Assembly: GCA_036785375.1 (NCBI GenBank)
Contig: JAWMAR010000710.1
Location: 248,001 to 312,000 of the forward strand
Direction of reading: 5' to 3'
Source: Leucoraja ocellata
Taxonomy: Eukaryota
Length of the DNA: 64,000 nucleotides
Within the stretch, counting starts at the first letter, position 1. Every line of letters starts with the position of its first letter. This document shows, in pieces, positions 1 to 64,000 of this stretch. The notes under the pieces were generated by a model. It ran no database searches. It was not told where the DNA came from and saw only the letters and a list, made by a program, of their open reading frames with translations. A program made the position numbers and the translations under genes.

Positions 1-195
1 AAGCTGAAGGGACAGCAAATTTCCCTGCAATGGTCATTTTTGATGTTGCATCATTCATCTTCATTATTTTTCTACAATATCTCTGGAAGCTGAATACAGA
101 TGTTGAACAAGTGTGCAGAAAACCGATTCCAACTTTAAAGTAATCAGGCAGGAAATGCGATGCACTTAAAAGCTTGATGCAACGATTATGTTAAA

Positions 196-383
196 CCTTA
201 GATTAGATTAGATTAGATTAGATTAGATTATTGTCATTCAGACCTTTCGGTCTGAACTAAATTATCTTGCCTGCAGTCATACACAGAACCAATAAAAACA
301 AACGATACAATAAACACAAATTAAACATCCACCACAGTGAGTTCACCAAGCACATCCTCACTGTGATGGAGGCAAAGTCTTAG
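196..383 (-). mobile_element. 5'-truncated non-autonomous retroelement with Rex/L2-type tail, (TCTAA)n
   Basis: Matches the 3' end of the element at 42097-42290; absent from the paralogous site near 56217. Confidence 0.7.
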
Positions 384-1129
384 TCTGAGCAGGAACAAAG
401 CAGGAAAGCGACAAATTAGTTTGAAAGTAAATAACACAATTCCCCAAAATGCTACATTCTGCATTTCCAACTCTTCTTTTGCATTCTCTGCAATTAATTC
501 TTTTTTTTTTGTCAAAGATGACAAGTGAATAATTTTCACTTCAGGAGATGGTCTTTCGAAAGCAAAATCGCCCACACTGATACTGAGACTGAGACTGTTA
601 ACATGTTCACCGTGGGATAGAACTGACTGGCAACGTACCAAACAAGCACAAAGCAAATGCACAATAAATCCGCAAATCTATTTCCAAAGTCTCCGTTTGG
701 CTCAATATTTTTTCCAGAAACACAAATTGTCTTGGGCATGAGCCTGATGGGCTGTGTCATCTTCTGCGCTGGGTCATTCATTCTGATCTCTCAGATCAGG
801 GTCAGAATTCAGGGTCTGCAATGCGACAGCTTCTCTTGAATTATTTCTGGTGTTTCCTGGAAATTCCTGTGAATATCTGCTGCTCTGTATCAAAGAAGAG
901 AAACAAATATGCTTTAAATAAAGATAAACAATAATAAACAATAGACTGGAAGTGATAGGTAAGAGGTTGCAGACCAAGTTGGAAACATTTTCATGGTCAT
1001 TTAATTCAACCAAAAACACACCAATATCATTGTGAATATTGAATGTGTAATTTGTATTCAATTTGTGTTGATAAAGTGTTCTTTCAAATTTGATATCTTA
1101 CAAAATTACAAGGTTAGAGTGTAGAGAGG

Positions 1130-1790
1130 AATAGATATGTAAATGAACAAAGTCTTTACCCGGGTTGGGGTATCAAGAATCAGAGGACATGGGTTCAAAA
1201 TGAGAGGTGAAAGATTTAATAGGAACCTGAGGGGCAATTTTTTCAATCAGATGGTGATAGGTTTCTGGAATGAGCTGCCAGAGGAGATAGCTGAGGAAGA
1301 TTCTGTAACAGCATTTAAAAAACATTGGACAAGTAAATGGATAGGAAAAGTTTAAAGTTTCATGTCCATAGCTCTCTGAAAGTAACAACACAAGTAGATA
1401 AAATGGTAAAGAAGGCACAAAGTATGCTTGCCTTCATCGGTTGGGCCATTGAGTATAGGAGTTGGGAAGTCATGCTGCATGTTGAAAAAACTTTGATTAT
1501 TCACATTAGGAGTCCTAGTAGCCCCATTAAAGAAAGGACGGGAAGGCTTTTGAAATAACGCAGAAGAGGTTGACCAGGATGCTGCCTGGAATAGAGCAAA
1601 TAACATACATTTAACCTTTATGAAGTTTATCGAAGGTTTGTGATAGAAATAGTTATGATAGTGGCTTTTAAGAGGTTTTTAGATAGGCTAATTAATATGC
1701 TGGGAATGGAGAGATTTGGATCAAGAGCAGGCAAAAGGAATAAGTTTAAATCATGTGTTTCTGTGTTGCACTGTTCTATCCCAAACACTA
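1130..1790 (+). mobile_element. CR1 LINE 3' fragments
   Basis: RGHGFKMRGERF..LRGNFF..WNELP and VKKA..MLAFI..IEYRS motifs. Confidence 0.75.
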
Positions 1791-3049
1791 AAATACAGAT
1801 TGTCACCATTCTAATATGTTCTGTGAACATCCATTTCCTCAACGTCAGAGACAACCCGCCATTAGTTTCTGATATATTGAAAAGCTCATTAAATTCTCAC
1901 CCTGTTCATCCTCCATGAGCAGCAAATTAGTCCAAGAGCAACGGCCAGTTTAATCAACAAGTAGCCCAGAACTGTGATGATCCTAATGTCTGGAAGTGCT
2001 CTCACTGTGAAGGACAAAGTTGAGATTTTCAGTTTCATACTCCATATTGTTTCATAATTAAAGACTCCTGTCTATGATGTAACATCATAAACATTCTGCA
2101 TTAGACAGTGGGACACAGTGAGAAATATTGTGTCAAGAGTGAGAAATATGTGTGCCAATCTTGGGTACCTTTTACATTTCATCCATAACATCCGAGTACT
2201 TTGCTTTGATATTATCTGCTTCATTACTTTTGGAACATTGTGAATATTTTTTGGGTGAATGAGATGTGTCAGAATGTACACAAAATTGGTTGATCCATTG
2301 TCTAAACTGATGTCAACCAGGTGTACACTGCGGAGTCTGCACAAGAGGGACTGGATACAGATTCACAGCTGAGACTCTCCAGGCTCTGAATTCTCACTCT
2401 TGGCCATATTGCCTGATGAGCTATTAGAGCCAATGGAGTGATACAGCGTGGAAACAAGCCCTTTCGACCAACTTGCCCATTGTGGCCAACATGTCCCGAC
2501 TACACTAGTCGTACCTGCCTGCGTTTGGTCCATATCTCTCCAAAGCTGTCCTATCCATTACCCAGTGAATTGTGAGGTTTCACGAGATTCAGCTCTTAGG
2601 ACAAAGGGAATCGAGGGATATGGGGAAAAAGCTTAACAGGGTACTGATTTTGGAAGATGAGCCATGATCATATTAAATGGTGGTGCTGGCACAAAGGGCC
2701 AAATGGCCCACTGCACCTATTTTCTATGTTTCTATGTGAGAAACATCACCTCCCCCCACCCCCCACCCACTTGTGTTTATTGAAAGAAATGTCCATTTTG
2801 ACAAGGTGCAATTTTGCTTCCATTTCATCCTCATGCATTTGTTTGAAAGGTCTGTGTTTCTGTAACATGTATGCACCAAATGCTTTATATTTTATTTTGT
2901 TTTATTCACTGACATAACATTATGGCATCAATTAAGAGGCTCCAGTGGAATTACACTTTGGTCTGTAGCATTGGGTATTGATGGTAATACAGGAGTTTTA
3001 AAATCAGAAATAGCTTTATTTAGGATTATAAAGGGAAAATAGCATAATT

Positions 3050-3280
3050 GGTACTCCTGTGTAGGAAAGAACTGCAGATGCTGGTTTAAATTGAAGGTAG
3101 ACACAAAATACTGGAGTAACTCAGCGGGACAGGCAGCCTCTCTGGAGAGAAGGAATGGGTGACATTTCGGGTTGAGACCCTTCTTCAGACTGATATCAGG
3201 GGAATGGGTGGGACAAAGGTAGAATGTAGTTGGAGACAGTAAGACTGGTGGAAGAACTCGGAAGTGGGAGGGGATAGAAT
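3050..3280 (-). mobile_element. Penelope-derived terminal repeat with hammerhead-like motif
   Basis: Reverse complement reads CTGAAGAAGGGTCTCAACCCGAAATGTCA at 3160-3192, followed by the recurrent GCTGAGTTACTCCAG..TTTGTGTC block. Confidence 0.65.
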
Positions 3281-3740
3281 GGCTGAATGGCCTACTCCTG
3301 CACCTATTGGCTAATGTCTATTAATGTATATACCCAGCTCCCTCTGTGTGAAAAAGTTGCCTCTCAATATCCTATTAATCTTTCCCTTCTCAGCTTAATT
3401 CCCTTACTCTGGTTAAAAGACTGTGCATTTACCCCATTTATTCCCCATATAATCTTAAACATCGTTATAATATCATTCCTCACTTTCCTGCCCTCCACGG
3501 AATAATGTCCAAGCCTGGTAACTTCTCCCTATAGCTCAGGCCCTCAGGTGGTGGCAATGTCCTCATAAATTTTCTCTGATTCCTTCCAGTTTAACAAAAT
3601 CTTTCCTATAGCAGGGTGACCAAAACTGAGCACAATATTCTAAATGCGGCCTCATCAACGTCTTGCACACTGTAACATAACATCCCAACTTCTATACACA
3701 ATCCTTTGACTGATCAAGGCAAATGTACTGAAAGCCTTTT
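3280..3740 (-). mobile_element. Old CR1 3' fragment
   Basis: Degenerate VKKA..LISQRIVYRSWDVMLQ and RPHLEYC-like sequence. Confidence 0.6.
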
Positions 3741-5380
3741 TGACAGTATGCGTGACAAATGCTATAAGGATTCCTACAAGGAATGCCCAAAATAGCAGAA
3801 TGGTGCACAGATTGTAGTGCAGATTGAAGTAGTGTAAATTTATTTTTTTTGTCTGAAAATACTTTGACGGATTCTCACAAAACATTTTCAATCAGCAACC
3901 TTCATTATATTCATCTTTCTACAGATGCTTTCTGACCTGATGAATGCTTCCAGCATTCTCTGATTTTATTTCATATTTAATCAGATGTACTTCTTTTTCT
4001 TTTGATCAAGAACTAGACCAACCTATTGCTATTCTATTGCAATGCAGCAGAAAATTCTTCTGTGCATTTTTGTGCATAATCTTTCATTTCTTCTAGTAAG
4101 GTTGACCAGTTCATCAATGCTGCACACCTGCCAATCTGTTCACAAACCCATGTAGTTTAAGGCTCCATCACTTGCTGGACACTTCAGACTGGGCAGCAGT
4201 CGGCTGTAGTTAGACCAAAGGATTGGGAGGCTTGTATAGCAACTCCTTGGAGGTCAGGGTTCAAATTCAGATCTGCCCCAGAGGAGTCTGATGGAAACTG
4301 TGATGAGGATGAGTACATGGGAAGGTTTCTCTGCCTTACAGCATGGAAGAGATGTCAAGGAGTGTCAGAGATCCCATCTCCAACCTTCTGCACGGCTTTC
4401 TGTAGAGCCATGAGCACAGGTTTCCAATCAAAGGGTTGGGGACACAACAGTGGGAGTGGGTGTGGGGGTGGCCTCTCCCCTGGTGCAGCGGCTGCTGGAG
4501 CAGGGTTCTACTGTCACTGAGGCACAGGCAGAGCACAAACAAAGTCTTCATTCCTCGGTGGACTCTCAGCCGACTGTAGTCAGAGCCCTATTGTCCTCAC
4601 CCAGAGGGAGACTGCTGCTCTGCAGGAGAAAATAAACAGCAACCAAAAGCTCACAGTTACCATCATGAAGAAAGTTGCTGTTGCCAGGAGAGTTTTACTT
4701 GTGTTGGTGAATTGAAACTGCAGGGTCGGCAAAACAAAGCTTTCCCGAAGAAGTGTTAAAGCAGAAAGCATTAAATATTGTTGGATATTTATTGAGTTCA
4801 CTTGACTTCTGAATCATTGAATGAAAGTGCAGATGGAGACATGAGGAAGGGCTTGATAAAATATATCTCAAATGCAACAGTGCTCATTGTGTGTCTGAGC
4901 GTTGTCTTGAATTAATGTCTGTGTGTGATAGGACACACCCATCGCCCCAATGATAATGACACAACTCCTCTGTTGTTTCAGGACAAAAATGTCCAAAAGC
5001 TAATTTTGAAATTAATTCTCATCCCATTTGTGATCTTGAGGAGGCAGTCATTGGATACTAGGAGTAACTACGCCACACACTTAATGCCCAAGGAATAGGT
5101 GATATCCAATTTCTGGACAAATGTGTCACATTTATCTACAGTAACAGCATGCTACTGACATCTACGTATAGTCCTGAGAATGTTTTTTTTTAATTCTCCA
5201 GTTTTGCGGATTCAGATGTTACTGTTGATGATAATGTGGGATCCACAGACCCTTCCACAGAGTGGGCAGGAGTTACCAGAGATACTAACCGCAGTGGGTT
5301 ATGAAATATGATATGTTAGAAGAAATAAATAATATTACGTTTCTGTGGAAATTACAAAGAGCAGAAGACAAGACACTTAC

Positions 5381-5653
5381 CATTGGGTTGCAATGAATTC
5401 TTACCATATGGAATTAAAACCTTGGGAGTATTGTGAAGAAACAAACCGCAGCGATGATTCCTTTTGTCTGCAACAGCTTTTGGAATGATCAGCTGTAAAG
5501 ATGTCTCTTCCTGCCTTGGCTCCTTGAAAATTTTCTCTCCCACTATTTTGCCATCACCATTGATGCAAACAAGTGTCATTGCCTCAGTGACCTTTGACAC
5601 AGAGCAGGTCAGGGTAACGTTGTCTCCCTCAGTCGCTGCATTAGATTGTTCAG
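5381..5653 (-). CDS. IgSF gene copy 1, D8 exon (C2, paralog of D4)
   Basis: 273-nt open exon, tttcccag| and AATG|gtaagt, with an alternative phase-1 donor at 5404. Encodes EGDNVTLTC..LVC..LQLIIPK..NHRC. Confidence 0.85.
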
Positions 5654-6386
5654 CTGGGAAACAAGAAATTCACTGAGAATTAAAACAACAGCTGGAGTTT
5701 CTGCCCAATGTTTTTTATTAAACCTGATGCCTGTAGAACTAATCCAAAGGATCACTGACAAGCTTTTGCACCAACGTTGAGAACACCAACTTTGAGAATA
5801 AGCACCAATTCCCACAACGCTCCCACTGCCCACAGTGCTGGACACAACACCCTCCATGAATTGTAGGCTTTTTCATATTTCAAGATGACTCCAAAGATTA
5901 ATCAGCAACTTCCGGTGGTAAAGAGGAATATGGACATTATTTGAGGAGCATCTGAGTGAGACGTTCAGAATAGTGACCACTATTGTTGTAACAGGTTACT
6001 CTGCAAGCAGCATATAGAAACATAGAAACATAGAAAATAGGTGCAGGAGGAGGACATTCGGCACTTTGAGCCAGCCCCGCCATTCATCGTGATCATGGCT
6101 GATCGTCCCCTATCAATAACCCTTGCCTGCCTTCTCCCCATATCCCTTGACTCCACTAGACCCTAGAGCTCTATCTAACTCTCTCTTATATCCATCCAGT
6201 GGCTTGGCCTCCACTGCCCTCTGTGGCAGGGAATTCCATAAATTCACAACTCTCTGGGCGAAAAAAAATTTTCTCACCTCAGTCTTAAATGACCTCCCCT
6301 TTATTCTAAGACTGTGGCCCCTGGTTCTGGACTCGCCCCACATTGGGAACATTTTTACTGCATCTAGCTTGTCCAGTCCTTTTTAT

Positions 6387-9300
6387 TATTTTACTTCGGA
6401 GTCACGTGAGTGACTACGTGAAGAAGGTCGTCAGAATGCATGCGCGTCAATTACGCAGACGCATTATGCAACGACTGACTGGCAGGCACGTCTCTCCTGC
6501 CAGCGGTAAGTTTAAACCTGCAGGTAAGTTTTGTATTCCTTACCAGGTTCTGTTTTTTCTTGCAGGAACTTCTTTTTACAGAGGTTTCCTGCTGGATATT
6601 TTCGGGGCGAAGTCCGGACGGGCTGCGGGAAAACCGGTTATGGGCCGTGGGTAGACTCCGGTCCGGACCGCGGAAGTGCGGGTTCGCTACCCCAGTCGCT
6701 GACAGTGTGATCAGCGGCTCCCAGACTGCTGTGGTTCCCATGGAGGGGGTAAACCCAGGAGAAGTCACACCAGTCGCTGACAGTTTGATCAGCGGCTCCC
6801 AGACTGCTGTGGTACCCTTGAAAGGGGGTAAAACCAACAATGCAGGTCAGGCCTTTGGACTCGGGCAAGTCAGGCCATGAGGGTTCCCCTCCTTCAATGG
6901 ATAGTGTCTTCGGACGTCTAACCCACATGGAGTACCTAATGGAGAGTTTGCTCCACAATGATATGCTCCAATGGAGGGAGCTATCATTCCGGGACTCCTC
7001 GGGAGCCCGCGGCAGCAGCCACCTGTTACAGGGCTGCACAATGTCTCCCTCTCTGAGAAGGGGAGCATTCGGGGTCAGTTTTCTGACTCATGATCTATGG
7101 GTAAAATGGAGCATGGATAGCGCCCTCAGGCGTTTATCTCACAAATGTGATGTCCCATCCTGGTATAGGTCCATAGGAGGGGCCATATCAGCGCAGGTAT
7201 CCTCAGGGGCCTGCGGCAGCACCTGTTTCAGGGCTGCCTATGAATCTCCTTCTCTGTGGAGGGGAGTGCAAGTGGTCAGTGTGTAACTGACTTTAAATTC
7301 TAAAGTATGTCATACTGGAGCACATGCGCATGTCTTCTTGGGAATCCTCGCAAACGAAGGTGTTGCTGCCAGAAGAGTCGGTTACCAGCCATTGGCAGAA
7401 TACCCGGAAGGGGCCAGAGTTCCCCTCACGCTACAAGTGCCGGCAGTGAACAGTGCTATCAGGGGTGACATTAGAGTAGCCGCCGAATCTTCTCTTCAGG
7501 TAAGACCTATTCAACAGGTAAGACCTGGATGAGGAAAGAAAAGCTGTCGGACCAATTAAGGTACCAACGACGAGCAAAGCTTCATCGTTTTGGTGACAAC
7601 ACACCCCACACCTCCATCGGCAGTAAGCGGTTCACTGAAGCTGGTGGCAGCGTGAAAGCTGGGCAGTGGCCTTTTAAGCAAAGGCCCAAGTCGGTCTCAG
7701 GAAAAATATGGAATTCACGCACCCTACCAGTCCTACTCTCCAACCAAGGTAACCATGCAGGAAGGCAGGTCTGGCACTTCCAAAACATGGGGTATGTGGA
7801 CCACTTACAAGTTGGTAAAATTTACACTTGTTTTTTGTACAAATGATAATGATAACATGTGATTAGTTTATGTGTTGTATGAAAGCACTGCCCTTGATAA
7901 GGATGGAAGGGGCCCTAGTGGCCTTACAACATACAAATGGTTAAGGCATTGCCATCTACTTGGTGGCATATAACCTTTAAACTGAACAATACTAGGGTTC
8001 CAAGCTGGCTTGGAATTGGGGCCAGAGTTGTTTTTCGAGTCAGCCTCTGTATTATGGCCAGGATTGCCTTTCGAGACAGGCTCGGAAATATAGCCAGAGT
8101 TGTCTTTCGAGGCAGGCTCAGAATTATGGCCATTGTCATTCGAGGCAGGCACGGAATTATGGCAGGCGTGACCTGTTCATTGTGAAAGATGGAGATTGTC
8201 GTTTAACTCGCATGTGCAGTATAAACTTCAGAATAGGAAACTTTGTTACTGACTAACAACTGATTTCAATAGGATCTTTATGGCATGCTTCGATCTCAAA
8301 GATACATTATATTCAGTTCCCATTCACAGGGATCACCAGAGACATTTGAAATTTATCTGGATGAGGCAATGATAACAGTTAAAGCATTGCAAAATGGGCT
8401 AACTTCAGCTCCCAAGTGATTTACTAAAATCTTGTAACTTGGACTGCTCAGAGCTTAAAAACACATGTTATATCTTCTGGATGAAATTTTAACACTGTAT
8501 TTTGCTAAAATTAACTGTTTCAGCCTCAAACTATATTTGAGAAATTGGGGTTCCTCATCCATCCAGTTAAATTTAAGTTGATAACAACTAGACTTATTGA
8601 TTATTGGGATTTACCTTTAACTATTAATTTGCTTGTGATTCCGCCCTGGGGCAAGAGATTGGAATTGATAGAACCTTGTAACAACCTTGTTGTTATAAAA
8701 CAGCTTTCTATTCATCAAGTGTAATTGGCAATATCGTAGCTGTGATTCAGCTGTGTAAGTGGGGCTTTTGCATGATCAGAACTTACATCATGCAAAGTAG
8801 AAACCTCTCAAGTGCCATGTAGGCCATTGTTCACTGACCTATGATATTACCAGCTGAAGCAACCAAAGTCACAATGGTGGACAAACAGTATTCAGCATTG
8901 CTCCAGTAGTTTTGGTCAGTAAATCGTCAGTTATATCACAAACTGCTGCTAGTGCTCAAAGATGGAAAATTACGAATGCCATCTCTAGTTCGGTGACAAA
9001 TGATATTTGCATGAGTTACCAATTCTTCAGTTATTGGTATCAACTACCTATAGACACTGGGTGCATTCTATGGGTTAAAGGGTTATTGTGCCCACTCATA
9101 CACAATGGCTGACAGATATTATGTCCTGCCTAAAGCTCGAAAAAATTAGGTACTCACTTCAACATTCAAATGGAAGGTTTCAGAAAGCGTGGGGACCTTT
9201 TTTAAATGCATTCCAGACTTTGTAAATGCTTGATCATCAAGTACAGTTTAACATTAACAGGCTACCCATTCATTTATCGGGGATTATTGCTGTGACAGGC

Positions 9301-11520
9301 TGATATTTGCAAATGCTCACTGGCAGTGACTGGGGAGGGATTATTTTTGGTATCTCATTTTTCTTTTATTGTCGTTTTCTTGTTATATGTTGGCATAAGT
9401 TGTTTTTTATTTATTCTTTTCGTACACTCTGTCTGTAACAAATGGACAACGTTGAACCTTGTTATGTCTTGAAAACTAAATTAAAAGATTTTGATTAAAA
9501 AAAAGGGTTATTGTGCGAATATGCATAATCTGCATGCTCTACTATGGTGGTGGCATATGTTAGTCACATGGGTGCAATCAAGTCATAGTATCCTGTAATA
9601 ATTTACCTTATCTCATTTGGCACTGGTGTATCATCACGTAAAATCAATGACAACACAGAATGGGTGTTGGATCACAAGGTATTTTATGAAATTATGGCTC
9701 GATGGAACACCAAATATCGATGTGTATTCATCCAGGCTCATTCATCGGTTGCAAAAATATGGGGCATAACAGTGGCGAGAGATACATTCTCGCTACTCGG
9801 AGGAGGAATGTTCTTTTATGTCTTTTCTCCATTTTGCCTCATCAGTCGGGTCTTGCAATAAAGTCAGCAATCCCGCTTCAGGCTTTCATACTGTCTGACT
9901 GGCCTATGCAACCATGGTTCCCGCATTTGTCGGGAATAATAATACAAACTTATATGGTTATTCTAAACATAAAACGTTGCTGGTTCTGCCTGTGACTGGG
10001 GAAACCAGCCTCTGCATGATAAAATCAAATTATTGTCTTGCAGATTCTGAGTAAACTGCTCCTGCGGCTCGGGTTTTCAGACCGATCCATGTAAGTTCTC
10101 ACTGCAGAGTGCAGGGATAGCCCCCAAAAAGCATTACATTTCCTCTTCAGGAGATGGGAAGTGGTTTTTTTTAAATGCTAATGTTACATGTAATACAGCA
10201 CGGACTACTGACGTCGTGGCGTTCATTTGCAAATGGGTATTTGACAATAAATTAAGTTATAGTGCCATTTACTGTGCCAAACGTGCCTTCTCATCATATT
10301 TGCTGCAGCAAGCGGGACCCACACGGTTGGGTCTCACCCACTGATATCCAGTTTATAAAGGATATCTTTAACACAAGTTCTCCCAGGCCCAAGTACACGG
10401 ACGTATGGGATATTGACTTTGTATTAACACTACTTCAACAGGGGGCTCCAGCTATATCCTCATCTTTGGCCCAGCTCTCTAAAGGTGGCTATCCTCATGG
10501 TGCTGGTCTTAGCGCAACGGGTCCAGTCACTACATAAATTGCGACTGGACAGGATGGTTACATCTGCAAATAATACAATATTTTATGTTTATGACTCAGT
10601 TAAGCAGACCAGCCCAGGGGTGTCAGGTCTCAAACCAATTCTCATGGCATACCCTATGGATCTACGGTTATGTGTGGTCACACATTTACTACAATATGTT
10701 AGGTCACCTAGAGCATTAGAGGCTTTGATACTAGCAGTATTTTATAGTTACAATAACCAAATAAGAAGGTATCAATTCAGACCATCTCCAGGTGGTTAAA
10801 ACGGAGTTTTGGCTCATGCAGGAGTAGATTCGAATATTTTCTAATCTCACTCCACCCGGGCTACTACAACATCAGCAGCAAGGGTTATGTACGTTCCGCT
10901 GGACCACATCCTAGCGGCTGCAGGATAGTTTAATAAACGAACTCCAAACATTTTATAGTAACCCATTGCCAGACCAGGGGTATTTCCCAACTCTTTCTTA
11001 GGTTCTATTTTATAATTTCCTCCCAGAAGAGAGGGGTTGCTATAATTATTATTTGTTCATTTCAAAAGCATCAGCATGTTTCAAATCTATGTCATGTCTG
11101 TATGCATTATGAATGTTTCCCTTATCTGTGGTCAACGGTTGCGGTTGTGCTTGTGTCGACTCGTGTACACGGCATGAAATCACAGCTTTAAAATCTTCAC
11201 GTAGTCATTCGCGTGACTCCGAAGTAAAATAGTAAGATTAAATGAGCTTACCAGTTTGAAGTTTGATCTTTATTTTATGCGGAGTTACGATGAGCGATTA
11301 CGTGCCTACCGCTCCCACCCTCATATTATAAAGGTCATCTGGTAGGTTGTAGTTCTCTCCAATCTTACTATGTTCAGTTCAACTACTGTTATCTGTGATT
11401 TCACACCGCTGCTTTGAAAGTTGACGCGCATGCGTTCTGACGGCCTTCTTCGCGTAATCGCTCATTGTCACTCCTCATAAAATATAGATCAAACTGGTAA
11501 GTTCTCACTTCATCTTACTA
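6387..11520 (+). mobile_element. DIRS-type tyrosine-recombinase retrotransposon, full outline but degenerate
   Basis: Left end TATTTTACTTCGGAGTCACG.. is complemented in the internal region 11195-11270, which also complements the right end (..GGTAAG..TCTTACTA). RT remnant DLKD..SVPIH..LKFIW near 8290; YR remnant AQRVQSL..SHSTRA..ILAAAG at 10485-10930. Confidence 0.9.
8011..8170. repeat. Degenerate ~36-bp tandem repeat, 4-5 copies, inside the DIRS element
   Basis: GGAATTATGGCCAGAGTTGTCTTTCGAGGCAGGCTC-like units. Confidence 0.75.
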
Positions 11521-14500
11521 TTATATATGTTTCTATAAGAACCCCCTCATCCTTCTAAACTCCAGTGAGTACAAACCTAGCCTTTTCAATCTTTCCTCAT
11601 ATGACAGTCCCACCATCCCAGGGATCAATCTCGTGAACCTACGCTGCACCGCCTCAATCACAAGGATGTCCTTCCTAAAATTAGGAGACCAAAACTGTAC
11701 ACAATACTCCAGATGTGGTCTCACCAGAGCCCTATACAAATGCAGAAGAACCTCTTTACTCCTATACTGAAATCCTCTTGTTATGAAGGCCTACATTCCA
11801 TTAGCTTTCTTCACTGCCTGCTGTACCCGCCAGCCCACTTTCAGTGACCGGTATACAAGGACGCCCAGGTCTCGCTGCACCTCCCCCTTACCTAACCTAA
11901 CCCCATTGAGATAATAATCTGCCCCCTTGTTTTTGTCACCAAAGTGTATAACCTCACATTTATCTGAATTAAACTGCATCTGCCACACATCTGCCCACTC
12001 ACTCAACCTGTCCAGGTCACCCTGCAACCTCCTAACATCCTCTGCACAGTTCACACTGCCACCCAGCTTTGTGTCATCCACAAACTTGCTGGTGTTGCTC
12101 CTAATTCACTCTTCCAAATCATGAATATATTTGTTAAACAGTTGCGGCCCCATCACCGAGCCTTGCGGCACTCCACGCGCCACTGCCTGCCATTCTGAAA
12201 AGGACCCGTTCACTCCTACTCTTTGCTTCCAGTCTGCCAACCAATTTTCTATCCATGTCAACACCCTACATCCAATACCATATGCTCTAATGTTGGTCTC
12301 CAGTCTCCCGTGCGGGACCTTATCAAAGGCTTTATGAAAGTCTACATACGCTACATCCACTGGCACCCCTTCATCCATTTTACTTGTCACATCCTCAAAA
12401 AATTGCAAAAGATTAGTCAAGCATGATTTCCCTTTCATAAATCCATGGTGACTTGGACTAATCCTTTTACTGCTATCCAAATACCCCATTATTATCTCTT
12501 CAATAATTGACTTTCCCACCACCGAAGGCAGACTAACTGGTCTGTAATTCCCCATTTTCTCTCTTGCTCTTTTCTTGAAAAGTGGGATAACATTAGCTAT
12601 CCTCCAATCCATAGGAACTGATCTTGAATTTATTGAACATTGGAAAATGATCACCAATGCGTCCACTATTTCTAGAGCCACCTCCCTGAGGACCCTGGGA
12701 TGCAGACCATCAGACCACCAGGGGATTTATCATCCTTCAATCCCATTAGCCTACCCAATAATATTTCTCACCTAATTAAAATTTATTTCAGTTCCCCTAC
12801 CCCCTTAGATGCTCTGTCCTCCAGTACATCAGGGAGATTGTTTGTGTCTTCCTTAGTGAAGACAGATCCGAAGTATCTATTCAACTCTTCTGCCATTTCC
12901 TTGTTGCCCATAATAATTTCACCCATGTCTGCCTTCAAGGGACCCACATTTGACTTTGCTACTCTTTTTCCCTTAACATATCTGAAGAAGCTTTTACTGT
13001 CCTTCTTTATATTCTTGGCCAGCTTCTCCTCGTACGTCATCTTTTCAGCCGTATTACCCGTTTAGTTTACTTCTGTTGTCCTATGAAAGTTTCCCAATCC
13101 TCTGGCTTCCGGCTACTCTTCGCTGTGTTATACATCTTTTCTTTTAGTTTTATTCTATTCCTAACTTCTCTTGTCAGCCACGATTGCCTCCTACTCCCCT
13201 TAGAATCTTTCTTCCTTTGTGGAATGAAATGATCCTGATTCTTCCGGAGTATGCCCAGAAATTCCTGCCATTGCTGTTCCACCGTCATTCCTGCTTGGAT
13301 CCCTTTCCAGTCTACCTTGGCCAGCTTCCCTCTCATGCCTTCATAGTCCCCTTTGTTCAACTGCATTACTGACACTTCCGATTTAACCTTCTCCTTCTCA
13401 AATTGCAGATTAAAACTAATCATATTATGATCACTACCTCCAAGCGGTTCCTTTACCTCAAATTCTCTTATCATATCTGGTTCATTGGACAACATTAAAT
13501 CCAGCATTGCCTTTTCTCTGGTCGGCTCCATTACAAGCTGTTCTAAGAATCCATCTCGGAGGCATTCTACAAACTCTCTTTCTTGGGGTCCTGAACCAAC
13601 CTGATTTTCCCAGTCTACCTGCATATTGAAATCCCTCATCACCATAGTGGCATTACCTTTGTTACATGCCAGTTTTAACTCCTTACACCCTACATCAGGG
13701 CTACTATTTGGGGGTCTGTAAATAACACCAATTAGTGTCTTCTTGACTTTACAATTCCTCAACTCAATCCACAGTGACTCTACCTCGTCAGTCCCTATGT
13801 CTTCCCTTGCAAGGGACTGAATTCCAGCCCTCACCAGCAGAGCTACCCCTCCTCCTCTGCCCACCTGCCTGTCCATTCTATAGGATGTATAACCCTGAAT
13901 ATTAAGTTCCCAGGCCCGATCCCCCTGCAGCCACATTTCAGTAATCCCCACAATGTCATGTCTGCCAGCCTCTAACTGAGCCTCAAGCTCATCTACTTTA
14001 CTTCTTATACTTTGCGCATTCATATACAATGCTTTTAATTCCTTACGCATCTCACCTTTCACATCGATCCCTATTACACTTGGCCATACTCTCCTATTCC
14101 TTTGTGAGCTTCCTTTCCCGTTAATTCTAGGGGCATTAACTCTCCCTTTACTCTCTTTCCCTTTAACTCCGTCCTCGACTATCCCATTTGACACCCCACC
14201 CCCCTTATTCAATTTAAAACCAACCATGTACACACAGTGGACCCAAGTTACAGACTTCTTGGATTTATATTGGGATTGGTAGTCTGCTTGGGCAAGCTTC
14301 AAAAATGTTTCTTCACAATTTAAAGGGATTGAGCAGTAAATAAGCAAATGATCAGCACCAAATGTAGGCGGGTTCCCTTTAATTTATTTAATTAGCGGTT
14401 CTCACGTGAGCCTCTCTGCTCCCCCTCAACCCCCCCCCCCCCAAGGAGGGTGGAGTGCAACCTCCACCCTCCTCCAGACCTCATCACTTTCACCCAATCA

Positions 14501-14869
14501 AGAACCCCACACACCCATCACGCAACAGCCTCTCCACCCATTGATCACATGATCGGACAGTATACATCCAACAATCAGTCGACACAACCCACTCCCACCA
14601 ATCAAATAAAAGACAGACGACCAGTCCAAGACACCACCCACTTCCCACCACCACGACTGTTGGCAGCGACCCTCACCCCGAGTCTACTTCCCATTAATGA
14701 CCCAACCCCCAACACATTGTGATGGTGCTTCAAACTCAGGGAATGCACAGGTGGTGGAGTGGCAAAGGGATTTTTTTTTTTAATTGTGAATTAACATGTG
14801 TTTTATCAGGGCAATTTTTTAATGAGTAAAATACAACTATATTTGAGTAGCAGTTCTATTGAAATTATA

Positions 14870-15180
14870 GCCCTGTCCCACAGTGGAAGTTCATTCCAAG
14901 AGCTCTCCCGAGTTTTAAAAAATCAAACTCGTGGTAAGCACGGAGAATGAACATAGCGGGTACGTCGGAGCTCATCTCTTAGTGCTGACGGCAGGTACTC
15001 GGGAAAACTCGCTAATGGCAGGTAGCACGGGAAGACTCATGAAGATTTGTCAACATGATGAAAAATGTCCATGAGAGCCCCGAGTACTGACGAGTGGCCA
15101 TTACCGTATATCTCCGAGTTCGATTGAAGGCAAACTAGGGGGAACTCTTGGAATGAACTTGTACCGTGGGACAGGGATTT
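14870..15180. mobile_element. PIF/Harbinger-like MITE
   Basis: TIRs CCCTGTCCCAC..AAGTTCATTCCAAGAG at both ends; a partial related copy lies at 39230-39400. Confidence 0.7.
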
Positions 15181-15298
15181 AAATCTTTTTTCAGAGTAAA
15201 ATATTTGGAGAAACATGTGCTGAAATCAAAGTCTGCATGAAAGTGAGTACTTTAGCCCAATGACTTTACCATTCATATTCCAATATTCAGTCTCCTAC

Positions 15299-15637
15299 CT
15301 GTAACTGTGATTAGATCAATGGTGACATATTTATTTGATCCTATGTAGCATGTGTAAACTCCAGCATCTGCAAACTGCACGGGGACAATCCGCACACGGA
15401 AATTCGTGCCATTCACATTTCCCTCTGTGGTTTTCAGTCGATTCCCAAAGTAACTCATGTCGACATGGATCGGCTCAGACCTGTGAGAAGAATCTATTTC
15501 CTTCTCTTGATTTTGGACAAGGTGTGATCTCCAAGTCCATTTGGTTTCATTGAGCGCAAGAGAAGCTTCACAAATCAGGTCGAGTTCACTGTGATCTGTG
15601 ACGGAACGATAAACTGTGTACGTCTTGTTATATAAAT
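15299..15637 (-). CDS. IgSF gene copy 1, D7 exon (V-type, paralog of D3)
   Basis: 339-nt open exon, tcttgcag| and ACAG|gtagg. Encodes LDLIC..KWTW..GNRL..NFRVRIVPVQFADAGVYTC. Confidence 0.9.
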
Positions 15638-16437
15638 CTGCAAGAGAGGGACAGGGAACAAAGAATTAGATTTCCACAGATAGTGAGATACAGATAATCT
15701 GAATTTCCACAGGGACAAACCCCCAGCTCTGGAATGTCAGCTGGGAGGGCCGCACTGAGACAGGAAAGTCGGCTGGGAGCTGCAATACGCTGGCTGCCGG
15801 TCCAGGTGCCCATTGTTCAAACGCCGGGCTGTGCACCAAAGTCCATCTTCCCCAGACACACACCCAGCAAAGTGATGCCGGTGGACTGGAGATAATAAAC
15901 AATCTGTTACCCAGTCTCAGAAATCGATTACAGTGAAATATTTATCACACATTGAACTGGGCATCAGGTTGTTACACAAGGCGAGTCATACAGTGAGAGG
16001 GACATGAAGGAACATTATTTGGAAGATGAGAGTGCCACTGAATGTCAGACACTAAGATCACTGGAGTGAGTGATGAACAACACCCAACCCAAGGAAATGG
16101 CTCAGCCAACAACTGAATTTTGGTGCAGCTGTACATTATCTTGAATAAGTTAATATTCCCATCTACTCTGGACAGAAGACAACTTGCTTCTCTCCATTGA
16201 TTGATGTTATCCCCTTTGATTCATGCAGGAGAATTGAAATTAATCCCTTGGTTCTCCTGTGTAGCTCCATCAATCTTAGTGCCACCATTTTATATTTACA
16301 CCGTGTCCCAGGTTAAAGGCAATGCCAATATCCTGCAGTGAAAGCCCACGGTGAAGTCAGAGCTCACTGTACAATATGTGGAACAGTTTGATATCAGGAA
16401 CTATTTAATACCTGCTGCAAGGCAGCTTTGGACTCAC

Positions 16438-16710
16438 CCTGATCCACTTCAACATTGGTGTCTCCAGTGAGAACAATGGAATCATTTTCCAGCACTTCCC
16501 ATGTGTACAGATTGGGATTTCCTGCTCCAACGTGTTGGATCATCAGATAGATGGTGTTATTCAGATGGATCTGATCAGTGTTGTTTCTCCTGTTCTGCTG
16601 AGATGAGCCTCTTGGTTTCCAGCGAAGACTGACGGTATCTGGGAGTCTGGAGATGGTACAGCTGAGGGTGATGTCACTGCCCATTACTGGCCTCGGTGAG
16701 TCTGCCTCAA
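16438..16710 (-). CDS. IgSF gene copy 1, D6 exon (C2, paralog of D2, F-strand Cys replaced by Trp)
   Basis: 273-nt open exon, tttccacag| and CAGG|gtgagt. Encodes GSDITLSC..SLRW..NLYTW. Confidence 0.88.
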
Positions 16711-17959
16711 CTGTGGAAACAGACACATGACGTGTGGTTCAGTCCAGCATTCTGAACGACTGCGGGCAGAATTGTCTCTTTCCTGCAAACAGAGAGTCGG
16801 CCGAATGTTGAGCATCCGTGCTCAGTGATGTCATCCACACTTCCTGGTAGTGACCACCTGTCCCCCTCGTCCCCCTCGTCTCCCACATCTACCCACTGCT
16901 CCCGATCGACATCATCCAAAGACATTGAGCAGCTTCCACAGGTAGGTTCCCAGCACCAGCTCTGCCTCCTGCCACCTCTCGCAACCCTCCCATGGTCTCT
17001 GTGCTGTCGATGACTTGGCTAACAATGGCCTGGTGAAGCAAGGTCACTGCTGCTGACCTTGAGGAAGCTGCTACAGAGGTTGGGCCCTCTCTGTGGCCAG
17101 GACTTCACTTTCCCAGTGTCAGGGCCAGTTTATGGGAATATCTGTCCTAAATATGGCCATCATATTACCAGAGCTGACATTCATATTAAACCCTCCCCAG
17201 TGACGGAAAATGAAGAAGGGAAAACTGAAAGTTAATGTTAATGTTTTAACAATTTACAGAATCCAATATGTTGGAACACAGATCTTAGATATTGATGGAG
17301 CTAAAATATAAGCATTTTTGACAACATGCTCCAAGAGCCACACCTCATCTTTGGTCTGGGCAAGTTGCTACCTTCTATTGTCAATATGGAACTTCCATCT
17401 ACATAAGGATTATTACCGTCAGGCATCATTGTTTTCCGTTTCCTCTCTGTGTTGAGAGTGTGTCACAGTCGACCAGAACCACATCATCGACAAATTACTC
17501 AGCTACAGTGACTTGATCTTATCCCACCTGCCACAGGTCTTCTCTCTATCAGGAGAAATTCCCTGGTTTTACCACATTTCAATGCTGCCTGGGCTGCTGT
17601 CTTCCTCAAGTCTTTCCCAGAAATTTTGACTGTTTCTCTTTCCGCAAATGCTGCCTGACTTGCTGTGAAATTTTCCAGCCATTTCTGTTATTGAATTAGA
17701 ATGAATGGTGGGGTGGAGGTGTGGGGGTAACAGAGCAGTAAAATGGCTAAACATGTCATTAAAACATTGATGATTCCACATCTGTCAGTCTTGGCCATTT
17801 CCAAATTGTGTGGATATTCATCAATTCATTAACTCTGCAGCATTGTTTATACAAAACTCATCAAATAACTGACCTAATTCCAACAATCTGTCACAAATTT
17901 GTGGAAAACATTACAGAAAAATACATTTGTTTACCCTTTCTGTTCCTTGTCCGACATAC

Positions 17960-18298
17960 CTTTGATCACAAATAGTTCCCACTGTCTCAGGATTTTCCCA
18001 CTGGGCTGTGCCTCATTCCAGGTGAAGAGCCCTGCAAGTTCAAAGATGGGTTTCCTGATCCTCAGATCAAGGGTACCCCAGTCCATATGCATACTCTGGG
18101 AAATGCCTGGTATTTGATTGTACTCATCACTCCATTTTACGGCCCACTGCTGATCTTCTCTGTGAAATGTAGCCAATTGCTTTGTGGTTTGTTGCCCTAA
18201 GTGTGGACTCCATTCCAAGTCAATGGGGCCATTTCCAGGACTGTCTGGTCCTTTCAACACATAGTTGCCTTCCTGGTGGAAAAGGTAAATAGTAGTCC
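17960..18298 (-). CDS. IgSF gene copy 1, D5 exon (cysteine-less V-like domain, paralog of D1)
   Basis: 339-nt open exon, ttctggcag| and AAAG|gtatgt. Encodes YVLKGPDSPG..LEWSPH..LDLRIRKP..AGLFTW..ILRQWELFVIK. Confidence 0.85.
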
Positions 18299-18739
18299 CT
18301 GCCAGAAAAGCAAAATATTGTTTTAATATCAGACGATAACTTCTCAGTCTGATCTATGTCGTACTGAATACTGTGAAATTGTTTTCTTTAAAAAGGTTGT
18401 TAGTTATAGTTTATAGAATGATAGAATTTTATAGCAGTGAAACAGACCCTCTAACCCAGCCCAGCGATGTCGACCAGTGCACTCTTCCATATTTGTCCCA
18501 TCTGTTTTGTCAATTGTCCGCAATGCCAATGTGATTCAAGTGTGATTTGCCCAGCAGTTTTAAATACAACTATATTTTACAACAAGCAGTGAAGTACATC
18601 CATAGAACAGCTTACCATTGCATCACTAATGTAACAATACATCACAGTTAAGATAGACGTTTTATAATTTGATAAGCACATGAGATTGGCATCAGAGGAG
18701 AGCAGAAATGGTACACAGTTACCACAAGTAATGATGTTT

Positions 18740-19015
18740 GGTTTAGTTTTGTTTAGTTAGTTTCAAGATGCAGTGTGGAAACACGTCCTTTGTCCCACCG
18801 GGTGCATGATGGCCACTGATCACCCCACACAATAGTTCTATCCTACACACAAGAGATAATTTACAGAGACCGCTTAACCTACAATCCTGCAAATCTTTGC
18901 AATGTGGGAGGAAACCGGAGGATCTGGAGAAAAGCCATACGATCACAGGGAGAATGTACTAACACCATACAGACAGCACCCTTGGTCAGGATTGAACCCA
19001 GGTCTCTGGCACTGT
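18740..19015 (-). mobile_element. tRNA-derived V-SINE (HE1-like)
   Basis: B-box GGTTCAATCC, V-domain TCCGGTTTTCCTCCCACA, (CTAAA)n tail. Confidence 0.8.
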
Positions 19016-19299
19016 TCACCAGCCCTTGTGAATGTGTGAATTCAGATTATTGAACATATGGTTTGGGGGAAGATTTTGAGAGGAGCTGAGATACATGATG
19101 GTGTGGGGAGATTGTATGGACATTTCACAGTCTCCCAGTCTAATCAAGTCTTCTATGAGAAAAGTGGAGGGAGGGCTGGGTGACCCAACAATGACCAATG
19201 GAGATGGGGCAGAGGAGGGCAGGTTTATTTGCAAACAGCCAGCAGCCATGTCCAATCATCGATGGCAACAGGAGACAGAAGGCGATGACAGAGAGTTGT

Positions 19300-19960
19300 T
19301 TTTACACCTGGATGCCTGTTACTAACGGTGACGAATGGTGTTCCACAAGGATTGGTCCTGGGACCTTGTTGAATCTAATGTACACAAATGTCTTGCAGTG
19401 GATAGCAGTGGATTTGGCAGGCACGATTAGTGAAGTTGTTGATAGTGTGGACAGTGGTCTTATTCTGCAGAGAGATGTCAATGTGTTGGTGAAATGTGCT
19501 GGGAAATGAAAGATGGATCTTAATCCAGAATTTGTGAGGTGATGTGTCCTAGGGGCACAAATGGGGCTAGGACATACACCATGAATTACAAGGTCTGACA
19601 AATTATTGAGAAACAGAGGGACATTGGAGTACGTCCATTGATCCTTGAACGTGGACACACAAATAGATAATGTGGTTGGAAAGGCACACGGGATAGTGTG
19701 TTCATCAGTCAGGACATAGATCACAGAAGTAGGGAAGTTATGCGGCAGATGTGTAAATTTTGGTCAGACCTCAGCTGGAGTACTGTATGCAGTCTGGTCA
19801 CCAAATGACAGGAAGGATGTGGTAGCACTGGAGAAGGTATAGAGGAGATTGACAGGATGCTACTTGAGAAGAGATTAGATAAGCAAAATCTATTTGCCAT
19901 GGAGTTGAGGTCTCTGACGGGACATTATTGACATGTATAACTGGTGAACATGGATGAAAT
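19300..19960 (+). mobile_element. Old CR1 RT fragment
   Basis: Degenerate VTxGVPQG and LQRD motifs plus an RPQLEYC-like stretch. Confidence 0.6.
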
Positions 19961-20473
19961 GGGTAAGCAGCCCATTCCAATGCTGCATGATTCTATGATT
20001 GCACAGTTTATAGTACCACAGGTGGCAGGACTGCTTATGTAAACAGCGTTCTCCATCCAGATATCCTGAACACTCCAGGGTCCAGCTGTGCTCCGAGTGA
20101 GGAGGATCAGTGAGATGGTCTCTTTGTGTTCAACATCGGTCAGTATGGGCATGATGGACTTTGGACAGTGATTCTGGCAGTGGAATTGGTTCAGGGTCAA
20201 ATGGAAAGGCTCTGTTTTGCTGACAGGACCCAATGCTTGTCCCAGCTCTGTCACTATCCCACTTTCCCATCAGTGACACATAGAAAGGTGAAGTTTCAAT
20301 ATTAACCCAGGGGCACGGAGTTATCCCATGGTCCATATTCCCAGGGACTACACCACAGCAAATCATCCCACATAGGCTGCAAAGGAGGAGTGAATACTGG
20401 CAAATAGTGCAATAAGTGACATCAAAATGTGATCCTGATTCTAAGTATGAAGAGCAAATCCTGAGTCACTTAC

Positions 20474-20734
20474 CACTGGTCTCCTGATAGTATGGGACTA
20501 AAAGCCGGGGCAGGTCTTGATGAAACAAACCACATCTCCAATTCCCTCTGCCCCTCTCAACTTTCTGAATAACCAGACTCAGTGATTTCTCTTCCACGGT
20601 CAGTGTCTTTTCTCCAACACATTTGTCATCGCCATTGATCCAAACCAGTCTCATTGACTCAGTGACGTGAGACACAGAGCAGGTCAGGGTAACGTTGTCT
20701 CCCTCAGTCACTGCATCGGACGGTTCAGCTGTGA
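20474..20734 (-). CDS. IgSF gene copy 1, D4 exon (short C2 domain with F-strand WxC motif)
   Basis: 261-nt open exon, tttccacag| and AGTG|gtaagt. Encodes EGDNVTLTC..LVW..LSLVIQKV..GNWRC. Confidence 0.9.
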
Positions 20735-20812
20735 CTGTGGAAACAAGCAGGTTGTTTATATTTTAAACAATTAGTTCATCAGTGAAAACACTGGCAGCAT
20801 TCTGTCTCCTAC

Positions 20813-21157
20813 CTTTCACTGTGATTAGATCAATGGTGATATATAGATATGTTCCTGCTGAACATTTGTAAACTCCAGCATCTTCAAACAAAACTGGGAC
20901 AATCCGCACACTAAAATCCTCGCCTTTGAAGTGTTTCACTGAGGTCATCAGTCGATTCTTAAAAGCTGTATTGGCGACATTGATGGGTTGAGAGAATGTT
21001 GCTGATGCTATTACTTTGTCCTCGTCATTTAGGCGACTAGATGTCCAGGTCCACACGCCAGAAGCAATGTTGAAAACAGGAAGAAAATAGCAAACCAGCT
21101 GGACTTCACTGTGATCTGTGCTGGTGCGGTAAAGTGTGTGACGTTTGCTGTATATGT
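20813..21157 (-). CDS. IgSF gene copy 1, D3 exon (V-type Ig domain)
   Basis: 345-nt open exon, gctatag| and AAAG|gtagg. Encodes VQLVC..WTW..NRL..DFSVRIVPVLFEDAGVYKC. Confidence 0.9.
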
Positions 21158-21349
21158 CTATAGCAGAGAGACAAAAGAATAGAACTCCTTTCAGCATCAC
21201 AGTTACTGAGGCACAGGGGTAATCAGGTAAAAATTCCCAACCAGGTTTTTATTAAAATTCTTTGTGTTTTGTTCATCTGATAAGTTTCAAAATGTGACTT
21301 CTTGCATGAATTCCACACCAAAACACTTCAGGTTTTTTTCTAAATATAA

Positions 21350-21990
21350 AACAGATGCCCACTACAATACAGGCACCAGGCCACCATCTCCCAGAATGTC
21401 ACTGATTTCATCATCTCTGGCGATCACCCATCCACAGTCTCCAACCTAATCGTCCACCAGCCCCTATCTATCTCCTTCTGAAACACCACAAACAGGGCAG
21501 CCCTGGCAGACCCATTGGTTCTGCCTACCCCTGCCCCACATAAATCATTTCCTCCTCTTGTCCAGTCGCGGAGTTCTGAACTGGAGCAACAGCAACTCAT
21601 ATTCTGCTGGAATAGCTTGCAACCCAATGATACAAACATTGAATTATCCAGTGTTTGGTTACTAACATGTAGGCATCCCCCTCCCCCCACATGTCTTCTA
21701 TCGTTATCATATCACACTGGTTCACAATTTTATGTCTGGCCTTTGTCCGACCATTTGTTAATCAACAACCCCCCCCCCCCCCCCCATCACCTATGTCCCC
21801 CTATCACTTGCAGGCCTTGTCACACCCCCAACCCTCTTCCAGCTTTCTACCCCTTTTACAATCAGTCTGAAGAAAGGTCTCGACCCAAAACGTGGGCCAG
21901 GCAGCATCCTGAGATATTGCCCGATTCACCATTATTCAGCACTTTGTCTCTTTTTTGTAAATCAGTATCTGCAGTTCTTCATGTCTACAA
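21350..21990 (+). mobile_element. Penelope fragment with terminal repeat
   Basis: LEQQQLIF..LQP..NIE C-terminus and CTGAAGA..GACCC motif; the paralog at 56650-57540 keeps more RT sequence. Confidence 0.6.
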
Positions 21991-22812
21991 TATATTGGAT
22001 GGTGACCCTTCCACGTTACACCCCGGCAGAGTTTGCAACACTCGTGTCCGTGTTAATGTCTACACAGCAGAGACAGTTCTACAGGGAGCTTGGGGGAGAG
22101 ATGAAGAGCACAGGGTGACCAGGTTACAGAACAAGATGGTGTGAACACATTAACCTGGAATCACAGGAGGACTGACTTCTTCATGGGGTGGGTTTTACAC
22201 AATTATGAGCTGGTCTGGCATCTTAGTGACTCCCCCGTGGGAATGCTGAACGTGTCCTGACCCTCTCGCTCACCCTCATACAGAACCAGCATGTTGCAAA
22301 CATCAGCCCTACCCCACTCTCTTTCACATCAGCTGCCTGCTACCTCTCTTTGCATCCAATCCCAACCTTCACTTCATTCCCATTATTCCCACCATCCCTC
22401 TCCCATTCACACCCATTGATTCCCAACCCTTCCCTCTCCCTGGGTCCTGCTCCTAGCTGAATGCTGATCTGAAGCCCGAGTCTGGAGCAGCTGGAATCAT
22501 TTCAATCTGAAGAAACGTTCTGACCCAAAACGTCACTTATTAATGTTCTCCAGTAATGCCCCACTGAGTTACTCTTACTAAACATATTAGAATTCATTCT
22601 TTCAATATTGTGTATCTGTCAAACAGAGATGAACAGGCAGCTGCTCCACAGGGAGACTTTCTGGAAGCTTCTCCCTGAACACTGAAGCATTTTGTACAAA
22701 TTAGATTTCGGACACAAACTACAATTCTTTACGGGGTGCACACATGATATTATAATGAGCACCAATGGTACAAGTGCATGTTCAATATCTAGTATGAGGT
22801 ATTGACACTCAC

Positions 22813-23082
22813 CCTCAATAACATTAAAATTGGCATTACTTGTATGAACGATTTTTCCATTTTCCTGCACTTCACACACATACAGCTTCCCATCCTCCAC
22901 TGTAACATGTCGAACCATCAGATAGACCGTGTTATTCAGGCGGATCTGATCAGTGTTGCTCGTGTTCTGCTGGGATGAGTCCATTGGTCTCCAGTGAAGA
23001 CTGACTGTATCTGACAGTCTGGAGATGGTGCAGCTGAGTGTGACGTCACTGCCCAGCAGAGGGCTCTGTGGAGTTGCTTCAA
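22813..23082 (-). CDS. IgSF gene copy 1, D2 exon (C2-type Ig domain)
   Basis: 270-nt open exon, ttttcacag| and GAGG|gtgagt. Encodes GSDVTLSC..SLHW..DGKLYVC. Confidence 0.9.
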
Positions 23083-23499
23083 CTGTGAAAAACAGATCAA
23101 TGAGATTCAGAGTGGGTAGTGGTGTGGACAGTCCAATGACTGGGCTCAATCTCACCTCAACTGATAACGTAGACATAAAGACTGAAGAACAACTTCTTTC
23201 CCAGTGATTTCCCAGTGATTTCAGACTCTTGACATCACCTTCACTCGCACTTCCTGGTGGTGCTGTCACATGTTCTTGCAGTTATTGTACCTTAGTTTTA
23301 TTTTGCGTTCATTCAGATAGCTCTGAAAACTCTACACCGTTCTGCTGTGTTGCATTTATTGTGTTTATAATTTTATCCATCATTAACTTTTACTCAATGA
23401 GCTTCATGTGAACAAAAATGTATTTTCATCCTGGTGTTTATGACAATAAACTCATCTGAACCAGTATCGGTCTACACAGTTACATTGTTGCTGTTCAAT

Positions 23500-23800
23500 A
23501 CATTTATTCAAATATTAAAGTAATATTTAGAAGACAATAAAACACAACACAACCCACCACCATAATACAAGCCAAACAATAAACTATTATACAACTATCT
23601 TACAGTCCTTGTCAAGGATGCATTCAACCCCCTGCGGAGCCCAATGGTCCCGGAATTCCCCCAGAGTTCATAGTCCCTCTCCAAAACCACCCGGGCATGG
23701 ACGTAATCCCGGAAAAGCGGCAGGCAGCTGGCTCGGGCAGAGCCCTCATCCACCTGGTGCCATGACTCACAGGTGGCCAACTTGGCCAGGCCTATGAGAG
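23500..23800 (-). mobile_element. Tx1/L1-clade LINE 3' end
   Basis: LFRDYVHARVVLER ORF2 C-terminus; the paralog at 60088-60357 keeps a poly(A) tail. Confidence 0.6.
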
Positions 23801-23859
23801 AAGGTAAAAACTGGCTTTGCGGGGCTGGGAAACTATATGGTTGGAGGCTGTGGAAGGCA

Positions 23860-25335
23860 CATAGCCAGAAGTGATGAAATTAGTGATGGTGTTAGCGGTG
23901 CTGGTCCACACCCTCAAAAACTTCTCCTTTGACTCATTTCACTTCCTCCATGTTCCAGGCGTAGCAATGGGCACCCGCATTGGCCCCAGCTATGACTCCC
24001 TATTGGTTCGGTATGTTGAACAATCCCTGTATCAGGCATACACTGGCCATATCCCCAAACTCTATCTTCATTACATTGATGCTACATCGTTGCTAACTCA
24101 TGCACCCATGCAGAACTCATGGAACATCCACTTCACCACCAATTTTCATCCTGCTTTCACATTTTCCTGGACCATCTCTAACACCTCCCTTCCCTTTCTT
24201 AATATCTCAGTCTCCATCACAAGAAATACACTATTGACTGACATCAATTACAAACCCACTGACTCCCACAACTATCTCAACTACACTTTTACCCACCCTG
24301 CTTCCTGCAAAGACTCTATCCCCTACTTTCAATTCCTCTTTTTACGCCGCATCTGCACTCTAGATGAGATGTTCCATACCATAACATATGAGATGTCCTC
24401 ATTCTTTAGGCAACGGGGTTCCCCTCCTCCATCATTCATGAGGCCCTCACTCTTGTCTCCTCGGTACTCCACAGCTCGGCCCTTGCGTCCTCTCCACCCT
24501 AGTCCCAACAGAGACAGAGTCCCCCTAGTCCCATCAGCACTTGTACACAACATATAATCGTCCTCAATTTTGCCACCACCAACGGGATCCCACCACTAGC
24601 CACATTTCCCCATCTCCAACCCTTCCCACCTTCCGCAGAGACCGTTCCCTCTGCAACTCCCTGGTTAACTCATTCCTTCCCACCCAAACCACCCACTCCC
24701 CAGATACCTTCCTCTGCAACCGCCGAAGATGCAACACCTGTCACTATACCTCCTCCCTTGGCTCTGTCCAGGGACCCCAAAAGCTATTTCAGGTGAGGCA
24801 GAGGTTTTCTTGCACCTCCTCCAACCTAATCTACTGTATTCATTGTTCAAGATTTGGACTCTTTTACATCGGCGAGACCAAAGGCAGACTGGTCGATTGT
24901 TTCACGGAACACCATCGTTCAGCCCACGTGAACCAACATGATCTCCCTGTTGCTGGACACTTCAATTGACCTACCCATTCCTACACAGACCTTTCTGTCC
25001 TCGTTCTCCTTCATTGTCAGAGTGAGGCTAAATGCAAATTGGAGGAACAGCATCTCATATTTCACTGGGGCAGCTTACAGCCCTGTGGTATGAATATTGA
25101 TTTCTCTCACTTCAGGTAGCCCCTGCATTCCCTCGCTCTCCATCCCTCCCCCACCCTATTCACACTAGCTTCTCATTTTCATGCTACAAACAGCCTGTTT
25201 CTTTTATCATCATCACTTTTGTGTATATCTTTCATTCATTGTTCTTTATCTCTCCACATCACTGTCTATATCTCTCGTTTCCCTTATTGCTAACTAGTCT
25301 GAAGAAGAAGGATCTCAACCCGAAACGTCACTTGT
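23860..25335 (+). mobile_element. Penelope-like element (RT C-half + GIY-YIG endonuclease + terminal repeat)
   Basis: GVAMGT..GPSY, LPFL, YKPTDSHNYL, NLIYCIHC..YIGETKGRL..EH..VAGHFN. Confidence 0.88.
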
Positions 25336-25738
25336 TGTGTCTGTTGCCAGTGCTGTGGCTTGTTGGTCACTGTTTAAATAAGGACATTTCTTTTTGTAGC
25401 AAGGGAAGATTGTAATCTAAGTTGTATTGTATTGCATTTATTTTTGTACGGTTTATTAGAATAATAATAATAATACTATACAATATATTATTTCTATTGA
25501 AGTCATTATATGGCTACTAATGATATTATAATTATTTCTATTGTTGTCATTATAAGGCTACAAATTATATTATAATTATTGTATCAGATATTTATAAGTT
25601 AATCTTATGAGTTAGTCTTTTGGTTCCTACTGTTGTATTGGGGAATTAATTTGTGGAGCGTATAAAAGTCCCCTGGTGGACATGTTGAGTTACCTGCTAC
25701 TGCGATTGTCTGTGATCAAAGAAAAGTGAAGAAACTAA

Positions 25739-26422
25739 AGGGCCTGTCGCACTTACGTGTCCTTGGCACGCAAATTACGCGACCTCATGGTCACGTTGAG
25801 CCGTGACAGTCCCACGAGCGTCGCGCACGATTTAATGCATACACACTACTGTCTGGAGTGCGTGACGTCATTTGAAGATGGACACAAAGTAACTCTGTGG
25901 GAATGGCAGCAACTCTGGAGAGAAGGAATGGGTGACGTTTCATGTCGAGGCTCTTCTTCAATCTGAAAAGAAGGCTCTTGACCCGAAACGTCACCCATTG
26001 CTTCTCTCCAGAGATGCTGCCGGTCCCGCTGAGTTACTCCTGCATTTTGTGTCTACCTTCAATTTTCTTGGCCCCGCTCTGGGAGTAGAAGTGGGGGCGG
26101 AACCGGACTGCAACGTCCGTGAGCCCCAGGGCGAGCTCGGCGATCGTTTGCCTGCTTCTGCTGCTGTTACCGGTGAGAAATTGCATTGCGCCAGCGTCTT
26201 GGGCCGGTCCCACTTTGGTCGTCAGTTATGCGACAGGCCGTTGGTGCGCAAAGATTTTGCTCGCTACAGAAATTTCGGGGCCCCGCGCGATGTCACGCAC
26301 AACTACATACCCCTCCTCTCAGTGGGACCGGCCCCACGTGGCCATAGGATGCCCGTGCGCCTCAACACGACCACGAGGTCGCGTAATTTGCGTGACAATG
26401 TTATGTAAGGGGGACAGGCCCT
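25739..26422. mobile_element. PIF/Harbinger MITE with TAA TSD, containing a palindromic Penelope-repeat segment (~25880-26055)
   Basis: TIR AGGGCCTGTC..ACTTAC plus ~65-bp imperfect inverted arms, TAA on both sides, empty site CTAACTGTAGCCC in the paralog near 62680. Confidence 0.85.
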
Positions 26423-26544
26423 TAACTGTAGCCCAATTATTACCAACAGCCCAGAGTGACTGGAGTATTAACATCAAAACATAGATTTACATGTGACTTT
26501 ACATACAGAGAAACACATTATTGATCCATGTCTCGCCCACTCAC

Positions 26545-26880
26545 CTTTGATCCCAAATATTTCATATTGTTTCAGGATTTGCTTCCTCGGTTGTGTTTTA
26601 GACAAAGTGAAGAATCCCGCCCATTTAAATGCGTTGTTTTTTATTGTCAGATTACAAGTACTGGCATCCACATCCACCTGGTTCTTGTGTCTCTCTCTCC
26701 AGCCATCACCCCACTGGATGGTCCAATGCTTGTCCGCTCTGCTGCCAGTTAACACTGTCTGGATTCCATGCCCTGAGTGTGGTTTCCATTCCCAAACAAC
26801 AACGTCACTGCCAGGATTGTCCGGTCCTTTTAACGTAATGTTGCCTCCATTATCCAAGAAATAAACCAGATTTCTGATTT
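26545..26880 (-). CDS. IgSF gene copy 1, D1 exon: atypical V-like domain lacking the canonical B/F cysteines
   Basis: 336-nt open exon, acceptor ttccaacag| and donor AAAG|gtgagt, phase 1/1. Encodes GNITLKGPD..VVWEWKP..NLTIK..WAGFFT. Paralogous to D5. Confidence 0.85.
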
Positions 26881-28374
26881 CTGTTGGAAAGAGGAGCAAT
26901 GAAGGAATTTAGGGGGGGGGGGGGGAGTGTTGGGGGGAGGGAGGTTGTGGTGGGGGGGGTTACCGGGGACGGTCCAGTGACGGTTATGCAGCGCTTGCGG
27001 TTTGGCAGTGCTTGTGGTTGCGGGTCACGGGTCCGATCCTGACTGCAAACGAGACGCGGTTCTCCGGATGAGAGACGGTCCAGTCTCCCCCCCCCCCCCC
27101 CGGCCTGGTCTCCCCCTCGCCCAGTCTTTATTATTCTGAAATAAAGTTTATTTTTGAATATTAAAAAATGTGAGGTTTGAAGGGTGCAAGGATTCTGCAT
27201 TTCCCCATATCACATTCAGGACCTGATGCAAAATTCAGAGAAATGGTCAAGGCTGCATGAAGAGCTGTCTTGCCATTTAACCACAATGATTCGTCTATTC
27301 TGAGCTCTGGGCTGTTTCTCTTCCTGATTTTTTTATCTCAACTAAATTTCACAATGTGTAAATAAATGTCACAATTGGGAAGGACAAATAAAACATCAAA
27401 CCATCCCAAAACCTATTGAAACATACAAAAGAGAACCAGGGGTTCTCCCGCCCGGTCTCCCCCCCCACCCATCCACCCCCCCCCCCCGGTCTCTCCCCCA
27501 CCCCGATCTCTCGAGGGGCGCTGAGCTGATTTGTGTAAACAGGGCTTTATTTCCTCTGTGGTTTCGATAGTACTATAGTAAGGTAATTCCGTTTTAAAAC
27601 TATTAATTTGTTGCATTTATTTTTCCTTTGTAAAAAGCTGCGATATTTTTCTCGTTTTTATTGGTTCAAGCCTCCATGAGCGAGATCGCCAAGATAAATG
27701 ATATGCATTTTTTTCTTTCTTGAGGGTGGGGGGGGAGTGAAATTAAATGTTTGATTTCTATAACTTTCAATAGACTTTAAGGAGTTCTTTGGACTGATTT
27801 AAATTGCTGTAGCTACAGCAAGAGCTACAAGTACAGCTTTTCGTCCCATATTTTTTAACCCCCTCTCTGCTAAGAAAATCTTCAAAGCTTCGACTTTCCA
27901 TGACATAAAATCTTCCAGCTTCATATCTTGGAACTTTGAATCAACCATGACAAAAGACAAAAAATCGGACCAAAAGTATACTCATTGTATCTATAACGCT
28001 GAGATCTATTTACTGTTATAGCTTACTACCTTTGACAAATCCCATGATTCCTTGCGTTATTCAGAATACAGAACTCACTTATTGTTTGAGGCAGCACGAC
28101 GGAACTGTGCAGGAGCGTGAAGTGAAGATATTGCGGGTGATTCTTGGGCAGCGACCTGTGCAACAAGCTCACAGGTGGGAATATCTCCCTGAGGGGAGGC
28201 AGTTCATGCGAGGGGCTCAGGAATGGAGCTCCAAAAAGGATGGCATGGATTTGTGAGCAGCAGCACATTCAGGGATGTGGAGAGGAAAGTGAGATTGACA
28301 AAAGGGTGCGGGTTTACACGGAAAATGATAAAGTACAGCAAGGTGATTGTGACCGGTGAAGTGAAAGTACTTAC

Positions 28375-28462
28375 TCTGTGTGGAAACAGATCGAAGCAGG
28401 AAAACAAAGACACCGAACATCAAACCATCAGGAAAACCGTTGCAGAGAAACTTCGGCCTCAT
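28375..28462 (-). CDS. IgSF gene copy 1, leader (signal peptide) exon: MRPKFLCNGFPDGLMFGVFVFLLRSVSTQ
   Basis: ATG at 28462, hydrophobic core FGVFVFLL, phase-1 donor CAGA|gtaagt at 28374, upstream acceptor tttctcacag| at 28475. The donor is conserved in the paralog near 63975. Confidence 0.75.
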
Positions 28463-30559
28463 TTCGCGGATTCCCTGTGAGAAATAACGTGCAGTTTTAG
28501 ACTGAGCTTATCTGAGACACATATCTTCAGCACATTTGGGCTACAAGTTAATCGGACACTGAAGGTGGTAGCACAAGTAGATACGGTAGAAAAGAATGTG
28601 TATGGTATCCTTGCCTTCAATGCTAAGGCCATTGAACATCAGAGTCAGGAGGTCATGATGCAGCTCTATAGGACTGGTAAAGGAAAAAGCAGTTGAACAT
28701 TTCTCATTTTTAATGTTTCCATTAAATGTGGACACTTTCATGCCATCCTGAATTATCCTTCAACTGACCCAATTGTGAGCCACTTCACAGTCACCCACGT
28801 TATTGTGCCCCGTGGTCATGTACAGCACACACTGTATAAGGATCGCAGGTTGTCTCTCCTTGAGGACGCTGGTGATACAGAGACAGGAATCTGTTTACTT
28901 GTTTCTATAGATAAATCTTCAAATGCATTATTTTTGTTCTGGTGCTGCCCACTGTGGGTCAAAGTCTAGATTATGAGGACAGGAACATTGCCCCATGTCC
29001 CATACACTGTTACTGTGCTGAGGAATAAAACAACGATATGACAAAGAGAGGTCCATCTAGGAATGAGGCTGATTGACCCATTCCAGACTGCAGTATAACG
29101 TGCTGAGGGACGCACTGAAGCTCTGTACAAACAACTTATAGACTCTGTTAGGGAGGATCACTGTCTTGGGTCCTTCCCCTGCTGGTCATTGAGAACTGGT
29201 GGGTCACCCATACAAGGGAAGAGATATCACCCCAGGAGTGGCAAATAACAGTCAATGGCATATTGTGTAAATATGGGTGCAAACACTACTGAGTGTGACA
29301 CTATTGAATGTATAGACACCAAGAGTGTGTTAGTTTTGTATAGAAATGTGGAACTGCAGATGCTGGTTTACCAAAGAAATACATAAAATACTGGAGTAAC
29401 TCAGTGTCAGGCAGCACTCCTGGAGGACAAGGATAGTTTCAAGTCGGGACCCTTCAGACTAGTTTCGTATATATGTTTTATTCTGAAATAAAGTTTATTT
29501 TTGAATATAAAAAAATGTGAGGTTTTAAGGGTGCAAGGATTCTGCATTTCCCCATATCCCATTTAGGACCTGATGCAAAATTCAGAGCAATGGTTAGGCT
29601 GCATGAAGAGCTGCCTTGCAATTTAACCACAATGATTCGTCTATTCTAACCTCTGGGCTGTTTCGCTTCCTGTTTTTTATCTCGACTAAATTGCACAATA
29701 AACATCAGAAGTGTGAAGGACAAAGAAAACATCAAACCATCCCCAAACGTATTGAAACAAGCAAAAGAGAATCAGGGGTGGATTATTTGTCACTTTGAGC
29801 CTGTTTAATCATTCAAAACAATATCATATTCCAATTCTCTCTCGATAAATTTTGATGCATTTTATGTCAAATAAATCTATCCCCTACTTAACAAGATTCA
29901 GTGACCTGCCATCCACCATTTTCTGTGGGGTGAATTTAAATGGCTCGGCATTTTCACAATGAAGACATTTCTCAGCCCTAAATGTCTCACCTTATCTTGA
30001 GTCCAAAACCCCTTGTTCCAGATCCTACAGTCACTGGAAATATCCTTACGTATCGAGTCTGTCTAGCTCTGTCTAGCTCTGCTTTGAATTTTGTTTAGTT
30101 TAGAGAGGTCCTGTTAAGTCTTCCAAACTCCAGTAACTACTGGCTCAGTTAGCTCATCCTCTCCTTACACATTAGTCCTGCCATTCCAGGAATCAGTCTA
30201 GTCAGCCTTGGCTGTATTCCTTTTGTGGTTGAAAAACCCTTTCTCTGGTAAGGAGAGCACAAAGACATGTCTGGAGAGACATGGGCCAGGTGCAGCCAAT
30301 TGTGATGGGGTCAGTTGGACATGTAGGTTAGCATGTGTGTGTTGGGTCAATGTGTCTATTTCCATGCTGTACAGCTCTATGACTCTCTGCTGCAATATCT
30401 GTGTATATTTGACAAGTAACTCGACTGGCTGAGATCGTCTGGAAACCTCTTTGCATCCTCTTTGCTTCTATTTATTCTCAGTTTCATGTCATCAAACTTA
30501 GAAACATTAAGTTTGTTTCCTTGTCAATACCATTGATGAACATTGAAAATAATGGACTC

Positions 30560-33500
30560 GACTTCCGGTGGCTGCTATGAAGCAGTGAAGGCAGCTGCAC
30601 TGAGCTCTCCTCCAGACAAATCGTGTTTAAAGTCGACTCCCATGCCAGGATCGAGTTAAAAATTCTTATCAGGTTTGCTGAACGTCGAGGGTACTGACTC
30701 CATCAAACAGTACTGGTGGATTTGGGATTTTAAACGATCTTATCGTAAAAACTGGATGAGAAAGAGAAGAGGTCAGAGAGGACCCAAGAAGACTACAATC
30801 AGTTTCCAGCTCCAAAAAGCTCTGGATGAGCTTGAAACCACCCCTGAACCCACGTTTGAAAGTTTGGAAGAGGAGCTGGAACCTCAACAACCTACAAGCG
30901 ATATGGCTGCGAGAAGTGATACAAAGGAGAAAGAAATTAAAAGCTGGGAAGAAATGGTAAGAGCTAATATTCTTAAAGACATTACTAAAGATCTTCAGAA
31001 GCAATTTGCCAAAATGAATTCTACAATTCAGAACAACTTCTCCACTATGGAGGGCAATCTTTCTAAGAAAATAGCTGCGGCGAAGTAAAATAGCTTTATG
31101 TAGCCCTGAACCAGCAGTTTAAAGATTTGGAGTCCAGGACTGCGAAGGAATTGGAAAGTATGCAGAGAGATTATAACAATAAACATGACACCCTGTTGAA
31201 GCAATTAACAGACACGGAAAAATTGATGGAAGAGATGGAGGGTGAAATGGAACAGATGAGCCAAGAAATAACAGGTCTGAAAAAACAACACGATATGAAT
31301 TGGGAGCTAACGAATAAATTGAATGAGAAATGTCAAGATTTAGAGGCCAGGTCAAGGAGGCAAAATCTGTGAATAGTAGGAGTTAAAGAGGGTGCTGAAC
31401 ACGGCCTTCAAATGCGTGATTTTATTACTAATCTACTTAAAGATGTTTTCAAACTTCCAGAAAAACCAAAGATAGATCTGGCTCATCGAGTGGGTCGCTT
31501 CCAAAAACATGATAATGCTACACCAAGGCAAATTATTGTAAAGTTCCTAGATATTTCAACTGTGGAAACTCTATTAAAGAAGATAACCTGTGGAGAAAAT
31601 CTTACATTCGCTGATAATATCGTAAGATTCTACAGGGATTATCCTCGGGAAATTCTGACAAAAAGATGCGAGTTTAAAAGGGCAAGCAGTATTTTATATG
31701 GACATTCTGAAGTTCATTATGGCATGATCTATCCAGCGAAAATGCTAATTACGTTTAAGGGCAAGCAACACTCATTCACGGAACCGGACTCTACTTGCAA
31801 ATACGCCCAGGAGATTTTAAACAAAATTCAAGGAGGAACAGATTAATAGCCATTTTATCTGTGGAACTTTGTTTTTTCTGTTTCAATTAAGACACTAGAA
31901 CGCTTCAGACGGTTACCAGACAGGCTTATCTGACAAGAATGTGTTGTTCAATAACATAGGCCAAATTAAACTGCCGAACTGAAAGCACATATGAAAGCTC
32001 AAGGTCGCAAGCTCGACACCAGACCCTTCAGCACCGAGAACTATGAGACCGTCTCCTTTTGAAATGGCCATGATATGAGGCATCTGTTCCACACTATATG
32101 TCATATTATTTACACATATAACTAACTAATTAACCAATTACGCGCAATAAACTCATCCAACGTTAAAGGCTTAATGTCCTATACTAACACGACTAACTAT
32201 ATAGCAGGAAGGATGGGGGAGGTTAGACATATATTTTAAATACTAAATACTAATTATGAATTAACTAACATACAGGTAAATGAAAAGCGTAATTATTGAC
32301 GAGGTACTTTAACCCATAATTACTTTTATTTTAATCCAAATCTTCTATCCTCCCTTTTATTTTATTCTATTTTAAACTGTTCAGCAATTAATTGATCTGA
32401 TATGATAATTTGGGTAACAATTAGAGGGAACCGACTAACATTGGGTCAAATTCTAATAGGGGGATAAGGCCCAGTGCATAATCTCATCGACAGAGGTCAA
32501 TTTAAAAACAAATCTAGCTACCTTAGGTGGCTTTTTTGTAATTTATCGCTTTTTTGATAAATTACATTCACTTTTTTTGTTTATTCACAATTATGTGTTT
32601 GTAAGACTTAATCATTTTTATGTACACTTTATTTTATGTTTTTCTCTTTCCCTTAATTATGTTTAATAGTGTCAGGAGATGTAAAACTACTGTAGAAATT
32701 ATGAAGGACAACTCTGGATTCGGGATTCCGAGGTACTTGGCTGCATCACATGAATCATACAGTCTGGTAATAATAGCCAATGCAAGATAATAGTTGAATA
32801 AATGTTGGAGGTCTCACCTTCTGTAGTTGGAACATCATAGGTGCGAATGAGCCAATTAAGAAGGGTAAAATTCTGGCAGAATTAAAATCATTAAATATTG
32901 ACATTGCTTTCCTACAAGAGACACACTTGAAACAACAAACTCAGATCAGATTAAGGGCAAATTGGATAGGTCAAACCTATTACTCCTCATTCACCTCTAA
33001 AGCAAGAGGCACGGCCATTATAATTCGGAAGGGTATACCTTTTAAATTAAAGAAATCCATATCTGATAAAGAGGGAAGATATGTTATAGTAACGGGAGAA
33101 ATTTACAATACACCATTAACTATAATAAATATTTACGCGCCTAATTTTGATAACCCACAATTTTTTAGGAAAATAATAGATTTAATCTCAGAGCATAATT
33201 TTCAAAATATAATAATGGGGGGAGATTTCAACTGTGTTATAGACCCATACTTAGATAAATCAATAAAGCTAGGGAAGCGTCTTGTTAAAACTAAGACCTG
33301 TGAATTTTTAAATACTTATATAAAAAATAATAACATAGCTGATGTTTGGAGAATAGCAAATCCAAGTGGTATGGAATACTCATTTTATTCATCAGTTCAC
33401 AAAACGTATTCGCAAATTGACTATTTCTTATTGGACACAAAATTAATCCCGTATACGAATAAACCATCATATCATAATAGTATTATTTCTGATCATTCAC

Positions 33501-35768
33501 CATTGACTTTTATACTTAAAATTGAGGGAATGCCGAGTATAAAACCTTTTTGAAGATTCAATGCACACATATTAAATAACCCGCAGTGTTATGGGTATAT
33601 AAAAGAACAAACAAAACTTTTTTTTGAAATAAATGACACGCCGGGTATTTCTGCACCGCTATTATGGGAAACTTTCAAGGCATATATTCGCGGTGTCATA
33701 ATCTCTTACCAAAGTTTTCAAAATAAGGAAAATAAAATAGAACTTCAGCGGATAGAACAGAAAATAAAATTACTAGAACTGGACAATGCAACTGACCCAA
33801 CCATAAATAAACATAATAAGATAACTTTATTGAAATATAAAGTCAATAGAATACTATCGGCTAGAGTAATAAGATTATTCCAAATTACAAAACAAGCACA
33901 CTTCGAATTTGGGGATAAGCCACATAAACTACTTGCGAGGCAACTGAAGCAACGAGAAAAGGAAAAAACTATTACTAAAATTAAATCGGATAAGGGTGAG
34001 TTTCTAACATTGCCTAAGGATATTAATAAGAGGTTTGCCCAATTTTATCATAATTTATATACATCTAAAATAAATACAGATGTAAGAAAAATTACAAATT
34101 TTTTAGATAATTGCAAGCTCCGAAAATTGGATAGTTTAGAACAAGAGCAATTAGGAGCACGGATTACTAGTGAAGAAATAAAACAAATAATAAACTCACT
34201 GAAAAATGGGAAGACCCCAGGACCAGACGGTTTTAGTAATGAATTTTATAAAAGATTTCAGGAGTCAATTGTACCAAGATTATTCAATTTATACATGCAG
34301 GCTTATACTGAAAATAAACTACCAGAAACCCTAGCAGAAGCAACAATAACGCTTATGCCAAAAAAAATAAAGATTTAGATGAATCGGGTTCTTATTGAGC
34401 TATTTCCCTTCTAAATACAGATCAGAAAATTTTAGCAAAGATTCTAGCTAGAAGGCTAAATAATTATATTAACAATTTAATAAATACGGATCAAACGGGA
34501 TTTATACCCAAAAGACAATCATTTAATAATTTGAGGAGGCTTTTCAATATAATGTACTCTCATAATGAGGACAATGAAGATGTTTCAGTTGTCACGCTGG
34601 ATGCAGAGAAGGCATTTGAGCAAGTAGAATGGCAGTATTTATACAATGTACTCCAAAAATTTAATATGGGAGAGAATTTTATTAGATGGGTTAAACTACT
34701 TTACGATAGACCTATGGCAAGAATATTAACTAACAATATGCTATCTCCAAAATTTTACTTATCAAGGGGTAATAGGCAAGGGTGTGCCCTATCACCATTG
34801 CTATTTGCCCTTATGATAGAACCGCTGGCCGAAAAGATTAGAAATCACCCGAATATTCACGGATATAACACTAAGGACTCAAAGAATACAATTTCATTAT
34901 ATGCTGATGATATCCTTTTATATATTACTAATACACAAACAAGTATACCCACCTTATTAACACTAATTGAGGAATTCGGCTTTTTCAGGATATAGAATAA
35001 ATTGGAATAAAAGCGAATTTATGTCTTTAAAACCACAGGATTCAAGACACTTACTAAAATTCCCCTTCAAAATTGCAACAGAAAAATTCAAGTATCTGGG
35101 TATTCAAATTACGAGAAGACACAAATCATTATTTAGTGCCAATTTTATACCACTATTAAATAAACTGAATGATACGATTAAAATTTGGAAAACGCTTCCG
35201 CTCTCATTATTAGGTAGAATTAACGCTATAAAAATGACTTTCTTACCACAATTAATATATTTGTTTCAAGCTATCTTAATATATATTCCAAAATATTTTT
35301 TCAAAAAACTAGATTCGACTATCACTAATTTTATATGGGACTACAGAACACATAGAATTCAACGAAAGCATTTGTGCAAATCTAAAGAAGTTGGGGGTTT
35401 ATCATTACCTAACTTTATGTATTATTACTGGGCAGTGCATATTAAGAACATAATGTACTGGCTGGATAGTTCCACTCGGCAGTTGGAGTGGATAAGAATG
35501 GAGAAAGAGGAGTGCTATCCGCACGATATAGGAACGATCCTGCTCTCACCGATAAAATTGAATAGTATAATATATAAGAAGAACCAAATTATTCACAATA
35601 TAATAAGAATTTGGAAACTAATAAAAATATCCTTGAAATTAAATAATTTATCCGTACTAACCCCACTATTGAACAACCCCGCATTCAAACCTTCTCTCAT
35701 CGACAACACATATCAACAATGGGATAGACTGGGGATTAGGAAAGTAGGGGATATGTATGAATTGGGCA
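30560..35768 (+). mobile_element. L1-clade LINE: 5' UTR, ORF1 (~30900-31846) and ORF2 (~32780-35768), disrupted and 3'-truncated
   Basis: 5' end GACTTCCGG; ORF1 coiled coil, LEARSRRQN, AHR..PRQIIVKF, YPAK; ORF2 SWNI, LQETH, NIYAPN, GGDFN, SDH, PGPDG, LDAEKAF, RQGCALSP, YADD. Confidence 0.93.
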
Positions 35769-38654
35769 TCCTAAAGACGTCTCCTCTCTGTTTCCTGTCT
35801 GCCAAATACATTTCAATTCAAACCCGTTGCCTAATCCACATATTTTAACATTCAAAGACCTTCCGAAAATTCAACACATCCACTTGTTCTCCCTGAAACA
35901 AACAAAAACTATTTGCTGGGCGGATTCGGTGGGTCAGGCAGCGTTCATCGAGGAAAATGTGCAGGTGACCCTGTATCGTGGCCCTTCTTTATTTGCGAAT
36001 GATCATCTGTCCATTTACTTCCACAGATGATTCCTGATCCACAAATTCCCTCCAGCAGTTTGCTCTTTGCTCGTGTTTCCAACATCTGCAAACTCTTTGG
36101 TCACCACATCTTCTCCCTTATCTATTCTACATGGTACATCACAATGATCTCCAATAGATTAGTTTACCATGATTTCGCTTACATAAATTCAAAAAGACAT
36201 TGTCTTATCGCATAAATTATTGTTAAATATCCAAACATTGTTTTGGAACCCGGAAACACCAAACCAGGTTGGAAATTGAAATATTTTCATCCAGCAGGTA
36301 TCAAACAGGAAATGTAATATGTCGAAAAGAATAAAGAGCAATCATTTAGTTGAAACACGGCTAAGTTAATTTTTAATCAGTAGGAAGTAGCAAAAATATG
36401 AAAACAACACAATTTTTGGTTAACACCAACAATGCAAATGGAGAAGACATTTAAAAATAAAATTTGAAGAAGTACATCAATTTTGAAAACTACATTTTCA
36501 ATCATTTAATCCTGTCCAATTAAACCACTTTAAAGCAATGAAGAATAATGTCTGAAGTTTACTGACCTTCTGCAGGTGGACTTGTGCAGAATTCCAGAGA
36601 AGCAGCAACGTGGCTTTGAGCCCAGCACACGACAAGCTGAGGTTCCCTCACTCTGCATAGTAACTGACGCTGCCTCTTGTCAAACTAAATGGCACTCCCC
36701 CTCCAGCTCAGGTTTCCTGCACCACTGAGGATTGGGGACACTGTGTGGGAGCACCTTCAACAAAAGGATTGTAGAACATCAAGAAGGCAACTCACCATCA
36801 CCTTTTCCAAGGCAGTTAGCGATGGATAATAATATATATCTGCCACAATTTATCCCAATCACCGACAATGACACTTGAGCTGCTCTGTCTGTTAGTTACT
36901 ATCCTTATAATAAATGCATCCTCAGCACACATGCCCCATGATCTGTTCTCAAAGTATTTTTAAAAACGACATAAATAAAATTATATGGAATTACTTTTTC
37001 TGAAAATATAAAGGGGAAATAGAGAACTTGTTTCTGAAGATAGCATCAGCTTAAAAGAGGAAGGATCTGTGTTAAGCCCTGTTTACACTTATAACCATAT
37101 AACCATATAACAATTACAGCACGGAAACAGGCCATCTCGGCCCTACAAGTCCGTGCCGAACAACTATCTGCAAAACTCTGCTGCAAAACTCAGCAAGTCC
37201 CCCACAGATACATTTGAACAAGATAAGACAGGGGGTAATCCCAGTGTTTAAAATGTGAGTTTGACGGACAGCGTGGGTTGGAGGGGGTGATGAGATGAAT
37301 TACGAAGAGAAAGATTCAGGAGCTGGGGGAAAAATATCAAAACAGAGGGTGAAGCAGCAATAAAAATGAATTGTATTTCTCTGCAGAATTCACACGATAT
37401 GGGGGAAATGAGGTGATAACCCGGATTAATTAGATTTATTGTCACGATTAGGACGACACTAACTCCTGAGCAGATGATGAGCTGCACTTGTGATTCCCTC
37501 CACCAATTTTGCTTATAAATGAATGTTTTTGGATGTGGGCCTCAGTGCTCAGGCTTCCATTTTTAACCCATGAGGATGGGTACATCCTTATTTCACCACT
37601 GAGGTGTTTAGTAAATGATGTAAATGACAGGAGTAGGCCCCACAAATAACGAAGGACCAGCAATGTATTTCCAAGTTATGATGGTGATTAACTGGGTCAA
37701 CTTGTGCCACCCCGCTAATTTGACCAAGCAATTCTGGGCATGGATTGTGCTTGCATATTGTAGATATATTTTCTAGCACCAATGCAGTCATCAATGTAAT
37801 GGGGATAGAGTCCGGGGATAGGGCCAGTGTACACCTGGAACCCAATGTATCTCTCGTGTCTATATCTCTCAGCTGTGGAGATCTTGGTCCTACTCTGTGA
37901 GCTTAGGCTTGGAGAACACCAAATGACATAGGGAAAAATTTGTGATTGTGAAAATGTTTGCTGGAGGTTCTACATTGAGTGAAATTGAGAACTCAGGAGA
38001 AAATTGCTCTCAATATTGAACTTATTGTGAAAAAATGTAGTAGCTTGATGATCACATGCAGCTCATTGGTGACCTCCTAAGTCCAACCTCCACCACGATC
38101 TGATGCAATTGAATATAGGTTTGAACTATCGGACCAGCTACAGCATGAACAGGCAAGAATGTTGACCGTTCACTTTATTACAAAACAACAGATTCTGTGA
38201 TTGGCTATTATCATAGACATTTCAAGCCTCACACAGTCATTCACTTGAACATGTGTTACAAGAACCAATTCTAACTTTAGTTGTGAATAGCATTCATTAT
38301 AATTGTCTTTCCCCAGGCTGGTTAGCACTCAGCGAAAGCTTTTTTCTTTACCTCAGATACGTGCCACTGAACTAAACTGAATTGAACTGGAAGGGACAGG
38401 ATTTATTCCCAGAGGTTGTGAAGTTCTTGGTGCAAACTGTACGGTTTGATTTGGAGAAAACTGAAAGTTGCAGAAGAAAATGGATGGAAATGAGAATGGT
38501 GGCTGGCGGGTTTACCTTGTGTGAAACGCAGGAGATAATTACACTCAATGTTGGAATAACTGAGAAAATACAGCATTTTTATTATCACATCTGCTCGTTT
38601 GTGTTCTCCCCAATCCAAAACTTACATTGTTGTAAACTGCCAAACCATCCAAAT

Positions 38655-38970
38655 CACAGTGGAACAGATGTTAGAGCTGCTGCCTCACAGTGCCGGAGAC
38701 CAGGGTTCAATCCTGGCCTCGGGTGCTCTCTGGGTGGAGATAGCACGCTCCGTGTGGCCACGTGGATTTCCTTCGGGTGCTCTGGTTTCCTACCACATCC
38801 CACGAATGAGCGGGTTGTAGGTTACTTGATCTCCATAAATTGCCTGGAGTGTGTAAGGAGTGGACGGGAAAGTGAGATAACAGAACTAGCGTGAACGGGT
38901 GATCAGTGGTCAGCGTGGACGGAGGGTTGAAAGACTTGTTTCCATGTTGTATCTCAAAACCAAACTCAAT
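38655..38970 (+). mobile_element. tRNA-derived V-SINE (HE1-like)
   Basis: GCTGCCTCACAG..GGTTCAATCC head and GGGTGCTCTGGTTTCCT V-domain. Confidence 0.8.
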
Positions 38971-39440
38971 CAGAACCTCACTAAAGATGCAAAAAAAATG
39001 ACATGTAATCATCATTACAAAACAATAGATTCTTTCACTTCCCATTGCCGTTGACATTTGTTATCCTCCAATAACCTTTAGAAAAATGAGGTTCCATGTG
39101 TCAACGCATCCAATGCATGTTTGAGCTCAGTAAATTCCCATTTTGCTTTGCCGAAATAAGGTTTTATAAGATCTGACGCAAATGCTTTCAACAGAAGTGA
39201 TGTCTGAACCCTGAGCAGGAGAGAAAGTCTTCCCATGCTTACCTGCCGTTAGCGAGTCTTCCCGAGTACATGCCATTAGCGCTTAGAGACTTCCCCGAGC
39301 TCCGACGTACCCGCTACGTTCATTCTCCGTGCTTACCACAAATTTGATTTTTTTAAACTCGGGAGAGCGCTTGGAATGAACTCGTACCGTGGGAAGGGGT
39401 TTGAGATTGGGGAACTCAGTGTGTCGCAATGCTTAGAGCT

Positions 39441-40340
39441 TTGTATTGTATTGTATTGTATTGTATTCAAATTTATTGTCATTGTCTCAATTTGAGACAA
39501 CAAAATGAATTTCCCTTACAGGCAATATCATAAAATAAATTAAAAAAATAATAAATAAATAATAAAACATATTAAAAATAAAATTGAAATTGAATTAAAA
39601 AAAAGCACAAACACAGAAAGTCCACGACACAACATAACATAAATGGCACCAAGGTGAGGATGGCACCATAGTCCAGCCAGCCTCCCCTCCGTGTCCATCC
39701 ATGGTCGGGGCCTTCCGAGCACCCGCAATCGCCGCCCCGGGTGGCCCGATGTTCGGGCCCTCACGCCGGGCTGGTGGAACGCCGACGCCAAACCCCGACG
39801 GTGAGCATCCTCCTCCTCAGCGGCCCGGACCTCCTGATCAGCCGCCTCCCGCAGCCGAGGTCCACAGCTCCTGAGTCCGCAGGCCGATACGGGCAGAGTC
39901 GCAGGACCCCGCGCTGTCCATCAGCGCCGCCCGCGTTGGGAGCTCCGCAAACCGCAGCTCCAGGATGTCGGTGCAGCAGGTCCAGCACTCCGGACTCCAG
40001 ACGGCGACCCCCGGTAAGGCATTGCCAGCCCCGCGATGTTCCAGCGCTGTCCCGCCGATGCTGGAGCTCCGGTCGATCCCGGCAGGAAAGGCCATGCCAA
40101 TCCAGGTAGGTAGGCCGCTGGGGGGGAGGGGAGAGGGGGTCGAGGACGCGACTCGAATAATAGTCGCGTCCTCACCAGGAAGCGGCTGAAGGACGGCATC
40201 CCCCGCACCGTGCCCTTTTCCCCCACATAAAAACACCAAAAAAAACACAAAAAAACACACTTTTTCAAACTAAATAAACAAAAAAACAAAAAGATACCGG
40301 GCTGTAGGTGGAGGCTGCTGACACCAGCGCCACCGGAAGT
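39441..40340 (-). mobile_element. GC-rich non-coding retroelement with Rex-type 3' tail, (TACAA)n
   Basis: 5' end ACTTCCGGTGGCGC; 3' hairpin + ATGACAATAAA + pentamer tail; no RT motifs. Confidence 0.6.
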
Positions 40341-40574
40341 ACAATACCAAGTCTCTGGACTCGTTCACCAGTCTCTTCCCACAAAGCAGGCGACCTCACT
40401 GCAGTCTCACTACAGGTAAAGGAGTGGTTTAAACAGGGAGCTCGAAACGGAACTCCGTGTTAAATAATTTCTAACGTGTGATATTTCATTCCTACAACCA
40501 TTTATTAGACTGTTACAGTCTGTTATGCTTTAGATTTTACACAGTCATAGAAACTTAATTAATAATGAAGAGAG

Positions 40575-40795
40575 ACACAAAATGTAGGAGTAACTCAGCG
40601 GTACAGGCAGCATCTCTGGAGAGAAATAATGGATGACGTTTCGGGTCAAGTCACTTCTTCAGACCCAGACTTCTTCGACCCGAAACGTCACCAATTCCTT
40701 CTTCCCAGAGATTCTGCCTGTCCCGCCAAGTTACTCCCGCCGAGTTACTTTTGTGTCTATATTCGGTATAATGCAGCATCTGCAGTTCCTTCCAA
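40575..40795. repeat. Palindromic head-to-head Penelope terminal-repeat element
   Basis: GACACAAAATG..GAGTAACTC..GACGTTTCGGGTC mirrored by GACCCGAAACGTCA..GTTACT..TTTGTGTC; similar copies at 25880 and 63255. Confidence 0.65.
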
Positions 40796-42096
40796 CACAA
40801 AACGTTATCAATGTATTTTTGGTTCCATTGTTTCCACTAGAAACTTAATGAAGCTAAATAACCAGCATCTGCCATTTTACCCCTTTGGGCTTTCCTATTT
40901 GTTGCCTGGTCAATCTAATGTCTCCATGCCAATGAGGATTTTATTTTTCCCATTTCTCCGGCAATCCTCTGGGACTGTTTGAGGATGTTCAACGTCCTCA
41001 CCGTTCTGTTCCAGGCTCAATTAATTAATCAACCGATAGCAGTTGAATATGGTCGTGAAATTCCAGATTACAGAAGTAACAATATTCCAGCGACAGAGTA
41101 CACCAAGCGAATGTATTTTCCCCGTGTAATTGTGTGCGGCCAATTCTAAACTGCCCTGGGTCAGGAGTTTCAAATTGGCTGAACTCAATACAACATTTGC
41201 CAACTACCAATTTACTGATCCCTAGTCTAAAACTGCACATTATTTCTAAACAGATAATTAATATTATTACTTAATTAATTACTTTTTAAAAATTAATTAC
41301 TTTTAGAAGAATGAGGGGCTATTGGATCATAGAGAAGGCCGCTGGCGAGAGTAACGTGGACTTGTACCTGGAAGTGAATGTTAATTCCTTTACCCTTGAT
41401 CTGGCAATTTATAAACCCACATTTAAATGGGAATATTTTTCACTTTGGCTCAAACAGAACCGAGAAAGGAAATCCTGAAACAATATGAAATATTTGGGAT
41501 CAAAGGTGAATGGGTGCAATAAGGATCAATAATGTTTAATTTATCTCTGTAAATATTGTCACATAATGATGAGAGATGGCAGGAATTATAAGACTTATTC
41601 CACCCGGTTAGAAGAGAATCTCACAGTAAAACAACTGGGGAAGTGTTTTTTCATTGATTCTGTAATGATCAGCAGGAGTGAAAATAGTTTGATGACTTCA
41701 CCCTGACATGAAAACGCTCAGCATAGGAGCACCTCAAGGCTGCGTATTCTCTCCTCTACTCTCTCTACACCAACAACTGCACCTCTACAGACACCTCTGT
41801 CAAGCTTCTCAAGTTTGCGGATGACACAACCCTGATTGGACTGATCCAGCATGGGGAGGAATCTGCCTACAGCCAGGAAATTACACAACTGGCATCCTGG
41901 TGCCATCGCAACAACCTAGAGCTCAATGCTCTTAAGACAGTGGAATTGATTGTAGACTTTAGGAGACCTCCCCCTCCCCTCACCCCACTCACCATCAACA
42001 ACACCACAGTCACATCTGTGGAGTCTTTTTAGTTCCTGGGAACCATCATCTTCAAGGCCCTTAAGTGGGGGGCTACCATCGACTCCACAGTCAAAA

Positions 42097-43230
42097 TTGA
42101 ATTGATTGAATTGAATTGAATTGATTGAATTGAATTTCCTTTATTGTCATTCAGACCTTACGGTCTGAACGAAATTTCGTGCCTGCAGTCATACATACAA
42201 TGATACAATAATAACAACAATAAACACAAATTAACTTCCACCACAGTGAGTCCTCCAAACACCTCCTCACTGTGGTGGAGGCAAAAATCTTAGGGTTGCA
42301 GTCACTCCCTCTGCTCCCTCGGCGCTGAGGCGATTCCCCACCGGGCGATGGTACAAACAGTCCCGCAGCTCACCGAACCCCGCGAACGGGCCGGTTCAAA
42401 CACTGCGGCTCAGGGTGGTCGAAGCCGCCGCACCTCCAGTCCAGCACACGCAGCCGCCGGCCCGCGGCTGAACCCAGGACTCTGGACACCGCCGCCAGAA
42501 CATCGTCCCAGCCACCGGAGCACCGTCCCAGCCCCCGGACCGGATCGCCATCACGTGAGTACCGTTCCACCCTCAGGCTGGGCCACTCCGACGGGAGTGC
42601 CGTTCCTCCCTCGGGCTGGGCCACTCCAGCGGGAGTGCCGTTCCTCCCTCGGGCTGGGCCACTCCAGCGGGAGTGCTGTTCCTCCCTCGGGCTGGGCCAC
42701 TCCAGCGGGAGTGCCGTTCCTTCCTCGGGCTGGGCCACTCCAGCGGGAGTGCCGTTCCTCCCTCGGGCTGGGCCACTCCAGCGGGAGTGCCGTTCCTCCC
42801 TCGGGCTGGGCCACTCCAGCGGGAGTGCCGTTCCTCCCTCGGGCTGGGCCACTCCGACGGGAGTGCCGTTGGGCTGGGCCACTCCAGCCCCTCACCATGC
42901 TGCTCTCACGGGAGCACCGTTCCATCCCGGGCTGGGCCGGGAGCGAGCCCAGGACGAGTCCTGTCAGCTGCCTCCAGAGTCCCGAGGTCGCCGGCTCCGC
43001 TAGGCCTCAGTGTAGACGGAGGCAAAGAAGGGGGATACGACAGAAAGGTCGTATTCCCCCGAAGGGAGTGACAGCAGCCCCCGTTTCACCCCCCACCCCC
43101 CTCCCCACATAAACACAGCCTAAAAACCAAAAACATAACTAGACAAAAACAAAAAAAAAACAATACAAAAAGTAAAAACCAACGGACTGCAGGCGAGCCG
43201 CTGCTGCCAGGGCAGCGCCGCCACTTCCGG
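42097..43230 (-). mobile_element. GC-rich non-coding retroelement with Rex-type tail (TTCAA)n, inserted in the Rex LINE
   Basis: Host reading frame STVK|KAQQR rejoins across it, AAAA on both sides, 5' end CCGGAAGTGGCGGCG. Confidence 0.75.
42561..42888. repeat. 38-bp GC-rich minisatellite, 8 full copies plus a partial
   Basis: GCCGTTCCTCCCTCGGGCTGGGCCACTCCAGCGGGAGT head-to-tail with no spacers. Confidence 0.95.
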
Positions 43231-44049
43231 AAAAGGCACAACAGAGGATGTATTTCCTACGGCAGCTGAGGAAGCACAATCTGCCACAGACAATGATGGT
43301 CCAATTTTACATTGCCATCGTAGAGCCTGTTCTCACCTTCTCCATCATGGTCTGGTTTGGCTCAGTCACCAAGCACGACACCTGGAGGCTGCAGCGAATC
43401 ATCCGATCAGCAGAGAATGTTATTGGCTGCAATCTTCCCTCCATTGATGAACTGTACACAGCAAGGGCAAGGAAGCGAGCGGGCAAGATCATCTCTGACC
43501 CCTCACAAACACTTTGAATCACTTCCCTCTGGATGGCGACTCCGGATTGTCACAGCTGCCACAGCCAGACAGAAAAACAGTATTTATCCACGAGTAGTTG
43601 CTCTACTCAACAACCAAAAATCTGTAGCCTCCCTTTCATCTGGTATTTTGTTGGTTCACATGCTTAATCAATGGTGTTTTAACATTAATGTTTTATTATT
43701 ATTTTAATGTTTAGTGTTTTCTGAGTCATTCGTAACTGTCACTATGTCATGTTGTTACTTGTGGGTGGAGCACCAAGGCAAATTCCTTGTATGTGAATAC
43801 TTGAGCAATAAACTTACTTACTTACTGACTTACTTATACCATGGTCTTCTCGTCGGCACACAGTAAGGTGATCGTGGCAAGGTGGAATGAAACCAATGTC
43901 TCTGTGCAGTGGCTCCGAGATGACTCCGGGGTTTGTGAATATTTGAAACAGAACATGTGTAAATACAACAACGCTTGAATGTTGCTGGTTCCAACAGCTG
44001 CCCCACGGTGAACAACCGGCATTTCACTGCGTCAATGTGACCAACCACG

Positions 44050-45110
44050 CGTGTCAGGAGTCTGAGAGCACTGGGGGAGAAGTTGTTCTAACTTTCAGCC
44101 AGGCTGTCAGCTTTAAGCCCGGTTATTAGATGAACCATGAGATCCGCACTCTTCTGAAGTCTAGATCCCAGGCATTCAGGTCTGGAGATGCAGAGGTCTA
44201 CAAGAAGTCCAGATACGACCATGGTATGGCCATCAAAAAGGCCAAAAGGGACTTCTGCTCCAAGCTGGAGGATGAGACAGATGACAGGGCGTGACAGGTC
44301 AACTGTGACAGGGCTTGAATACAATCACCTCTTACAAGGCAAAATCAGGAAGCAACTCAAATGTCAGTGAATCATCACTCCCTGACGAGCTCAATGCATT
44401 TTACGCATGCTTTGATAGGAAGAACACTGATGCGCCTTCCCGAGCCCCAATTTGCCATGCTGGTATTTTGGTCACAGTCACAGAGGCCAATGTCAGAATA
44501 TCCTTCAGAGGGGTGAACCCTCAGAAAGCGCCTGGACCTGATGGTATACCCGGGCATGTTTTAAAAACCTGTGCGAACCAACTGGCTGTAAATTTTACGG
44601 ACATTTTCAACAGTAGAGAGCATGCTGACCGGTTGCATCGTTGCTTGGTTCGGCAACTTGAACTTGCAGGAGCAGGAAAAGGCTGCAAAAGGTTGTGAAC
44701 ACTGCCCAGTCCATCATCGTGTCTGACCTCCCTACCATCGAGGGGATCTATCGTAGTCGCTGACTCAAAAAGGCTGCCAGCATCATCAAGGACCCACACC
44801 ATCCTGGCCACCTACTCATCTCTCCGCTGCAACATCCAGGTTCTGCAACATCCAGGTTCAGGAACAACTACTTGCCCACAGCCATCAGACTATTAAACAC
44901 AACTTCAAACAAACTCTGAACTATAACAGCCTATTGCACTTTATCTGTTTATTTATGTGTGTGTATGTGTATATATATTCTATAGTATATGGACACACTG
45001 CCGTGTTCTGTATTTATGCCTACAATACTCTGTTGTGCTGCAGCAAGCAAGAATTTAATTCTCCTATCTGGGACATATGACAATAAACTTTCTTGACTTG
45101 ACTTGACTTG
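44050..45110 (+). mobile_element. Rex1/Babar LINE with large internal deletion (~44610)
   Basis: LPDELNAFYA..KAPGPDGIP..CANQL..FTDIFN joined directly to the RT C-terminus; (CTTGA)n tail. Confidence 0.85.
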
Positions 45111-45149
45111 TACACACCACTACTCACTCTGAATCACATTGTGGACCAG

Positions 45150-45485
45150 CTTTTCCCTTTGAGAATAGGGAAGATTCAAACAAGAGGACATGACTTCAGA
45201 ATTAAGGGACAGAAGTTTAGGGGTAACATGAGGGGGAACTTCTTTACTCAGAGAGTGGTAGCGGTGTGGAATGAGCTTCCAGTGGAAGTGGTGGAGGCAG
45301 GTTCGTTGGTATCATTGAAAAATAAATTGGATAGGCATATGGATGAGAAGGGAATGGAGGGTTATGGTATGAGTGCAGGCAGGTGGGACTAAGGGAAACA
45401 AGTTGTTCGGCACGGACTTGTAGGGCCGAGATGGCCTGTTTCCGTGCTGTGATTGTTATATGGTTATATAGTTATATGGTTATAT
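45150..45485 (+). mobile_element. CR1 3' end with (TTATATGG)n tail, abutting the copy-3 D2 acceptor
   Basis: TRGH..FFTQRVV..WNELP; the same tail occurs reversed at 37090-37165. Confidence 0.8.
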
Positions 45486-46547
45486 CTGTTTTTCACAGTT
45501 GATGCGAGTCCACAGCGCCCTCTGCTGGGGAATAACGTCACACTCAGCTGCACCATCTCCAGACTCTCAGATACAATCAGTCTTCATTGGAGACCAATGA
45601 ACTCATCCCAGCAGAACACGAGCAACACTGATCAGATCCACCTGAATAACATGGTCTATCTGATGGTTCGACATGTTACAGTGGAGGATGGGAAGTATGT
45701 GTGTGAAGTGCAGGAATACGGAAACATTGTTCACACGTAACGCATGTTTTACTGTAGAATGGAGTAAGTGTGCACACCTCCCATTAGATATTAAGTAGAC
45801 ATTTGTATCATCGGTGCTTCTTGCAATGTCTAATGTGCAGCCTGTGAAGAACTGTGGACAGTGACCAACTGCTCTCATGCATAAAATGCTGAATGGTCAG
45901 AGAGAAGTTTCCAGAAAGTCTCTCTGTGGAGCAGCTGCCTGTTGTCTTTGTGTGACACACACACAGCACAGGAGGGGTAATGATGTTCTGTAACTATTGT
46001 TCAGTAAAGTATTTTCTCACATTAACTTGCCATCAATGCTCCAGTATCTGAGACTGAGATATTGATACAGGACTCACGTCAAAGTATCAGATAGAAAGTG
46101 TAGTCACCATGACAACCACCAGCACTTGCTGCTCACACTCACACTGGGGATCCCGGTGCACACATCAGCACTGAACAACAATCCGTCCCCCCTCCCCTCA
46201 CTGACCCTTCCCTCTGAGTCACGCTGCTGTTTGAAGTGATTCCAGCTGCTGCAGACTCAGGGTTCGGATCAACAGTAGCTAGAAGCAGGACCCGGGGTAG
46301 AGAGAAGGGCAGGGAATCAATGGGTGTGAATGGGAGAGGGATGGTGGGAATAATGGGATTGAAGGGACAGGAAGACCTGACGTGCTTGAGCTGCCAACGT
46401 GTCCAGATCTGGCCCTGTGCAGGCATCCTCTGGGCTGCTTCTGTCACCAGCCTCGACCTGCACCACCTCCTACAGACTGACAGAGAGATTCACCTTCCGG
46501 ACCGCTCTTGGGAGTCTGCGGGAGGTTTCATTCCATCCCGGGAGATT

Positions 46548-48850
46548 AGAAACATAGAGACAGGAAGAGGCCATTTGGCTCTTCGAGCCTGCACCGCAAT
46601 TCATTTTGATCATGGCTGATCGGCCCCATTCCATAACCCCGCCTGCCTTCTCCCCATATCCCTTGATTCCACTAGCCCCTAGAGCTCTATCTAACTCTCT
46701 TAAATCCATCCGGTGATTTGGCCTCCACTGCCCTCTGTGGCAGGGAATTCCATAAATGCACAACTCTCTGGGTGAAGAAGTTTTTTCTCACCTCAGTCTT
46801 AAATGGCCTCCCCTTTATTCTAAAACTGTCGCCCCTGGTCCTGGACTCGCACAACATTGGGAACATTTTTCCTGCATCTAGCTTGGCTAGTCATTTTATA
46901 TTTTTATATGTTTCAATGAGATTACCCCTCATTCTTCTAAACTCTAGTGAACACAAACTAGTCTTTTCAATCAATCCTCATATGACAATCCCGCCATCCC
47001 AGGGATCAATCTTGTGAACCTAGGCTGTACTGCTTTAATCACAAAGATGTCCTTCCTTAAATTAGGAGACCAGGTGTGGTCTTACTGGAGCCCTATACAA
47101 CTGCAGAAGAGCCTCTCTACTATACCAAAATCCTCTTGTTATGAAGGCCAACATTCTATTAGCTTTCTTCACTGCCTGCTGTACCTGCACGCCAACTTTC
47201 AGTGACCAGTGTACAAGGACACTGAGGTCCCGCTGTACCTCCCCCTTACCTAACCTAACCCCATTGAGATAATAATCTGCTCCCTTGTTTTTGCCACCAA
47301 AGTGGATAATCTCACATTTATCTATATTATACTGCATCTGCCACGCATCTGCCCACTCACTCAAACTGTCCAGGTCACCCTGCAACCTCCTAACATCCTC
47401 TTCACAGTTCACACTGCCACCCAGCTTTGTGTCATCCGCAAACTTGAGCTGGGATAGTCCGGAACTCTATCCAGGGTGCTGATGTTATTTGACAGGCCCC
47501 TGGCCTGTTTGCTGATAACAAGGATCAGAGCGGCACTTGGGGATAATCTATCATCACACCCTTTTAAATACTAATAATCAATTTGACTTCTCCTTAATCT
47601 TCTCTACCAAAGCTTTCTCAAGATGTCTTGTTGCCCTCCTGACTTCCTTCTTGTAAACCTATATTCTTCTACCAATTCACTCGATCCCATTTGCTTGCAC
47701 ATGACCTGACCTTGCCTCTTTATTTCTGACCAGAGGCCCAATATGTCTTGTCATCCAGGGTTTCATACGCATTCCTGCCTTGCTCTTCACTCTAACAGCA
47801 ACCTGCAGACCTTGAACTATCACTAACTCACTTTTATAAACCTCCCACTTGCCAGGAGTCACTTTGCCTGCAGACAACCTTCTCCAATCAACTTTTGCAA
47901 AACCATCAACATTTTTAATCAAATCGAAGAATTTTCACTTCTTGCAAAGTGTATTGCCACTGAGAACTCAATCATATGTTCTGCCCTTTTTCCCCAAAGT
48001 TGATCAATATTGCCCTCTCTCTCGTGAGGCCCCCATTTGTGGCAGTGAATTCCACAGATTCACAACTCTCTGGGTGAATATGTTTTTCCTTATCTCAGCC
48101 CTAAATGGCTTGCCCCATATTCTTAAACTTTGACCCCTGGTTCTGGACTCCCACACAATGGGAACATTTTTTCTGCATTTAGCCTGTCCAATGCTTTAAG
48201 ACATTAAAATATTTCTATAAGATCCCCCTCATCCTAAATTTGTGAATACAACCCCAGTGGACTCATTCTTTCATTATATGTCAGTCCCACCATCTTGGGA
48301 ATTAATCACGTGAACCTACGCTGCACTCCCTCAATAGCAATAATGTCCTTCCTCAAATTAGGAGACCAAATTGCACACAATAGTCCAGGTGCGGTCTTAC
48401 CAGGCCCCTGTACAACTGCAACTCCTTGCTCCTAATCTGAAATCCTCTCGCAATGAAGGCCAACATGCCATTAGCTTTCTTCACTGCCTGCTGTACCCGC
48501 ATGCTTACTTTCAGTGACTGATGTACAAGCACACCCAGGCCTCCCATTTTCCTAATCTGACCCCATTCATATAATATTCTGCCTTCCTGTTCTTGCCACC
48601 AAAGTGGATGGCCTCGCATTTATCCACATTACACTGCATCTGCCATGCAGCTGACCACTCACCCAACCAATCCAAGTCATCATGCAGCCTCATAGCATCC
48701 TCATCGCAGCTCACACTGCCACCCAGCTTTGTGTCATCCGCAAATCTGAAGGTGTCACATTTAATTCCCTTGTCTAAATCTTTATTATATATTGTAAATA
48801 TCTGGGGTCCCAGCACCGAGCCTTGCGGCACCCCACTAGTCACTGCCCAC
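46548..48850 (-). mobile_element. Stack of CR1 3' fragments (46548-47447, ~47560-47920, ~48030-48850)
   Basis: FADDTKLGG, GVPQGSVLGP, KKANxMLAFI and RPHL motifs. Confidence 0.85.
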
Positions 48851-48855
48851 CACAC

Positions 48856-49690
48856 TAGTCACAAGAAGGTCCGGGTCCACACGGGGCCACAGTCATTCGT
48901 GATCAGTGAGGGGGCACCGGCTATCCTGGATTTGATCCCAGCAGCTCACTCTGGCCTCAAGAGGAGGTGCTGGCGGTCTCAGTCGTCTTCATAGCCTGTG
49001 AAAGGCTGAGTTAATAGGGGGTTTTCCACTTTCCCTCCCTTTCTTCCTGCCCTGCTTCCTCCCTCTCTCTCCACTCTGGCTGGAACTGCTTGGGTTTATA
49101 AGGAGGAGGCTGACGAGGTCCAGATGAGTTGATCCAATTCTGGGTATTTGGAAACAGCCGTGGCCGATGTGACTGTGGCCACAGCTCAGTCTACGGTGCC
49201 GGTGTTTACTGGCAGCCAAGCGCTGTTTGTGGTGCTGATCGCTGGCTTCTTCTGTCCTGGCTGCCGGTGACAGTGATCGGAGCGGCCTTGAGGGAAAACA
49301 TGTCGTCACATTTCCTCCCCCTTAGTGATGATCCCGGGATTTGTAACAGACCCGACCAGAGAGCATGGAAGTGGGAGAGGCCATCCGCATTCCTATACTG
49401 CGCTCCAGAACGATGTTGGACCTGAAACGAGTAGTCTTTTAGAGAGAGGAACCGGCGTATTATTCTGCAGTCGGTGTCCATGGCTTTTGCCGTCCATTGC
49501 AGGGAGCCTGGTCTTTGACGAGTAAACACTGACTCGGTCAGTGAGTAGCGCAACTCCTGTAGGGCCCACTTGACGACAAGCACCTCTCTCTCTCTCCAGC
49601 AGCATTCCTCGTCTCAGGCAACGGTAATTTCCAACTGAGGTTCCACCTTTGGCTCCTCTCCCCAGTCCTGAGAGAGGGCGGACCACGACC
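48856..49690 (-). mobile_element. Gypsy LTR retrotransposon 3' end (RNase H, PPT, 3' LTR), Gmr1-like domain order
   Basis: VKWAL..LRY..RI.R.FL.L..YSF.VQHRSG....NADGLS, then PPT AAGGGGAGGAAA (~49311-49322) and LTR start TGTGAC at 49310. Confidence 0.75.
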
Positions 49691-50815
49691 TGATTATAGT
49701 AGGTATGTTACAAAACCTACCTAAATCGGCGTTAAGAATCTGCCCCAGGCCGTGTGAGCGATTTTGGCGCTGTTTAGAGGGGGCGGGTTTAAAATGCGAT
49801 TTTTACTAGGCTGTTCCAATCAAAGATGTTCAGCCTAGTAAATCATTAACGAAAAATCGCTGAAAGACCCCGTCGCAAAAGGTATTATTAGTTTTATAGG
49901 CCTCGAATAATAGTTATAATAGTTTTAAAATCACTCTCTCAGCCTCAGCAACCTCTCGCAGCCCCATGGTTTTATAAAGCAAACAATTAAAGGTATGTAC
50001 CTTATTTTTACATTAAAAGGGGCTTCCTAAGAACCCTGTATATAAAGTTTACTATAGCGAGTAGTTCATTTTGGGCTCTTTATATCCCGCAGTATTTTTC
50101 TCGACATTTGCGGGCACAAATCCAGCGCAATGTGAACGTTCTAAACCAGTGCGTTCACAGGGACCCACTAGAAAGCTTTTTTTTTAATGGGCAGTTATTT
50201 ACAGCAATTGAACACTAAATTCCTTCCATTTGGCCTGTAAATTAATGTAAATGAGATATAAAAATCATGTTATATTGTGAATTATTTGTGAATAATCTTT
50301 GGACACTTAGGCTATTTAAAAATGTTAATCTTTCCTTAAGAAATGGATAGATGTTTATATCTAGTAATTGAATTTTGATTAAACATGATTTTCTTTTTTA
50401 GTATTTACTATTTGTTTTAGCGTTTAACTTTATAATCTCTACCTTTTTTTCTAAAACTGCAAATAATAACTTGTTTCTGTTACTGCTGTTCAGTGTTTTT
50501 GTTTTATTTACATTGTAAACAGATGTCTCCAAAGAAGAAATGTAATATTGTCAATCCAAAAGCCCAGCCAGGCATAGCTAGAGTTCAACTTGAAGTGAAT
50601 TTCTCTGTCATGCCCAAGTCTATGAGGGATCTTAAAAATGGACACTTTGTACTTGTTTACCTCATTTGGAAAAAGTCTGCCTGAAACAGAGAAAGTGCTG
50701 AGTTCACATTTCTCTTTGTCGGATGCAGAAGGCTATAAGGTGATTTCACCAAATGTCAAATGAGCGTAGATCCCCCCTCACGTGACCGAAAAATTTAACT
50801 GGAGGACATATGTCA

Positions 50816-51399
50816 CTTCGGTACATGTTAGTGAATGGGGAAACACGCACTTTCACACACACCCGTTAAAAACATGGAAACCGGACGATTTTTGAGCTGA
50901 AATTTTCTGTGCTAGTCGGGGTGACCGTGAAGCACAGCGACCTAAATTTTCAGGCAAAAAAAAAGATAGAAAGTAAGGTAATTAAAGAGGGAACCGAAGG
51001 TGGAAAAACAGCGAAAGTGAACAGCATACATTTGCCGTGGAGATTTACAGGTCCAAAATATCGGGAATTATCACGTTTGCTCGCTGAATTTCATCAAAAG
51101 TAAGTTAATAATGCCTTACTTTTGATGAAATTCAGCGAGCAAACGCGATAATTCCCGATATTTTGGACCTGTAAATCTCCACGGCAAATGTCAGCTGTTC
51201 ACTTCCGCTGTTTTTCCACCTTCAGTTCCCTCTTTAATTACCTTACTTTCTATCTTTTTTTTTGCCTGAAAATTTAGGTCGCTGTGCTACACGGTCACGC
51301 CGACTAGCACAGAAAATATCAGCTCAAAAAGCGGCCGTTTTCCATGTTTTTAACGGGTGTGAATGTGCGTGTTTCCCCATTCACTAACATGTACCGAAG
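50816..51399. repeat. ~580-bp near-perfect inverted repeat (foldback/MITE-like)
   Basis: Arms of ~290 bp (CTTCGGTACATGTTAGTGAATGGGG... / ...CCCCATTCACTAACATGTACCGAAG) around a ~10-nt loop at ~51105-51114. Confidence 0.92.
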
Positions 51400-51465
51400 A
51401 GGAAAATTGTTTCAATTCAACAGTTCAGAAAATGTCAAGAATATTTAAAGGACAGGAAAGAGGAT

Positions 51466-53438
51466 GTGAGACGCCTCGGATTTGACATTCTTGTCCTCAA
51501 AGAAACAATCAAAACTCTGCAGGCTGCCAGTATTGTCAAGGCAAAGGTGGGCCAGAAAACTTACTCCTCAACAATAAGGATGCATGTGTTTGACTGTATT
51601 GTAAATAAAACTCCCACAGCAAACATTCCAATCCTGATAAGCCAGTTCTACAAGCAGAGTGGACTTCATCTGGATCATGTTCCACAATGCAGTGCAGTTG
51701 AAGTTATGGCCCGAGAATTGGGGGTATTGCTGAGTTGCAAACAGCAGAGATGCTCCTTGCAACAAAGGGTTTGACTGTGGGTTTTGACGCAACCACCCAG
51801 GAAGAGATCCACATTAACAGCATTCATTTCACCACCACAAACAAATGTCTCTCTGCAGCAGTCAAGGAATTAGCTGGTGGGACTGCTGAGAACTATGCAC
51901 AACATATTTGTGAAACAATTGACAATTTATGTAAAACCTACACTTATTTCAATCTGCAAGCAAATTATCAAGAAACCAGACAAAATATGATCGCCAACAT
52001 TTCAAACACAATGAGCGACCGGTGTGCAGCAAATCATGCTGCTATTAGAATTGTGAGAAGTGAGTGGGGTAAATATTTGAACGAGCTCTACTGCCACTTG
52101 CATCTTCTTGACTCCATTGCTACATCAGTTCGCTCAGCCCTAAAAATGCAGAAACAATCTGGAGGACAATTCTTGTTTGGGAAAGACTGTCTAGCAGTAA
52201 ATGCCATTCTGCAGATGAGCAAGCTTCATTATAAAAATGGAAAAGGGGACCCAAAAGGATTTGTCGCATTTTTAGATGACAGGAACATCCCCCAAGGTGT
52301 CCTCCCATGGTATCGTTGCAGCATATTGCACATACTGTTTCACATTAGTGGCAAACTAATAGAACATTATGATGACTTTGTTGCCCTGCTGAATAGCGGA
52401 ATATCCTGTGGGGGGTTGAAAAGCGCCATCCTCTATGACTTCACCCAGGCTGAAGCAAAAGTAGAACTTCAGATATTGGGCTTACTTGGCAAATATCTGA
52501 CTGGGCCTTGGATGAAGTGCTTCTACACTTCAAGCCAGAATCAGATCAACCATGTTGATGGCATCAAAGTGGTAAAAGGGGTGATTGCTGCTCTAAAGGA
52601 AGCCACAGAAGATCCAGAGGAATTGATATTGGCAAGGGAAGATTTCTTCGGTGAGGAGGTATATCTTGATGCCACATTGACAAAACTTCAGGAGCTACTA
52701 GTACATCCACAGTTCAGTTCAAAGATGAGGAGCTGTCTTCAAGCTGTCATCACTGTGTTGGAGAGGCAGTATAGTAAATACTTTGAACTTGATGTTACTG
52801 AGAAACTGAAGGAGGAGACTGCATCAGCAAGATCACACAACATTGATGCGGAGGAGATAATGGGGATGTTTAGTTCATCGAAACAGAAATCTCCCATTGC
52901 CACCATGTGTTATTTGTCATGTAGGATGCGGGCCTGCAAGAATAGAACAGTCAACTTCCTTGATAATCTCGAGGAGCATCGTAGGGAGGAGGTGCTCTGT
53001 AAGGCAGTGACATGTGGGAGAGTGCAGAGGAACAGATGGAAGAAAAAACAGAAGGAATTGAGGGCAGAAATCATCAAGCGACAGAAAGGCAAGGAGCATG
53101 CTCGAGACACGAAAGAGAGGAAAAAACTAGGGAAAGAATTGAAAGAGACTGATTTAGACAGCATTCACAGAGATTATCCGAATTTGGACTATTCCAAATG
53201 TGATGATCTACACGACATTATTAGTGGGAAAGTAATTGGCAGAAAGGCATGCCATTCGTGGTTTGAAGATCAAAAACTTGTAGTTTACAATGCCAAAATT
53301 GAAAAATTGAGGAAAAACAACATGTACAGAGTTGCTTATTGGTTGCAGTCTGAGGAGTATGATGATGCTACTGATTATGATATGCCAATGTACCAGCTAG
53401 CAGCTGATCTTCTCCATAAAGACTTGGTCTTTTGCTAG
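51466..53438 (+). pseudogene. DDE transposase of the hATw-like element, frameshifted near 51735; 567-aa open C-terminal part
   Basis: FDATTQ (D), MSDR (D), CHLH (CxxH), NIDAEEIMG (E); basic NLS-like stretch RNRWKKKQK. Confidence 0.8.
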
Positions 53439-53940
53439 AAATTGTAATTTATTTACCTATCCATAACTGACACAGCATATTATACAATAATATTAAAGTT
53501 CTGATCTTGAGAATATCACATTTTTGAATTTTCAAGGCAGTCTGGTTCTGTCACATCGGTCAATTTTTTAATTAGCTACAATTAGGTAATTAGCTAAATA
53601 TATGCTTTAATTTCAGGTCATCCAAGTAAGATTGTTTAATATTTTTTTCAGAATGCTTCAATCTATGATAAGTGAAAATTTCATTCAGTTCTCTTAATTC
53701 TTAAGAAAGTTACGGGCTTTTGACTATCCAAGATCACAGCTTTTTTGTAATGTCCATAGAAAATCAATAGGGAACAAGATGCTAATTTCCGAGTATCAAA
53801 ATGGCCATAACTTTTTTAATACTTGAGATATGAAAGTGAATTTGGTGTCAAATTAAACTTGTTGTTATGCTTTATCTGATGGGATAAATTGCAGACTTGA
53901 TTTTTAAAATCCCCAAATTTTGTAACATTGCTAATTATAG

Positions 53941-54146
53941 TCTCTCCATCTCTCCCGCCCTCTCTCTCCTTCTCTCTCTCCCTCTCACTATCTCCCTCGC
54001 CCACCCTTTCCATCTCTCTCGCCCTCTTTCACTATATCGCCCTCTCTATCTCACTCGCCTTCTCTCTCAATCACTGTCGCACCCTCTATCTCCCTAACTT
54101 GCTCTCTCTCTCTCTCTAACTTGCTTTCTCTCTATCTCTATCTCTC
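53941..54146. repeat. Degenerate (CT)n microsatellite
   Basis: Pyrimidine-rich CT/CTAT runs. Confidence 0.85.
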
Positions 54147-55574
54147 GCCACAGCTCATTCCAGGGCGCCTGTGTTTTCCAGCAGCCAGGTGCTGTTTGAG
54201 GTGCTGAAATGCACGATCCATGTTACAGCAAAATATGAAAGTGTAATATTAGGGAATTGATAGCTTTCTTCTTAGATTGAATGATACAGACAGAAGACGG
54301 GGCCAACAAGTGCTGGAATCGGATAAGTGATGATAGTGCTGGTGGGAACCATTAAGGGAGAGATAAAGGGCAGATGGAACCGGATGGGGGAGGGGATCCA
54401 GTGGTGAAGTGTGTGGGTGGAGAGGAGATGGAGCCGGGAGACAGAGGGAGAGGAGAAAGGGGGCTGGAGAGGGGAGATGGGAGAGGAAACAAAAATGTGA
54501 GTATTAGAGGTGGTTCAGAAAGATGGGGAGAGTGCAACACAGAAGGTGTATGTTTCCTCAAATTAGAATATTTCATGTACATACCATTGGTTGTAAACTT
54601 TCCATGGTGGAATATAAGGTGGTATTCTTCTAAACGCCTGGCTATACTACAGTAGCCAGCAACCCAAAGGCACGAGTATTAAATTTCCTAATTTCAAGTT
54701 GTCTCAGACTGATGATCCAGTTCCCTGCATTCTCCCCTTCCTCGGCTCTTCCTTTCCCTACCACACTCTCCCTCAGCCAGATGATGCAGCTAACTCCATG
54801 TTGGTTCCCTCATTCCCTCAAGGCAATCAAGTCCTTTCTCTGAATTTCATTTCTCATTAAGTTCCTCTCCGAGTGGATCCCCACAGCCTCCAGAGCTCCA
54901 AGCTCTTTACTGTAGCTCAGCTCTCTGTTTCCATCACGTTGCCATTTCTTCTTCAACACAGTGCCTCTGCTTTTCATCAGCCACTGACCCACTTCAGTTC
55001 CCTGTGGTGATTTAAACATGGCTCCTGCATCCATGATTTGCCTCACTCATAGATTATCCCCTTCAAGGATATCATGATCTCACCCTTCCTTGAGAGATAA
55101 TATACACATCACCAGTTGTTCTTACAAGGGTCCCTAACCTCTGTCTGTTGGTATCTATGTGTGTCCTTTTGTAATTGTCAAGATCTGTGAGACCTCTGCC
55201 ACCCGACATTCAAAATAAAGGAAAAGTGATCACATTTGTTTTTATTGTGGTCACAATCCCTTAGTTGATATAGAAAGTTTACAATAACTGTACAGTAATG
55301 TCTGGCACTATGATATACTCCCTCTCTACACTTCACATCAAAAGCTAAACCCCAGTCTCACAACCATCTTGGTGGAAAGTCCACTGACAAAATGATGGGC
55401 ACTGGCAGGAGTACCCCGGTAAGAATGATGGAAATTCAGCAACCAATCTCCACAGAGAATGTTCTCACAATGTGCTAATATTCAGATTAATAACTGTTGA
55501 TTTGTGGATAAATAATGGTCAGGACGATGGCAACAATTCACCTATTGATATCTGTAGATCCACGAAATGCAGGT

Positions 55575-55870
55575 GAGTTTAGTTTAGAGATACAGCACAG
55601 AAAGAGGCCACTCGGCACACTGAGACCCAACAAACCAGCGAACCGCACACACTTATATACACACTCTAGAGGCAATTTACATTTATACCAAGCCAATTAT
55701 CCTACACATCTGTACATTTTTGGAGTGTGGAAGGAAACCAAATATCTCAGAAAAAACCCAAGCGGTCAAGTGGAGAATGTACAAATTAGGTACAGACAGC
55801 AGCAATAGTAAGGATCTAACCTGGGTCTCTGGCACTGTAAGGCAGCAACTCTACCACTGCACCATCGTGC
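55575..55870 (-). mobile_element. tRNA-derived V-SINE (HE1-like)
   Basis: Reverse complement has the GGTGCAGTGGTAGAGTTGCTGCCTTACAG head and (CTAAA) tail. Confidence 0.75.
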
Positions 55871-58808
55871 CCTTCAGAGATAGCGGGCAACATATCAGTG
55901 ATTATATAATCTTATAGATACAACCTCCAACAGTTTAGTTCTCCCTCACTTCTACACCTGAGTGAGAACTGAAATTTCATTTTTTAGTAAAATCATTATT
56001 GTTAGTTGTTATAATTCTGAAATACAAGCTGAAGGGACAGCAAATATCCCAGCAATGGTCATTTTTGTTGTTGCATCATTCATCGTCATTGTTTTTCCAC
56101 AATATCTATGGAAGCTGAATACAGATGTTGAACCAGTGTGAAGAAAACTGATTCTCACATTTAAGTAATGGCAGGAAATGCAATGCATTTAAAAGCTTGT
56201 TGTAACTATTATGTTAAGTCTGAGCAGGTTCAAAGGAGGAAAGCTACAAATTAGTTTGAAAGTCGATTCCTGAAAGCGGCCTTGGTGACATTGATGGGTT
56301 GAGAGAGTGTTGCTGATGCTATTACTTCCTGCTTGTCTTTTAGGCGACTAGATGTCCAGGTCCGGAACCAGGAAGACAATCGCAAACCAGCTGGACTTCA
56401 CTGTGATCTGTGCTGGAGCAGTGAAGTGTGTGACATTTGCTGAATATGTCTATAGCAGCGAGACAAAAGAATATAACTCCTTTCAGCATCACAGTTACTG
56501 GGGCACAGGGGTAATCAGGTAAAAATTCCCAACCAGATTTTTATTAAAATTCTTTCTGTTTTGTTCATCTGATGTTTCAAAATGTGACCTTGCATGAATT
56601 CCACAACAAAATACTTCAGGTTTTTCTAAAAATAAAACAATGTCCAGCATAATACACATAAAAGGCCCCCATTTCCCAGACTCATCATCTCAGGTGATCG
56701 CCCTTCCACAGCCTCCAACCTAATCGTCCACCAGCCCCTTACTGCCCCTTTCTATCTCCTTCTAAAACTCCGCAAACAGGGCAGCCCTGGCAGACCCATT
56801 GATTCTGCCCAATCCCTTCCCCACATAAATCATTTCCTCCTCTTGTCCAGGCCCGTCCAACCTACATCCAAGGTATCTCACAAGCTTTTCAACACTTCAA
56901 TAACTTTCAATTCCTAGGCTCTGTTGCCTCATCTTTACCACGGCCATCAGATCCATTTGATCTCCGTCTCCCACCGGGAGGGACTCAGAGTTCACCGGTT
57001 CATCCATCATCAGAGTCCCAATCACTTCCCCTCTGCCAACACTCTCCTCCATCTGGCAGAAAATGTCCTCACCCTCAACAACTTCACATTCAATTCCCCT
57101 ATTGCGAGAGTGAGGCCACACGCAAACGGGAGCAACAGCAACTCTTATTCTGCTGGAATAGCTTGCAACCCAATGATACAAACATTGAATTATCCAGTAT
57201 TTGGTCACTAACATGCGATAATCATCCTCCCCCCAAATGTCCTCTATCATTATTATATCACACACTTTTTTCATAACTTTATCTCCGGCCTTTGTCAGAT
57301 CATTTGTTAATCAACAATCCCTCCCCCCCATCCCCCCTCACCTATGTCCCCCTGTCATTAACAGGCCTTGTCACACCCCCAACTCTCTTCCAGCTTTCTC
57401 CCCCTTTTACAATCAGTCTGAAGAAAGGTGTCGACCCAAAACGTGGGCCAGGCAGCATCCTGAGATACTGCCAGACCCATCATTACTCAGCACTTTGTCT
57501 CTTTTTTGTAAATCAGTATCTGCAGTTCTTCATGTCTACAATATATTGGATGGTGACCCTTCCACGTCAGACCCCGGCAGAGTTGGTAATCCTCGTGTCT
57601 GTGTTTATGTCCACACAGCAGAGACAGTTCTACAGGGAGCTTGGGGGAGAGATGAAGAGCACAGGGTGACCAGGTTACAGAACAAGATGGTGGGAACACA
57701 TTAACCTGGAATCACAGGAGGACTGACATCTTCTTGGTGTGGGTTTTACACAATAATGAGCTGGTCTGGCACCCCAGTGATTCCCCCATGGGAATGCTGA
57801 ACGTCTCCTGACCCTCTCACTAACCCTCATACAGAACCAGCATGCTGCAAACATCAGCCCTACCCCACTCTCTGTCACATTCCTCTGTCCACCAGCTGTC
57901 TCCTTCCTCTCTTTGCATCCAATTCCAACCTTCCCTTCATTCACATTATTCCCACTATCCCTCTCCTATTCACACCCATTGGTTCCCAGCCCTTCCCTCT
58001 TCCTGGGTCCGGCTCCCAGCTGAATGCTGATCAGAAGCCCGAGTCTGGAGCAGCTGGAATCACTTCAACCTGAAGAAGAGTTCTGCCCCAAAGCATCACT
58101 TATTAATCTTCTCCAGTAATGCCCCACTGAGTTACTCTTACTAAACATATTAAATTCATTCTTTCAGTATTGTGTATCTGTCAAACAGAGATGAACAGGC
58201 AGCTGCTCCACAGGGAGACTTTCTGGAAGCTTCTCCCTGAACACTGAAGCATTTTGTACAAGAGAGATTTTTGCCATGAACTACAATTCTTCACAGGGTG
58301 CACACAGGATGTTATAATAAGCACCAATGGTATAAGTGTATATTCAATATCTTTTTTTTTTTTTTTTTTTTTGAACAGGCAGCTGCTCCACAGGGGGACT
58401 TTCTTGAAGCTTCTCCTTGAACACTGAAGCATTTTGTACAGGATGTTATAATAAGCACCAATGGTACATGTGTATACTCAATATCTAATATGTGTTATTG
58501 ACACTTACCCAAAATAACATTAAAATTGGCATTACTTGTATGAACGATTTTTCCTTTTTCCCGCACTTCACACACATACAGCTTCCCATCCTCCACTGTA
58601 ACATGTTGGATCATCAGATAGACCGTGTTATTCAGATGGATCTGATCAGTGTTGCTCGTGTTCTGCAGGGATGAGTCCATTGGTCTCCACTGAAGACTGA
58701 CTGTATCTGAGAGTCTGGAGATGGTGCAGCTGAGTGTGACATCACTGCCCAGTAGAGGGCGCTGTGGACTTGCCTCAACTGTGAAAAACAGATCAATGAG
58801 ATTCAGAG

Positions 58809-59704
58809 CAAAGGTCTTAGAGCAGAGCGAGATGGGTTACTCTCACGCAAATGTGTAGTACGCTCATGGGCAGATTCATGGGTGATTATAGGACCCATTT
58901 TAGCGACCAGTACCCGCCATCTTGTTCCGGCCAAAGATTGGATCTTTGTTTCCGCAGCAGGGATAGGGGGTGTGCGGCCCGGGGAGAGGGAGTGAGCGGC
59001 CCGGGGCAGCAGGGAGAGGGGCAGAAGAGGGTGGGGAGACATTGTAGTGTGGGGGCAGGCGAGGGAGTGCTGGGGGGGCGGGGGGGGGGGGTGGGGGGTG
59101 GGGGGGGAGAGAGTTGAGGGGTGGAATAAGGCCTAGTGTGTGTGAAGTTGCGGGGAGGTTTACAATGTTTCTTATTTAATGTCCCTTGTCTAGTCTGAAA
59201 TAAAGTTCATCATTGGATCAGAAGAAATATAATTGTGTGTGTTATATGATTATATATATTTATATCACATTCATGTATGTGTGTTTATAAACATTTTATT
59301 CTTTAACAAGAAATAACAGAATTATGAACTAACAGAATTATGAATCTAACCCTGCATCACACACAAAAACTTTCCCCGCAATGTCAACTCAATCAACTCA
59401 AACACTGCTTGTGAGCCATTTAAAAAGAAATGATTTAAAAAACATTAAAAAAGACAATTACCAGAGTCAAATTTTATTGTTGACAAGAAGTATGAACTGG
59501 CAGAATTATGAATCTAACCCTATATCACACACACAAACTGTTGCCCCGCAACATTGATTACACTGCGAGTCAGGTCGGGTCAGGTAGGCTCCGGTTACTA
59601 AAATGGGCGGTGAAAAATGCCCAGGATCCCCTCCGTAGCGTACTACACGTCAGCCCATTGTATTTCGCAGGAGTGGCCTATCTTGCTCTGCTCTAAGATC
59701 TTTG
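58809..59704. mobile_element. Non-autonomous hAT-like DNA transposon, 896 bp, 8-bp TSD
   Basis: TIRs CAAAGGTCTTAGAGCAGAGCGAGAT / CAAAGATCTTAGAGCAGAGCAAGAT; TSD ATTCAGAG at 58801-58808 and 59705-59712; single ATTCAGAG at the paralogous site near 23105. Confidence 0.9.
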
Positions 59705-60359
59705 ATTCAGAGTGAGTTGGAGTGTGGACAGTTGAATGACTGGGCTCAATCTCACCTCAGCTGAAAACCTAGACATACAGATAGAAGAACAACTTTCCCA
59801 GTGGTTTCTGACTCTTGAACCAATCATCACCTTCCTGGTGGTGCGGTCACGTGTTCTTGCTGTTATTGCAGTTTTATTTTGCATTCATTCAGACAACTCT
59901 GTAAACTCTGCACCGTTCTGCTGTGTTGCATTTATTGTATTTATGGTTTTATCCATCATTAAATTTTACTCAATGAGCTTCATGTGAACAAAGAATGTAT
60001 TTGCATCTTGGTGTTTATGTTAATCAACTCATCTGGACCTGTATCGGTCAACTCATCTGGATCTGTTACGTTGTTGCTGTTTGACACATTTTTTTTTTTT
60101 TAATCAAAATTAATTATTCAAATATTAATATAATATTTACAAGACAATAAAACACAATACAACCCACCACCATAACACAAGACAAACAATAAACTATTGT
60201 ACAACTATCTTACAGTCCTTGTCAAGGATGCAATCACCCCCCGCAGTGCCCAGCGGTCCCGGAAATCCCCCAGAGTGCCCATGGAGACTGCATGGTTCCT
60301 TTCCAAACCACTCGGGCACGGACGTAACCCCGGAAAAGGGGCAGGCAACTGGCTCAGGC

Positions 60360-60680
60360 CTGGCATCATGGCTTGGCTTGGCAACTTGAGCGCCAGAAGC
60401 GGAAAAGACTATAAAAAGTGCTAAACACTGCTCAGTCCATCATCGACTCAGACCGCCCTTCCATCGAGGGGATCTATTGCAGTCGCTGCCTCAAAAAGGC
60501 TGGCAGCATCAACAAGGACCCACACCATCCTGGCCACATACTCATCTCCACGCTACCTTCAGGTAGAAGGTACAGGAGCCTGAAGACTGCAACGTCCAGG
60601 TTCAGGAATAGCTATAATAGAATTTCATTGTCCCATCTGGGACACATGACAATAAACTCTCTTGACTTGACTCTTGACTT
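60360..60680 (+). mobile_element. Rex1/Babar 3' fragment
   Basis: KKAGSI.KDPHHPGH..LPSGRRYRS; ATGACAATAAA + (CTTGA)n tail; absent from copy 1. Confidence 0.8.
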
Positions 60681-60769
60681 GCGGATGGCCAGCTTGGCCT
60701 GGTCCTGGAGAGAAGGTAAAAACGGGCTATGCGGTGCAGGGAAACGATTGAGATGCAGGTTGTGGAAGG

Positions 60770-62310
60770 CAGACAGTCAGAAGTGATGAAATCAATAATG
60801 GTGTTAGCGGAGCTGGTCCTCACCCTCAACAACTTCTCCTTTGACTCATCCCACTTCCTCCATGCTCCAGGCATAGCTATGGGCATCCATATTGACAGCT
60901 ATGCCTGTATCTTTGTTCGGTACATTGAACAATCCCTGTCCCAGGCATACACTGGCCATATACCCAAACTCTATCTCCATTACATTGGTGACTGCGTCGG
61001 TGCTACCTCCTGCACCCATGCAGAACTCATGGACCATCATCGCCAATTTTCAGCAGGCATTCAAATTTTCTCTGAAGCCTCCCTCCCCTTTCTTGATATC
61101 ACAGTCTCCATCAGAAGAAATAGACTATTAACTGACGTCAATTACAAACCCACTGACTCCCACAACTATCTCAACTACACTTCTTCCCACCCTGCTTCCT
61201 GTAAAGAGTCTATCTCCTACTCACAATTCCTCCATATAGTCTGCACCTGCCCCAAAGATGAGTTATTTCATGCTACATAATCCAAGATGTCCTCATTCTA
61301 TACGCAATGGAGGTTCCCTTCTTCCATTATTCATGAGGCCTTCACTCATGCCTTCTTGGTACCCGGCACCTCAGCCCTTGCTCCCCCTCCTCCTAGTGAC
61401 AACAGAGACACAGTCCCCCTAGTCCTTACCTTACACCCCATCAGCCATCGTATACAACACATAATCCTCCTACAGTTCCACCACCTACAACTGGATCCCA
61501 CCACTAGCCACATTTCCCCATCTCCACAACTTTCCGCCTTCCGCAGAGAACGTTCCCTCCACTACTCCCTGGTTAACTCATCCCTTCCCACCCAAACCAC
61601 CCTCTCCCCAGATAACTTACCCTGCAACCGCAGAAGACGCAACACCAGTCGTTATACCTCCTTCCTTGACTCTGTCCAGGGACCCCGACAGTCATTCAGG
61701 TGAGGTACAGGTTTACTTGCACCTCCTCCAACCTCATCTACTGTATCTGTTGTTCAAGATGTAGACTCTTTTACATTGGCGAGACCAAAGGCAGACTGGG
61801 CGATCGTTTCACGGAACACCTTTGTTCAGCCCACATCAACCAACCTGACCTCCCGGTTGCTGGACACTTCAATTGTCCTACCCATTCCTACACAGACCCC
61901 TCTCCTCGTTCTCGTTCCCCTCTATTGTTAGAGTGAGGGTAAATGCAAATTGGAGGAACAGCATCTCATATTTCACTTGGGCAGCATACAGCCCAGTGGC
62001 ATGAATATTGATTTTTCTAACTTCAGGTAGCCCCGCATTCCCTCGCTCTCCATCCCTCCCCCACCCAAACCACATTGTCTTCTCATTTTCACCCTACAAA
62101 CAGCTTACAATGGCCTGTTTCCTTTATCATCATCACTTTTTTGTATGTTTATAATTCATTGTTCTTTATCTCTCCACATCACTGTCTATATCTCTCATTT
62201 CCCATATTCCTAACTAGTCTGAAGAAGGATGTCAACCCGAAACATCACCCATTCCTTTTCTCCAGAGATGCAGCCTGTCCCGTTGAGTTACTCCAGCTTT
62301 TTGTGTCAAT
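60770..62310 (+). mobile_element. Penelope-like element, segmental-duplicate of 23860-25335
   Basis: LTLNNFSF..GIAMG..YKPTDSHNYL..NLIYCI.C..YIGETKGRLGDRF, with the same flanks as the first copy. Confidence 0.88.
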
Positions 62311-64000
62311 TGCCAGTGCTGTGGCTTGTTGGTCACTGTTTAAATGAGGACATTTCTTTTTGCACCAAGGGAAGATTGTAATCTTAGTTGTATTGTATTG
62401 CATTTATTTTTGAAATGTTTATTATATCAATGATAATATTATACAATATATTATTTCTATTGAAGTCATTATATGGCAACTAATGATATTATAATTATTT
62501 CTATTGTTGTCTTTATAAGGCTACGAATCATATTATAATTATTGTATAAGATATTTCTGAGTTAGTCTTCTCCCATTGATTTTGGTTCCTACTGTTGTAT
62601 TGGGGATTTATTATGTGGAACGTATAAAAGTCCCCTGGTGGACATGTTGAGTTACCTGCTACTGCGATTGTCTGTGACACTAACTGTAGCCCCATTATTA
62701 CACATAGCCCTGAGTGACTGGAGTATTCACATCAACACACAGGTTTACATGTGACATTATTAACAGGGAAACTCATTATAGATCCATGTCTCACCCACTC
62801 ACCTTTGATCCCAAATATTTGATATTGTTTCAGGATTTGCTTCCTCGGCTGTGTTTTAGTCAAAGTGAAGAATCCCGCCCATTTAAATGCTTGTTTTTTA
62901 ATGTCAGTTTACAAGTACTAGCATCCACACCCACCTCCTGGTTCTTGTCTCTGTCTCTCCAGCCATCGCCCCACTGGATGGCCCAATGCTTGTCCGCTCT
63001 GCTGCCAGTTAACACTGTCTGGATTCCCTGCCCTGAGTGTGGTTCCCATTCCCAAACAATGACGTTGCTCCAGGATTTTCCGGTCCATTTAACTTAATGC
63101 TGCCTCCATTATCCACAAAATAAATCAGATTTCTCTTTTCTGTTGGAAAGAGGAGCAATGAAGGAATTTAGAACACATTTCCTCCACCCCATGTCAGCAA
63201 TTTAAGATTTTGAATTCCATTCATTTCCAGAAAGCTTTGACCTTCCTCTGAAAGACATAAAGTGCTGGAGTAATCAGCGGGTCAGGCAGCATCTCTGGGG
63301 AACATGGATAGGTTACAATTTGTGTCAGAACCCTTCATCAGACAACTGTGAATCCGAAGAAGGTTCCTTACCTGAAATGTCACTTATCCATATTCACCAG
63401 AGGTGCTGTCCGACCTGCTGAGTTACTACAGCACTTTGTTTTTTTTCATTCCCTGTGAATCATTGTCTGAGAAATAGATTGTCGGAAGTTGGATAAGGGA
63501 GTTCAGTATTACGCCTGCCCATGCCCAGGTCATAGGTCACTAGCTATAAAGTTTCGGCAACAGTGGTGCTGCATTGTGTGCAGACTTGTGTTTCGTCCGT
63601 GGTCGGGGTCGGAGTGCTCTTGTTGCTGCTGGGCCATCCCATCCACGGTGTCCCATCCGTGTCCGGAGATGTCCGGGGTGGCCTTGAGCTGGCGGTGCGG
63701 CCTTGGACTTTCAGCCGTGTGGGTGGGGGGGGGGGAATCATGGACGGTCCAGTAGCGGTTCTGCAGCGCTTGCGGTTCGGCAGCGTTGGTGGTTGCGGGG
63801 GTACGGGTTCAATCCTGGCAGCAAACGAGACGGGGTTATCCAGATGAGAGCTGGTCCAGTCTTCTCCCCCCCCCCACCCACACGGCTGAAAGCAAGATTG
63901 ACAAAAGGGTGCGGGTTTACATGGACAATATTAAATTAAAGCATGGTGATTGTGACCGGTAAAGAGAAAGCACTTACTCTGAGTTGAAACGGGTCGAAGC

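What the first reader, a model, noticed from the sequence alone, without database searches (positions are those of the whole stretch)
1..64000. Birth-and-death cluster: one intact, one collapsed and one inverted copy within 64 kb
Seen: three copies of D1/D2 exons with intron homology, two on the minus strand and one on the plus strand, with independent inactivating indels. The duplicated block runs off both window edges. Inference: a rapidly turning-over immune-receptor cluster, probably with more members nearby.
Basis: partly seen in the sequence, partly recalled or inferred. Interest (0 to 1): 0.7.

Follow-up and report, generated by a model that had tools for sequence, protein, structure and literature searches.

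The report
Skate paired-receptor cluster with swapped tail
This stretch holds one intact and two broken copies from a large, unnamed family of CD4-like surface-receptor genes in a skate-like fish; the intact gene carries a predicted 'on' signalling tail on an outer part that is 99.5% identical to a gene with a predicted 'off' tail, so it likely shows an immune receptor that recently switched sign by recombination.

Summary
Confirmed and extended. The window holds an open 912-aa gene (leader, eight Ig domains as V-C2-V-C2 twice, Lys-bearing transmembrane exon, short tail), a deleted pseudogene and an inverted pseudogene. The three form one 68-78 kb unit, repeated four times on this scaffold (96.7-98.1% identical) and once on a collinear contig, C115. 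So the lesions were mostly inherited with the unit, and the inverted copy comes from a different paralogue lineage. About 67 further loci lie on 46 other contigs. Among 34 open four-domain paralogues, dN/dS is 2.3 (D1) and 2.9 (D3). Database homologues across sharks, rays and chimaera are unnamed; they have either a charged transmembrane segment or ITIM tails, which marks a paired activating/inhibitory family. It lies beside ARAP3 and has distant relatives in ray-finned fish and frogs. The window gene's D2-D8 block is 99.5% identical over 22 kb to a C115 gene with a neutral transmembrane exon and an ITIM. A non-homologous intronic junction at about 3278 joins it to an activating tail from another lineage. 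Ligand and expression are untested.

The parts
28375..28462 (-). Leader exon of the intact gene
   Evidence: matches the N-terminus of skate protein P0003
26545..26880 (-). D1 exon, V-type Ig fold without the canonical disulfide
   Evidence: no Pfam hit; model pLDDT 84.6; V-set matches Z 11-13
22813..23082 (-). D2 exon, C2-type Ig
20813..21157 (-). D3 exon, V-set Ig
20474..20734 (-). D4 exon, C2-type Ig with a WxC motif
17960..18298 (-). D5 exon (repeat of D1, 36% identical, no cysteine)
16438..16710 (-). D6 exon (repeat of D2, 58% identical)
15299..15637 (-). D7 exon (repeat of D3, 47% identical)
5381..5653 (-). D8 exon (repeat of D4, 57% identical)
3270..3285 (-). Non-homologous intronic junction (~3278) joining an inhibitory-lineage ectodomain to an activating-lineage tail cassette
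   Evidence: same junction in the neighbouring unit; a 77-nt contig from an outside run matches across it with only 27-28 nt on the short side
1901..2004 (-). Transmembrane exon with a lysine in the membrane (activating type)
774..884 (-). Last exon, 36-aa tail without ITIM, ITAM, Cx(C/H) or (F/Y)xxL(D/E)
3278..25331 (-). 22-kb block 99.5% identical to the ITIM-type gene on contig C115; exons D3-D8 are 100% identical
41288..45765 (+). Inverted pseudogene fragment (3' part of D1, then D2) from the other D1 clade; leader and 5' D1 deleted in this unit
56261..64000 (-). Collapsed pseudogene (leader at the edge, frameshifted D1, open D2, half D3 joined to the 3' flank); sister of the intact gene

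Best explanation
The window is one repeat unit of a tandemly amplified cluster of an unnamed cartilaginous-fish Ig-superfamily gene family whose members are predicted to act as paired activating and inhibitory immune receptors, and its intact gene is a chimaera that likely arose when a deletion or unequal crossover in the last ectodomain intron put an activating tail onto an inhibitory receptor's ectodomain. Shown: gene structure, unit amplification, shared lesions, two tail types, dN/dS above 1, the junction and the two donor lineages. Inferred from KIR, NITR and DICP biology: the transmembrane lysine pairs with an ITAM adaptor (DAP12- or FcR-gamma-type), the IxYxxI and VxYxxI tails recruit SHP phosphatases, and the variable V domains D1 and D3 bind a fast-changing ligand (self marker or pathogen mimic). 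On this reading the swapped gene sees the same ligand as its inhibitory twin but activates the cell.
For: Open 912-aa ORF, 94% identical to a little-skate model. Four units on scaffold C710 and one on C115; units are 96.7-98.1% identical, too divergent for false duplications. Of 129 database proteins examined (isoforms included), 20 have a Lys transmembrane segment, 58 a neutral one plus ITIM-like motifs, 12 a neutral one without, and 39 none called. C115 gene: 22,055 bp at 99.53%, then a neutral transmembrane exon and an exon carrying IHYGSI. Thorny-skate P0078 has the same D1 and D6-D8 (91-96%) with the neutral segment and two ITIMs, so inhibitory is the older state. Skate P0034/P0035 carry the same Lys exon (88-91%) behind a different D8; unit A2 has that D7 and D8 (95% and 80%), which identifies the donor. 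At the junction each flanking repeat is whole in its donor (C115, A2) and cut in the window. Nei-Gojobori dN/dS among 34 genes: D1 2.28 (95% 1.54-3.5), D2 1.75 (1.02-3.09), D3 2.86 (1.9-4.34), D4 1.61 (0.83-3.3). Codon-model omega 2.9, 2.3, 3.3 and 2.0; 2dlnL against omega=1 is 41, 17, 68 and 10. Flanking-intron divergence of 0.017-0.039 is close to dS (0.035-0.046) and below dN of D1 and D3 (0.106, 0.115).
Against: There is no expression evidence for this gene: in the one RNA run laid (a related organism, about 5% of the run read), depth on the bin that holds D8 was 0. No ligand or adaptor binding was tested. The C115 twin lacks the last exon with the second ITIM, so it may be weakened. The outside contig across the junction falls short of the tool's 31-nt bar, and two of four runs showed no cover at 3260-3268. 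C710 has five 200-N gaps, one hiding the tail of the unit collinear with the C115 gene. A first intron control by multiple alignment gave 0.02-0.19, overlapping dN; the lower figures come from local alignments that dropped poorly aligned pairs and so run low. Recombination inflates tree-based omega. On the ectodomain tree the neutral-transmembrane label needs 5 changes against a shuffled mean of 5.7, but well-supported branches force only 1. Five sampled 'activating-type' genes have Glu instead of Lys, and 3 have a stop after the membrane segment.
Confidence: 0.78

Rival explanations
1. The family is real, but the four-unit array and the tail swap are assembly artefacts (mis-joined or falsely duplicated haplotype pieces).
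For: C710 is a gapped scaffold that mirrors part of C115. The junction lies inside interspersed repeats. Outside support for the junction is below the tool's bar.
Against: Units differ by 2-3% and carry unit-specific lesions. The junction occurs twice, in copies 97.9% identical. It is a join of two different repeats, not a switch within shared sequence. There is no gap in the window.
Confidence: 0.1
2. These are expanded CD4/LAG-3 (or G6f-like) co-receptors that bind MHC class II or collagen, and they work like those molecules rather than as paired innate receptors.
For: V-C2-V-C2 layout, one exon per domain, WxC in D4. The family profile reaches coelacanth CD4 at E 4e-15 (hhalign probability 96.5%). 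Atlas neighbours are g6f-like and CD4. LAG-3 and CD4 rank near the top for the low-confidence full model.
Against: The tail lacks Cx(C/H), (F/Y)xxL(D/E) and ITAM; D2 has YxC, not WxC. The family has dozens of loci, against one CD4 and one LAG-3 per genome in PMC10768021. It lies between ARAP3 and a P4HA gene.
Confidence: 0.07
3. The expansion is passive: gene fragments are carried along in segmental duplications and decay neutrally, with little receptor function.
For: Many pseudogenes, including 30 near-identical truncated D2 copies on small contigs. No RNA support was found here.
Against: 34 of 44 sampled loci are open in all four exons (the sample was chosen partly for open frames). dN/dS is well above 1 in V domains, with 40-50 invariant columns per domain. 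Both tail types are conserved from sharks to skates.
Confidence: 0.05

Closest known systems
KIR and Ly49 activating forms derived from inhibitory ones (PMC2213150; abstract and outline seen)
   Same: Paired receptors; charged transmembrane residue versus ITIM; inhibitory ancestral; activating forms spread by recombination and duplication; haplotypes differ in gene content.
   Different: Unrelated domains (V-C2-V-C2 units, 4-16 Ig domains); cartilaginous fish; ligand unknown.
CD4 / LAG-3 (PMC10768021; abstract, sections 3.1, 3.2 and 3.6 read)
   Same: V-C2-V-C2 ectodomain, WxC in the fourth domain, detectable profile similarity to coelacanth CD4.
   Different: Multigene; doubled ectodomain; cysteine-free D1; no LCK-binding or LAG-3 motif; ITIM or Lys signalling; ARAP3-linked locus.
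Fish G6f-like (PMC3528668; passages seen)
   Same: Four Ig domains; among the nearest Atlas clusters by features and structure.
   Different: G6fL has a cytoplasmic ITAM and YxN; none in the window gene's tail; no hit was named G6f-like.
DICP (bioRxiv 2021.06.11.448072; abstract, passages and section 13 read)
   Same: Clustered paired receptors with repeated two-domain units, activating, inhibitory and secreted forms, and gene-content variation.
   Different: DICP domains keep C23 and C104, and bowfin DICPs lie in the MHC. Here D1 and D5 lack the pair, and no MHC class I match lies on C710 or C115. DICP was not reported from chondrichthyans in that paper.
MDIR of clearnose skate (only passages in PMC3031540 seen; original paper not held; further details recalled)
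   Same: Skate multigene family of activating and inhibitory Ig receptors.
   Different: MDIRs resemble CD300, TREM and pIgR; this family lacks the Cx6-9C motif described for those, and no listed hit is named MDIR.
FcgammaRIIC and SIGLEC14/5 fusion genes (recalled, no call)
   Same: Ectodomain of one paralogue joined to the signalling end of another by intronic recombination.
   Different: Mammalian, unrelated families.

Membership tests
Paired activating/inhibitory IgSF receptors (functional class) | Similar ectodomains with either a charged transmembrane residue and short tail or ITIM tails | tested here: met
Paired activating/inhibitory IgSF receptors (functional class) | Clustered multigene family with pseudogenes, copy-number variation and diversifying selection | tested here: met
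Paired activating/inhibitory IgSF receptors (functional class) | Leukocyte expression; adaptor and phosphatase coupling | not testable with these tools
   One RNA run of a relative was uninformative; no biochemical test
CD4 / LAG-3 | V-C2-V-C2 ectodomain | tested here: met
   present twice
CD4 / LAG-3 | WxC in both C2 domains | tested here: not met
   WRC in D4 only; D2 has YVC
CD4 / LAG-3 | Cx(C/H) or (F/Y)xxL(D/E) tail motif | tested here: not met
   neither in the window gene's tail
CD4 / LAG-3 | Location at the conserved CD4/LAG-3 locus | tested here: inconclusive
   Flanks are ARAP3 and a P4HA gene; the genome's own CD4 was not found with a coelacanth query
G6f-like | Cytoplasmic ITAM plus YxN | tested here: not met
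   definition
DICP | C23 and C104 in each D1/D2 domain | tested here: not met
   D1 has one non-canonical Cys, D5 none, D6 one; definition
DICP | MHC linkage | tested here: inconclusive
   11 MHC class I matches on five other contigs, none on C710 or C115; the assembly is fragmented
DICP | Sequence clustering with DICP D1 and D2 | not tested
   no DICP sequence was on hand
MDIR | CD300/TREM/pIgR-like domains with Cx6-9C | tested here: not met
   cysteine positions; pIgR only at E 0.0066 and no CD300 or TREM among 42 PDB matches
MDIR | Direct alignment to clearnose-skate MDIR1-5 | not tested
   sequences not on hand; none named MDIR among 33 of 33 hits and 120 listed of 145

The most novel reading that the evidence does not exclude
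This is a jawed-vertebrate-wide, undescribed sister family of CD4/LAG-3 that serves as the NK-receptor-like (KIR/Ly49-equivalent) system of sharks and rays. Its skate expansion is under strong diversifying selection, and activating and inhibitory versions of one identical ectodomain sit on the two haplotypes of a single animal, like KIR3DL1 and KIR3DS1.
Probability: 0.3. Interest if true: 0.87.

Novelty: new variant of a known kind. Interest (0 to 1): 0.68.

Why it matters
It offers a concrete, testable candidate for a polymorphic paired-receptor system in cartilaginous fish: dozens of loci, both signalling types conserved from sharks to skates, hypervariable V domains under positive selection, and a CD4-like architecture with relatives in sturgeon, bowfin, teleosts and frogs. 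The window itself records the inhibitory-to-activating switch proposed for KIR and Ly49, with the junction and both donor lineages visible. The two forms have identical D3-D8, so they make a ready-made pair for signalling and ligand assays.

Tried and rejected
A genome search with a thorny-skate ITIM tail found nothing. This was a false negative caused by small exons: those exons were later found by tblastn. A search with coelacanth CD4 found nothing; this is uninformative. No RNA holder was listed for the stretch. Laying reads on 700-5700 was swamped by repeats. The full-length fold was low confidence (pLDDT 59.6), so its Foldseek ranks are leads only. The D1 profile had no PDB sequence match below E 0.88, and the D1 model matches V-set domains generally without singling out a family. 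No family exon was found in 400 kb of C115 flank. Only the 150 longest of 2115 flank ORFs, with some substitutions, were scanned for synteny. Earlier scan findings gave nothing by place, words or sequence. Ten literature searches listed no paper describing this family; the library lacks most subscription journals, and I read no supplements, which could list these genes. The shark single-cell paper PMC11372145 (term search only) gave nothing relevant. Rejected: that the three copies are independent births; that the inverted copy derives from the intact gene; membership in CD4, LAG-3 or G6fL.
Full report
Observation. A self-comparison shows three homologous D1/D2 sets with intron homology, two on the minus strand and one on the plus strand. 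Eight Ig exons on the minus strand, a leader, a transmembrane exon and a last exon splice into a 912-aa ORF without internal stops, 94% identical over 846 residues to an uncharacterized little-skate model. The ectodomain is V-C2-V-C2 twice, with halves 36-58% identical. D1 and D5 have no Pfam match and lack the usual disulfide, but a D1 model (pLDDT 84.6) matches V-set domains at Z 11-13, rmsd about 2-3. The membrane segment holds a lysine, and the 36-aa tail has no ITIM, ITAM or CD4/LAG-3 motif.

The trio is a unit. The window is C710:248001-312000. I fetched all of that 770-kb scaffold and 210 kb of the collinear part of contig C115, plus 400 kb of its flanks. C710 repeats the set [collapsed pseudogene, inverted fragment, long gene] four times at 68-78 kb spacing; C115 has it once. 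Units are 96.7-98.1% identical. The D1 -1 frameshift near nt 70 is shared by all five collapsed copies, and the 19-nt D3 deletion and truncation by the four tested; D1 lesions are shared by the four inverted copies with an alignable D1. The collapsed copy is sister to the intact gene, while the inverted copy groups with another long gene and the four-domain subfamily (support 100/99). C710 and C115 are 98.4% identical in 571 bp of non-family flank. I infer that they are two haplotypes, which would make 4 versus 1 a copy-number difference within one animal; this is not proven.

Family size and selection. Exon searches gave 143 (D2, of 150 scored), 144 (D1, of 150 scored), 100 (D3, of 118) and 100 (D4, of 132) matches. 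By hand count, about 67 D4-type loci lie on 46 contigs other than C710 and C115; some near-identical pairs are probably alleles. I sampled 44 of these loci, chosen for compact size and mostly open frames; 34 were open in D1-D4 and 10 were dropped. dN/dS was 2.28, 1.75, 2.86 and 1.61 by Nei-Gojobori and 2.9, 2.3, 3.3 and 2.0 by a codon model. Columns with four or more residues number 15, 7, 24 and 7. Intron controls gave 0.017-0.039 by filtered local alignment but 0.02-0.19 by multiple alignment, so that control is only partly clean.

Paired receptors. Homologues from sharks, rays, skates and chimaera are almost all named 'uncharacterized' or 'hypothetical'. Of 129 examined, 20 have the Lys membrane segment and 58 a neutral segment with IxYxxI or VxYxxI motifs. 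Both types occur in this genome. For the six four-domain genes labelled inhibitory, the label rests on the transmembrane exon; their ITIM exons were mostly outside the fetched DNA. A profile search reached four-domain relatives in sturgeon, bowfin, eels, tarpon, pike and cypriniforms, and shorter ones in a frog, again with both tail types, and then coelacanth CD4 at E 4e-15. The cluster lies between ARAP3 and a prolyl 4-hydroxylase alpha gene. For 10 of 12 named ARAP3 hits with a contig length, that length equals the one carrying family members, which indicates the same chromosome. That ARAP3 and P4HA2 are on human 5q31 is recalled.

The tail swap. Window 25331-3278 is 99.53% identical to C115:4723134-4745172, and exons D3-D8 have no difference. 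Past that point, C115 continues through a whole repeat into a neutral transmembrane exon and an IHYGSI exon, though the last ITIM exon is missing. In the window that repeat is cut after about 45 bp and joined to a different repeat, which is whole in unit A2 ahead of the same Lys exon. Thorny-skate P0078 pairs this D8 with the neutral segment and two ITIMs; skate P0034 and P0035 pair the Lys exon with another D8, as A2 does. So the window gene joins an inhibitory-lineage front to an activating-lineage end. The junction is present twice on C710. An outside 77-nt contig matches across it exactly but has under 31 nt on one side. The next gene down shows the same contrast, with the Lys type on C710 and the neutral ITIM type on C115.

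Mechanism. Shown: structure, amplification, selection signal and chimaerism. Inferred from established paired-receptor biology: adaptor coupling through the lysine, phosphatase recruitment through ITIMs, and ligand binding by D1 and D3. The likeliest history is an inhibitory self-sensing receptor, then recombination producing an activating twin that answers a pathogen mimic or altered self, followed by unequal crossing-over that multiplies and kills copies.

Comparison and novelty. It works like KIR, Ly49, NITR and DICP. It is related to CD4, LAG-3 and G6f-like in architecture but fails their tail tests, and it fails the cysteine tests for DICP and MDIR. Direct alignment to DICP and MDIR could not be done. 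Ten searches of an open-access library found no description, and subscription journals and supplements were not seen. Verdict: a real birth-and-death cluster of an apparently undescribed paired-receptor family, with a recent inhibitory-to-activating chimaera in the window; new variant of a known kind; interest 0.68.

Noticed in passing
G000: about 30 small contigs, e.g. L140 (C4027:1-10000): Thirty near-identical leader-D1(stop)-truncated D2 copies, nearly all one per contig; possibly a gene fragment captured in a large tandem repeat.
   Followed up: partly
window 51702-53438 (+): 578-aa stop-free frame with no Pfam match; Atlas neighbours are hypothetical eukaryotic proteins at 0.92. Likely from a DNA transposon (inference); absent from the matching stretch of the neighbouring unit.
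   Followed up: partly
window 30660-35848 (+): Long broken LINE at 34% GC with endonuclease and reverse-transcriptase matches, upstream of the intact gene's leader.
   Followed up: partly
window 11510-14383 (-): LINE with endonuclease and reverse-transcriptase matches in the 10-kb intron between D7 and D8.
   Followed up: partly
window 42557-42870: GC-rich 38-bp minisatellite, 8.3 copies at 96%, between the inverted D1 and D2.
   Followed up: no
L107, L126, L128, L132, L133 transmembrane exons: Five genes have glutamate in place of the membrane lysine, a recurring charge reversal that would change adaptor pairing.
   Followed up: no
L105 and C738 genes (L096, L098): Three genes have a stop just after the membrane segment; little-skate P0095 ends at the same place, so a tail-less form may be conserved.
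   Followed up: partly
C710:108617-128591 (unit A2): Second eight-domain Lys-type chimaera with open exons: front from the window gene's lineage, D7-D8 and tail from the other lineage.
   Followed up: partly
C710:341818-345591 versus C115:4634204-4649600: C710 lacks D1-D6 of an ITIM-type gene that is complete on C115, at a scaffold gap.
   Followed up: partly
Database proteins P0001, P0002, P0004: Shark models of 1309-1710 aa with about three to four repeats of the four-domain unit; P0078 reads D1 then D6-D8, an internal deletion or skipped exons.
   Followed up: no
P0015 (AGQ17915.1): A nurse-shark member of this family is deposited under the name 'obscurin-like', apparently a misannotation.
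   Followed up: no
L138 (C4595:28901-38900) and L104/L108 loci: Internal exon duplications: D2-D3 repeated in one gene, and extra D1 exons upstream at C3173 and C3764.
   Followed up: no

Follow-up and report, generated by a model that had tools for sequence, protein, structure and literature searches.

The 64,000-nucleotide stretch of Leucoraja ocellata DNA analyzed here (the window) probably contains a single gene encoding an activating-type receptor with eight Ig-like domains and a lysine-bearing membrane anchor, belonging to a family with members in sharks, rays and chimaeras. This family, large in sharks and rays and listed in the databases as uncharacterized only, is read here as one of paired on/off receptors of immune type. 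The locus would comprise one minus-strand gene, 28462..774, of eleven coding exons and ∼912 codons, in which a leader exon is followed by eight Ig-like domains of one exon each and then by the exons for the transmembrane segment and the tail, Table 1.

Table 1. Exons of the eight-domain gene and other elements of the window.
Feature	Position	Strand	Remarks
Leader exon	28375..28462	-	ATG at 28462; 88 nt; phase-1 donor gtaagt
D1 exon, type T1	26545..26880	-	336 nt; V-like without Cys pair; membrane-distal
D2 exon, type T2	22813..23082	-	270 nt; short C2-like with Cys pair; Pfam Ig_3 2.6e-7
D3 exon, type T3	20813..21157	-	345 nt; V-set with Cys pair; Pfam V-set 1.9e-5
D4 exon, type T4	20474..20734	-	261 nt; short C2-like; WRC in F strand
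D5 exon, T1 of second module	17960..18298	-	339 nt
D6 exon, T2 of second module	16438..16710	-	273 nt; F-strand Cys replaced by Trp
D7 exon, T3 of second module	15299..15637	-	339 nt
D8 exon, T4 of second module	5381..5653	-	273 nt; Cys for C-strand Trp, His for Trp of WxC
Transmembrane exon	1901..2004	-	phase-1 acceptor, phase-0 gtgaga donor; Lys within hydrophobic stretch; motif GYLLIKL
Last coding exon	774..884	-	short cytoplasmic tail, stop codon included; no tyrosine signalling motif
LINE insertion (endonuclease + reverse transcriptase)	11536..14383	-	Exo_endo_phos_2 2.5e-7, RVT_1 1e-18
Decayed upstream family copy	56257..63176	-	no D4-D8
Upstream copy, D1-like	63176..62798	-	in three frames
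Upstream copy, D2-like	58779..58513	-	intact, 90% to D2
Upstream copy, D3-like fragments	56447..56257	-	
Inverted partial family copy	41290..45752	+	
Inverted copy, D1-like fragment	41290..41510	+	
Inverted copy, D2-like exon	45456..45752	+	85% to D2

The leader and eight stop-free Ig exons listed in the first-pass annotation were all reproduced on the minus strand with exactly the lengths given there, each Ig exon having a polypyrimidine-AG acceptor, a GT donor and phase 1 at both ends. Summing exon lengths gives 841 codons plus 1 nt for the leader and D1-D8, in agreement with the 841-residue product that had been proposed, although this product leaves out the membrane anchor. The gene can also not be confined to 5381-28462, as had been suggested, since the transmembrane and tail exons fall outside these limits. 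The LINE sits in the D7-D8 intron, which is 9.6 kb long.

Domain by domain, the window gene shows 90-99% identity to RefSeq LOC129701496 from the little skate Leucoraja erinacea (P0079), an “uncharacterized protein” of 851 aa in which the same domains, eight in number and identically ordered, follow a leader that agrees at 28 of 29 residues. The two differ in a cluster of changed residues in the D3 loop that follows the B-strand Cys and in their 3′ ends, as the P0079 model stops by read-through past D8, without an anchor, whereas the window adds the downstream anchor and tail exons. Exactly eight domains are found in 30 of 105 family proteins, representing 8 batoid and 10 shark species (18 elasmobranch species), and four domains in 38; proteins are built from one, two, three or more modules and there are many paralogues per species. 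This abundance, along with two decayed copies in the window itself, bears out the earlier suggestion of a multigene family, whose members come from sharks, rays and chimaeras; related proteins occur in sturgeon, paddlefish, bichir and eel. The further suggestion that no counterpart had been described does not hold for the databases, which contain both the near-identical P0079 and eight-domain models from 18 species, including a nurse shark entry (GenBank AGQ17915.1, P0089) named “obscurin-like protein”. A literature search returned no paper on the family, and the database records carry no informative name.

The paralogy noted previously between the two halves of the ectodomain is confirmed by identities of 35-59%, with values of 35.5% over 110 aa for D1/D5 (E 2e-23), 59.1% for D2/D6 (E 1e-33), 46.9% for D3/D7 (E 8e-34) and 58.5% for D4/D8 (E 2e-30). 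The V-C2-V-C2 description of each half needs correction. Domains of the D3/D7 type are V-set, but D1 and D5 lack a Cys pair, match neither a Pfam Ig model at E<=1 nor a solved structure, and can be called V-like solely because their profile aligns with that of the D3/D7 domains (hhalign 94%, E 1e-7). The order is (Cys-less V-like)-C2-V-C2, twice. The WxC that had been ascribed to the F strand of a short C2 domain is present in D4 but not in D8 (HRC), D2 (YVC) or D6 (YTW). An older V-C2 doubling is visible as well, with hhalign probabilities of 94% for T1~T3 and 93% for T2~T4.

In a tree of natural modules (71 rows, 411 columns) the second modules of eight-domain proteins, 25 in all, group in a single clade that has both sharks and rays inside (SH-aLRT 95) and the first modules as its sister group, upholding the second-round doubling of the cassette that had been proposed; P0079 lies in a batoid clade (100) within the second modules. 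The eight domains would have arisen by one tandem duplication of a four-exon cassette prior to the divergence of sharks and rays. D5 is 68.9% identical to D5 of Mobula P0002, as against 37% for D1, and groups with second-module T1 domains; D7 falls in the second-module T3 clade (SH-aLRT 99). At the F-strand position of T2 domains Trp occurs in 24 of 25 second modules and Cys in 25 of 25 first modules. The wider set of first-module T2 domains (n=97) has 95 of Cys type, 1 Phe and 1 Trp, the latter in P0102, a model that begins within T1 and has no leader. Mean pairwise identity of T1 in the 25 eight-domain proteins is 50.2% in the first module vs 71.1% in the second, and the D1 type is the most variable of the family. 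We infer that a ligand would bind via the fast-evolving D1, with the conserved second module, D5-D8, acting as a stalk.

Common ectodomains are joined to two kinds of anchor in the family, one uncharged and followed by a long tail with ITIM-like motifs (IHYGSI, VIYAQI) and often YxN, the other carrying a conserved Lys and continuing into a short tail devoid of such motifs; the window gene would be of the second kind. Of the 105 proteins nine are Lys-anchored and 50 contain one or more ITIM-like motifs, with no overlap between these sets. Because the two features are never combined in one protein the gene is read as belonging to the activating-type half of a family of paired receptors. The motif GYLL[VI]KL is kept, with its Lys, in nine family proteins, and judging from sequence it is likely that the gene product is anchored in the membrane through this exon. 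Among the 30 eight-domain models a Lys anchor occurs in only one (Pristis P0074). The membrane Lys would pair with an acidic residue in an adaptor that carries an ITAM, leading to activating-type signalling; DAP12 or FcR gamma pair in this way with KIR2DS, TREM and SIRP-beta. By analogy, an activating paired-receptor function is somewhat favored, where adaptor pairing, ligand and cell type are what we infer.

That the locus is one eight-Ig gene is very probable, because the D4-D5 intron holds no leader- or anchor-like exon, eight-domain models exist in 18 elasmobranch species and the second modules form a single clade of sharks and rays. A separate leader for D5, which according to the first-pass annotation would mean two four-domain genes, was sought in this 2.2-kb intron and not found; there are only two leader-like ATG ORFs, both without a phase-1 GT donor, and no hydrophobic stretch with a Kyte-Doolittle mean of at least 1.9 over 19 aa. 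Two adjacent genes, D1-D4 and D5-D8, would be in keeping with the four-domain members of the family and with what is seen in RNA. In four RNA runs, where joints were called at a three-read threshold, relatives at least 95% identical show the D3-D4 joint (20734/20813) in three and an approximate D6-D7 joint, skipping 800 nt, in run X9 only, but the D4-D5 and D5-D6 joints stay below threshold, with a D5 depth of at most 2 that derives from X9 alone. Coverage extends from D3 through D7 in X9, and in X13 and X16 includes D3-D4 but not D5-D7. Nevertheless, two genes are very improbable: neither leader, anchor nor in-frame stop separates D4 from D5, the end of D4 and the start of D5 are both phase 1 with consensus splice sites, and second-module domains follow a leader in 0 intact models. 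Nearly all of the aligned reads are 95-99% alike, not at least 99%, and 2 of the 12 amino-acid changes that they imply agree with P0079; their source is therefore another member of the family or another allele. A copy in decay, or a pseudogene, within a birth-and-death cluster, open in frame and no longer expressed or functional, would explain why no supporting read reaches at least 99% identity. The loss in D8 of two family-invariant Trp residues, retained by 24 of the 25 other T4 domains in second modules, could mean decay, and the same window holds two clearly decayed copies. However, the eleven exons all keep an open frame and canonical splice sites, both D8 changes (and the D6 Cys-to-Trp change) are also present in P0079, and the window gene and P0079 differ at 1-10% of residues per domain with no stop or frameshift, a pattern that fits continued constraint. 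We consider decay improbable.

It is also unlikely that the product is a secreted eight-Ig protein, made by read-through of the D8 donor to a stop nine codons on, with the anchor and tail exons as relics or parts of a minor isoform. The little skate model does end in an anchor-less read-through peptide, the window has the same open read-through and stop, and 9 of the 30 eight-domain models have neither kind of tail, although many anchor-less models are visibly truncated. Yet D8 ends at a donor of consensus sequence, gtaagt, the anchor exon combines good splice sites at both ends with an open frame and the family motif, and the anchor and tail exons are 59% and 54.5% identical to those of a sawshark protein (P0010); open frames of this kind are not to be expected of relics. 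Returning to the Lys-anchored receptor, its kinship with CD4, LAG-3 or G6F-like proteins, as first suggested, is plausible but unproven. These belong to the nearest proteins known; CD4 (5e-11) and LAG-3 (1.3e-10) are both matched, with WxC in register, when the PDB is searched by profile, and the family profile aligns with CD4 D1 and with LAG-3 from the end of D1, including its E-F motif, through D2 and its WxC. In the same search, however, pIgR, CEA (1.9e-11) and NCAM score equally well. No CD4-specific Pfam family is matched. In a language-model search the nearest clusters of a sturgeon member (P0024) are g6f-like (0.97; 211 and 206 of 256 features) and also include CD4 and LAG-3, while those of the skate protein are generic CEACAM/PSG/CD22. 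True membership in the CD4/LAG-3 lineage, with a role as MHC class II co-receptor or checkpoint, is scarcely credible and is already largely refuted (CD4 and LAG-3 features from PMC10768021). CD4 and LAG-3 do share with the family a V-C2-V-C2 order from V-C2 doubling, a V-to-C2 transition without linker and a WxC in the F strand of the fourth-type domain. Sharks, on the other hand, already have single CD4 and LAG-3 genes, and the present multigene family, with its cassette doubled again, has no WxC in the second-type domain, no intron in D1, no disulfide in the first V domain and no tail motif of CD4 or LAG-3 type, be it Cx(C/H) or (F/Y)xxL(D/E).

Mammalian G6F and teleost G6F-like proteins, compared by description on the basis of PMC3528668, have four Ig-like domains and an anchor, as in the family, and YxN recurs in 38 of the 50 ITIM-type relatives and in sturgeon and bichir tails; they differ in that the family has no ITAM and the window tail no YxN. 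Among 41 matches of the D1/D5 profile there was no full match to a teleost protein of G6F-like size. CEACAM/PSG proteins start, as here, with an N-terminal V-like domain without disulfide, followed by repeated C2 pairs on phase-1 exons, and have both ITIM and activating forms. One Heptranchias isoform is named “CEACAM5-like” by NCBI, and in the language-model search the skate module lies closest to CEACAM/PSG clusters, at 0.92, a score in a range that serves as a lead only. Per-domain alignments with CEA are weak (i-E 0.02-0.03), however, and in the present family V-set domains with disulfides alternate with C2. There is a parallel in organization with KIR, LILR, SIRP, CD300, TREM and the fish NITR and MDIR (for which PMC3031540 was used, MDIR being likened by description), where similar ectodomains likewise end in one of two ways, in an ITIM tail or in a charged anchor with a short tail, the latter presumed in our family to pair with an adaptor. 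KIR and LILR are C2-only and CD300, TREM and NITR single-V, in contrast to the (Cys-less V)-C2-V-C2 modules described here. Multigene clusters with decayed copies and a variable membrane-distal domain are features that the present family has in common with these receptors.

The gene lies on the minus strand, with a leader followed by eight exons that each encode an Ig-like domain (D1-D8) and, further downstream, by an anchor exon for a transmembrane segment and a tail exon. The sequence of the window contains no N, and the eight domain exon lengths listed in the first-pass annotation were reproduced exactly, all with GT-AG ends, phase 1/1 and no stops on the minus strand. D1 is a single uninterrupted exon of 336 nt; for D1, D2 and D8 an alternative acceptor-donor pair gives the same exon length with poorer sites. 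That annotation ended the gene after D8 and, while its leader and D1-D8 stand, it was not the complete gene, since the anchor and tail exons were found beyond, the whole reading frame including them amounting to 912 codons by arithmetic.

Exons of the eight-domain gene, leader to tail, in window positions
Exon	Position	Strand	Signals and content
Leader	ATG 28462; donor after 28375	minus	phase-1 gtaagt donor; from leader scan
D1	26880..26545	minus	polypyrimidine-AG acceptor, GT donor, phase 1/1, stop-free
D2	23082..22813	minus	polypyrimidine-AG acceptor, GT donor, phase 1/1, stop-free
D3	21157..20813	minus	polypyrimidine-AG acceptor, GT donor, phase 1/1, stop-free
D4	20734..20474	minus	polypyrimidine-AG acceptor, GT donor, phase 1/1, stop-free
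D5	18298..17960	minus	polypyrimidine-AG acceptor, GT donor, phase 1/1, stop-free
D6	16710..16438	minus	polypyrimidine-AG acceptor, GT donor, phase 1/1, stop-free
D7	15637..15299	minus	polypyrimidine-AG acceptor, GT donor, phase 1/1, stop-free
D8	5653..5381	minus	polypyrimidine-AG acceptor, GT donor, phase 1/1, stop-free
Anchor	2004..1901	minus	phase-1 acceptor, phase-0 gtgaga donor; hydrophobic, mid-stretch Lys, then basic residues
Tail	884..774	minus	good acceptor, stop codon included; 54.5% to tail of sawshark protein P0010

The anchor exon matches residues 435-473 of the four-domain sawshark protein P0010 (59%), and RefSeq models that end after D8 probably miss an exon of this kind further downstream. 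Two other transmembrane candidates, 4687..4631 with a weak phase-1 acceptor and 3810..3754 with none, were rejected, neither having a homologue match. Nine further codons are open beyond the D8 donor before a stop is reached (window 5354-5380), and the RefSeq model of the Leucoraja erinacea protein P0079 ends in the same read-through peptide; a secreted isoform produced by intron retention after D8 is possible.

The 2.2-kb interval between D4 and D5 bears on whether the window holds one gene or two four-domain genes. A separate leader for D5, part of the finding that the first-pass annotation had set against its own proposal, was not found there: two leader-like ATG ORFs are all that the scan gives in the interval, both weak and both lacking a phase-1 GT donor, and it recovers the real leader at 28462. 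Nor does the interval contain a hydrophobic stretch with a Kyte-Doolittle mean of at least 1.9 over 19 residues.

Pairwise BLASTP of the separate exon translations gives identities of 35.5% for D1/D5, 59.1% for D2/D6, 46.9% for D3/D7 and 58.5% for D4/D8, with E-values of 2e-23 to 1e-33 for these like-type pairs as against 5e-4 or worse for cross-type pairs, in agreement with the paralogy first proposed for the four pairs. In what follows the pairs are called types T1 to T4 in this order, and a run of T1-T2-T3-T4 a module, with D1-D4 forming the first and D5-D8 the second. Pfam recognises 6 of the 8 exon translations, D2, D4, D6 and D8 as short Ig domains (from Ig_3 at 2.6e-7 for D2, the best, down to Ig_2 at 1.2e-3 for D8) and D3 and D7 as V-set (1.9e-5 and 1.7e-6), while D1 and D5 match no Pfam family at E ≤ 1; the same scan extended to 16 family members returned generic Ig families only. 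Matches of D3 alone and of the domain profiles A1, A2 and A3 to the PDB were likewise generic Ig matches at best. A D1/D5 profile finds no Ig chain among solved structures (four matches, all non-Ig, at E 0.17 or worse) and just 41 matches at E ≤ 1e-3 among 1.84 billion proteins, so that this domain type is specific to a small family.

The Cys pair is missing in D1 and D5, D3 and D7 have just the two canonical Cys, and the F-strand motifs of the remaining domains read WRC (D4), HRC (D8), YVC (D2) and YTW (D6). Family-wide alignments of 77-78 sequences per type, compared by hhalign, relate T1 to T3 (94.1% probability, E 1.2e-7 over 83 columns, both Cys positions being replaced in T1) and T2 to T4 (93.4%, E 2.5e-7), with cross-type comparisons reaching 36% at most. 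The unit is thus V-like, C2, V, C2, marked by an older doubling of V-C2 and doubled again in the window gene.

Searches with the window gene used single exon translations only, or whole database proteins as queries, and the family set of about 130 proteins was assembled from three word-index searches and cluster members. At least three family domains are present in 105 of the 120 proteins examined; among these 105 the T1-T2-T3-T4 architecture occurs once in 38 proteins and twice in 30, and the eight-domain models represent 8 batoid and 10 shark species. All source names are "uncharacterized", "hypothetical" or automatic (obscurin-like, CEACAM5-like, VCAM1-like). Some gene models are longer, with 11, 12, 15 and 20 family domains, reflecting either further multiplication of modules or tandem genes fused by the annotation pipeline; they are P0055 (1404 aa), P0059, P0058, P0001 (1710 aa) and P0018 (Anguilla, 2139 aa). 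Four cypriniform proteins, P0027, P0031, P0033 and P0039, one of them labelled "titin homolog", match a Cys-less T1 profile weakly (E 5e-9 to 2e-4), and in the two checked the T1-like domain recurs, four times in P0033 and twice in P0039, with none of the other three types present.

The closest relative is P0079, the 851-aa "uncharacterized protein LOC129701496" of RefSeq from L. erinacea, which is 97.3, 95.4, 90.4, 98.8, 95.5, 96.7, 94.6 and 91.1% identical to D1 through D8 and shares 28 of 29 leader residues. With identities this high, the window gene is either the same locus, in a close relative or as another haplotype, or a copy made very recently. Most of the 11 differences in D3 fall in one loop after the B-strand Cys (window 21060-21090; P0079 residues 257-272), the rest of the domain being nearly identical; allelic hypervariability, gene conversion or diversifying selection could be the cause.

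In order to date the doubling we cut 71 natural four-domain modules from database proteins and built a tree from the 411 columns kept, using an IQ-TREE quick search with SH-aLRT support only and with P0079 standing in for the window gene. A single clade (support 95) unites all 25 second modules of eight-domain proteins with modules 2 and 3 of a 12-domain sevengill model, and within it the batoids group together (100). Its sister group (91) contains all 25 first modules and 8 elasmobranch four-domain proteins, and the two are joined with support 99; outside both lie a four-domain subfamily of chimaera and elasmobranch proteins, then the sevengill four-domain protein P0054 and then the bony-fish proteins. 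Where the window's own domains were placed in single-domain trees, D5 and D7 fall among second-module domains and D1 and D3 among first-module ones, resolution being poor for T2 and T4, and every tree puts the window domain beside its P0079 counterpart.

A discrete character agrees with the tree. The F-strand Cys of T2 is replaced by Trp in 24 of 25 second modules and retained in 25 of 25 first modules; over the whole protein set 95 of 97 first-module T2 domains have Cys, one has Phe and one Trp, the last being P0102, a leaderless model whose start lies within T1. Every second-module T2 domain (25 of 25) retains the B-strand Cys, yet 24 of the 25 have Trp in place of its F-strand partner, leaving a conserved unpaired Cys that may serve in an interchain bond or in lipid attachment. 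From the module tree and the T2 character together we conclude, on sequence grounds, that the module was duplicated once, before sharks and rays diverged, and that the second module is not found as a separate gene; the first-pass annotation had likewise posited a second-round internal duplication. Several four-domain genes nested among the first modules would then be secondary shortenings or isoforms, and the exon-cassette duplication would have been fixed for several hundred million years.

The C-termini of the family proteins divide into two kinds. A Lys anchor (motif [GAS]YL[LFV][VI]KL) followed by a short tail is present in 9 of 105 proteins and at least one ITIM-like motif in 50, with two or more in 40 of the 50; IHYGSI and VIYAQI are the commonest, YxN is found in 38 of the 50, and the strict pattern used misses some motifs, such as VIYVQI of the family protein P0002. 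The two features never occur together (0/105), and the 46 proteins with neither are mostly truncated models or bony-fish proteins with other tails. The 30 eight-domain models comprise 20 of ITIM type, one of Lys type (P0074, from the sawfish Pristis) and 9 with neither, making the window gene the rarer, activating-type form. A division between ITIM tails and charged anchors is the signature of paired activating/inhibitory receptor families, in which the charged anchor pairs with an ITAM adaptor and the ITIMs recruit SHP phosphatases; by analogy with these families the membrane Lys of the window gene would pair with such an adaptor.

Mean pairwise identities among 25 eight-domain proteins, first versus second module, are 50.2 vs 71.1% for T1, 67.4 vs 76.6% for T2, 56.7 vs 62.2% for T3 and 67.1 vs 64.6% for T4, so that first-module T1 is the most variable domain, which fits a picture where it would be a ligand-binding tip on a conserved stalk. 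D8 of the window, like that of P0079, has lost the Trp of the C strand as well as that of WxC, both of which the remaining 24 second-module T4 domains keep. These losses are the main sequence argument for decay of the gene, yet all of its exons are open. The window also contains a decayed upstream copy and an inverted partial copy of a family gene, as well as a LINE in the D7-D8 intron (11536-14383), and no non-family cellular gene was recognised in it. Counting the site in that intron, several LINE fragments that encode reverse-transcriptase and endonuclease domains lie on the minus strand, at 46000-49700 and 11536-14383. A 38-nt tandem repeat (8.3 copies, 96% matches) occupies 42557-42870, in G+C-rich surroundings where minus-strand frames open for 110-173 codons encode a repeated peptide.

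None of the listed runs containing the stretch is on record as RNA, and four raw-read RNA runs with the same species label (X9, X12, X13 and X16) were aligned over 15290..21170, from D3 to D7. Between 54 and 79 reads aligned per run, most of them on a ∼70-nt repeat core in the D4-D5 intron (about 18943..19015) with loose ends on both sides. This core has a depth of 3-6 in all four runs and no match in Rfam, and its loose ends are of low agreement, as for an expressed dispersed repeat family. The first-pass annotation had proposed following all eight junctions in RNA. The D3-D4 joint (20734/20813, 78 nt skipped, GT..AG on the gene strand) is seen in X9 (3 reads), X13 (2) and X16 (6) and not in X12, and a joint that skips 800 nt, at most 2 nt from the predicted D6-D7 intron, in X9 only (3 reads). 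Among the joints listed for the four runs there is none for D4-D5 or D5-D6; D5 is covered to a depth of at most 2, in X9 only, and X13 and X16 have no reads over D5-D7. Nearly all aligned reads are 95-99% alike to the window, with variants in 15 codons that imply 12 amino-acid changes, 2 of which agree with P0079, indicating that they derive from another family member or allele. The reads show that close relatives are expressed and spliced at homologous sites; the window copy's own expression and the joining of D4 to D5 lie outside what they show.

Among living lineages with antibody- and T-cell-based immunity, sharks and rays are the oldest; to our knowledge, their germline-encoded activating and inhibitory receptors, counterparts of KIR, LILR and NITR, are barely described. 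The window locus belongs to a large elasmobranch-wide family with clear ITIM and charged-anchor halves, an unusual modular build and motifs in common with CD4, LAG-3 and G6F-like proteins. The claim that it has no described counterpart needs amending, as RefSeq already contains a gene model, but no paper on the family was found in the open-access literature, and the "obscurin-like" record goes unmentioned in the main text of Venkatesh et al. 2014 (PMC3964593). The paired-receptor reading of the family, the downstream Lys anchor exon and the dating of the module duplication appear to be new. Once the family is named, comparative immunologists would have a candidate receptor system of NK or myeloid type for cartilaginous fish, an outgroup with which the origin of CD4 and LAG-3 can be tested, and a clean example of a long-fixed exon-cassette duplication.

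It is possible, if on balance doubtful, that these proteins form an ancient unnamed jawed-vertebrate family of modular V-C2-V-C2 paired receptors (in sharks, rays, chimaeras, sturgeon, paddlefish, bichir and eel; undetected in tetrapods and most teleosts), a multigene innate-type sister of the CD4/LAG-3/G6F lineage. Were this so, activating and inhibitory receptors would have been the pool that supplied the architecture of the MHC class II co-receptors, a pool that in elasmobranchs multiplied its four-domain modules to reach 8, 12 or more domains behind a fast-evolving tip domain.

Excerpts of Takizawa et al. 2023 (PMC10768021) characterize the CD4/LAG-3 family by V-C2-V-C2 order with WxC in both C2 domains (D2 and D4), by an intron within D1 (phase 1 in CD4, phase 2 in LAG-3, stated for Osteichthyes/bony vertebrates) and by the tail motifs Cx(C/H) in CD4 and (F/Y)xxL(D/E) in LAG-3, and report that sharks possess CD4 and LAG-3 genes of their own. 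The window gene has the same domain order from a V-C2 doubling, with the cassette present twice, so that this part of the hallmark originally invoked for it holds, but WxC is confined to T4 (Trp in 25/25 first and 24/25 second modules), T2 having YxC or YxW. Its D1 is one exon, although the intron rule in those excerpts covers bony vertebrates only, and neither tail motif occurs in the window or in family tails, which are of ITIM/YxN type or short without such a motif.

A profile of 22 family proteins (A5) run against 177,635 PDB sequences has as its best matches pIgR (3.1e-12), CEA (1.9e-11), CD4 (5.1e-11), NCAM1 (5.2e-11) and LAG-3 (1.3e-10), and the CD4-specific Pfam families match none of the eight exon translations or 16 family members. 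LAG-3 aligns to the family profile from the D1 E-F motif through D2, with WxC aligned, and in a second stretch on D3-D4; this supports the LAG-3-like motif proposed earlier for D3, but the scores fail to separate LAG-3 from the other matches.

In Atlas, a language-model cluster search, the nearest clusters to the sturgeon protein P0024 are "putative g6f-like" and "g6f-like isoform X9" (0.97), then Contactin-2 (0.97), CD4/LAG-3 (0.96) and LY6G6F (0.95), and those to a skate first module are unnamed, PSG, CEACAM and CD22 clusters (0.92-0.94), none g6f-like. Searches with P0024 and with profile A4, the latter scored on the 8000 candidates sharing most words, yielded nothing beyond sturgeon, paddlefish and bichir proteins and three cyprinid "CD22-like" ones. 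G6F-like proteins have four Ig-like domains, a single anchor, YxN and, in fish, an ITAM split over two exons, according to excerpts of PMC3528668. The window tail has neither YxN nor ITAM; its ITIM-type relatives often have YxN (38/50), without ITAM. Kinship with the CD4/LAG-3/G6F group is a reasonable hypothesis.

The skate MDIR family, described in excerpts of PMC3031540, has Ig domains akin to CD300, TREM and pIgR. No named match of the present family is called MDIR, and window D3 and D7 match pIgR and MXRA8 weakly. CD2/SLAM proteins have an N-terminal V domain without a disulfide followed by C2, as in 2B4/SLAM domains. Receptor_2B4 is matched at no better than E 0.069 in the window (by D2) and by 2 of 16 family members (best 0.0025), and the 60 best PDB matches of the family profile include neither CD2 nor SLAM chains. 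The gene is not a member of the CD4/LAG-3/G6F group by the features compared, and the working analogy is a paired-receptor family. Paired IgSF receptors, a kind and not a clade, likewise combine related ectodomains with one of two ends, an ITIM tail or a charged anchor and short tail, and the window gene has the Lys anchor.
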